NCBI RefSeq assembly: GCF_963853765.1
Contig: NC_088861.1
Location: 16,120,001 to 16,184,000, forward strand
Source of the DNA: Magallana gigas
Lineage: Eukaryota
DNA length: 64,000 nucleotides
Direction: 5' to 3'
Under the pieces are notes generated by a model. It was given only the letters and a program-made list of their open reading frames with translations, was not told the DNA's origin and ran no database searches. Shown one piece after another: positions 1 to 64,000 of the stretch. Each line of letters starts with the position of its first letter. Positions within the stretch are counted from its first letter, which is position 1. A program made the translations under genes and the position numbers.

Positions 1-2133
1 AATTAAATCCTCCAACTTCGAATTCTGCTAAATGGCCCATGATTTTTGTAATCAACCACTGGTATATGACGCAGCGTGGTTTAATAGAGTTTTAACTTTT
101 AATTCAAGTGCAAGGTTTTGAAATTTAAAAAATATCTTTCAATGACCCCAACATTATCACAGTTATTACCAAATAAAACGTCAATTTTCGCCCATTAATG
201 TGCAATAAAAATGTCATAATTTTCCCTTTTTTTAAAAAAGTCATACAATCAATTTGGACTTGGGGAATGTTTACAAAACAATCTAACATTGGAATCAGTA
301 GTTTTTCATTGACATGAAAATAGATTTGCGTCAATTTTCTCTCGGAGATTAAAAGATATAAATATCTTCCATGGTAAAAATTGCTAAGATTATCGAAAAC
401 AGTTTTTACCCTAAAATATCACTCTCATTCTGCAATCTGTGGTACAAACCGATTACAAGTATTAGGTCGCTATAAAGTACGGAATGACAAGTTTATCAAT
501 ACTTTAATCGTACACATACCAGAAGCTGATTTATCTTCCCTGTCAATTTCAAAGTTTTAATAGGGTTTTCATCAACCCCTCCCTTCCCCCTCAATTTACC
601 ATTTATTAGAATAGAGTTCTTTTAAATTAACTTAGTCTAATATTAATCATTTTAAACCATGCTGTAAAAAGATGAGGATCTTCTATTTGTAAGAAGAAAA
701 ATATAAACACATATACATGTATTGTGTTACCAATCAATACATAAGTATCATCTGTCACATATTCACATATTATACATCAAGTTTTGTTTCATTTAGATAC
801 AAGTGTGTTTGATGTTACTGTATTATACATGTACCCTTGAATCCATAGTTATAAATTAATTAAGATAGGGCAATGGTCATACTTATTTTATCAAGTTAAT
901 ATTCTATTATCAGACAATTACTTTGATATTAATTAAATACTTTCTATAAATAAATATTTTTATGTGGACTGGCTAACCCTCCCCCCCCCCCCCCTAACCA
1001 TTATCATTACATAATTGAGGTAATCTGTTGTTCTCAATGCATATGAACAAGTTCTTGAACTTTTACACCCGTATTCAGGGAATGAGACAGGTATATTTTT
1101 CATTAGGTAATTACGGGTATTGCTTATGTAACCTGTGTATTCAGACACATAACCAGAGATATATATCACACTTAAACCATTGATTCAAATGAGTTTATTC
1201 TGGCATTTGGGTTTTTTTTTTTTTTGAAAGTGATTTATCAAAAGGGAGATCAAAAGCTATTGCCATTGTTCGAAGCAATAAAAATAATCCTGAATTCTTT
1301 GTTGTCTTGCATTTAAACCTTTTGTTATCTTGTAAGAAAAGCTTAATCTTTCATCAGGGCAGGCATTAAGACTTTTAAAAAATTGTTTTGCCATTGAAAC
1401 TTAATCGTCCCTGTATAGCAATATTCTAGTATGTGTGACAAGAACAATATTTGTTTTAAAGGTTTTCTTTTATCGCATGCAGTCCATTTCATTAAAATAA
1501 CTTTCTAATTTCTTGGTTACATCATTGTCTCGAATTTTTGAAGACTTGTTGTTGAGACATAATGGCTGTAGCTTTTTTTTCTTTCTAGCAAGTGATTTAC
1601 TTTTCTTTTTTTCTAGTCTATTGTTACATTTTAAAGCATATATTTTAGCTGTAAATTTCAGAAGTTCTACAATCATAATGATATTATTGAATGAAAAAAC
1701 TCATATCAAATTCAAAATATATTTTATTGGCTTGGAGAAAACTGCAGATTTTGCTTTCCAAGAGTATTTTGTACCAAATGGTTTATCTAAATAATATTTT
1801 ACAATATTGTATGTAAGATTTTGATATCATGCCTCATTTGAATTAAGCCTCTTAGTTTTACATTAAAAAAGGGGGGATGGGGTGGGAGGGGTCAACACAT
1901 TGATAATCTGTAACATCATAAATTGATATTTATTAGCATAAAGTTTTCATTTCTATTTGAAAATATTGCATTAACTAGAGCAACAGTGTGATCTCAAGTG
2001 GGACACATACTATACACCTAGGCCTTTTATTTTTTAATTAATTAAGTCAATTAATAAATAAAATCATTAAATCAACTGTATACGGTCAATCAAATCAAAA
2101 TCACATACTTTTAAACATTTTTTTTCTTTTTAC

Positions 2134-2388
2134 CTGAGAATGGTCCCAATTTTCTAGCCATAGCGAGATTTTATCCAACTGCCTGTCAAATTCCACGCTA
2201 CTGTAGGTCGGGTGTCTGCCCCCGTGCCCCCTCCAGTTTGGCGCGTGAGTGCGGTCTGATTCAGTCTCCCCATCGGAACTCCTCTTCTTCCTGTATCTCG
2301 GAAACAAATTCGGTCTGGCGTCGGCATCGTCAAAAACCGGGATAGAAATGTTCAACTCCGGTATCTTTCTTTTCTCTACACTGGTCAT
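2134..2388 (-). CDS. Probable first coding exon (85 aa, MTSVEKRK...LWLENWDHSQ) of an unidentified gene; downstream exons not resolved
   Basis: ATG at 2386-2388; GC-richer codon-like ORF ending at a phase-0 donor CAG|gtaaaa (2133). No convincing phase-0 acceptor exon found to the left. Confidence 0.6.
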
Positions 2389-2976
2389 AATTTAAATGCT
2401 CCCACAGATAGTTCTGTTCGGTATTGTCCGAGATTTCATCAAATATTTTTGCACCAAAGCATTTATGAATTAAAAAAAAAAATTATATCATTTTATCGTC
2501 TGCCCAAACTTGGCGTGCTTTAGTTCAAGTTAAAGATCGCTAAAATGTTCTAACCCACTTGGCAACGCGCCGCGATAGTGTTACTTTTAAACCCGTTTGG
2601 CAGTATATACATATACTTGTGTTTCGTTAACTTGTTTTATCGATAATTATTGATATAGATTTAGGGGTTAATCAGAAATTTACCTTAATGGAGGGATTAA
2701 GGGACAAGAAGCGGTGTAGGGTATATTGCTAAGAATTCTCATAGACATCTCCAGCACTTGATGCTATTAATTTCCAGAAGACTTTTATTTTTTTGCATGA
2801 GTTACGATATTACTTTAACCACAATTATGGTATTAACTCTTCGAGTATTCGTAACCGATTTAAAACTTGTTTTCATGAGGGATTTTATCTGGGCGCATGT
2901 AACTTTCAATATATTCATTCTTTACATTGCTAAATGAGATCATAAAAATCAAAAGAAAAGTTTTCTAAATGATAAA

Positions 2977-3194
2977 CATGCACGGATCCAGTAAATTTTC
3001 GGGGTGGAAGGGGGGAGGGGGGTCCGAGGAATATCTTTTTCGTGGTGGTGGTGGGGGGGGGGGGGGGGTTGAGACCTACATGTATATCACATCATTTTAC
3101 CACGTAAATTTAAGAAATTTGAATTTTCCAGGGAAGGGGGTAAGACTCTCTCCCGACCCCGAACCCGACCCCACTTGATAGAGATCCGCGCATG
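2977..3194. mobile_element. Small G-rich MITE-like element
   Basis: Terminal inverted repeats CATGCACGGATC ... GATCCGCGCATG around poly-G tracts; a matching end (GGATCCGCGCATG) recurs near 60348-60360. Confidence 0.55.
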
Positions 3195-3731
3195 ATATAG
3201 TTCTTCAGTTTATTCTTTTTATTTGCTAGCAGTCAACGCAATATATTACAGCCAGGTGCGACATTCCGGTATAATGTGACGCCAAATCCCCACTTCTGCT
3301 TTGTAATAAAAGTCAGTCAAAACACAGCACTGATTCTTTGACTCCACCACTTTACCAGACCACTCATATTTGTTTTATCTAGAATTGCACCATATTCTCA
3401 GTACAAGGTGTACGTGCACATCGTACCCACTTCACACAGTTCAAGATAACATTGTTTTCTCGTTCGTTTTTGGTACATGGTCAATATCTTCCTTGTGTGC
3501 GCTTGTTTCTTATATGTATATATTACTTATACCTTTTCATTTGTTCTAAACAAGAATAATAATAAAGAACCAACTGCAATTACAATTAGAGATAATATAT
3601 GTTTTAATATTCGATATTCACAATTTTTTTTATATTTTAAAAGTTGACATTAAAAACAAACTACAGAGGTAGGCGACAATTTAGAAATTTAAACATATAT
3701 TATCAATCCATTGCTCATTGTTATTCATTGT

Positions 3732-6700
3732 CTATCTTAATCCCAAAAATTTTCGAATTCTCCTTCGTAGTCCAAATTTTTGCTTCTCTTTCTTTGAGGG
3801 AGTCTGGAAAAGAAAAAGGACCAAGTCATGAAACATGTATCAATTAACAAAAATCCTAATGGAATTGGAGAGGAAAAAACCCATCACCACCACCACCAAC
3901 AACAACAACCAAATTTATGCTATCTGTTTTAATGTAAATACCTCCATTTTGTCCTCTTCCTCGTCTTCATTTTCATCATCAACAATAGCCTTGGCACCAT
4001 CTAGGGATTCTGGGGGTGGTGAAGGTTCAGCTAATGCAATTGGATTAGATGAATGTACGTCTAAATAACTTGGACCCTGTGAATTAGGCAAAATATTTCA
4101 TATTAATGAATACTTTCCAGGTCTTTTCAATGTACACAAAGAAACAGAGTAAAACAAATACATGTTGAAATAAAGAAGCACATAATTCTTATCCCTCTTT
4201 TTCATATATATATAGATGTATACATTTCAATTGTATTTCATTTGGTGTCCAAATTAAAGTACAATTTTGGGACAATTTTCAAGGCAGACTGAATGAAAAA
4301 AGGAAATATGAAAGGGGAACATATATAGCAGGAACAATAACTCTACATAAAGAACTTATTATTTGGAACCAATAAGTACCTGGAGTGGAAGGTCGTCGCT
4401 TGATTTAAATGTGCTGATGTTGAACAGGAACAGCTTTCTCGGTACGAACTCCTCGTACGCCTCCTCCTCCAATAGTTTCAACTTTTTCCTTTCAGAGCTA
4501 GTTTGCTATAAAAAATAAAATCGAAAATTGTCTTTCATATTCCATGAATAGAATTTCCTTTATGATAGCGTATGTGGATTGGTCTGTAGTGTATAATTTG
4601 CTATAATATTAGTTATGCTGCATGGCCATGCATTTTCATATCATACATGTATTCTTACTAGTAGCTCGGCAAACACTAACTGCATTCTTTTCATCATCTT
4701 TTGTGTTTGTGTTTCCCGTTGAGCGTGAATTGTCTAGGGAAAAGGAACAATAAAAATAAAGATGCAACTGTGTTTGACTTTATGTGTATATTGCTATAAT
4801 CTGATATATATAATTATGTACATTAGCTTACCATAAGTTCTGCACAAACTTCACGCATTTTCTCCTTGATCTGCATAGTCCTTTGCTGAGCATGAAAAGT
4901 CTGAAGAAAGAAAGATTAAATGAAAATTACGACCGAACAACTGATAATATGAAAACATATACATGCAACGTATAAACTATTTGATTCAGTACCGTTGACT
5001 TTACTCGTACATTTATTTAAATGCACTCACCATTAGCTCTGCAAAAACTCTAGTCATGAGTTTCTTGGACGTCTTTATCTTTTGCTGAGAATGAAACATC
5101 TATTGGAAAGAGTAACGAAATTAACACTTAAAAATGTTTTAAAAGCATACATCATATTTTGATTGGAAGCATTTAAATCATAATTGATACTTGATTAAAA
5201 ATTTTGACTACATACATATGTATTTTATGAAATATAAGTACGCTTACCATTATCTCTGTTAAAACTGTACGCATTTGCTCCTTGGTCTTTTCAGCCTTTC
5301 GTTGTTCATGAAATGTCTGTTTAGAAATTAAAATAAAACATTATTAACTGGTTTCATATATGTATTGAGGCATTACACATAGGCGTCGGAACCGGGGAGG
5401 CTGGGGGGGGGGGGGGGCGGGGCTAAGCCCCCCCCCCCCACTTTTTTTGCAAAGTTAGGCCTAACCATCAGGGACATAGGATCATAGAGGGTTCAGCCCC
5501 CCTCCCCCCCCCACTTTTTCTCGGAGCAAAGATAGTTGTTCCTTAATTTACCTTGAAAGATTGAGAAGTTGGAATTATAAGCATAGTAGCCCCCCCCCCC
5601 CCCCACGGATTAGGAATTTCATGATTTTGGTGATTTGGGGGGGGGGGGATTGGTAGGTAAGATTTTTTTGGAAGTATAGGTACCCCCCCCCCCCCCCCCA
5701 CGGATTAGGATTTCCATGGTTTTGGAAATTAGTTTTTTTCCTCAATATCTCTGAGGATTAATCTAGCCCCCCCCCCCCTTTCAATTTGCTTCCGACGCCA
5801 GTGTTATAAAAACACCGTTTTAGCATTGTTTGATTGATTTATTGATTAAATGTAATATAGAAATGATATGTCAACTATTTTATATTTAACTGCAGTCTTT
5901 GCCTACCCTTAGCTCTGCAAAAACTTCACGCATTTGTCTTCTGTTAATTATCATTTTCTGTTCATCATGGAATGTCTGTAAAAATTGAAATCAATTTGTC
6001 TAAATACACGTGTGTGTATGTTCATTTCTTATAATCCCAATCTTGATTTTATTAATATTTTGTGTGTACAATAACTTACCATAAGCTCTTGAAAAACCTC
6101 ATGCATTTTTTCTTTGTTTTTCTTTATGTTCTGTTGAACGTGAAATGTCTGTAAAATCGAAATAAAATCAAGACTCTTTAAGATTATATCATACTTTATT
6201 AATATATCTATTAACAAATGAATTGAATTTTAAAATTTACAACAAATATGAATAGTATACCATAAGCTCTTCGAAAACTCCGATCATTTGTGCTTTGATT
6301 TTTTTGGTGTGCGACTCGGATTGATACTTCTGAAAAATTTATATAAATATGACAACAATGCTTTATACCTGCAGATTATGATAGTTGAAAATATTTAAAA
6401 TAGTGTAAAAGTTCTTACCAATAGTTCCTCCATTTCAACCACTCTCCTTTCTTTATTCTTCAGCAATTTCACTTGCATTGGTTGGTCCTGAAAATATGCA
6501 ATATGAAGCTAGATTATTAATTTTGTTTATAATTTATTTCATTCCTTCAGGGATCAATAGTAATAAAATTTGTTCAAAATTTGCACGAAACAGTATGATT
6601 AATCAAGATGAAACAATGTACATCTAAATAATATGAATAAACATGAAGTTTTAATTCCATTTTTAATAATTAAAAATACAATTCCACGTACTTGCACGAA

Positions 6701-7428
6701 TAGATCTTAAACGATTGTTATAGTTGTGCTATTAATAGTTGTTAACTCATAAAGATGTGTAATACCATGGGGGCTTTCCTTTGGAGAGGCAATCTAGCGA
6801 ATCTCGCGACCCAAGATGGCATGGATGCCTGATAAATAAAATTAAATACATTTGTCATTTTTTCATTCATTAATCTGCACGTTCAAAATTCTACATGGCA
6901 TTAATTAAGATTTAAGAGTTAGATATCTCAAAGCGTTCTTTATAATAACACAGTGTTAATATGAATGTTTCTGAAAATGAAATGTTTACCAATAAATCCC
7001 TCTGGACCTGCCCTCTGTTTCTCTTTTCGATTTGAGTTTGATTCTGCAGAAATATAAAAATTGAACTTACTAGTATCCATAAGTAAAACCATTACAGGAC
7101 CTTAAAATACGAGACGAATATGTTGTCATGGTGTAAATTTTGTATTTACTGCCACCCGGTAAATTCAAAATTTACAACATGACAATGTCACGCAATACGT
7201 TGAGAGACAAATACCAAATCACTGTTAGCGGGATGCATGCCTTTGTTCAGAGATATTAAAAAATTAAAACTTCGATTATCAAGGTGAAACTTAAAATTAG
7301 AAAACAATTCATCAATCGCTTAATGTATCGGATTGGTAAAAGCGTAATTTAATTTAGATCTTAACCACGTATACTTTATCTGGAGATATTTACAGTAAAA
7401 TAATCATACTTACATTCTTCTTCTCCAT
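3732..7428 (-). CDS. Copy A of an unrecognised 14-exon helical-repeat gene (340 aa)
   Basis: Exons in transcript order: 7428-7414, 7043-6990, 6828-6766, 6487-6419, 6329-6261, 6148-6080, 5975-5907, 5316-5248, 5099-5031, 4900-4832, 4733-4659, 4505-4380, 4076-3942, 3803-3732. All GT-AG, all lengths multiples of 3, no internal stop. MEKKN-NQTQIEKRNRGQVQRDLL-ASMPSWVARFARLPLQRKAPM-DQPMQVKLLKNKERRVVEMEELL-KYQSESHTKKIKAQMIGVFEELM-TFHVQQNIKKNKEKMHEVFQELM-TFHDEQKMIINRRQMREVFAELR-TFHEQRKAEKTKEQMRTVLTEIM-MFHSQQKIKTSKKLMTRVFAELM-TFHAQQRTMQIKEKMREVCAELM-TIHAQRETQTQKMMKRMQLVFAELL-QTSSERKKLKLLEEEAYEEFVPRKLFLFNISTFKSSDDLPLQ-GPSYLDVHSSNPIALAEPSPPPESLDGAKAIVDDENEDEEEDKME-TPSKKEKQKFGLRRRIRKFLGLR*. Confidence 0.85.
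5376..5803. mobile_element. 428-bp non-autonomous DNA transposon (MITE) with 3-bp TSD in intron 7 of copy A
   Basis: TIR-like ends CACATAGGCGTCGGAA ... TTCCGACGCCAGTG; TTA duplicated at 5373-5375 and 5804-5806; copies B and C show the empty site GAGGCATTATAAAAACAC. Confidence 0.9.
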
Positions 7429-7437
7429 CCTTCCTTT

Positions 7438-7510
7438 CGGTTGTAGCAACAACAATGATTATGGCGTCATAGATAACGATCGTCATTGTGACGTATGTAT
7501 GACGTAATAG
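7438..7510 (-). promoter_or_regulatory. Putative proximal promoter/5' region of copy A (RFX-like site plus CRE-like cluster)
   Basis: GTTGTAGCAAC, TGGCGTCA (7462-7469) and two TGACGTA just upstream of the ATG; block conserved in copies B, C and D. Confidence 0.4.
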
Positions 7511-7967
7511 AAAACGACTCTCTCTCTCTTCCATAGGTATGGGGCATAACGTAACACCGTACTCGTATATAACATTTGTCGCAGGTCCCTAAAATCAGCT
7601 TCAATATATAGCGGTGCTGCGGTTTTAATACATGTTCAATGCATTACTTAAGAAATATTAAGAAAAAAATTTCAATTACATTGTAAAAAGCCAAATCTAG
7701 CGCAGTTGCATAATATGTTACTTTGTCAACTTAATCGTCTGTAAATTGGAAACTGAATACAGATTTTGTGATTTTAATTTCAAAAATATTCAAAATTTCA
7801 ATTTCAATACAATAATGACATGATGTTCTTTTAGGTAAAATGTGAAAAAGAGCCACTGCGAATAATAAACAGTGTGTACTAAATCAGTTTCGAAATATAG
7901 CCCGCCATGCATCGCGATAGCCCAACTTTGAAAACACGTCGTCAAAATTGTGTAAAAGCGACTGTAT

Positions 7968-8631
7968 TTTGTGCAGGACAGTGTGTCGTATAAATTTGTG
8001 TTAGCGCGACTGTGCGTTGTGCAGAGTTGTGTTATAGCAAACTTGTGTTGTGTATGGCTTTGTTAAGGCTATAACGTGTTTTGAAGACTTATGTTTGCGC
8101 TATCGTGTGTTGTGCAGAGTTAAACTAGCGCAATCGTGTGCTGTGTAGGGTTTTGTTAGCATGACGGCCTGTCGTACAAAGTTGTGACAGCATGTTGTGC
8201 AGAGTTGTAACGCGACCATGTGTTGTGCAGAGTTGTGTTAGCGTCACCGCGTGTTGTGTATAGAGTTGTATTAGCGCGAAAGTGTGTTGTGCAGAGTTGT
8301 GTTATAGCGAACATGTGTTATACATGGTTGTGTTAACGCTATCACGCGTTTTGAAGATTTGTCTTAGCGCAACCGCGTGTGTTGTATACAGAGTAGTGGT
8401 AGCGCTATCGTGTGTTGTGCAGAGTTGTGTAAGCGCGACCATAAGTTGTGCAGAGTATATTGTTAGTGCGACAGTGTTTTTGTGCAGAGTTGTATTAGCG
8501 CAAATATGTGTTGTGCATGTAAAGAGTTGTGTTAGTGGGACCATGTGTTGTATGTAAAGAGTTGTGTTAGCGCGATCGCGTGTTGTGCAGAGTTGTGTTA
8601 GCACGACCATGTATTGTCCAGAGTTGTGTTG
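7968..8631. repeat. ~31-bp satellite array, consensus TGTGTTGTGCAGAGTTGTGTTAGCGCGACCA
   Basis: Directly visible degenerate tandem units between copies A and B. Confidence 0.9.
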
Positions 8632-8807
8632 AAGAACCAACAGCAATTAAAAATAGAGAACAATTTAAGTTTTATTAACATCTGACATTCACTTTAACTT
8701 GTAGATTTGAACGTTGACAATAAAAGCAGAAAAGTACAGAGATGTAGCCGACAATATAGAAATATATAACAGATATGATAAATCCAATGCTCAATGTTGT
8801 TCATTGT

Positions 8808-11800
8808 CTATTTCAATCCTAGAAACTTTCTAATTCTTCTTCTCCATCCATTCTTTTTCTTCTCCAAATTATTTGATGGAATCTAAAGAACAAGAAAGAA
8901 TTCAGCCATGAATATACGTATTAATAAAGACTTCACAGAAAAAAAAAAATCGCCAGATGATAATACATATATATGAGAACAGTTCTAAAATAACTACGAT
9001 ATACATGTACCTCCATTTTCTCTTCGTCGTCGCCTTCGTTTTCATCATCAACAACGTAGCAGGCACCATCTAAGGACTCTGGGGGTAGTTCAAGTTCAGC
9101 TGATGCCACAAGGCTTGATAGGTCTGGATACCTCGGACCCTGCGAAGGCAGAATGTTTAATTTTTAGTACGTGTATATACTTTACAGGTTATGCAACTTC
9201 CATGTACATGTACATAAAGAAACACAGTAAAACCGATTAACTGTGAAAATGAAAAATTAAGCACTTTATCATATATAATAAGATGCATGCATTTAAAATA
9301 TATTTCAATCAATTTGTGACCAAATTAAAGTGAAGTTTTGAGACCATTTCCAAAGCAGATCCGCGGACTGAATGAAAAAGAAATTTGAAAAGGAGACATA
9401 TAGCAGGAACAATAACTCTGTATAAAGAACTTCTTATTTGACGTCATGCAGTTTGTAACTTTTTACCTGGAGTAGATGGTCATCATCGGTTTGCTTGAAA
9501 CTGATGATGTTGAACAGGAACAGCTTTCTCGGTACGAACTCCTCCTCCTCCAATAATTTCAACTTTTTCCTTTCAGTGTTAATTTGCTATAAAAAATAAA
9601 ATCGAAAATTGTATGTCATATTCCATGAATAAAATTTCCTTTATGATAGCGTATGTGAATTGGTCTTTATAGTATATAATTTGCTATAATATTAATTATG
9701 CTGCATGGCCATGCATTTTCATATCATACATGTATTCTTACTAGTAGCTCGTCAAACACTAACTGCATTCTTTTCATCATCTTTTCTGTTTGTGCTTCAC
9801 GTTGAGCGTGAATCGTCTAGGGAAAAGAAATAATAAATATAAACATGCAACTGTACATGTATTTGAATTTATGTGTATATTGTTATAATCAGATATATAT
9901 GTACATTAGCTTACCATAAGTTCTGCACAAACTTGACGCATTTTCTCTTTGATCTGCTTAGTCCTTTGCTGAGCATGATAAGTCTGGAAAAAAAATATTA
10001 AATGAAAATTGCGACTTAACAACTTATAACATGTAAACATACTTGTATTTCAAAGATGCAACGTATAACAAGTATTGTTGTAAACTATTTGAATCAGTTC
10101 TGTTGACTATACTCGTACATTTATTTAAATGCACTCACCATTAGCTCTGCAAAAACTCTAGTCATGAGTTTCTTGGACGTCCTCATCTTTTGCTGAGAAT
10201 GAAACATCTATTGGAAAAAGTTACGAAATTAACACTTAAAAATGCTTTAAAAGCATACATCATATGTTGATTGAAAGCATTTAAATCATAATTGATACTT
10301 GATTAAAATTTTTGACTACATACATATGTATTTCATGAAATATAAGTACGCTTACCATTATCTCTGTTAAAACTGTACGCATTTGCTCCTTGGTCTTTTC
10401 AGCCTTTCGTTGTTCTTGAAATGTCTGTTTAGAAATTAAAATAAATCATTAACTGGTTTCATATGTATTGAGGCATTATAAAAACACTGTTTTAGCATTG
10501 ATTGAATGATTGATTGATGAGATGTTATACAGAAACGATATGTCAATTATTTTTTGTTTTACTACAGTCTTTGCTAACCCTTAGCTCTGTAAAAACTTCA
10601 CGCATTAGTACTTTGTTCTTATGTATTTTCTGCTTATCATGAAATGTCTGTAAATTTTGAAATCCAATGTTTAAAATACACGTGCGTGTATTTTCATTTC
10701 TTATAATTCCAATCTTGATTTTCTTAATATTTTGTGTGTACAATAACTTACCATAAGCTCTTGAAGAACTTCATCCATTCTCTTTTTGTTTTTCTGGATG
10801 CATTGTTGAACGTGACATGTCTGTAAAATCGAAATAAAATCAAGACTTTTTAAGATTAGATCATACTTTATTAATATATCTATTAACAAATGAATTGAAT
10901 TTTAAAATTTACAACAAATATGGATAATATACCATAAGCTCTTCAAAAACTCGGGTCATTTGTGCTTTGATTTTTTTGGTCTGCGTCTCGGATTGATACT
11001 TCTGAAAAATTTATATAAATATGACAACAATGCTTTATACCTGCAGATTATGATAGTTTAAAATATTTATAATAGTGTAAAAGTTCTTACCAATAGTTCC
11101 TCCATTTCAACCACTCTCCTTCCTTTATTCTTCAGCAATTTCACTTGCATTGGTTGGTCCTGAAAATATGCAATATGAAGCTATATAGATTATTAATTTT
11201 GTCCATAATTTATTTCATTCCTTCAGAGATCAATAGTAAAAAAATGTGTTCAAAAATTGCACGAAACAGTATGATTAATTGAGATGAAACAATGTACATC
11301 TAAATAATATGAATAAACATGAAGTTTTAATTCCATGTTTAATAATTTGTCAATTATTTTTAAAAATTCAATTCCACGTACTTGCACAAATAGATCTAAA
11401 ACAATTGTTTTAGTTGTGCTAATAATAGTTAACTCATAAAGATGTGTAATACCATGGGGGCTTTCCTTTGGAGAGGGAATTTAGTGAACCTGGCGACCCA
11501 AGATGGCGTGGATAGCTGATAAATGAAATTGAATAAATTTTTCATTTTTTCATTCATTAATCTGCACATTCAAAATTCTACATGGCATTAATTAAGATTT
11601 AAGAGTTGGTGTTAGATATCTCAAAGCATTCTTTATAATAACACAGTGTTAATATGACTGTTTCTGAAAATGAAATGTTTACCAATAAATCCCTCTGGAC
11701 CTGCCCTCTGTTTCTCCTTTCGATTTGAGTTTGATTCTGCAGAAATAAAAAAATTGAACTTACTAGTATCCATAAGTATTACCATTACAGGAACTTTAAA

Positions 11801-12120
11801 TACGAGACGAATATGTTGTTATGTTGCATTGTAAACTTTGTATTTACTGCCATCCGGTAAATTCAAAATTTACAACATGACAATGTCACGCAATACGTTG
11901 AGAGACAAATACCAAATCACTGTTAGCTGGATGCATGCATTTGTTCAGAGAAAAAAAATTAAAACTTAGATTATCAAGGTGAAACTTAAAATTAGAAAAC
12001 AATTCATCAATCGCTTAATGTATCGGATTGGTAAAAGCGTAATTTAATTTAGACTTTAACCAAGTACACTTTATCTGGAGTTATTTACAGTAAAATAATC
12101 ATACTTACATTCTTCTCCAT
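8808..12120 (-). CDS. Copy B of the 14-exon helical-repeat gene (336 aa)
   Basis: Exons: 12120-12109, 11736-11683, 11515-11453, 11159-11091, 11001-10933, 10820-10752, 10647-10579, 10424-10356, 10207-10139, 9983-9915, 9816-9742, 9586-9467, 9139-9011, 8882-8808. All GT-AG, phase 0, open; ends IPSNNLEKKKNGWRRRIRKFLGLK*. Confidence 0.85.
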
Positions 12121-12129
12121 CCTTCCTTT

Positions 12130-12200
12130 CGGTTGTAGCAACAACAATGATTATGACGTCATAGATAACGATCGTCATTGTGACGTATGAATGACGTAAA
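12130..12200 (-). promoter_or_regulatory. Putative proximal promoter of copy B with a perfect CRE palindrome
   Basis: GTTGTAGCAAC, TGACGTCA (12154-12161), TGACGTA (12181 and 12192). Confidence 0.4.
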
Positions 12201-12494
12201 TTACATTGTAAAAAGGCAAACATCTAGCACAGTTTCATAATATGTTACTTTGTCAACTTAATCGTCTGTAAATTGGAAACTGAATACAGATTTTGTAATT
12301 TTAATTTCAAAAATATTCAAAATTTAAATTTCAATACGATAATGACATGATGTTCTTTCAGGTAAAATGTGAAAAACAGCCATTGCAAATAATAAACAGT
12401 GTGTACTAAATCAGTTTCGACATATAGCCCGCCATGCATTGCGGTAGCCCAACTTTGAAAACAGGCCGTCAAAATTGTGTAAAAGCGACTGTAT

Positions 12495-13147
12495 TTTGTG
12501 CAGTGTTGTGTTAGCAGGACAGTGTGTCGTATAAATTTGTGTTAGCGCGACTGTGCGTTGTGCAGAGTTGTGTAATAGCAAACATGTGTTGTGTATGGTT
12601 TTGTTAAGGCTATTACGTGTTTTGAAGACTTGTGTTTGCGCTATCGTGTGTTGTGCAGAGTTGAAGTAGCGCAATCGTGTGCTGTGCAGGGTTTTGTTAG
12701 CATGACGGCCTGTCGTAAAGAGTTGTGACGCGACCATGTGTTGTGCAGAGTTGTGTTAGCGTCACTGCGTGTTGTGTAGAGTTGTATTAGCGCGAAAGTG
12801 TGTTGTGCAGAGTTGTGTTATAGCGAACATGTGTTATACATGGTTGTGTTAACGCTATCACGCATTTTGAAGATTTGTCTTAGCGCAACCGCGTGTGTTG
12901 TATACAGAGTTGTGGTAGCGCTATCGTGTGTTGTGCAGAGTTGTGTAAGCGCGACCATGAGTTGTGCAGAGTATATTGTTAGTGCGACAGTGTTTTTGTG
13001 CAGAGTTGTATTAGCGCAAATATGTGTTGTGCATGTAAAGAGTTGTGTTAGTGGGACCATGTGTTGTATGTAAAGAGTTGTGTTAGCGCGATCGCGTGTT
13101 GTGCAGAGTTGTGTTAGCACGACCATGTATTGTCCAGAGTTGTGTTG
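12495..13147. repeat. ~31-bp satellite array, near-identical duplicate of 7968-8631 (offset 4516 bp)
   Basis: Same unit order. The ORF-track entries 8282-8557 and 12798-13073 differ at only two residues. Confidence 0.9.
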
Positions 13148-13323
13148 AAGAACCAACAGCAATTAAAAATAGAGAACAATTTAAGTTTTATTAACATCTG
13201 ACATTCACTTTAACTTGTAGATTTGAACGTTGACAATAAAAGCAGAAAAGTACAGAGATGTAGCCGACAATATAGAAATATATAACAGATATGATAAATC
13301 CAATGCTCAATGTTGTTCATTGT

Positions 13324-16300
13324 CTATTTCAATCCTAGAAACTTTCTAATTCTTCTTCTCCATCCATTCTTTTTCTTCTCCAAATTATTTGATGGAATCT
13401 AAAGAACAAGAAAGAATTCAGCCATGAATATACGTATTAATAAAGACTTCACAGAAAAAAAATTCGCCAGATGATAATACATATATATGAGAACAGTTCT
13501 AAAATAACTACATATACATGTACCTCCATTTTCTCTTCGTCGTCGCCTTCGTTTTCATCATCAACAACGTAGCAGGCACCATCTAAGGACTCTGGGGGTA
13601 GTTCAAGCTCTGCTGATGCCACAAGGCTTGATAGGTCTGGAAAACTCGGACCCTGCGAAGGTAGAATGTTTAATTTTTAGTACGGGTATATACTTTACAG
13701 GTTATGCAACTTCCATGTACATGTACATAAAGAAACACAGTAAAACGATTAAATGAAGAATAAGGCACAAAACTCTTTTCCCTCTTTGTCATATATGATA
13801 AGATGCATGCATTTAAAATATATTTCAATCAAATTGTGACCAAATTATAGTACAGTTTTGAGACAATTTTCAAAGCAGGAATTTGAAAGGGAAACATATA
13901 GCAGGAACAATAACTCTGCATAAAGAACTTTTTATTTGACGTCATGCAGTTTGTAACTTTTTACCTGGAGTAGATGGTCATCATCAGTTTGCTTGAAACT
14001 GATGATGTTGAACAGGAACAGCTTTCTCGGTACGAACTCCTCGTACGCCTCCTCCTCCAATAGTTTCAACTTTTTCCTTTCAGTGTTAGTTTGCTATAAA
14101 AAATAAAATCGAAAATTGTATGTCATATTCCATGAATAAAATTTCCTTTATGATAGCGTGTGTGAATTGGTCTATATAGTATATAATTTGCTATAATATT
14201 AATTATGCTGCATTGTCATGCATTTTCATATCATACATGTATTCTTACCAGTAGCTCGTCAAACACTAACTGCATCCTTTTCATCATCTTTTGTGTTTGT
14301 GTTTCCTGTTGAGCGTGAATTGTCTAGGGAAAAGAAATAATAAATATAAAAATGCAACTGTATTTGATTTTATGTGTATATTGTTATAATCAGATATATA
14401 TGTACATTAGCTTACCATAAGTTCTGCACAAACTTCACTCATTTTCTCTTTGATCTGCATAGTCCTTTGCTGAGCATGGAAAGTCTGAAGAAAGAAAGAT
14501 TAAATGAAAATTACGACTTAACAACTGATAATATGAAAACATATACTTGTATTTCAAAACATGCAACGTATAAACAATTTGATTCAGTACCGTTGACTTT
14601 ACTCGTACATTTATTTAAATGCACTCACCATTAGCTCTGCAAAAACTCTAGCCATGAGTTTCTTCGACGTCCTTATCTTTTGCTGAGAATGAAACATCTA
14701 TTGGAAAAAGTAATGATACACTTAAAAATGTTTTAAAAGCAAACATCATATGTTGATTGGAAGCATTTAGTAAAGTATAGTTTATTAGCTAAAAACCACA
14801 TGGTTTATAGGCATTGTATAAATACATGTAAATAAATAATCAATGTGAACAAATTTTTTGGCAGTACACATGCAGACACATCTGCCATTATGAGATATTA
14901 CCACAAATGTACAATGTAAATAATTACATAAAAAAAGAAAAGAAAAATGTACATATATGTATCTTATAATATTTATATTATCACATTAGGAGGATAATAT
15001 ACATATTAACTAAAGCAAATTATTTCTATACTCTGTGGCTATAAATCATAATTGATTCTTGATCAAAAATTTTGAAAATACATGTATTTCATAAAATATA
15101 AATAAGCTTACCATTATCTCTGTTAAAACTGTACGCATTTGCTCCTTAATCTTTTCAGCCTTTCGTTGTTCTTGAAATGTCTGTTTAGAAATTAAAATAA
15201 AACATTAACTGGTTTCATATGTATTGAGGCATTATAAAAACACTGTTTTAGCATTGATTGATTGATTGATTAGCTGTAATATAGAAACTATATGTCATTT
15301 TTTTTTTACTGTTGTCTTTGCTTACCCTTAACTCTGCAAAAAGTTCACGCATTTGTCTTCTGTGAATTTTTATTTTCTGCTTATCATGGAATGTCTGTAA
15401 AAATTGAAATAAATTGTTTACATACACGTGCGTGTATTTCATATCTTATAATCCCAATCTTGATTTTATTAATATTTTGTGTGTACAATAACTTACCATA
15501 AGCTCTTGAAGAACTTCATCCATTCTCCCTTTGTTTTTCTGGATGTTTTGTTGAACGTGAAATGTCTGTTAAATCGAAATAAAATCAAGACTCTTTAAGA
15601 TTATATCATACTTTATTAATTTATCTATTAACAAATAAATTGAATTTTAAAATTTACAACAAATATGAATGATATACCATAAGCTCTTCAAAAACTCCGA
15701 TCATTTGTACTTTTATTTTTTTGGTGTGCGTCTCGGATTGATAATTCTGAAAAATTTATATAAATATGACAACAATGCTTTATACCTGCAGATTATGATA
15801 GTTTAAAATATTTACAATAGTGAAAAAGTGCTTACCAATAGTTCCTCCATTTCAACCACTCTCCTTTCTTTATTCTTCAGCAATTTCACTTGCATTGGTT
15901 GGTCCTGAAAATATGCAATATGAAGCTAGATTATTAATTTTGTTTATAATTTATTTCATTCCTTCAGAGATCAATAGTAATAAAATTTGTTCAAAATTTG
16001 CACGAAACAGTATGATTAATTAAAATGAAACAATGTACATCTAAATAATATGAATAAACATGAAGTTTTAATTCCATGTTTAATAATTTGTCAATTATTT
16101 TTAAAAATTCAATTCCACTTACTTGCACAAATAGATCTAAAACAATTGTTTTAGTTGTGCTAATAATAGTTAACTCATAAAGATGTGTAATACCATGGGG
16201 GCTTTCCTTTGGAGAGGCAATTTAGCGAATTTCGCGACCCAAGATGGCATGGATACCTGATAAATGAAATTAAAGAATTTTGCATTTTTTCATTCATTAA

Positions 16301-16874
16301 TCTGCACATTCAAAATTCTACATGGCATTAATTAAAATTTAAGAGTTGGTGTTAGATATCTCAAAGCATTCTTTATAATAACACAGTGTTAATATGAATG
16401 TTTCTGAAAATGAAATGTTTACCAATAAATCCCTCTGGACCTGCCCTGGAGTTCGTCCTCTGTTTCTCCTTTCGATTCGAGTTTGATTCTGCAGAAATAA
16501 AAAAATGAAAACTTACTAGTATCCATAAGTATTACCATTACAGGAACTTAGAATACGAGACGAATATGTTGTCATGTTGTAAATTTTGTATTTACTGCCA
16601 TCCGGTAAATTCAAAATTTACAACATGACAATGTCACGCAATACGTTGAAAGACAAATACCAAATCACTGTTAGCGGGATGCATGCATTTGTTCAGAGAT
16701 ATTAAAAAATTAAAACTTCGATTATCAAGGTGAAACTTAAAATTAGAAAGCAATTCATCAATCGCTTAATGTATCGGATTGGTAAAAGGGTAATTTAATT
16801 CAGACTTTAACCGAGTACACTTTATTTGGAGTTATTTACAGTAAAATAATCATACTTACATTCTTCTTCTCCAT
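13324..16874 (-). CDS. Copy C of the 14-exon helical-repeat gene (344 aa)
   Basis: Exons: 16874-16860, 16488-16423, 16256-16194, 15904-15836, 15746-15678, 15565-15497, 15394-15326, 15180-15112, 14697-14629, 14484-14416, 14323-14249, 14093-13965, 13652-13524, 13398-13324. All GT-AG, phase 0, open. Confidence 0.85.
14768..15041. mobile_element. 274-bp AT-rich insertion specific to copy C intron 8
   Basis: Copies A and B read GCATTTAAATCATAATTG uninterrupted. The insert has imperfect inverted ends (TAG...AGTATAG / CTATACT...CTA). Confidence 0.6.
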
Positions 16875-17062
16875 CCTTCCTTTCGGTTGTAGCAACAACA
16901 ATGATTATGACGTCATAGATAACGATCGTCATTGTGACGTATGTATGACGTAATAAAAAACTCTCTCTCTCTTGCCCATAGGTATGTGGCATACCATAAT
17001 ACCGTACTCGTATATAACATTTGTCGCAGGTCCCTAAAATCAGCTTCAATATATAGCGGTGC

Positions 17063-17745
17063 TATATGTGTTAGTGTGTTAGTGCGACCGTTTATTGTGC
17101 GGAGTTGTGTTATAGCAAACATGTGTTGTGCATAGTTGTGTTAAGGCTATTACGTGTTTTGAAGACTTGTGTTTGCGCTATTGTGTGTTGTGCGGAGTTA
17201 AACTAGCGCAATCGTGTGCTGTGCAGGGTTTTGTTAGCATGACGACCTGTCGTAAAGAGTTGTGACAGCATGTTGTGCAGAGTTGTAGCGCGACCATGAA
17301 TTGTGCAGAGTTGTGTTAGCGTCACCGCGTGTTGTGCGGAGTTGTGTTAGTGCGAAAGTGTGTTGTGCAGAGTTGTATATAGTATAGCGAACATGTGTTA
17401 TACATGGTTGTGTTAGCGCTATCACGCGTTTTGAAGATTTGTCTAAGCGCGACCGTGTGTTGTGCAGAGTTGTGGTAGCGCTATCGTGTGTTGTGGCGAG
17501 TTGTGGTAGCGCAACCATGAGTTGTACAGAGTATTGTTAGCGCAACCGTGTGTTGTGCAGATGTGTGTAAGCGCGACAGGATTTTGTGCAGAGTTGCCAG
17601 TATTAGCGCGAACATATGTTGTCCAGAGTTGTGTTAGCGCGACCATGTATTGTCCAGAGTTGTGTTAGCGCGACCATGTATTGTCCAGAGTTGTGTTAGC
17701 GCGACGAGTGTTGTGCAGGGTTGTGTTATCGTGATCATGTGTTGG
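17063..17745. repeat. Third ~31-bp satellite array, upstream of copy C
   Basis: Same consensus, with consecutive identical units near 17640-17700. Confidence 0.9.
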
Positions 17746-18534
17746 AGGTGGATGTCACGAAAAACCTACTTGTCATTGTCTGGTATTTATGTATATAACT
17801 TTTGACAGCTCAAGACGAAAAGGTCAGAGGTCATTTGAACACTCGGTGTGCAAAGAGATCGAGATAACTGTTTAAGAGTGATTTTAGATTTTTAGCAATA
17901 ATTAGTCATTTTTCGTCCCTTCAAACTTTTATCAGGAATAAAAAAAGAGGACCATTTTATATAGATTTTTCTTTTTACTCTGAGCTATAAACCGAAAATA
18001 TTTTCGGAAAAACAGTTACAGCTGTTTTTAGTTTTGACCTCTATATATCCCTTATCTTTTGTATCTATATTCCCAAAACCTTTTTCGGTCTGCGTATTTG
18101 GGTATTAGGATCCTTATTCTTAAATTGAAATACAACATAATTTACTCGAAAACTCTAGGAGAAACTGTAACACGCGTAAATTTAATTTAATCTATTGGCT
18201 TATAAAACTAGAAGTACTCAATATTTTCCAACAAACTTTGAATATACTTTATTTGCCTGTATTGAAATATGTATTTGTGTTTCATTAAATTTGTTAAATT
18301 TCTAGTATTTTTCTTGTGTAAACCGGAAGTACCGGAAACGGAAGTCCAAATTTATAATATGCACGTGTCATGAAGAATTGCTAAATGACTATATCATTAT
18401 AATTTTACCACCTTTTTCCGTTTAATGTGGATTGAAGAACATTATGATTAAAATACTTTTACCGATTTTGAATTTAAAATTTCGCAATATTTAACCAAAA
18501 ATACGTTATATTTTTGTAAGAGGTAACAATTTCA

Positions 18535-18600
18535 AATTCCCAGCGGGACTCGAACTCATGACTTATAGATTCGTAGAAAAGCCTCTTACCCACTGCACTA
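18535..18600 (-). mobile_element. tRNA-derived SINE-like head within a larger repeat
   Basis: Minus strand TAGTGCAGTGG (A box) ... GAGTTCGAGTCC (B box); no complete cloverleaf evident. Confidence 0.5.
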
Positions 18601-19476
18601 AGAAAGAAACTATTCATAAAATTACCCTTGATTTAGTTGTTTACTAGTATTTCGATGAATAGTACGTCATATCAGGTGCATGTTCCATACCTGATACGAC
18701 CTAAAAAAAAATCGCTGACAAAAGTTAAAATTGTCGAGTGTGGTGTACCGATAGGGTCATTTGCAAAAGAGCAAAAGCGCCTTAGGAACCAAAGCTAAAC
18801 ACGCATAGAAACAACATGCTAGCGCATTTATAACAACACGCTAGTGCGTTAAGGTATTCGATCCATATTAGGACCAAATTTTTCCAATCTTGAAAATCCA
18901 TCATGCATTTAATACTTTAATATTTATTTAAAAACTTTTCGAGTAGAAAATGATTTACCAAGAGAAATTTTCAAAAATAATATTAACTAAACAGTAATTA
19001 ATTAATGAAGATTGCATTAAGGTCTATGGAGACTAGCACATTTCTTAAAATAAAAAAGTAATTACTAGGAATATCAAAAATTGCTTTGGCGGAAAGATGT
19101 ATTTTATCATTATGAATACAAACACTATTGAAAATAAATTTTATACCATGTAGATTTTCTTAGAATTAATTTTTATAAAATAAAAACAAAGGGGGACAAC
19201 TCTTCAAAAAAAAAAGAAAAGGTCATTAATTAGGACACACTCCACTCTTACATATTGATACTTAAATAGGAAAACTATGTCCAAGTATACTGAGTATTAA
19301 GGCCATACATATCTGTTGTGCACCCAGATTCATTAAATCTGAGGCTAATTAACACGTGGTCACGCTTTAACACACAACACGCCGCGTCACGCTAATGCAA
19401 AGTTGTGTTGACACGACGGTATATTGTGTATATCATATACCTAGTAGTGTATCAGCCCTGATACACGTGTTTTGGA

Positions 19477-19955
19477 CTATAGTCTGTCCCAAGATATTTA
19501 TGCTGCATATTTGAACGATTTTTAATAAAAATACACATACCTGTGACTGAAGTGCAATTAAAATCGATGAAAGGGAAAATTCCCAAGATAACTTCATTCA
19601 CACATTATCATTTTTCCCTCGTAAAATTTCACAGGAACGAAAACAGATTTCCTACGGAGATTTATAATGGGGAATGTTGACATCTTTTCTCCATTCGGAA
19701 ATACTCGGGACACCTCGCGCAATTTTTCAACGTTATCATCCGGGCGTCTTCATCATCTTGGCAATGGAAAAACCTCGTAGACTTTTTATTTTTAGCCGTG
19801 TACTGATACCCGACAAGATAGAGGGGGCGTTTCAAAGGGGAAATCTTGGGATTTTTTCATACTATTGAATGAACATCGTCTGAACCAAGAGGTATTTATA
19901 AATATTGAATAATTTAAGAAAATATGCGGCAAAAATATCTTGGGACAGACTATAG
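19477..19955. mobile_element. ~480-bp MITE with ~36-bp TIRs
   Basis: CTATAGTCTGTCCCAAGATATTTATGCTGCATATTT mirrored by AAATATGCGGCAAAAATATCTTGGGACAGACTATAG; a TA duplication is possible. Confidence 0.8.
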
Positions 19956-20757
19956 ATGAGACAGCAACCAAAAGCTAGGGCTGTATCGCCCTCGGGGCTG
20001 ATATTTCTCTGTCTCAGTCCGTCGTCAAGGGGGTGTATTGCCCTCAAATTTAAAATAGCTAATTCCCAAATATCTCTGCTTTGAATTAAGACTAGTTGTG
20101 AAATAACGATATACTATCAAATATATAATACAAAGCATCACCTTACACGTCTGAATATTTTTATTAATTGCTGTGAAAAATGATAATTCAAAAATAGCGC
20201 CAAAGAATGATATGTATCTAAGAAAGGGGAGTAAACCAAACGACGGTTGTTTATTTAGAACAATAGCATGCTTTATTTAATATCAATCAACATTTAAATA
20301 ATAGAGGATATAGAGATTAATCTTAGAAAACCAGAGTTTAGATTGTAAAAAGTAATTGGTTCAAGTAATGGACGCGCTTATGAACGTTCTCAAAAGTATG
20401 GATTTTTATGAATGAAATTTAACAGGAAACTTACGAAATCTCAGTGAAAGACGTTACGAAGTTGCGTAGGATGGAAGTAAGTTGAAGTTTCTCTCTCGAT
20501 AATTTTCAATTCTGGAAGATAGTGCTTAATCTCAGACGACAGACTCCCTTCTACTGTATATTTCAAACGATGTTGGTTTGTCAACTAAGTCCGACAATCG
20601 CTCAGTTCTTAACACATAAAAAGGAAAAAAACGAACAAGTTTTGTAAATCCGAAAATTAATCCATAGCTTCTTCGTGATAAATTATATTCCTTATTTGGA
20701 ATTTGAATTTGAATAAAAGTATTTGATTTTAGATATATGATATAAACAACATCACGT

Positions 20758-20880
20758 ACACTGTTGTTTCGATATCGTCCCTGGTATCAGCCCTCGGATG
20801 GTATCGGTCCGCGCCCTTCGGGCTTGGGCCGATACCAACCGCTCGGGCTGATACCAGGGCCGAGATCAAAACAACAGTGT
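20758..20880. repeat. ~120-bp imperfect GC-rich hairpin
   Basis: Arms ACACTGTTGTTT...CCCTGGTATCAGCCC and GGGCTGATACCAGGG...AAACAACAGTGT around CCTTCGGG. Confidence 0.75.
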
Positions 20881-21694
20881 GATATTCTATATGTACGCGC
20901 CACAGCGAGTTGTGTGTTATATCGCGAAGGCGTGTTGTGAAGAATTTTATTAGTGAAAAGTCGTGTTATAAACAACGCGTCAGTGAGTTGTAATAAACGT
21001 GCAAGTGCGTTGTCATTTTGCGCTACCATGTAGTCACATTGTGTTAGCGCATTATTCCTAACGTCGCGCTAGCGCTTTACTATAAACAGGCTGGTGCCTT
21101 GTGACTTTGTGCCAGTGCATCGTCACTGCGCACTAGCGTGTTGTTCCTAATTTTGCGTCGGCGCGTTGTTAGAAACATGCTAGCGCGTTGTCACTTTGTG
21201 CTAGCGCAATGTCCCTTCGCACTAGTGCGGTGTCTTTCACGACTGTTACACTTTTACAAATGGCTCTATCGGGACACCATATAGTCAAGAATAATGATAA
21301 TCCAACAGAAAAAAACAGTAGGTATTTTCGTCGAAAAAAGTCGAAAAGCCATATAATAAAAAAATTAAAAGGGTCTTTTTGACCAAAAGTCAAAATGTTC
21401 TAATAATACAATGAAAAGGATCGACAAAGTTAATTCATTACACTGTTTTCTCTTTTGATTGTGTTAGGTGTGGTAAATGTTTTCTTGCCTTATTTGAATG
21501 TGACAAAGCAAAATCAAGCGTGTGACGTTGGAATTAGAAAGTTTCAGACGCATATAATTCTTACTAAGATTAAGGGTAAAAACGTATTTTTTGTTCTGTT
21601 CTCCTGGTATAAAGAGCGAATTAATGGATGAGGAAATATTAGAATTTTTGCTATATATTAATTTCAATTGTTATTCACTGAGAGGTTTGTGTAT

Positions 21695-21990
21695 CCAGCC
21701 ACGTAGCATCGGGGGGGGGGGGGGGGGGGGACGGGGGCAGCCCCCCCCCCCCACTTTTTTGCGCCGCAAAGATTTTTCTTAAATTTACATACAAAAAATT
21801 TATTTAACATGGAGTTGCCCCCCCCCTTCTATGGGACCATGTAAAAAAATGAATTAAAAATAAGGAAATAATCAGTGAAATTGAAGTTAAAGAGGTATCT
21901 TACCACCCCCCCCCCCCCACCCCACGGATTAAGATTTTTTGAATGAGTCTGCCCCCCCCCCCACTTTCAAAAACGATGCTACGTGCCTGG
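21695..21990. mobile_element. 296-bp G/C-tract MITE with apparent 3-bp TSD (TAT)
   Basis: TIRs CCAGCCACGTAGCATCG ... CGATGCTACGTGCCTGG; TAT on both sides. Confidence 0.8.
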
Positions 21991-22122
21991 TATCAACAAA
22001 ATTTTGAATGTGATGGAAACGGTAACTTTGACAGACTTTTTAGGTACAATACATTGCCCTAGCTAATTGTGTACGGCTAGTGAAAATAGCATGGAATTTT
22101 TAGCAAATAAATGCAATTTTAC

Positions 22123-22128
<6 letters not shown>

Positions 22129-22204
<76 letters not shown>
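22129..22204. repeat. (CT)n microsatellite
   Basis: Direct inspection. Confidence 0.95.
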
Positions 22205-22207
<3 letters not shown>

Positions 22208-22416
22208 GTACACTATGAATTATTAATACAATTTTGTTTGATCTAAACAAGAATAAAAAGAACTATAACCGAAATTAAAAGTGGTGAAAAAAGTTTAATC
22301 AACGGCATTTGACATCCACTTTAAATTGTGTATTTTAAAAGTTGAGATTAAAAGCAAGCTACAGATGTAGCCGACATGCAATATAGAAATTTGACAACAC
22401 AATTGGTGCTCAATGT

Positions 22417-25400
22417 CTATTTCAATCCAAGAAATCTTAACACTCTTTTCCTCAGTCCACCCTTTTTCGTCTTCTTTGAATGAGTCTAAAAAAGAAAGAA
22501 AGAGTCATGTATAAATGCATTGATGAAAACCTTCATGGATAAATTTTTTTTTTATAAAACGAATTTCCGTAAGATTAATGATTATTGTTATGCGGTAACT
22601 ACCTCCATTTTGTCCACTTCCTCGTCGTCATTTTCATCATCAACAACAGCCTTAGCATCTAGGGATTCTTGGGGTGGTGCAAGTTGGGATGATGCCACGG
22701 GGCTAGATAAGTGTGGAGAACTCGGCTCCTGCGAAGAAGGCAGAATATTTCATATTTTAAAAATACCTTCCATATATGTAATTTACATGTAGTACACAAA
22801 GAAACACAGTTAAACGAATATATAATTGTGAAATGAATAACCTCAAACTCTTTTACATATAGATTTACATTTCAGATGTATTTCAATCAATCAGTTTGTG
22901 ACCAAATTATAGTACAGTGTTGAGACAATTTTCAAAGCAGACTGAATGAAAAAGAAATATGAAGGGGGAGCATAGCAGAAACAAGCAGGAACAATAACTC
23001 TGGATCTAGAACTTCTTATTTGGAACCAGTATGTACCTGGACTAGATGGTCGTCGCTTGATTTAAATGTGCTGATGTTGAACAAGAACAGTTTTCTTGGT
23101 ACAAACTCCTCCTCCTCCAAAAGTTTTAACTTTTTCTTTTCGGAGTTAGTTTGCTAAAAATCAAATTAAAAAAAAGTGTCATTCACATTTCCATGAATAA
23201 AAATGTATGATAGCACATGTAAATTAATTTAAATTATACAATTAGCTAATATATGCTGTCTGGCCATATATTTACATATATACATGTACATCTATATATA
23301 TACTTACCAATAGCTCGGCAAACACAACATCATTATCTCCTTGCTCTTCTGTGTTTTCCGTTGAGCGTGAAACGTCTAGAGAAAAATTCCAATAAATATA
23401 GACTCTTGATTGTTAATATGTGTTGTGTATTCTTGAAATTAAATTCATGCATATGCAACGTATACTATAGTATGTTTAATCATTATTTACATCGCTATGT
23501 ACATTTATTTACCATTAGTTCTGCAAAAATGTCACGCATTCTCTCACTGATCTGTTTAGTTCTTTGCAGAGCATGAAAAGTCTGAAAAAAAATTAATGAA
23601 ATAAAAACTAGGACTTTATAAAATAATTTATGAAAAAATTGTTTTCTCAGCAGGTCCCGGGGTCATAAAAGTTAGACGAGCTCAATTTTGATCTCAGTCT
23701 CTTTTTAGACGGTGGCTATTTATAGCCACTGTCTATTGCTACGGTCCTGACCGGAAGGGTATTTCTCACGGGGACCCTAGCGGATAACGAACGATAACTC
23801 TGTTAGGTACATGTATGCAGTGTTTTATCTACGTGTCGATTTCAGTATGAGAACTCATTTTAATCTTATCAGATATTTTAAGCATTATAGCTGCTAATTA
23901 TTTTGTACATACATTTAAATAATGTATGAAATTGGGTTTTATTTTAAATGAGCCGTTACCCTATCTGCTTACGCGGTATTAATAATATTAATTAAGGCTC
24001 AAACTGCCAGTTTTGACGTTTAACTCTGTATCAGGACTGCATATAAACTATATCACTGCGATAATTGGTCAAGAGATCTCACAATAATTGCTTCTTGTTT
24101 TTTATGATATAAATAATTGTCAGAAACACACTATTTAAACTGGTTTGCCATTTCATATTTCAGCAATTATGCTTCATCGATAAATTCAGCCATTTTCAAC
24201 GCATTAGTTTTAGTTGAGCAGTATATTTTTTGTTGTTGAAGCTTATTCCAAAGAATTCACAACAGATACTCACAATGAATATTACATAAATTACATTTTA
24301 TTGAACTTCAACCGATCAATGGCACAGTTTCTTCTACAAGTGTGCACTAGTGTGTTTTCAAACACACAAAAACTTTAAATTAACGATACAAATGTGTTAA
24401 ATTTTCGACTGACCTGTGATTTACAATGTACCTTATTTCGTACCTCACTCAGTCTGTAGAAACATAAATTTTATTACAGGCACCTCAATATTCATCAGAC
24501 AATATTTACTGCAGATGTTGACGCTTTACTTGCTGCTGACTTTCTCTCAAACACGCTAATCGACGTCGGATTGTAAAATTCACGTGCAAATCGAGTCCCC
24601 ATTTTAAATGTTTATAAACTACATTTTACGATGTTTCAAAGATTTTTAGTTCAGATTTTTTTTTACATATGCTGTAAAACGTCTTGTGGATTTCACGGCG
24701 TGTCAGCTCGTCTATCTCTAATTTGCAGCAAATGCTAGCTTTTTTGTGAGAAAAAACATGCGATATTCCATATACATTTATGGTACATAATGAACGGTAA
24801 TGTAAGAGAGCATCTTTTCTTTGGTTTGGGGGCATTTTTTCACTAACAGATAACATTATTTACATATGTACGTAAACATCGCCCCGTTTGTTCTCAAATG
24901 ATTCTTAATTCGCGAGTACAACTCTATTATGAACTTTCTTCGACATTTGTTTCCAAGTGTTAGCATCATTTTGTCAACATGCATTTACAAATAGGCGGGC
25001 CTATATAAATGCGCCAGTTTGTTGCGACTCACAATTGAAATACACACCGGTTAGAAAGTGTCATCACTTAACACAATGCTTGAAGGCAAAAAAATGTGCT
25101 TCATAGATGACTGTAGAATTCTGCTGAGCTACAGAAATATAGCTTTCCGAAAATATTGCCGGGATTTGCGAACCCTAGATCTATTGTTTAGTACATGCAA
25201 AGAATAAAATCAAAGAAGATAGGCGAATAAGGCGTGTAAAATGCCCATATGAGGAATGATTAGATACGGCAAAATTAAAATATCATTAAATCTGATACTT
25301 TTTTAAAAAATAATTAAAAACAATGTATATTTAACGTAACATCGGATTGTAATCTTTAAATATTTTAAATATACTTGCAATATATTGATTTAAACTGGCG

Positions 25401-28400
25401 TATGCGTGTCAAAACCTCCTAATCGTGTAATTTTTATAACTTCAATTCATTTTCTTTCATAGAGTGGGTCTGAGCTCAATATTTTTTTTTTTACAGTCTA
25501 AATGTGGTTTAATGGAATTTAATAAACCGATTGGACTCAACAAAAATGTGGAGAGATGACCCACTACAGTTCAAAAATGTCATTTTGTAGCTCAACAATT
25601 GAAAGTTTTAGAAATATAATACAAGTCCGAAAATTCGTGGTCATAGTCTCATATAGCATTTAAACAACGCACTTTGTTGTGAATGAAATGGCTCACCATG
25701 GTTAGAGCACCATCCATTAGGAAACTTTATAGAACTTGGGTTCGATACCACCAAAACTTAAAAATTTATTATTTTTTTCTTATCTTTTTGAAATATTTCA
25801 AACTGAATATAGTTAGAAATTACCATTTTGTAAACTTGCATAATAACATATCAAATATATTTAATTGAAAAAATGCTAAATTTGAAATTGTATTTTACAA
25901 CTAAACCAAAATGGCAGTTGCGCCATCTTATCCCCCCATCTTCTTTATATACACAGCTGTACGGTCAGAAAAACGTGCGTTCAGCTTGAATTTTGTTTGT
26001 TTGGTGTTTTTAAAAACTTATTTTGTATAATTAATCAATATTTGTTGTAAGTTTACTAGAAAAGTTTAATGTAGCAAGTAATTTATGCGTGTTAAAGTGT
26101 ACTGAGAAGCGATAAAATATACATGTGACTTTCCCGAATTCATTCAAATAGTTTGAATAAATCTATAGCTAAATACAATAGAACAAATGTTTAAAACGTT
26201 GATTAATGAAACTGCCGCGACCGAATGTTGTATGATATTTTTTAAAATTTTCATTCACTTTCGTTGTGAGCAAATGGAAATAATCCCCTAAAGTCGAAGA
26301 TAAAATATTGATTTACTCTTCTGTTTCATGATGACGTGCATTCCAAAAGCAATGCCAGTTTTATCAAACAGGTTCTTGTAAACCCATTCCGTTTTTTTTT
26401 ACACCTTAATGTATTAACTGACTATGAGGGAAAAAAAAGCAAATGTGATGATCCACAAGACTGCAACTTTTTCCCCGTGAAGAAAATGAGGGAAAATGCT
26501 GTCGAGAGGGACAATTAATATACTATATGTATGCCCAAATAGTTAGTAAAAATAAGTATTTTATCATACCAAAGCTTTATTTGTTCTCGTTACGTTGAGA
26601 AATCTACAATATATTTAAAGCACAATAGTCCAATCCACACTTTTCAAAAGTTGTTCCCATTTGCGGGGCCAACCCAAAGGTCAAAAAGGAATAAACCAAA
26701 ATTCCCCTTCTTCAAACAATCAAATATTTGGGCGTACTGTGATGAAATCGCTTTGGATTTGATTTATTCATTCAATATGTGGTGGCAACCATTCAAACGG
26801 GGTTTTAATGTCAACTGATATAGATACAAACATATTGATACAAAATATATATACAAACTTCTATACGACAAAGACTACTGTGATAAATCTTTGGGCCTTT
26901 CCCAAAAGATGACGACCAAGAGACACAGCATTTGTAAAGTGTAGAGTGAGATCACAGCTACGATTTCCACAGAATTATCCATGTAGGAAACTCACGACTA
27001 GTTGTGCGAGTAAGCGTTAAGTATTAGTACATGAATGCGATACTGGTCGCGGTTTTCGACAAAAAAATAATTATCATACATCACTCATTGTTACATGTAA
27101 TATGCCACTTTCAAACGACGCCACCGTCTAACAGTACTTTCAGTACTTTGATTTACAAAAGAAATATATGGTGGAAAAGTGAGACTGAAATCAAAAGTGA
27201 TCGAGCTCGTCTAACTTTTATGGCCCCGCGGGGCCAGGTCTATAAAACCATTTATTGACCTCATCAAAAGGCTATAATTATGTATTATTAATATTCGTCC
27301 CTTAAAATATATATGTATTTGCTGAATTTGAAGATTTTCAAAATATATAAATAGTAATATATCATTTAATATTTTAATATATACCATTAGCTCTTCAAAC
27401 ACTCCAATCATCTGTTGTTTGTACTTTTTAACCTGCTGCTGAGCATGAAATGTCTGGAAAATAAACAGATTTGATTACATGGTTTTTTAGGGAATCATAT
27501 ACCGGTAATAGTGTAAATAAATGAATATACATCATTGTAAAAGATCTTACCAATAATTCCTTCATAACAATCCCTCGCCTTTCTTTTTCTTTTTGAAATT
27601 CCATAAATTTTCGTTCCTTTTCACTGTGAACTTTTTTTTGTTTGTCCTGAAAGTATGAAATATGGTTTTTTTTTTTGAAGAGACTCGTATATTTTTTTTT
27701 ATTTATGAAACAAAATATAATTTGAGATTAACACCGTGTCATTTACCTTGCTTTCATCTTGTGATATAAAGTTTTAATTTTTGTCATTTTTTTTTACGTA
27801 CCAGTAGCTCCTTTAAAACTTGACGCATGCGTTCTCTGTATACATCTCTCTTATCTCCATGGTTGTCATTCTGTTGATCCCAAGAATAAAAGGGTGATTT
27901 CAATGTGAAATTTCAAAACACGCATGAATTCAATTAAATGCATATGATTTTTGAAACTTTTGAAAATCTTAGTACTTTGATTTCTTCTCCCCGGTCTACG
28001 GCGACTAGGCTTGCTCGAGAATCTTGTTGAGTCTGAAATTGATGTGCACAATTTTTATATAATTATAAATAAATATAGATTTATAATAATTTGACAATTG
28101 TAACGGTCATAGGAAGATATATATATTTGTTTTATTTGGATGTGTTTATTATAAAATAACTCATTCAGATACGTACCATGGGAGCTTTGCTTTGTAGTGG
28201 CGATATGCCGTCTCTCTTGGCCTAAGATGGCATGAAGACCTAAAAAAACATTTTTTTTTTCATTGAATAAATCATCTCTGGACGTTTTACTTGAAATAAA
28301 GATTTAAGATTTGAAGATAATTATCAAGTTTCACACGCATACAGTTCTGTGTTTGTATATGCTATATACATGTACATATATGTATATTGAGTAGATTTAA

Positions 28401-29055
28401 TTTTGAAACGTTCATAGTTAATTAAAAGAAACTTACGTTCAGATTAGAATGTCTCTCATGAATGGTCTTTAGATTTCCTGACTTGTTCACATAAGCCACT
28501 AAGTCCTTCTGCAGAAATATTCAAACATAGATTGTGGTTTAATCTGATTTTTGGGGGTGGGGTGGGGTGTTAAACATCTCACTATGCACTTGTGATAATG
28601 CAGTTGTAAAATAATAGCAAGATAGAAATAATCCGTTGTCTGTGGTATACTTAAAGTTAGCGTCATTTTCTATGATATGTATGATTTTTATAATTATGTA
28701 CGTTCGATTTTTAATATGAAGTGTTTACCAATAAATCCCTCTGGACCTGCTCAACAGTCCGTCTTCTCGTTCTCATCTCGCTCTGAGTTTGATTCTGAAG
28801 AAAAGAAAAAAAATCGACTTAAATAAGGAACTAACCAAAAAGATCTAAAGACGAATACCAATGTGGGAAATCCGTCGGAATGCACGGAGATATTAAAATA
28901 TTGAAACTTTGATAATTCAGTTAAAATTTGAAATAACACAACAACCAAAAGCTTATATCGGAGTGATAAAAGAGCAATTCATTCTAAATTATACAAAAGT
29001 GACATTCATTTGTAGTTAATTACGGTAAAATAATCATACTTACATTCTTCTCCAT
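22417..29055 (-). pseudogene. Copy D: diverged, probably disabled paralogue of the helical-repeat gene
   Basis: Exons: 29055-29044 (MEKN), 28794-28729, 28239-28177 (TGG>TAG at 28222-28224), possible 28032-27976, 27870-27802, 27646-27551, 27453-27385, [3.6-kb insertion], 23581-23513, 23375-23308 (68 nt, 1-bp deletion), 23153-23037, 22728-22603, 22485-22417 (THSKKTKKGGLRKRVLRFLGLK*). Confidence 0.75.
23654..27234. mobile_element. ~3.6-kb TIR element, PIF/Harbinger-like by TSD, no intact transposase ORF
   Basis: TIRs GTCCCGGGGTCATAAAAGTTAGACGAGCTC ... GAGCTCGTCTAACTTTTATGGCCCCGCGGGGC; CAG at 23651-23653 and 27235-27237 (a CWG-type 3-bp TSD is known for some Harbingers). Confidence 0.7.
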
Positions 29056-29119
29056 CTTTCTTCTTCGTTGTGGCAACAACAATGATTATGACGTCATAGA
29101 TAACGATCGTCATAATGAC

Positions 29120-29155
<36 letters not shown>

Positions 29156-29432
29156 GCAATTTCATGAATGCAAAATGTTTGATCCACCATTCTATATTTC
29201 CCGCTAATTCCAATGTTTTCAACCAATGTCGAAAAGAATTTACTATCAAATTAATCTTTATATATGTAAATCTTATATATTTAACCATATTTATGGCCTT
29301 GTCGATTAAACCTATTAGAATAAATCCACATTTTATTTTGTTTACATGAGTATATGGCATGTGGCACTGGTATATGGCATGTCGTAAATACAAAGCAGTT
29401 CGAATTATCTCGAAAATCATGTTTATCGCGTG

Positions 29433-30957
29433 ATGGCGACAGTCGTTTTAGACAATGGAGCCGGTGCTGCTAAAGTGGGATACGCAACTGACAAAGAACC
29501 AAGGTATTTTTTTTTGTAATAAACTGTTTGGTTTTTAAACCCTTTTCGGTAAAATGTTCATAATGTCAAAAATCCCAAATGTACTAATTGGATGCATTTA
29601 TTTCGAATTTTCTCTTCATCAAAATACTGAGTGGTGTTCTTCTAAGAGCGTTATTGCTCAGGCATTCTCTAAAGCTTATAAACGACATTGATCAGTATTG
29701 TAAGCAGTAACGTTATATAATTGATGAAAGAGTTTATTTAGTCAAATGTATTTTTTTTTATCTTGCTTACAGGATTGTTCCAAATTGTGTGACCAAAGCT
29801 AAGAATGTAAGGACCAGAATATTTATTGGCGATCAAATTGATGATTGCAAAGATCTATCAGGACTGTATTATCTCCTGCCATTTCAAAAGGTATAATTTC
29901 CCCATTATATGATAAACAGTTAGAACTGTTCGAAGTATATTCCATCTTCACAACGTCAAGGTTTTGTGATTACGGCACTGTCAATTTATATAATTTATAT
30001 AGTTCACAATGAAGGCTGAAAGAGTGTTATCTTGGAGAGACTCTTCGAGAGTCGGAGACTGGAAACTTTTTGACAGAATCTCCGACCTAGCTGGGACAAT
30101 AATCTCAAGATTTGCCAGAATCAGTCAAAACTTTTTCAGTCTTAACAAATTTTGCTAAGATTTAAAAGTGTGATGTAGGCCTTATGGAATTTTAACAGGG
30201 ATTTTCTGTATGCAAGGTTATTAATTATTGCCCCATGTTATTTACACCCTTCTTCAGTTGCAAATGGTTTTACCCTGCCTTGAATTCTTTCAAACAAAGT
30301 TGTGTTTAAAGAAAAATAAGTAAGGCATCGGAATATGCCAAGTCTTAAATTCGCCTGCTGCAACGAGGGCAAATGAGGGAAAAATATTTCCCTGCACAGG
30401 GTATTATTTTACTTTAAAAGAAAGATGTAATTTTTTTTTTGTTTAAAGTTGATTCAATTTCTTTTTACAGGGGTATTTAGTCAATTGGGATATAGAACGT
30501 CAAGTGTGGGACTACATTTTTGGAAAAGACACTCTGAAGGTAAATTGTTATAATTTGTTTTTCTTTTTGATTGTTAACATATTGAGCACAAACAATATTT
30601 CTTTCAATAGTACTAGATATTACTGTGATGTGATTTTTAAACAATTGATAATTTTAAAGCTTTTGAAAATGAATAATCATTGTTTTGGTCATGAATTTCT
30701 TTCAGGTGGATTTCAATGAAACCAACTTAATTGTGACTGAGCCATATTTTAACTTCAATTCTGTCCAAGAGGCTATGAATGAAATCTTTTTTGAGGAATA
30801 TGCATTTAAATCTGTTTTAAAATCTAATCGTAAGTACTTCTTTCATGTCTAATTCATTTTTGATTTTATATGGATTTCCATGATTTTATCTTTCATCAAA
30901 CATCAATTTGTTTGGGATATTAATTCCTGTGTGAGGGGTATACTAAAATCCACGAAA

Positions 30958-31029
<72 letters not shown>

Positions 31030-34000
31030 TTTAACGTGGTTTTCAGAAGGAAAAATTCAGTTTACCATTATTGACATGGTGAAAATGGCACAGGGGCAGG
31101 CGGGCGTCTGCCAAAAGGGTACCCTTATTGTACGGATATTTCCTCCTACAGTTTCCAAGATAGGAAGTTGTTCTTCAATTGTACATATATTAGAGATGTG
31201 CTTATTGCTAGGATTTTGATTTCTGATAATTTATGAAAAAAATGCCAGCTGTTGAACTTAGTCATTTTTGGGGCAAAATATTGCATAAAGAGTACCCCAT
31301 TTCTCTGGATAGGTTGTGTTCATCAATTCAGGGTTGACAAATGGATTATGGATACTGTTTTAACTTTACACAAAAGAGAACCTGGTTTGCTGTCACATTG
31401 ACAGCTTTTCTCTTGTTGTTTCAAATCTAACTGAAGATCTTGATCAATATCCATTGCTCTGATGTGAAGTTTGTATTAATTATCATTATTTAGGACTTGT
31501 TAAGCATGGTTATATGTTTATGAATTTTTTTCTTTAGCTTCCTTTCTAAGTCAGTACAAGTACACTAAGGAGACCAATGCACCACCTCTGTGTAGTGTGG
31601 TGCTGGACACTGGTTACTCTTTCTCTCATGTGGTGCCTTATTTAAAGGGAAAGAAGATCCCAGAGGCAGTCAAAAGGTAACGAAAAGATAGGAAACATGA
31701 TTTCAAGTTAAAGGGTACACCTTTTGCATACAAGGCCAGTTTTTTTTTAAAAGTTGTTTTTCTAGATTGAGCAACCCAAATAAAAAAAAAAAGTTCTGTG
31801 TGAAATCAGATGAATGAATTTATTTAAACTGTCATGTTTTACTAGAAAAATCAGCATACATAAAATGAGATGTAAGGATATTTTTCAAGAGGGAATTTAC
31901 ATTGGATATGTTTTCAATCTTTTATTTATAATAAATTAATTTAATTATAATTAATTAAATATTTTATTATGCAAGTAAATGTATACATTTATATAAATGG
32001 ATTAGACAGCAGGCAATGCCTATGTAAGCCTTCTCCATAATTAGATATCGTACATTTGTTTATACAGTAGAATGTGTGACAGCTTTCATGGTTTTTTTTT
32101 CAGAGTAAATGTAGGTGGCAAAGTTTTAACCAATCATCTGAAGGAGGTGATATCTTACAGGTATTTATCCTTAGCTTACTATACTTTAATGTTTGTACAT
32201 ATATTTGTTGAGAGAGGAAACTAGCTTTACCAATTCAAACTGTTTGAGTTACCTGCCCTTGAATGCCTTGCTGTTTGAATCTCTAGCATTATTGATTGGA
32301 ATCCCAGGAGCATTGGCTCAAGAAAAAACCTCAAAGAAACGCTGCTAGTTTTTCAAGATAAATAAACTGTAGAAGCAGAAATATTCTTTGAGGATTTAAA
32401 TTCGTTAATTTTGTTGGCAGTATAAATAAACAAATGTAAATCCATGACGAATTATGAACCAAAGTATTAATGAATACAAAATATGACGAAATTAAATGCC
32501 AATGAAATTGTGTTTGGTCGGTTGACAATGGTTTTCTCGGGGTGTCAATTTCAACTCTTACCCTCCTAAACAGGCACTATTTATATATGTTTAGAGCTGG
32601 TCAAAAGTTTTGTTGTTTTTTTTTTTTTTACTATGATATTCGTAGAAGAGATGTACAGAAATTTAGAAATTATGTTTTAGTGATTTAAATTTAGGCAACA
32701 TGTAGTTTTATTTCTAACATAGTGCCTTGACTATTGTAAGTTAAATGTTCTTGAAAAAATAAGCAAAACATTGGTACTATGAATACTTATAGCTGAAACA
32801 TTAACTGGTACAAGGACCTCAAACTTTGTCTAGAATTTTTTAAATCAATCGCTTGAAAATATATAGAGATATAGAGAAAAAAATAAGTCTTTAAGTTGGA
32901 CATGATTACTGGTGATTAGTCTAAGAGGACTCTTTGATTGTGGCCATTTTTAGACTATAATAATTTCCTTGACATAAAGAGCTCTGTAAAAAGAAATGTT
33001 TTTTAAAAGACAATTGTTCCAATTTCAAAGGTAAAATATTTGGAATTTTTCTTTTATGAACAATAGTTTAATGGTTATGTTAAGAAATAATCTCTAAAAT
33101 GTTAAGATACAGACCCTGGAATGTGTACTACACCAGTTGCATGGTTCGGTTTGGTAGGCCTTTTGAATGATACGGTTCTTATTGTGAACGGTACGGTTCT
33201 TTTTGTGAACGATAGGTTCTTTATGTGAACGGTACGGTTTGTTTCTTGCCCGGAAGGGTACAGTTCATTTTTGAGGTGTAGTAGCACATTTTAAGGTCTG
33301 TAGTTTTGATAAGTAACTAATGTAGAATTAATTGTCTCACACAGACAGCTGATGGTGATGGATGAAACGTACGTCATTAACCAAGTGAAGGAGGATGTCT
33401 GCTATGTGTCGTCACAGTTTATGGAGGATATGGATATTGCCAAGTGAGTCAGAGTATGAGAATATCTAAAATATAATTACACTATATAGAAACAGGAAAG
33501 ATAGATTTAAATGTATAGCACCCTTGAAAAATAAATTGTTTGCCCGTGAAATTTTATTTAGTCAGATATGTATAATGTTGGTAGAATGTAACTTAACGAG
33601 CACAAAAACTTTACCAAGACAATACAGTTGTGTGACATATAAGATTATTTTAAGTTCCTAGAATATTTTGATTGCTTGATCTTATACCCTCAATCCTCTC
33701 TATTAAAAGTGAAACTCTTTATTCCTCAGGAAGAAAGGTAAAGAGAACACGATAGCCAGGGACTATGTTCTGCCTGACTACACCCACATCAAGAGGGGCT
33801 ACGTCAGACCCCCGGAGGAGACCACAGGGAAGGCCAAGGACGGGGAGCAGGTTTGTATGATACGTGTACCGTCAATGTTGAAATATTTGCATCCATGATG
33901 GAATTACTCAAAATTTACAGTGACTAAAAATTTTAGAATATTTATAATTAGGTTAACAATTTCTGTAAGAGGCACTTTAATGTACATGTACCACATGTAC

Positions 34001-37000
34001 ATGCATGCATGAAATCATAACATTTTCATGCATGCATGTACATTTAGAAAATTAAATTCCTCACTTTAGCAAAATTAACTCCAGGCAAATGTGTGGTTAC
34101 ATGGACAGGTTTTAAACCATGTAGATCGAAATACCAATTTTTATATTATATGTATGTGTGCAATACTCCTCTTTTAATCTTGTGTATAATTATCATCATA
34201 AGGAGGAAAAAAGGGAGGGTAAAATATATATAAGAAATATTATTGTTATAAAGATGGAAAATAGAAGGATTTTTAACATTAATGTAAAAGATTATTATGT
34301 GTTATTACCACTAAATGTGTGAATATACATGTATGCTTAAAACAGTATGCATCAATATTGTAGGTATTATTTCTGCAAAAATAGACATATTACTAAAGTA
34401 ATAAACAACGTGAAAGTTCACCTGTTTGTGGGTGAATATGTAAATGCAGATACCCTCTGCTGGTTAATTAATAAGTGTATATATCAATCATTTATGGAAA
34501 TCATCTTGTTCATTAGGTGTATATTACCTGTGTATGGAGATTTTCGTGTTACATGTAATGGGCTAAGTATAGAGTCATTTCACAAAGATTGCTTTTACAA
34601 GTTTCTAATGCTTTTATAACAAGGACAGGGCTCTTTTGGCAAGCTATAGTGATCAGTCTGTTTGTCTGTCCATCCAACATCACTTGTCTGTAGCTTATTT
34701 TCTATTCCCTATCATAATGCCAAATCTGGCTCATACTACACCCACAGAATTCCATTTTTTAGAAAGTGAGTAGTGACTTGAATTTATTTTCTATAGACAG
34801 GGGATAAGGTCATAGCAGACCTATGTAAAAAATGCTTGTCCGGTCGATATTTTCTTTCCCTTCTATCCCACAATCTAGTTTATACTTCACCAATAAAGTG
34901 CCCTTGAAAAAAGGGTACTGTGGAATCATTAAAATTCAAGGTGGCTCAATTTTCGTGGTATTCGTGGGTACCTCTCACCCATGAATTTACATCCTCCACG
35001 AAAACTAATTACAAAAGATTAAGTTTTCCTTCTGAAACTGAAAACCGACGCATCCACGAAATTACGTCCCCGCAATAAGCAAAAAACCCACAATCCACGA
35101 AAATTGGCCCCAACGAAATTAAATGATTCCACAGTATGCAACAACCAAGAACCAAGTTTCTGGGTGAAAGGTCAAGGTCATATCAGAACTCTGTGAAAAA
35201 TCCTTGTTTGGACCATATATTCTCTGCACTGAGCCCAATTTAGTTCAGACTTACTAAATGACTGCTTGTAGGTAAGAAGTGTTCTGTAACCTTTCATCAA
35301 ATTTCTAAGTCAAATAGCAGACCTCTGTAAAATCCTTAAAACCATCCCCCCCCTGTCCCTATTTGACTTGTACTGCACCCTAGGAGTGATTGGTGGAAGA
35401 AAGATTTGCAGTGATCTTTAACTAAAATTCTAAGTAAAGAAGTCAAATTTAAAACACTTTTTATCCTAACATATTTCACTAAGGTGGTGCCCTTTGAGAT
35501 AGTCATGATTTCATTGATTACCCTTTGAATTCAGATTTTCTTTGTGTAAATAATCCGTATGAACAAGGAGAGGTTTGCTATCCCCGAGCTCCTCTTTCAT
35601 CTCAGTAATGTCTAGTTGAATTTGATTTTTTTTTTGTATAGATAATTCGTATGAACAACGAGAGGTTTGCTATCCCCGAGCTCCTCTTCCACCCGTCTGA
35701 CGTCGGGGTCCAGGAGATGGGCGTGGCTGAGGCTCTGGTGTACGCCATCAGTACTCTGCCTGAAGGTCTGTACTATTTCTTCTGTTAATGAATAGGGCTG
35801 GATGGTCATAGCCATTGATTTTTATTCCATATTTACCTCCTTTAGAAAAAGAGCTTTGTATGAAAACATTCAAATTTTAAATCTTAAATATTTGGATTTT
35901 TCCTTACTTAATACTGTTTATGGTAAAAAATATCATATTTAAAATTTGAAAGCAAATCTGATTGGTACGTGTAATTTGTTGACAATCCAGACTCCTCAAC
36001 TGCAGAAAGTATTTGATGTAGCCCTCACCAGTAAACATCAGATATAAAAAATCGGAGAGGGCTACATTATTGCAGCTATGTTTCTATATACACTCCCAAT
36101 AGGACTCTTGTTTTACTGTAAAATGTGCTTATAAGGAAGTCAAATGGAAACATTCTTATAATAAAACTTAAATTCTTCATATTCATAAAAGTGGAAAGGT
36201 ATATATGCAAGGATGAGGGAAAATATGTCATTCCTTAAACCAAAGGTTTCCATTCTTACAAATGATTTTGAACACGTTGTTTTAATTGACAATTTTTGTA
36301 TATGTATAACATTACTTAAAATGTTTGTGTCTTTTTTTGTTTGGTTAGAAATGCAGCCCCATATGTATAAGAACATTGTACTGACCGGCGGCAATTGTTT
36401 ATTACCCGGCTTCTCTGATAGATTGTAAGTAAATACTTTTATAATTTTTTGTACTCTTGGCATTCACGACCTTCATTGCTTTGCTGGTTATAAGTAGATA
36501 TGATATTTAGAATTATGGCCTTGAATGGACAGGGATTGACTGTATACAGGTTTTTTTTTCGCCCTATGTAATTTTTGTCCTTCTACCCTTGCAAATAGTT
36601 TTTCCCCCCATCTTTATTTCACCCATACACAGTTGTTTTAAAAAGTGTAGATTTAAGTTTGTTCAAATCATGGTCCCCGGGGGTGGGGCCACAATTGGGG
36701 GATCAAGTTTTAAAAAGGGGTTACATTTAGACATTGGAATTCTACCAGTGTCGAGTCTTAAAATTCGCCCTCCGACAACAAGGGCAAAAGGGGCAAAAAT
36801 AATACGGGGGAAAATATTTCCCTGTATACAGTACATGTAGTTGTTTTAATGATAGGCCATTTATTTTATCATAGAAATATTTTCAAAATGTTCAAAAAGA
36901 CTCATGTAGCATCCAATTCTAAAAATGGTTGTTAAAAGGGGCAACTGATGAAAATTTGCAAAACAAACAAATACCAAAGAGAAAAGACTGAAATAAATTT

Positions 37001-38276
37001 AATATAAAAGTATAGGGATAGGTTGTTTAAAACTTTCCTAAAAAGCATTCATAAGGGGGCTTTACATATTATTGCTTTTTGGTTTAACCTTTCAGGGATT
37101 ACAATTTTGGTTTACATCATGGGTTGAGATTGTTTGTTATATTTAGAGAAATACATTTTCAACTGAGGTTTCTCTTTCCTTACAGTTATGCTGATGTGAG
37201 AAGTATGGCGCCTGAAGATTTTGACATCAAAGTGAAGACCCCAAACAAGTAATTGTTACATTAATTTAAATCTCCGTTTTATGTTTGCTTGATTATCCCC
37301 ACGATAATTCATGATATACATGTATGATTATAAAGATACATGTTAGTATTTAAAAACCGCAGATGTAGAGCTCTATTTAAATAAAAATCATATTACACTA
37401 TGATGCAAAGTTAATTTAGGGAAACAATAAATAGTTGTAGATTATTTAGGCCTATATATATATAAGTATTAGTATCATTATAATGATTATAGACCAATAA
37501 TCGGTGTTGTTATACTTTCATGTTAAATACTGAAATCTTATTGGTTTAGACGCAGTTCATAATCCGTTCTATTACCCTCAGCGTTAGCAACGCACTTAGC
37601 AACGGGTAACATTAAAAATTGTTACATGCGCGAAAATAATGCGCGTACGGTTCGCCATAGAATTCACGTTATTCCTATGTAAAAGCAGTTAAGTTTTCTT
37701 TAAAATTAAGACATTCAGTATAACAAAATAAATAGTGCCTGTTTGGTAGGATAACAGTTGAAATTGACACCCCTTGAAAACCATTGTCAACCTCCACTTC
37801 GCGTCGGTTGACAATGGTTTTCTCGGGGTGTCAATTTCAACTGTTACCCTCCCAAACAGGCACTATTTATATAGTGGTTTGATGATGATGTAGTGATATT
37901 GACAGTGAATGATTGGATTGTTTCAACTCTGGGAAAAACTGAATTGATAGTTTTTACTAAGTTATGAATCGAAGAATGATAACCTTATAAAAAAAACATT
38001 TTTCGACAGGGTTCAAGGTTGAAAATCACATTGTTATCTTGGGCAACAGTTTTATCAATGGTACAAAGTGTAGATTACATAAAGACACAGTTTCTATCTA
38101 ATCTAGGAAATGCACTGTTACACATGTAATTTATAACTTTAAAATGTTAACACAGCATTCTTTGATCAAATCGATTCATTTTCAGCCAAGACTTGCAGTT
38201 AAGAAATGCATGCTGATTAGAAATGGTGCAAAATTAGTTGAATCAAATTTAACAAAACTGGCCAGTATTGGCCCTC

Positions 38277-38327
<51 letters not shown>

Positions 38328-50078: not shown

Positions 50079-53000
50079 TTCTAACCGATCTAACAATGAT
50101 GTTTAAAAATGGAGGATATCTCTTTATTCAAAATAACTTTGAACATATGATAATTTTTCAATTTTTTCTTCGTGCACCACCTCTGAATATACATCAAAAG
50201 AATAAAATTTATGAAAATGTTGGTTTCGATTTAATTTTGCGCATTGTATTGATATTTGCATTTGAAGGGAAAAAAATATACAGTCAAGTCGAAACTTTCT
50301 TCGTAAAATGCAGCGCATATGTTTTTAGAGAGGAAAAAAGTATACTGGTATATAGTTATAAATGATGATGTGACAGTGTACTTATGATTGAGCACTTTAT
50401 ATATGTCGCTTGTCAAAAGATCCTTTGGGTACATGCAATTATACAACTCATTTGCATTTTTTCATCACGTTGCGCATATAGATAAGCCTTTATTAGCAGA
50501 TGATGAAAAAAAGCCATTACATTTGAAGTTTTTTCTCATCGTGATAAAATGAATTCATTGTCATCACATCAAACTACAAGAAAAAGATGTGTCCGTTATG
50601 CATTAGTTTGTTTCTGGTTTATTTTACTTTTTTGCACTCTGATCTTCTATAGTTATATGTCTCAAATGACTATGGCAGGAGATTCCGTCTTCAATTCGAA
50701 CAACCATGGCCCAACAGGAGCGAAGCAAAGTAGGAAAGCTGATGATCTGTTCTTGCAGAGGAGTGTCCAATTGTTCGACAATGGACCACAATTTGATGCC
50801 TCTTTCTCGCCTTTGTATCATAAACAACCGCAAACACCAACCTTTGGACATACACCACAGAAGTACTTTGGTTCTGAAAGAGTTGTGCCAAACGTAGACT
50901 GTGGTTTGCTGTTTGAACAAAACGACAAAGAAATCAAGAAAGTTCGTGAAATGAATGTAATTTATGAATCGCAGTCATTTTGCCAACAAACAAAAGCATG
51001 TGAAAATTTCATCAAAACAAAAGGATACATTATGGATTCGTTATCAGAGGAGGAGAGGAATTTTCCGATTGCCTACAGCATTCTTGTTTATAAAAGCCCA
51101 GAGCAGTTTGAAATTCTTCTGAGGTCCATTTACCGACCACAAAACAGTTACTGTGTTCACGTGGATGGAAAAACAATAGGAAACGTCTTCAATGAATTTT
51201 CATGCATTGTACGATGCTTTCCCAATGTGAAGATGGCGTCCAAAAGAATTGAAGTGAATTGGGGAACAATGAGTGTTCTATTACCAGAACTTACATGAAT
51301 GAAAGACCTTTTATCAATTCCTAAATGGAAATATTTTATTAATTTAACCGGACAGGAATTTCCTCTTCGTACAAATTATGAACTAGTAAAAATATTAAAA
51401 GTTTACAACGGTTCCAACGATGGAGAGGGCACCATCAAAAGGTTTGCGCATGTTTTTTTAAAATTAAAGTCTTCCTTTGTTATTTTTTTTTGTATTGGTT
51501 CTTCTTACTTTTTCCGTAAAATCTTGTCAGACGATTTATAAAATAATAACCTGTTTTTTGTTTTTTTTCAAAGATGATAAAAAATGATAAATATTTTACA
51601 GTTTGTAAAATGTTTCATTGCGTTATTTCATGCTTAAATGTATCGACAATTTTCTTAATCTTTACGACATATTTTGTACAGAAAAATTCCCAAAAATTAT
51701 TCATGATATCAATATGAAATTTCAGACCTGAATACCAGGATTGGAGTTAAACAAGAATGTATTCTAATCTTAAATAAAAATTACCGGAACTCGCAGGGAC
51801 TCAAAATTTGACAACCAAACATCCGAAATTTTTTTTCCACAAATATTGAGTATTATTATATGATTTATTAATTCCTAGCTCTCTGATTGGTTTTTATCCA
51901 CTGTCCCGAAAAAACAGAACAGCACGTGACCTAGGAGGTCAATAAAACATTTGATTTCCTCTACATATGACTAAAATAGATCGTCCAATGAAAAATCGCG
52001 TTTCTCAATTATGCTCGGCTATGGCTTCAATCTCAAATTTTCGCCCGATAACATTCAATTTGATATGTCTGTATCAATTCGTCGCTGAATTATATAATAA
52101 AATAATCATTGCTGCTCTTTCGGTCAATACGATGATTTAGCCTTCGGCTCGGTGAATATTGTACTTCTCGGGTAGCAAGAAAATTTGAAGTTAAGGTTTG
52201 AAATCTGGTTCAGCCTTACTCACTCACTAAGAGCATAGTCAACCTTTTTTTAAATTGACCAAATCCATCAACTAATCATCTATCAGTTTCTGTTACTCTT
52301 GCATTAACTTAGAAACATTTAAATATGTTTCAAAAGAATAAGTGGTTTGGAAAAACTCCCAGTGGATTTATCAATGTATTACGGATCGCATTGAGAAATC
52401 ATTGCTGAAGACAAAATGGATTAATGATCGTAAGTTCCTTTGTAGATACAGCGCAAATGTGATGTCAAAGTGGAAAATAGATAATTCTGAGATGTGGACC
52501 TTCAATTTATTTTAATTTATATAAGAAATAAAGCACCGATATTATACTTATAGTTTTTTCACTGATAACAACACTACATGTTTATACAAACATTTTGATG
52601 AAGTGACAGAAGTTGTTTCTAAAAATATTCATATGATTGGATATAGCCTACAGCACTAAGACAGAAAAAAATCACAATATTTACGCAGTGACGTCGTTCT
52701 AGCGTGGGCTTCGCTTGGTGAATGGGAGGTAACTCTACTAATATGCCCTGTTGACCATCTAAATTCTTACAGAGTTATCTTCACACGGAAGTGACGTTAT
52801 ATCTGTATGTTTTATTGTCTGCAGTCTGGAATTTAATGCTAACAAACTGAAATTACAATGGTTAGGAGATCGGTAAAAATAACAGCGATAACAAAACAAA
52901 TTATCGTGGATATGAAATTTAAGGGGCAAAAATATTAGTTATTGTGAATTTTTGGGGAAAAAATATTTGTCGACTGGTGAGATCAAATCGTCGAAAAGAA

Positions 53001-53329
53001 AGACCGTCGTAACTGTATAATTAAAGACACAAAAACGAGTGAAAGACATATGATAAAAGGAATTACTAGTAAATTTAATGACACAGATATGCTAATAACT
53101 GTATTCACCAACGGACATACTTAAGATTTTTGCATGATTTTTATATATTTTATGCGATGAGTTAATAGGGAAAAAATGGTACTTTCCGAGATCAACATGG
53201 AAAAAGGGTTGCCTTGTGTTCTTTTGAAAAGAAAAACTAACAGTATATAATTTTTAAAACATTGTCATTTTTTCTGATGAGAGTCTGAAAACTTTAGGAG
53301 AAAATCAGAGTGTATAACATCTAAAGAGC

Positions 53330-54500
53330 CCTATGCTACTTACAGCTATGCATGTGCCTCCCTCTCCAGAGAATTCGAAGGCTTATAGTGTGGTAAAATC
53401 GGCAGCAAAAGGTCCTGTGAAACCGAACGTATTGTGTTTATTGATGTCGTTATCAACAACTTTGCTTTTGGAAGGCAGACAGATGTGCTTATTATGGACT
53501 TTTCCAAGGCTGTTGACAAAGTTGGTCACAGCCTTCTCATCAAACCTTTGATCCTATAGAATCTAGGGCAATGTGAACAACTGGATCGCGAGTTTACTTT
53601 CCAACTGAACTCAAGCTGGAATTGTCAACGAGGAAATGTCCAGTTACGCCGGTATTTAGTCGAAAGTACCCCAATTGTCGGTTCTTGGACCAAGCTTGCT
53701 TCTTTTTATTATATCAATGATATGCTAGAGGGCCACAGTAAGACAACACTGGTGTACCTTACTGTAACACATCAAAATCGGACACCCAAACAGTTAAGGC
53801 CGACCTAATTAAATTTGGCATTTGAGAAAGGAGATAGAAATTTGATTTTCATCCTGGAAAGTGCAACGTCTTGTCAATCAGCAGGAAGGCCATGCCAATA
53901 GACCACAAATACAAACTACATGGCCAGATCCTGGAACATGTTAAAAGTACAAAATATCTCTGATGTCTTATATAACATCAAATCTGAATTGGAGTGACCA
54001 CATTATAACATCTGTTGCTAGGCCAATAAGGCACTGGGCTTCTTAATTACGCCGTTATTTAAACATCAGTTTCACATCCATTAAGGAAAATGCATACAAA
54101 TCATTAACCAGGCCTTAACTGGAGTTTGCTTAACCTGTTTGGGACAGCTACATCCAGAAAGACATCCAAACTCTAGAAATAGTACAAAGACGTTCATCAA
54201 GTTATGTCGGCAACAGATCATGTGTGGACAGCATGATCCAACATTCCAGATGGCAGTCACTTGAACAACGTAATGGTATGGCAAGACGAGACAAAATGTT
54301 ATTTTAAAGAGTAATCGAATGACCAGGTTGTCACCAACAGAAACACCACTCGTACGACCTTCACGCAATACCCACTAGCTTGCCTATCAAATATCAACTT
54401 GAAATGGTGACTTCTAGTTTCACAAACACTCATTTCTTCCACGAAGCATCAGAGAATAGAATAAACTTCTCCCAGACATCAAGATAGCTTGTACACCCAA
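53330..54500 (+). mobile_element. Decayed CR1/L2-type LINE reverse transcriptase fragment in GCNT intron 1
   Basis: RSCETERI...DVLIMDFSKAVDKVGHSLLIK and VPQLSVLGP-like RT motifs, with stops and frameshifts. Confidence 0.8.
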
Positions 54501-55209
54501 AAAATTGAAGACTCGGGTGTCCGCCCACTTGCGTTCGTCCAGTTGGAACACAGTGCAGTGCTATTCTAAAACTTTAAGCTTTTTAATATTTTTGTGCTTA
54601 ATGCGAACCTCCGACCTGCCAAAATAATCAATATGATGATTGTGGACAGTATCAGGCAGAACAAGAAACAGGATGCATTACCTACCACAGGGAAGGTGCC
54701 GTATGTAGGTTAATGGGAATATTAATGCAGTCAAATACTGTATGTATTCATATTAGGAGACCAAATTTGGACTGTCACTCACTGACATTTCCTCTACACA
54801 ACCAATCTTTTTCATTACGACCACGCCCCCGTTCACATAGCTCGTATTACCCAAATATACATACAACAACATCATATTCCTACAATTGTATGGCCAGGCA
54901 AGCTCAACCACCGCACATTAATAAAATGAAAAAAATATGACTAAATATTAAAAACACTCTGCAAAATTAAGCTCCAAACACCAAGAGAAAACTTTGTACG
55001 AATACATCCTCTAGCTTTTATCAAGTCTAAGGACCACCTCACCAAGTATTGATAAAAGTAAGTCGGTTATTTATGATTATGTCGCAATTTACGAAGCGCG
55101 TCTTAGTTTACGTCCGCGATTTTTTTTCAAAAATCGTGAATACTTTTGTCACAGCGCTGTACTTGTCTATTCAATACTTGTTTTAAACATTTTACGTACA
55201 TTTCATTAA

Positions 55210-55724
55210 AGGGACTTGGTCACGATTTAAGATCAAAAATTTTATTTTTATTTTTTATGTATAAAAAGGTTAATTTGTGCATTTTAAATGATTGACCAAA
55301 ATATTGAATGTTAAAGTCAAGTTACAAGCGAGTTACAGAGGTAAGAATTGGCTGTTATGTAAACAAAGCTCGAGTCTTATAGTTGTTTACAAAAAATACA
55401 ATATAGAAAATTACCATTTCTTAGACAAAATGACATGTAAACAATAATTTAAAATAATTCAATATCATCATAAATACTATTATCAGCAAAAGAAAGATAC
55501 ATTTGATTGAAACTTACACCAATACAACACATATGTAAAAAATGACAATATTGAGCTTTGTTTAAAAAAAAAAAAGAATTATGAATTCTGTATCTTGCTT
55601 ATAATTTGATATTTGACTTTCAAATTTTGACAAAGCATTATAAACTTCTATATAAATAAGTATAAACACTGAAAATGGAAAAATAAAATTTGAAAATTTT
55701 AAATCAAATCGTGTCCAAGTCCCT
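55210..55724. mobile_element. 515-bp non-autonomous element with TTAA TSD (Kolobok-like)
   Basis: TTAA|AGGGACTTGGTCACGATTT ... AAATCGTGTCCAAGTCCCT|TTAA. Confidence 0.8.
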
Positions 55725-57156
55725 TTAACTTTCCTGAATACCTATTCTAGGGCTAACAAAGATAGATGGAATATAAAAGAGAAACCTCCCCACGATATAG
55801 TTCCGGTAAAAGGATCTGTCCACGTAACACTGAACAGAAGATTTGTGGAATACGTCATCACTAACAGGGTAGCTGCTGACTTCCTTGAATGGGTAAATAA
55901 AACGGGCATTCCAGATGAAACATTTTTTGCAACTTTGATTCATAATCCTCAGCTAGAAATACCTGGAAGTTTCAAAGGTAGGTAGTCTCTTTACCATTAA
56001 GAGAGTTTTCCCCGTTTTTGTTTTTCATTTTAACTAAATAAGTTGATAAATGTTGACCAAATAAATGATTATTTGTTTTGGCAGGAAAACTGGAAACAGA
56101 TTTTGGAATACAGAAGCCATTTCTTTCCCGATTCAAAAACTGGAATTCTTGGCCATGTGGTGGTAAATATGTTCGATCGATTTGCATTTTTGGAATCGAA
56201 GATCTCGCTCGTTTAGCTCGTCGGCCAGAATTCTTTGCCAATAAATTTCACTCCAATTACCAGGGGCATACTTTACTTTGCATGGATCAGTTAATCTACA
56301 ACAGGACGAGGGATGAGTATCTTCACCGATTGAAATTCGATACTAAGTATTACGAAAGTTTGAAACATATAAAGAATGTTGTTTAGAGGATAAATGATGT
56401 GTCTTAGCCGGTAATAGAACACGTCATCAGCGTTTTACTCCGACATTAAACATTAACTGTCAATCATGACACTTTGAATTTCAACTGTTAAGGATGACGT
56501 TTACTCAAATGAAAAAAATGCACTGATGAGAATAAAAACCATCTATTGTGTGTTATAGACCTTTTATGGAAGTGTTATTTTTCACTTTAAAAAAGTAGGT
56601 CATTGACCAGCTTTTTTTTCAAAAAGTAGGCCAATGACCTATTTGGTGAGGTAATGGCCATTGAATATCTTTTGAAATATTTAAGAAAAATCCATTAAAT
56701 ATTTACACTAAGATTGAGATTTTCCTTGTTGTGAAAATAATAAAATTTGCTTAACTCTTTTAAAAATGAAATACAGTTTATGAATGGTATTGACACTAAA
56801 TAGATAAAAACCGTTAAGTTTTCATTCACAGTTTTTATACACATTCCAGTCCAAATTTCCTCTATCGGTTTTCAAATTTTATTTTTTTGATTAAATTTAA
56901 CCAAAAAAAAAAACAAAAACCAAAAAAAACCCCAACCCCATAGATAATCACAGATTACAAAGCTCACCGAGATGAGGCATCATCTTTTTAATACCACCTT
57001 TATCATGTTATATAAAAACCATAGTTAATGATCCACGACATTTAATGGATACCGTTTTGACACAACATCGTATTTCATACGTTAAAAATAGTTTGATAAT
57101 AATATGTTCATTAAATACAGTATTGTAAGATACAATCTTAATCAACACAATCATAT

Positions 57157-58271
57157 AACAAGAGGCCCAGGGGCCACATCGTTCACCTGAGCAACAATTG
57201 CCTTAATTCTAATCAAATTAGCATTACAGTATCAAAATATCTTGATATTGCTAAAAAAATTGAAAATCTGCCAATTTTTATCCACCTCTTTTTTTTTGGT
57301 AAATACCAAGCCCCTTTTGTTGTTGTACCTTTAAGAAGATTTTTCTCTATTCCTATATACCCCCCCCATTTCATGGCCCTACTTTTCTCTAGGGAATCAT
57401 GGTTTCATCAAACTTAAATCTGCATAACCTGAGCTTTCAAACTTAGTACTGAGTTTGGACCGAAAACTTTCCCACAATATTTTTAAAGATTTTCTCTATA
57501 TATTCATATGTAAAAATTCAAACCGCCATCACGGCCCCGCCCAAGCACTAGGGACTGTGATTTTACAAACTTGAATTTACACTACCCGAGGATGCCTCTA
57601 CACAAGTTTAAGCTTTTCTGGCCAAATAGTCTTTAAAAAGAAGATTTTTAAAGATTTTCTCTATATATTCCTATGTAAAAATTCATCCCCCATTGTGGCC
57701 TCACCCTACCCCTGGACTATTATTTAAACAAACTTGAATCTTTACGATCTGGGGATGCTTCCACTCAAATTTGGGCTTTCCTGGCCTAATAGTTTTGAGT
57801 AGAAGATTTTTAAAGATTTTCTCTATCTATAAAAATTTATCTCCCATTGTGGCCTCGCCCTACCCCCAGGGACCATGATTTGAACAAATTTGAATCTACA
57901 TTATCTGAGGATAGTCACACGCCAATTTGAGCTTTCTTGGCCAAATAGTTTTTAAAAGATTTTTTTTTTATAGATTTTCTCTATATATTCCTGTATGAAA
58001 ATTTATCCCCCTCTTGTGGCCCCTCCCTACCCCTGGGGACCACGATTTGAACAAACTTAAATCTACACTACCTGAGGATGACTCCACACAAGTTGAAACT
58101 TTTCAGGCCGAATAGTTTTTGAGAAGATTTTTGAAAAATACCAAGAAATTTTCAATAATTCTCAATTATCTCCCCCTTGAAAAGGGCGTGGCCCTTATTT
58201 GAACAAACTTGCATCCCTTCACCTAGTGGTGCTTTGTGCAAAATTTGGTTGAAATCTGCCCAGTGGTTCTT

Positions 58272-58302
<31 letters not shown>

Positions 58303-58394
58303 ACAACGACGACGACGACAACGACGACGACAGACAACGGACAAGCTGTGATCAGAAAAGCTCACTTGAGCCTTTGGCTCAGGTGAGCTAAAAA
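57157..58394 (-). mobile_element. Non-autonomous Helitron/Helentron-type element with about five ~160-bp central satellite units (Cg170/HindIII-like)
   Basis: Ends AACAAGAGGCCCAGGGGCCACATCGTTCACCTGAG and (GAC)n...CTCACTTGAGCCTTTGGCTCAGGTGAGCTAAAAA; tandem units begin TTGAACAAACTTGAATCTAC at ~57410, 57565, 57725, 57882 and 58048. Confidence 0.8.
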
Positions 58395-58399
58395 GATAT

Positions 58400-59100
58400 T
58401 GCATCCTATGAAACTATTAAATATATATTATATGTTACAATATAGTACTGCAATATATAATGATACAATATGATATTGTAACATATGATACACCGTTGTA
58501 TCAAAATATGATATTGTATCATATAATATGATATGGGAATTATCGTGTAAAACATTTTGGTGTTTGATCACTTAATACAATATCATAATGTAGAATATAT
58601 GATACAATATAGTATCATGTGATAAAATTTCATATCACAAAATTGTAACATACGATACTATATTGTATGATACAATATGATATTGTATTGTATTGTATGA
58701 TATTGTATCATATATTAAATATAATTTGATACAACATTGTATTAAATCATACAATATCATGTCATGTAATAATATATTATATAATACAATTTCGTATTAT
58801 TCAATATCGTATCATATTATACAATATTACATATTACAATATCACATCATATGATTTAATATGATATATTACAATATCATATGGAAAAATATCATGTGAT
58901 ACAATAATATATAATCCAATATCATATTATACAATATTGTATCGTAATATACAAAATATGCTATATTTAACAATACCATGATACAATATCATATCACAAT
59001 ATACAAAAAACATTTTTACAACATAATAAATGATGAAATATTGTATCATATAAAACAATTATGTTCCATATCATACAATACTACATCGAAGGAATCATGT
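58400..59100. repeat. AT-rich low-complexity array of ATATCAT/GATACAAT variants
   Basis: Direct inspection. Confidence 0.75.
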
Positions 59101-59199
59101 TATATCATTTTACAACAAACACATCCATTAAACAAGTTTGTGTGAGGTAGGAGTTTTTTTTAATAACCTTTGATAATTTGAACTTTGCAAGTTTGAAAA

Positions 59200-60255
59200 A
59201 GTACTTCTAGCTATTAAACATGTGACCAGTTCCACAAAAACTAACTTCGCCAAGCATCCGAAACCTATGGCTCAGATTCAGAATTCAAGCCTGTCAGGTG
59301 CATCTGTATCATAAGACGCACCATCCATGCAAGTTTGGTGAAGTTAGGACCAGTTATAAGCTTATAACTAAGATATAATCATCGGAGGGCACCTGCTCTA
59401 TAAAGTTTAACCAGCTCTAAAAACCTTAACCTCATCCAGCAACTGAAACCTATAGCTCAGATTCAGCATTCAAGCCTGTCAGGTGCTTCAGTATCATAAG
59501 AAGCACCATCCATGCTCAAAAAAAAAAACTAACTTCGCCCAGCATCCGAAACCCATAGCTTAGATTCAGAATTCAAGCCTGTAATGTGCATCATAAGACG
59601 CACCATCCATCCAAGTTAGGACCAGTTATAACTAGGATATAATCATCAGAAGGCACCTGCTCTATAAAGTTTAACCAGCTCTAAAACGTTAACTTCTTCA
59701 GCATCCGAAACCTAAAGCTCAGAATCAGCATGCAAGCCTGTCAGGTGCATAAGTATCATAAGACGCATCATCCATGCAAGTTTGGTGAAGTTAGGACTGG
59801 TAATTACTAAGATATAATCATCAGAGGGCACCTGCTTTATAAACTTTAACAAGCTTTAAAAACCTTAACCTCATCCAGCATTCGAAACCTATGGCTTAGA
59901 TTCAGCGTTCAAGCCTGTCAGGTGCATTAGTATCATAATAGGCACCGTCCCTGCAAGTTTGGTGAAGTTAGGACCATAAGTAACTTAGAAATGGCTATTA
60001 AAGAGGACCTGCACCAAAACCTTTAACAAGCTCTTAAAACTTTAACCTCCTCCAGGATCTGATATTCATGGCCCAGATTCAACATCCCAAGTTTTTAAGT
60101 CCATAAGTAGGTCCAGATGCATCATCCATGCAAGTTTGGTTAAGATAGAACAATAACTTAGATACAGGACCTATAAAAATCTTAACCTTGTCTAAACGCC
60201 GACGCCAGGCCTTTACCGTAAGCTCCCCCCGACGTTCGTCTCGGTGAGCTAAAAA
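59200..60255 (-). mobile_element. Second Helentron-type element with a different ~150-bp central tandem repeat
   Basis: Repeated GCATCCGAAACCTATGGCTCAGATTCAG...CAAGTTTGGTGAAGTTAGGACC units; terminal CGCCGACGCC...CTCGGTGAGCTAAAAA matches the end of 57157-58394. Confidence 0.7.
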
Positions 60256-63200
60256 CGGAAAGATGATAATACTAAAAATATTTTACTATTAAACTAAGTA
60301 TATATTGACCTTACTCCGCTGGCAATAAAATTTATATTATTCATGCTGGATCCGCGCATGAAACAGACATTGACAATATGTTTTTAACAAGTAGATGTTG
60401 AATAGTGGTGTTGCATTGTCTTGAAAGGCTGCATTCATAGAAAGCATGTAGAATTTGTGTTATAAAATTGTAATAAATTCAGAGGGGGTGAATAGAAACA
60501 TATAAACTGGTCAAAATTTTTAATGCCCCTTTCTTACTTTGTATTATTTAGAAAGTCGTTGCCACTACCGAATGGTGTTGAAAATACTCAACTGTTCATG
60601 TAAAAAAAATTGTAATCTAGTAATTAATTACTCGACCATGATTGTAGTTGTTCGATACTTATGTTTTTCGGATGTGTTTTTCAAGACTCAATTCGATCAA
60701 TTCCCTGCCTTTAACTGCTTTCAAAAATCATAAAACTAATTGAGTAAAATGCGGCGCATGCATTCCCAAGAACCTTTAATATCAGTTGACGTGGTCCAAG
60801 CAGATTGCGGTTCACGCCGTGTTTGTTTACTTTAACAATATTTGCTTTATTTACTTTTAACCGTGAAAAATGACGTCATATAGACAATTAAACAGCTATT
60901 TTTAATTGAAAATATTTCTGATAGATTGCTAGATCTTATTACAGACACCATAAAAATCATTTTCAGGCTTGTCCGTAAATCTAATTCAACCGGAAGTGTT
61001 GAAGACCTACCATGAAGGGCAAAATGTCATATAGCGACACGTCAACATAACCGCTACATGAAGGTAACTCACCTTTCTGATAGACACCGTACAGCACGCG
61101 CTACTGTCCTGCACATTTTGTAATAATTTAATGGCATGTATGGATGGGACGAGATGAATCTAAGATTGAGACAGTTCATCAGCATCCGAATTTCGCAGAA
61201 CTAGACCACATATAGAACTAATGGAATAACCATCCACAAAGGTTTTATGTTGAATTGTGGGGTCTCTATGAAATGCTGTTATAAGTACAAATTGGGAACG
61301 CACGAGATGTTAACGTTGTGATTCTTATATCGTCGGTTATCTCTACCTTTTTCATTTTTCATAAAGCCCTTATTAATAAGTAAATTTTGATTGAGTTTAT
61401 ATCAAATTGCTTTGTTATTCTTTATTCCTTATATTTTATCATTGTTATGGTAAAAAATAGTTAGAATTAGGAACATTGTAATTAAAAAACTTGCCTGGGA
61501 CGCTATAATAGAGTGTTCTGTTTTATTTTCTGTTACTATTCTTTTTTTAAAATGTAAAATACATTTTGACCACACGTGAGTACCTCCAAGAATTTTTACT
61601 TGGAGGTGCGTATCTGGAATATCTTTCAGTTTTAAAAGTTTCAAAGAGTTACTCAAGTGTGGCTTTATTAAAATTTGGCGACAGATGCTTAATATATAAT
61701 TGTTAACAGATTTGACTTCCCAGAAGGTTAGATACAAGAGGAAACCTCCAATCACTGTTGGCTTTTCTTAAGGTTTATCCACTTTATCTCATATTTATAT
61801 GATTATATATATTAGTATATAAGTATTACTATATAAGGCTGAAATGTTTTTATATAAGTGTCTTCTGTTTATTAATTTAGTTACTAAAAATAAAATTTGC
61901 ATTGATTTATTTTCATTCGTTAATAACACATTTAGTACATAAATAGACAAAAAAACTTGTTTAAATCTCACGACCCCATTATTTCTAATAAATATGATTA
62001 TTTCATTATTCATATTTTCAATAAATATCTTCCTTAGTTAGTTTATAACTATCTTTTCAACATCATAATAAAAGTGGCTCCACAATTCAACCAAAAAAAA
62101 ATTGAACATAAAACCAGAACGAAGGTTAATTTGGTTTCATTAGAGTTGCGGGTTCCCCAAAAATCCTTAGTTATAATTAGTGTAAAGTGAATAGATATTG
62201 CAATTAATTTCTTTTGATGCTTTCAATTTTTACCGAGTCCGGTCATGACTGAAAAAAATCCACATATAGTTCATTGTCGAACATTTTGAGCACATTTGAA
62301 TCTACATTTAATTTAATTTCAAAAGTTATTCATTCCGAGTTAACGGTCCTATGTTGTTTATACCCAAGCTCCGAAGGAGAGGGTAGTATACTGCTTTACC
62401 CTTGTGTGCCTGTCTGTATGTCCGTTTTTCTGTCTGTCCGTAACAAATTTTCATTATAGATTTTTCAGCAACTAGTGATTCCATATTCTTGACCTTGTAA
62501 CACACTCATTGAATAGGTATACCAGGCAAAATTGAATTGAAAATAAAACAAGTATTCTTTTTAAAGGAATGATCGGCAAAAATGATTTATAGATAGCTAG
62601 AAGCAATCAACATGATCAGTTTGATGTAAAAAAATTAAAAAATACTGTATTTTATAAAAATATCGAATATTCTGAATCTGTACACCATAATTTTATCATT
62701 ATAAACCGTCAACAAATTTAACTTTGAAATAAATTTGGGGAAAGCCGTACATAAACTCCTTGTCTTGTTTTATATTTTTAACGTAATTATTAAATGTTAA
62801 TGTATCTTCTTCTTCTTCTTCAGAACACTAGGTAGAGCTCTTCAAAGAGCATTAACACGTATACACAGAAAGAGGTGAATTAAAATAATTTAAATCCGAC
62901 TGAAAAACATTGAATGCCATCATAACTTGCTATTGAGGTAGCATTATAACGTAACCTTGTTTATAAATCAAGCCATCTTCCCAGCTACTATTATGCACCA
63001 TCAATAGATCGAGGTCAGTTTATGGAGCATCTTCTTATGTTCGAGGTCAGTTCATCGAGGTCAACTGCATTACTGAATGAATCTTTCGATCGAAATTCTT
63101 ACGCGTGAGACAAAATGTGCATTCTTGAATTAACAGGTCGAATTCTATTTAATGTATGTTTGCATCTCTTAAGGTAAACGAATGGAAATAAAACTGAGTA

Positions 63201-63364
63201 AAATGTTATCTAAATACTAAACCAAAGCTTCAAGTTTTATAAGAACTACTTATGCAAGCGGAATGTGTGCGCACGTGGAAGCATTTGCCGGATGCCTCAT
63301 ATGGACACAATAGTGATCGGCCGAAGCCGATCACAAAAAATGAACAGTGAAACTGATAGAAATA

Positions 63365-63500
63365 CTTGACCCCCCCCCCCCCACACACACGGATTAGGAT
63401 TTTCAGGATTTTGAAAAGTAACGTTTTTTTCTTTGTTCTTGGCTTGTCAAGATATTTTGGATGAGTTTGGCCCCCCACATTCAAAAACTATGCTACATAT
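63365..63500. mobile_element. Remnant of the G/C-tract MITE family; an inverted remnant lies at ~45410-45560
   Basis: CACGGATTAGGATTT internal motif and a degenerate ATGCTAC end shared with 21695-21990. Confidence 0.5.
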
Positions 63501-64000
63501 CTGTAAACAATATGGTAGGAATTATTTTTGTACCAATCAGACGCCGACTTCTTTTCTCTATTTGTAGTTCAAATTTACTTACAAACTATCAATTGCAGAT
63601 GCATTAAATCTTAACACAACCTGTTTCGGTATGTCATATGGTGGGATTTTTTAAAACAGTTTTGATTTGAACTTCTTGTTAATTTTAACTTGGTTTTTGT
63701 TCTATAATCACATTCAGAGCGAGGGTATCACTAGTAAGCATTGACTCACAGCTATCTTGTTCATTCACATTTACAGAAAATAATCATTTGTTTTTATCTT
63801 AATTTAAGGGATACGCCACCTTGATTTATGTTTAAGAAGGTATGTTTTATGTAATGGAATAACTCGATATTTTTCAATTCTGATCCACATATCTTATTCA
63901 TGTTTCTATTTAAAAACAACTGGTTTGTGGTCATTATATATCATTTAATACGCCTTCTTTAAATGAGTTCCTGTGTGAACAATGAGTTCGAATAAGTGTT

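What the first reader, a model, noticed from the sequence alone, without database searches (positions are those of the whole stretch)
3732..29055. Four-copy tandem family of an unrecognised gene built from one-exon-one-repeat modules
No exon exceeds 135 nt, so the six-frame track shows only fragments. Manual splicing gives three intact, collinear 14-exon genes (340, 336, 344 aa) and a fourth damaged paralogue. Architecture: short N-terminus; eight ~23-aa repeats; invariant EEFVPRKLFLFNI; acidic Pro/Asp/Glu linker; basic C-terminal helix (RRRIRKFLGL[KR]*). No signal peptide or TM segment. I do not recognise the family, so it may be a lineage-specific system under birth-and-death evolution.
Basis: partly seen in the sequence, partly recalled or inferred. 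Interest (0 to 1): 0.92.

Follow-up and report, generated by a model that had tools for sequence, protein, structure and literature searches.

The report
Oyster-only tandem family of rod-like proteins
Four neighbouring copies of a gene found only in Pacific and Portuguese oysters encode a long single-helix protein built from one 23-residue module per tiny exon; the genes are real and expressed, and RefSeq already lists them, but their function is unknown.

Summary
On the minus strand lie three intact 14-exon genes: A (7428-3732, 340 aa), B (12120-8808, 336 aa) and C (16874-13324, 344 aa). A fourth, 13-exon paralogue D (29055-22417) carries a premature TAG and a 1-nt deletion. All introns are GT-AG and phase 0, and no coding exon exceeds 135 nt.

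The window is Magallana gigas OY970753.1. Gene C equals a RefSeq protein letter for letter, and RNA-derived contigs match the exon junctions. RefSeq isoforms skip exactly one 69-nt repeat exon.

Homologues were found only in M. gigas and C. angulata. There is no Pfam or PDB sequence match, and no significant fold match.

AlphaFold2 predicts one uninterrupted helix of about 130-200 residues. After it come the invariant EEFVPRKLFLFNI motif, an acidic disordered linker and a basic C-terminal helix. The 23-residue period breaks the heptad register at every module, so the helix is not a classical coiled coil, a single alpha-helix (SAH) domain or an IQ array.

dN/dS is about 0.35 at dS of about 1, which shows purifying selection. 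Mosaic identity and a polymorphic pseudogene show gene conversion with birth-and-death turnover.

My best reading is a lineage-restricted rod or scaffold protein whose length is set by exon number. Its cellular role is inferred, not shown. The scan has not noted this family on other DNA.

The parts
3732..7428 (-). Gene A, 14 coding exons, 340 aa
   Evidence: Exons 7428-7414, 7043-6990, 6828-6766, 6487-6419, 6329-6261, 6148-6080, 5975-5907, 5316-5248, 5099-5031, 4900-4832, 4733-4659, 4505-4380, 4076-3942, 3803-3732. All GT-AG and phase 0.
8808..12120 (-). Gene B, 14 coding exons, 336 aa
   Evidence: Exons 12120-12109, 11736-11683, 11515-11453, 11159-11091, 11001-10933, 10820-10752, 10647-10579, 10424-10356, 10207-10139, 9983-9915, 9816-9742, 9586-9467, 9139-9011, 8882-8808. 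RefSeq isoform P0005 equals B with exon 7 skipped.
13324..16874 (-). Gene C, 14 coding exons, 344 aa; identical to RefSeq P0006
   Evidence: Exons 16874-16860, 16488-16423, 16256-16194, 15904-15836, 15746-15678, 15565-15497, 15394-15326, 15180-15112, 14697-14629, 14484-14416, 14323-14249, 14093-13965, 13652-13524, 13398-13324. P0007 equals C with exon 7 skipped. RNA contig L003 matches most junctions.
22417..29055 (-). Gene D, a divergent 13-exon paralogue (about 45% aa identity to A-C), broken in this haplotype
   Evidence: Exons 29055-29044, 28794-28729, 28508-28437, 28239-28177, 28032-27976, 27870-27802, 27646-27551, 27453-27385, 23581-23513, 23375-23308, 23153-23037, 22728-22603, 22485-22417, all AG/GT. 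RNA contigs L002 and L005 match the exons. RefSeq splits this gene into P0019 and P0020.
28222..28224 (-). Premature stop (TAG where intact alleles have TGG, Trp) in D exon 4
   Evidence: transcript L002 has TGG at this position.
23308..23375 (-). D exon 10, 68 nt instead of 69 (1-nt deletion causing a frameshift)
   Evidence: Alignment to L002; RefSeq P0019 ends in the shifted frame.
14249..15904 (-). Repeat block of gene C: eight exons R1-R8 (7 x 69 nt, 1 x 75 nt), one 23-25-aa module each
   Evidence: The consensus module is TFH.QQK.KK.KEQMREVFAELM, with M15 and E21 invariant. The equivalent blocks are A 6487-4659 and B 11159-9742.
13965..14093 (-). Exon 12 of gene C, carrying the invariant EEFVPRKLFLFNI motif
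   Evidence: Alignment A2. The motif is invariant across both subfamilies in A3. The equivalents are A 4505-4380, B 9586-9467 and D 23153-23037.
13324..13398 (-). Last exon of gene C: a polybasic amphipathic C-terminal helix ending ...RRRIRKFLGLK*
   Evidence: AF2 predicts a helix at residues 326-340. The equivalents are A 3803-3732, B 8882-8808 and D 22485-22417.
16875..16932 (-). Conserved 5' leader with a 23-24-codon upstream ORF that overlaps the main ATG out of frame and stops at the exon 1/2 junction
   Evidence: The upstream ATGs lie at 7486, 12178, 16932 and 29113. The uORF is present in RNA contig L002. The leader is the stretch best conserved between D and A-C, 84% over 169 nt.
7944..8630 (.). 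31-nt minisatellite in the spacer upstream of gene A; part of the duplicated unit
12454..13146 (.). 31-nt minisatellite upstream of gene B
17022..17744 (.). 31-nt minisatellite upstream of gene C
20435..20512 (-). Alternative upstream non-coding first exon, joined to exon 2 of a C-type transcript
   Evidence: RNA contig L003, nt 1-68.

Best explanation
This is a tandem cluster of a protein family found so far only in Magallana oysters (M. gigas and C. angulata). The family is under purifying selection but evolves fast. Each protein is intracellular, with no signal peptide or TM segment. Its core is one uninterrupted alpha-helix of about 20-29 nm, assembled from 23-residue modules, each encoded by its own symmetrical phase-0 69-nt exon.

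Shown: the gene structure, the transcription and splicing, the exon-skipped isoforms, the restricted taxonomic range within the databases searched, the predicted long helix, and the absence of a heptad register.

Inferred: the protein acts as an elongated rod or scaffold. Its length, and its number of Met-rich hydrophobic patches flanked by basic residues, changes in steps of about 3.45 nm through exon duplication, exon loss and exon skipping. Each 23-residue step turns the hydrophobic patch by about 140 degrees, so the patches cannot form one continuous seam. They are more likely separate docking or self-packing sites. The invariant EEFVPRKLFLFNI motif, the acidic disordered linker and the polybasic amphipathic C-terminal helix would be the partner-binding or anchoring end, attaching to membrane, nucleic acid or a Ca-sensor protein.

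The cluster itself evolves by unequal crossing-over and gene conversion, with copies gained and lost.
For: Gene models: all GT-AG and phase 0, with gene C identical to RefSeq P0006.
RNA contigs: L002-L005 are collinear with the exons.
Exon skipping: RefSeq X2 isoforms equal the gene minus exon 7, and L003 lacks R2.
Structure: AF2 gives a single helix at residues 52-247, with 10-residue block mean pLDDT of 76-91 over about residues 81-230 and lower at both ends. The D-type protein gives a helix at 97-229 with pLDDT up to 95. The rest is disordered except a short C-terminal helix.
Periodicity: hydrophobicity has its main period at about 23 residues and no significant power in the 3.3-3.9 residue band. 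The best heptad register changes about once per module.
Selection: dN/dS is 0.33-0.40 between subfamilies at dS 0.8-1.1, Fisher p = 2e-11.
Taxonomic range: only M. gigas and C. angulata hits in one exhaustive and three word-indexed searches.
Cluster dynamics: identity among A-C is mosaic. A=B at 95-100% across the upstream spacer and minisatellite, and B=C at 99% at the 3' end where A is about 70%.
Against: No experiment or tissue information bears on function. AF2 pTM is only 0.24 with a 13-sequence alignment, and long helices are a common default for such sequences. A monomeric 29-nm helix with 35% hydrophobic residues is not stable alone, so the true state (folded back, oligomeric or partner-bound) is unknown. 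Only four RNA contigs carry family members, each seen once, so expression may be low or narrow. dN/dS among the young copies A-C is 0.3-0.75, and their exon divergence is no lower than their intron divergence.
Confidence: 0.5

Rival explanations
1. An ordinary homo-oligomeric coiled-coil structural protein, as the automatic RefSeq name 'coiled-coil domain-containing protein 30-like' suggests. Two or more chains would zip along the whole helix to form a fibre or tether.
For: AF2 predicts a long uninterrupted helix. Within each module the hydrophobic residues follow a 3-4 spacing over about three heptads. The only Foldseek rows are filament-type helical proteins, but at E >= 5.
Against: There is no significant power in the 3.3-3.9 residue band (no peak at 3.5), and the best register shifts at nearly every module because 23 = 3x7+2. 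No Pfam family reaches threshold for any of the five members scanned.
Confidence: 0.2
2. An IQ-like array: each 23-residue module on the continuous helix binds one calmodulin, calmodulin-like or centrin light chain, as in myosin lever arms, ASPM or Sfi1.
For: The spacing of 23 residues on a single helix equals the IQ spacing in myosins (established knowledge). Each module has a basic half followed by a hydrophobic patch. Nine of the 100 nearest Atlas clusters to P0006 carry PF00612 IQ, at a low score of 0.55.
Against: There are no matches to the strict IQ consensus, and a loose version matches at chance level. Pfam IQ is not reported even at E <= 10. The Atlas lead is not reproduced with the D-type protein.
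Confidence: 0.08
3. A young, transcribed gene family with little or no selected protein function, drifting and decaying. Copy D would be the first visible casualty.
For: The family is taxonomically restricted. D is pseudogenised here. RNA contigs are few. dN/dS is up to 0.75 among A-C, and their exons are as divergent as their introns.
Against: dN/dS is about 0.35 at dS of about 1 between subfamilies, p = 2e-11. All 39 introns of A-C keep GT-AG and phase 0. A 13-residue motif and the repeat core positions are invariant at 45% overall identity. D is intact in other individuals and in C. angulata.
Confidence: 0.1
4. A metal-buffering helix: the recurring M-x-x-H element across each module boundary (...ELM|TFH...) and the 6-7% Met content would bind Cu(I) or Zn in a metal-accumulating oyster.
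For: Met is 6.2-6.8% of residues. M15 is invariant, and M23 and H3 are nearly so.
Against: This rests on a pattern recalled from bacterial Cu proteins only. There is almost no Cys, no match to a metal-binding family, and the Met residues sit in the hydrophobic face, as expected for packing.
Confidence: 0.04
5. An assembly artefact: A-C would be collapsed or expanded copies of one gene.
For: None beyond the high similarity of the copies.
Against: The copies differ by 5-9% in substitutions, have copy-specific indels and show mosaic identity. Distinct RefSeq genes exist on the same chromosome-level record. Distinct paralogues exist in older assemblies and in C. angulata.
Confidence: 0.01

Closest known systems
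IQ-motif lever arms (myosin V, ASPM) and Sfi1 centrin-binding repeats
   Same: One continuous alpha-helix carries short repeats at a fixed spacing of about 23 residues. Successive hydrophobic patches spiral around the helix rather than forming one seam.
   Different: There is no IQ consensus and no Pfam IQ match. No bound light chain is known. Here each repeat is its own exon.
CCDC30 (the automatic RefSeq name of gene C isoform X1)
   Same: A Lys/Glu/Gln-rich, predicted long-helical protein.
   Different: No Pfam family of any kind reaches threshold. Only one of more than ten family entries carries the name, and the others are 'uncharacterized'. The name looks like a compositional by-product.
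Repeat proteins built by duplicating symmetrical exons (collagen 54-nt exons, titin PEVK, nebulin); established knowledge
   Same: One exon equals one structural repeat. Introns are phase-symmetrical, so exons can be duplicated, lost or skipped in frame. Isoforms differ by whole repeats.
   Different: The repeat sequence and fold are unrelated. The exons are 69 nt and encode a 23-residue helical module. The family is confined to one oyster genus in the databases searched.
Canonical coiled coils and single alpha-helix (SAH) domains
   Same: A predicted uninterrupted helix of 130-200 residues.
   Different: There is no continuous heptad register. The charged fraction is only 0.33, and i/i+4 opposite-charge pairs are no more frequent than in shuffled sequence.

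Membership tests
IQ calmodulin-binding motif (PF00612) | Consensus [FILV]Qxxx[RK]Gxxx[RK]xx[FILVWY], or a Pfam IQ match | tested here: not met
   No strict matches in A, B, C or P0016. The loose pattern matches 1-2 times, against 0.2-0.3 expected. No IQ row in hmmscan at E <= 10.
IQ calmodulin-binding motif (PF00612) | Binding of calmodulin or a light chain to each repeat | not testable with these tools
   This needs a complex prediction or a binding assay.
CCDC30 family | A significant match to a CCDC30-family profile | tested here: not met
   No Pfam model reaches its cut-off for P0001, P0002, P0006, P0008 or P0016. The best is Rtt106_N at 14-16 bits against a cut-off of 26.3.
Canonical (heptad) coiled coil | A continuous 3.5-residue hydrophobic periodicity and a stable a/d register over the helix | tested here: not met
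   Fourier power is highest at about 23 residues. The best peak in the 3.3-3.9 band, at 3.79 residues, is reached by 30 of 300 shuffles. The best register changes about every 20 residues.
Single alpha-helix (SAH) domain | A very high E/K/R content with enriched i/i+4 salt bridges | tested here: not met
   Charged fraction 0.33-0.38 and hydrophobic fraction 0.32-0.35. There are 6 i/i+4 pairs against 10 expected.
Taxonomically restricted (orphan) gene family | No detectable homologue outside a narrow clade | tested here: met
   An exhaustive profile search with exon 12 over 1.84 billion representatives gave 4 hits: one is a C. angulata RefSeq protein, and the other three are unnamed Logan contigs of unrecorded species. 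A full-length sequence search, a profile search and a D-type search named only M. gigas and C. angulata. Limits: the full-length searches use a word prefilter, and un-annotated oyster genomes could not be searched.
Tandem cluster under birth-and-death evolution with gene conversion | Paralogues with mosaic identity, polymorphic pseudogenes and chimeric copies | tested here: met
   Sliding-window identity switches between A=B, A=C and B=C. D is broken here but intact elsewhere. P0008 and P0010 are chimeric, with repeat exons closest to A or C and a D-like C-terminus.

The most novel reading that the evidence does not exclude
The family is an exon-quantised molecular ruler or docking array unique to Magallana oysters. 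The cell would set the number of 3.45-nm partner-binding modules by skipping symmetrical 69-nt exons. The same property would let a 'broken' copy such as D still yield an in-frame product by skipping its two damaged exons. Translation would be gated by a conserved upstream ORF whose stop codon exists only after exon 1 is spliced to exon 2.
Probability: 0.15. Interest if true: 0.65.

Novelty: new variant of a known kind. Interest (0 to 1): 0.4.

Why it matters
The cluster is a clean, compact case of how a new protein family is built and remodelled. One helical module sits on each symmetrical exon. Exon gain and loss separate the paralogues: A-C have R3-R6, which D lacks. Isoforms differ by whole modules, and gene conversion and pseudogenisation occur inside one 25-kb cluster. 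The 23-residue period rules out a simple coiled coil, so the structure of these proteins is a real open question. For oyster biology, it adds an uncharacterised, genus-restricted, copy-number-variable locus of the type often tied to reproduction or immunity, though nothing here shows either. It is not a new kind of genetic system, and the genes are already in RefSeq.

Tried and rejected
- I first modelled phase-1 introns from a misread exon-1 donor. This was corrected to phase 0.
- My first 13-exon model (319, 315 and 323 aa) lacked the 21-aa exon 3. That exon was recovered from RefSeq P0001 and confirmed in the DNA.
- An Atlas search with exon 12 alone gave nothing usable.
- Pfam on five family members gave only sub-threshold noise.
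- A PDB profile search gave 0 hits.
- Foldseek against the PDB gave nothing at E <= 0.001.
- The IQ lead from the Atlas was not supported by regex, Pfam or the D-type query.
- Literature searches for the LOC and UniProt ids, the SRA run ids and 'CCDC30 + gigas' found no papers.
- Introns between repeat exons show no mutual similarity, so the internal exon duplications are old.
- The 3.8-kb intron of D has no long ORF, and no inverted repeat was found in 17700-29300, so no transposon was identified.
- No further family exons lie elsewhere in the window.
- Candidate short motifs in the linker (a TRAF6-type PxExxD at P[PQ]ESLD, an NLS-like KKK..RRR.RK) were noted by eye only and given no weight.
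Full report
**Where the window comes from**

The locus fetched for RefSeq protein P0006 (L001) comes from Magallana gigas assembly GCA_963853765.1, record OY970753.1, at about 16.12 Mb. It is 100% identical to window 3324-26874 in reverse orientation. The whole feature lies on the minus strand.

**Check of the observation**

EEFVPRK/KLFLFNI occurs four times and RRRIRKFLGL three times.
- A direct-repeat scan shows a unit of about 4.5-5 kb present three times, plus a more diverged fourth copy.
- I rebuilt the genes from open exons bounded by AG and GT. After correcting an early misreading of the first donor, every intron is phase 0.
- My first model had 13 exons. The C. angulata RefSeq protein P0001 revealed one more 21-aa exon, which is present with good splice sites in A, B and C.
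All sites are GT-AG, and the longest coding exon is 135 nt. Gene C's product is identical to RefSeq P0006.
- Copy D has 13 exons with intact splice sites. It carries a TAG where intact alleles have Trp (28224-28222) and a 1-nt deletion in exon 10 (23375-23308, 68 nt). RefSeq accordingly splits it into two short proteins.

**Transcription and splicing**

- Four contigs assembled from public sequencing runs (L002-L005, 0.9-1.5 kb) carry intron-less ORFs of this family. They align to the window exon by exon, with breaks at the predicted junctions to within 1-3 nt.
- L002 is a full-length D-type transcript encoding an intact 321-aa protein.
- RefSeq isoforms P0005 and P0007 equal genes B and C with exon 7, one 69-nt repeat exon, skipped.
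- L003 lacks repeat exon R2, uses a donor 12 nt downstream at R8, and starts from an alternative upstream exon at 20435-20512.

**What the protein looks like**

The order along the protein is as follows:

- a short basic N-terminus (exons 1-2);
- a 21-aa exon with a conserved MPSW...PLQ.KAPM pattern;
- eight modules of 23-25 residues with the consensus TFH.QQK.KK.KEQMREVFAELM (M15 and E21 invariant; F2, H3, K12, V18 and L22 nearly so);
- an exon with the invariant EEFVPRKLFLFNI motif;
- an acidic Pro/Asp/Glu exon;
- a polybasic amphipathic end.

AlphaFold2, run with the 13-sequence family alignment, gives one uninterrupted helix at residues 52-247 of gene C's protein. Its 10-residue block mean pLDDT is 76-91 over about residues 81-230 and falls towards both ends. 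For the D-type protein it gives a helix at 97-229 with pLDDT up to 95. Everything else is low-confidence coil, apart from a short C-terminal helix. pTM is 0.24 in both models.

The strongest period in hydrophobicity is about 23 residues. The best peak in the 3.3-3.9 residue band, at 3.79, is matched by 30 of 300 shuffles, and there is no peak at 3.5. The best heptad register changes roughly once per module, as expected from 23 = 3x7+2.

The charged fraction is 0.33, and i/i+4 opposite-charge pairs are not enriched, so this is not a single alpha-helix domain either. The hydrophobic patch of each module (M15 to F2 of the next module) spans the exon junction, which partly agrees with note s1-361786.

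**Relatives**

- A profile of exon 12, searched exhaustively against 1.84 billion representative proteins, found four proteins. One is a C. angulata RefSeq protein, and the other three are unnamed Logan contigs whose species is not recorded.
- Searches with the full-length B-like protein, the family profile and the D-type protein returned only proteins named as M. gigas or C. angulata, plus unnamed Logan contigs.
- All carry the name 'uncharacterized' except one automatic 'CCDC30-like'.
- Pfam, the PDB by sequence, Foldseek against the PDB and the ESM Atlas give nothing significant.
- A weak Atlas lean towards IQ-motif clusters for P0006 was not reproduced with the D-type protein. It is also contradicted by the absence of the IQ consensus.
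- No paper in the library mentions the gene or protein identifiers.

**Selection and cluster dynamics**

- Between the two subfamilies, dS is 0.8-1.1 and dN/dS is 0.33-0.40 (Fisher p = 2e-11), so the protein has been under purifying selection for a long time.
- Among the young copies A-C, dN/dS is 0.3-0.75, and exon divergence is no lower than intron divergence.
- Sliding-window identity is mosaic. A and B are 95-100% identical across the upstream spacer and minisatellite. B and C are 99% identical over the last exons, where A is only about 70%.
- A chimeric paralogue exists in other individuals. P0010's repeat exons match A or C best, and the C-termini of P0008 and P0010 are D-like.
- D is intact in other M. 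gigas sequences and in C. angulata.
- By nucleotide similarity, D has the counterparts of R1, R2, R7 and R8 but not of R3-R6, and it has extra N-terminal exons. The paralogues therefore differ by whole exons.
- Introns between repeat exons are no longer alignable to one another, so the internal duplications are old.

**Interpretation**

Shown: a real, spliced, selected gene family, restricted to this genus in the databases searched, that encodes a very long predicted helix made of exon-sized modules and sits in a cluster evolving by conversion and by gain and loss of copies.

Inferred: the protein is a rod or scaffold whose length and number of hydrophobic patches change in steps of 23 residues. 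The conserved C-terminal elements would be its binding or anchoring end. I put this at about 0.5.

The main rival is a plain homo-oligomeric coiled coil (0.2), which the missing heptad register argues against. An IQ-like light-chain array (0.08), a drifting gene without function (0.1) and a Met/His metal binder (0.04) are weaker.

**Limits**

No tissue or stage information could be obtained. Genomes of other oysters could not be searched at the DNA level. The tools do not predict complexes.

**Verdict**

However, the genes are already annotated as uncharacterised. What is new is an unstudied orphan family with an unusual non-heptad helical repeat, not a new kind of system. Interest is moderate.

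Noticed in passing
window 7486, 12178, 16932, 29113 (upstream ATGs, minus strand): All four paralogues share a 23-24-codon upstream ORF (MTIVIYDVIIIVVATT..KDGEE*). It starts 58 nt before the main ATG, overlaps it out of frame and ends at a TAA that is formed only by splicing exon 1 to exon 2. A 3-codon mini-uORF lies at -42. This 5' leader is the best-conserved stretch between D and A-C.
   Followed up: partly
window 7944-8630, 12454-13146, 17022-17744: A GC-rich 31-nt minisatellite (about 14-21 copies, unit TGTTGTGCAGAGTTGTGTTAGCGCGACCGTG) sits about 0.3-1 kb upstream of genes A, B and C. It is part of the duplicated unit, and TRF reports none upstream of D.
   Followed up: no
window 20435-20512 (-): RNA contig L003 begins with 68 nt from here, joined directly to exon 2 of a C-type gene. 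This is an alternative non-coding first exon 3.6 kb upstream that bypasses the normal start codon.
   Followed up: partly
window 23582-27384 (-): The intron of D between its R2-like and R7-like exons is 3.8 kb, whereas A-C carry four repeat exons with short introns in that position. No ORF of 80 aa or more lies in it, and no inverted repeat was found in 17700-29300, so its origin is unexplained.
   Followed up: partly
window 50549-51298 (+): A 249-aa ORF has a Core-2/I-branching enzyme (PF02485, GT14) match at its end (E = 1.8e-12). It is probably the first coding exon of a neighbouring glycosyltransferase gene.
   Followed up: partly
window 41496-42059; 57479-58129; 59613-60148: Other tandem arrays: a 28-nt minisatellite (20 copies) and two satellites with units of 167 and 177 nt (2.5-4 copies).
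   Followed up: no
window 28177-28239 and 23308-23375 (-): Both lesions of D lie in exons flanked by phase-0 introns, so skipping either exon would keep the reading frame. Whether such transcripts exist was not tested.
   Followed up: no

Follow-up and report, generated by a model that had tools for sequence, protein, structure and literature searches.

An oyster gene family built of phase-0 exons: probable origin by exon duplication, with limited skipping of single exons

Three tandem paralogues with a common exon layout lie on the minus strand of the window, which is the whole stretch of DNA that we analyzed (64,000 nucleotides of contig NC_088861.1, NCBI RefSeq assembly GCF_963853765.1, positions 16,120,001 to 16,184,000). 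The source genome is that of Magallana (Crassostrea) gigas; three NCBI M. gigas proteins, P0003, P0005, and P0006, map to it exon by exon with 100% identity. Genes A (3732-7428), B (8808-12120), and C (13324-16874) have 14 exons and 13 canonical AG/GT introns apiece, and every intron is in phase 0. We built the gene A model by joining minus-strand open segments between AG and GT, found genes B and C by a translated search of the window with the gene A protein, and checked them through the exact mapping of P0006, P0003, and P0005. The coding region of gene A runs from 7428 to 3732 on the minus strand and specifies a product of 340 residues, in exons with coding lengths of 15, 54, 63, seven times 69, 75, 126, 135, and 72 nt. 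Positions 7414 and 3803 are the inner edges of its first and last exons, and its 5' UTR extends at least to position 7529 (contig 7457-7529). The internal exons of gene B are 54, 63, seven times 69, 75, 120, and 129 nt long, and those of gene C are 66, 63, seven times 69, 75, 129, and 129 nt. The original prediction had described 13 phase-0 introns in each gene and internal exons of 54/66, 63, seven times 69, 75, 120-129, and 129-135 nt; the gene models confirmed the splice sites and codon positions, and the sizes matched exactly in A, B, and C. The features are as follows.

7414..7428, minus strand: gene A exon 1, coding part (MEKKN); from the joint 7043>7414
6990..7043, minus strand: gene A exon 2, 54 nt, phase 0-0; from the gene model and contig joints
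6766..6828, minus strand: gene A exon 3, 63 nt, phase 0-0; from the gene model and contig joints
6419..6487, minus strand: gene A exon 4, 69 nt, degenerate first repeat, ends in EELL; from the model, joints, and exon identity comparison
6261..6329, minus strand: gene A exon 5, 69-nt repeat, with its homologue absent from Logan transcript L001; from the model and joints
6080..6148, minus strand: gene A exon 6, 69-nt TFH repeat; from the model and joints
5907..5975, minus strand: gene A exon 7, 69-nt TFH repeat, ends in AGG, donor gtaggc; from the model and joints
5248..5316, minus strand: gene A exon 8, 69-nt TFH repeat; from the model and joints
5031..5099, minus strand: gene A exon 9, 69-nt repeat, bypassed by the joint 4900>5248 in run X1; from the model and joints
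4832..4900, minus strand: gene A exon 10, 69-nt TFH repeat; from the model and joints
4659..4733, minus strand: gene A exon 11, 75-nt last repeat; from the model and joints
4380..4505, minus strand: gene A exon 12, 126 nt, with the motif FVPRKLFLFNI, the best conserved in the family; from the model and family comparison
3942..4076, minus strand: gene A exon 13, 135 nt, acidic, predicted to be disordered; from the model and structure prediction
3732..3803, minus strand: gene A exon 14, coding part and stop codon, predicted basic C-terminal helix; from the model, joints, and structure prediction
8808..12120, minus strand: gene B, 14 exons, all phase 0; P0006 maps exactly
10579..10647, minus strand: gene B exon 7, weak donor gttagc, absent in RefSeq X2 (P0006); from protein mapping
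13324..16874, minus strand: gene C, 14 exons, all phase 0, with isoforms X1 (P0003, 344 aa) and X2 (P0005, 321 aa); from protein mapping
15326..15394, minus strand: gene C exon 7, in X1 and not in X2; from protein mapping
22420..29055, minus strand: gene D, diverged paralogue, fewer TFH repeats; from the translated search and P0025

Gene A is transcribed as modeled. All 13 of its junctions were present as joints in RNA-derived contigs, which were assembled from four public runs (one recorded as RNA and three guessed to be RNA).

A profile search of the M. gigas genome gave five members of the family, all on chromosome C9. In this assembly two lesions interrupt gene D, a TAG at 28224-28222 and a frameshift within the exon at 23375-23304; each of its recognizable exon starts follows AG at a codon boundary (phase-0 acceptors). 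The fifth copy, gene E, is 1.5 Mb away (C9:14.606 Mb, locus L013) and has the same layout of 14 exons with seven 69-nt exons and one of 75 nt. We also noted that gene E joins A-like repeats to a D-like tail, a hint of exchange between copies.

In the central part of these genes, one exon encodes one protein repeat. Exons 4-11 are copies of a single unit of 23 residues, for which the consensus is T-F-H-x-Q-Q ... K-E-K-M-R-E-V-F-A-E-L-M. The eight exons of 69 or 75 nt in A, B, C, and E yield eight repeats of 23 or 25 residues. The exon boundary sits at the identical point of the repeat throughout (...ELM / TFH...). The number of repeats is constant in A, B, C, E, and the C. angulata orthologue P0004. 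Within gene A, exons 5-10 share 54 to 71% identity with each other, and exon 4 shares only 33 to 46% with exons 5-10.

The repeats are predicted to form a long helix. In the AlphaFold2 model, which rests on a 13-sequence alignment and has a pTM of 0.24, an uninterrupted helix takes up residues 60-247 of gene C isoform X1 (approximately exons 4 to 11), at a pLDDT of 70-88. The termini were predicted to be disordered except for a short basic helix at the C terminus, and no signal peptide was evident by eye in the family proteins. Conserved hydrophobic columns 15, 18, 19, and 22 of one repeat, together with column 2 of the next, make a short seam across the exon junction, and a short a-d seam (columns 15, 18, and 22 and column 2 of the next repeat) recurs once per repeat. 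We considered a canonical heptad coiled coil and rejected it; the continuous periodicity of ~3.5 residues is absent and the dominant period is 23 residues. The top peak in the hydrophobicity power spectrum was at 23.2 residues, with others at 2.3, 3.26, 7.8, and 3.8 and none at 3.5.

The family appears to be confined to Crassostrea/Magallana and is, by the sequence searches, uncharacterized. An exhaustive HMMER search of 1.84 billion representative proteins returned just two oyster clusters and some fragments. Pfam gave nothing above threshold, with only sub-threshold chance matches to Rtt106_N and a poxvirus Bcl-2-like family; in the ESM Atlas there was no usable feature match, and the structure matches all had TM below 0.3. 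A literature search for the LOC numbers of the genes and for two SRR accessions found nothing. RefSeq automatically names isoform X1 of gene C CCDC30-like, and both proteins are predicted to be long and alpha-helical. The oyster family, in contrast, matches no Pfam family at threshold and has no relatives beyond oysters, and the name appears to mirror composition only.

The uniform phase 0 of the introns is best read as the legacy of a 69-nt exon, with phase-0 introns on both sides, that was copied in tandem. If exons were independent, the chance that all 12 internal exons would be symmetric is (1/3)^12. The pattern in genes A to C is beyond chance, yet the exons are not independent, because eight of them are copies of one unit. 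Roughly half of animal introns are in phase 0, and when the repeat introns are counted as a single event there are about seven independent introns, with a probability of ~1% that all are in phase 0. Even this probability is low enough to be of note, though it agrees with a gene built wholly of phase-0 modules. Exon duplication classically gives rise to arrays in which each symmetric exon encodes one repeat. The original prediction had allowed that the pattern might merely record exon duplication, and this is now the best-supported explanation.

The exon array is probably older than the gene duplications. Nucleotide identity between A, B, and C averages 93% for repeat exons that occupy equivalent positions, whereas exons at different positions average 55% (maximum of 75%). 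This indicates that the array arose before the gene duplications and was not homogenized afterward. Between paralogues, exons have diverged by 6 to 7% and introns by 5 to 6%, and pairwise dN/dS over exons 4-11 was 0.26 to 0.75. The similar divergence of exons and introns, together with these dN/dS values, indicates that the repeats are under weak purifying selection, without overall diversifying selection. We also considered whether exons evolve faster than introns; this was true of a few (exons 3, 6, and 11 in some pairs, with p of 0.003 to 0.025) and not overall.

The skips seen in the family were single events. They affected exon 9, exon 7 in genes B and C, and perhaps exon 5. For exon 7 the evidence is at the annotation level and already public: precisely this exon (15394-15326) is missing from RefSeq isoform X2 of gene C (P0005, 321 aa), as is its homologue (10647-10579) from X2 of gene B (P0006, 313 aa). 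The skipping of exon 9 was seen in a contig from run X1 in which the joint 4900>5248 connects exon 10 straight to exon 8. The paralogues are very similar in exons 4 and 8-11, at 91 to 100% identity (93 to 99% for exons 8 to 10, and at least 96% for exons 8 and 9), and because of the high identity of exons 8 to 10 the exon-9-skipping contig may stem from gene A or another allele, or else from gene B, C, or E. For exon 5, the evidence is a C-like transcript, Logan contig L001 (SRR5451721, 1087 nt), in which exon 4 is joined to exon 6. This contig also has an alternative non-coding 5' exon that is homologous to positions 20512-20435 of the window, as well as an in-frame donor that lies 12 nt downstream of exon 11.

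The apparent skips might not be products of splicing. They could come from other oysters' alleles or extra copies that lack a repeat exon in their DNA, from splicing noise, or from degenerate copies, such that each gene makes effectively one protein. L001 has a premature stop codon, a 5-nt deletion in exon 8, and a different 5' exon, as expected of a decaying copy, and it may therefore derive from a degenerate copy without exon 5 in its DNA. That gene D is broken in this assembly, that alleles differ strongly (P0001 is just 93% identical to gene A), and that the joint skipping exon 9 was in one run only among the joints listed are all in keeping with this reading. However, RefSeq isoforms X1 and X2 are both placed on this genome, which has exon 7, and none of the five genomic copies that we examined, nor the C. 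angulata orthologue, has lost any of its repeat exons. The introns around neighboring repeats share no extended similarity longer than ~10 nt, so precise loss of a single exon by unequal crossing-over is not favored. On balance we consider it unlikely that the skips are without a basis in splicing.

At the other extreme, the eight repeat exons might be picked independently as regulated cassettes, giving many variants of the helical rod that differ in length and sequence. The original prediction pointed this way, noting that any subset of internal exons could be removed in frame and proposing combinatorial skipping with up to 2^8 (256) combinations per gene. Its premise was borne out, since all of the internal exons are symmetric, and the repeat exons start and end at the same position of the repeat. 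Each of three repeat exons (5, 7, and 9) is skipped in some source, and exon 7 is skipped alike in two paralogues. Skipping that keeps the frame is a general feature of animal transcriptomes, in which skipped exons are enriched for those that preserve the frame (PMC6142364). In run X1 the skipping contig had a k-mer depth of 769, versus 882.7 for the inclusion contigs, although contig depth is unusable as a ratio. Low depth over exons 6-7 in the same run could be taken as mass skipping; we rejected that reading because exons 4 and 8-11 gather cross-mapping contigs from the paralogues, and contig depth cannot rank the parts of a gene.

What argues against independent choice is that the skips did not combine. 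The ordinary junctions and the path through consecutive exons were present in each of the four runs examined, with contigs spanning exons 10-9-8-7-6 (run X2) and 9-8-7-6-5 (run X4), and the E-type Logan transcript L002 runs unbroken from exon 6 to exon 14. Among the contig joints listed for the four runs, none belonged to a transcript with two or more separate skips, in contigs whose short length gives little power to see one. Searches of protein collections returned full-length forms, forms without exon 7, P0021, and fragments, and no transcript record with combined skips; those directed at short transcript-derived fragments yielded one transcript without exon 5, one intron-retaining fragment (P0026), and P0021. 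P0021 (174 aa, without exons 3, 4, 5, 7, and 8) is the sole record that joins separate skips, and we rejected it as transcript evidence since it is a gene-model prediction from 2012. In addition, the sequence characteristic of each repeat position has been preserved in four paralogues, which speaks against interchangeability of the repeats. We therefore regard regulated combinatorial use of the repeat exons as improbable. Of the proposed combinatorial skipping, the single-exon events stood (exon 7 of B and C in the annotation, the exon 9 joint, and L001) and the multiple skips did not appear; 256-fold mixing left no sign in contigs that run through consecutive exons.

Based on these results, we favor an exon-duplication origin for genes A to C with only limited skipping of single exons, and we put the probability of this reading at roughly 75%. 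Genes A to C belong to a family of five oyster-restricted genes, each encoding a protein of ~340 residues with a center predicted to be one long alpha-helix, in which a unit of 23 to 25 residues occurs eight times. The array would have been born by tandem duplication of a 69-nt exon with phase-0 flanking introns, ahead of the gene duplications, and phase 0 would thus have been inherited rather than selected anew 13 times. As a by-product, every repeat exon is a legal in-frame cassette, and dropping one would rebuild the ELM/TFH junction because all of these exons are cut at the same position of the repeat. The spliceosome appears to omit single exons occasionally, or in some conditions, and each omission would be expected to shorten the helix by 23 residues, or ~3.4 nm.

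The analysis documents an uncharacterized gene family found only in oysters, and an exon-duplication origin would make the family a clean case in which one symmetric exon was duplicated into a modular protein whose length could later be trimmed in frame. A more elaborate use of the same architecture can be imagined, in which the four intact paralogues undergo regulated, tissue- or individual-specific omission of several repeat exons and so set rod length in steps of 23 residues (~3.4 nm). We think there is little chance of this. If true, there would be dozens of variants in length and sequence, and such regulated, combinatorial skipping would constitute a second system of isoform diversity in oysters, bindin-like and built on a helix instead of a lectin.

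Bindin from the sperm of Crassostrea gigas is the obvious comparison within the same species. It has 1 to 5 F-lectin repeats, diversified by alternative splicing, recombination, and positive selection (PMC5712786). The original prediction summarized the roles of splicing and recombination in bindin correctly and went on to suggest an analogous mechanism for the present genes, which our results do not bear out. The likenesses are that both consist of tandem repeats, that bindin repeat number is reportedly set by alternative splicing, and that there is a hint of exchange between copies here too, in gene E. Unlike bindin, however, the family has no F-type lectin domain (none above the Pfam cut-off), its repeat is a 69-nt exon rather than a split lectin domain, its dN/dS is 0.26 to 0.75 and not above 1, and its genomic repeat number is constant, with skips seen only singly. 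Among those that we tested, the family has none of the defining features of bindin.

A closer comparison is with repeat proteins encoded by symmetric exons, and in this respect the architecture of genes A to C is of a familiar, ordinary type. Such proteins include the fibrillar collagens with their 54-bp exons, nebulin and titin with their repeat exons, and CD44 with its variable exons. As in those proteins, the structural repeat corresponds to the exon, a shared intron phase keeps the reading frame on duplication, loss, or skipping, and some of the repeat exons act as cassettes. In contrast to collagen, nebulin, titin, and CD44, the oyster unit is a predicted helix of 23 residues that belongs to no database family, appears restricted to Crassostrea/Magallana, and is present in a number that is fixed among paralogues.

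The first 68 nt of L001, a Logan transcript contig resembling gene C, were homologous to an upstream exon and were joined directly to exon 2 (L001:1-68), thereby skipping exon 1, which bears the ATG.
20435-20512, minus strand: non-coding exon with donor gtaagt, 3.6 kb upstream of gene C

Translation of L001 would start at the methionine of MPSW in exon 3, as in P0001, an older A-like protein model. Exon 11 of L001 (L001:606-693, compared to window 14324-14237) was 12 nt longer through use of a downstream GT donor, adding four residues (LRIH) and maintaining the reading frame. The usual exon 11 donor appears to be altered in the allele from which L001 was derived.

Allelic variation was also found in gene A. 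In three of the four RNA-derived contig assemblies, exon 8 had an allele whose end (window 5248-5253) read ...GAGCTTATG (TELM), as opposed to ...GAGATAATG (TEIM). Because the TELM allele agrees with P0001, gene A alleles show substantial differences (93% protein identity).

Two introns of gene A contain additional sequences resembling dispersed repeats or fragments of transposons.
5340-5810: 450-bp insertion in intron 7, rich in poly-G and poly-C runs
7130-7310: element in intron 1, where each of the four runs had numerous loose ends and a very high contig depth

The insertion in intron 7 was absent from B and C. Poly-G/C sequence resembling it was also present at 3000-3180.

Each of the three genes A, B, and C has a 31-bp minisatellite approximately 0.4 to 0.8 kb upstream from its first exon, with 14 to 21 copies of a consensus that starts with TGTTGTGCAGAGTTGTGTTAGC....
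8193-8630: minisatellite upstream of A
12485-13146: minisatellite upstream of B
17271-17744: minisatellite upstream of C

Since the array is upstream of exon 1 in all three, it was copied along with the gene unit. These arrays also explain the positive GC skew peaks of the window.

The fourth paralogue was disrupted in this assembly.
22420-29055: paralogue D

An in-frame TAG lay at 28224-28222, the third TFH (repeat-encoding) exon (23375-23304) was frameshifted, and a gap of approximately 3.8 kb separated the exons at 27385 and 23581. The RefSeq product of D (P0025) is only 144 aa; intact D proteins of 317 to 321 aa are found in other assemblies (P0008 and P0010-P0013).

A fifth member of the family, E, is 1.5 Mb distant, on the opposite strand to the family in the window.
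G000:C9:14605000-14611500: E (locus L013)

Its transcript, L002, is a mosaic in which the repeats are closest to A or C, varying exon by exon, whereas exons 13-14 are most similar to D (85 to 89%). Such a combination of A- or C-like repeats and D-like terminal exons suggests that the paralogues have exchanged sequence in the past.
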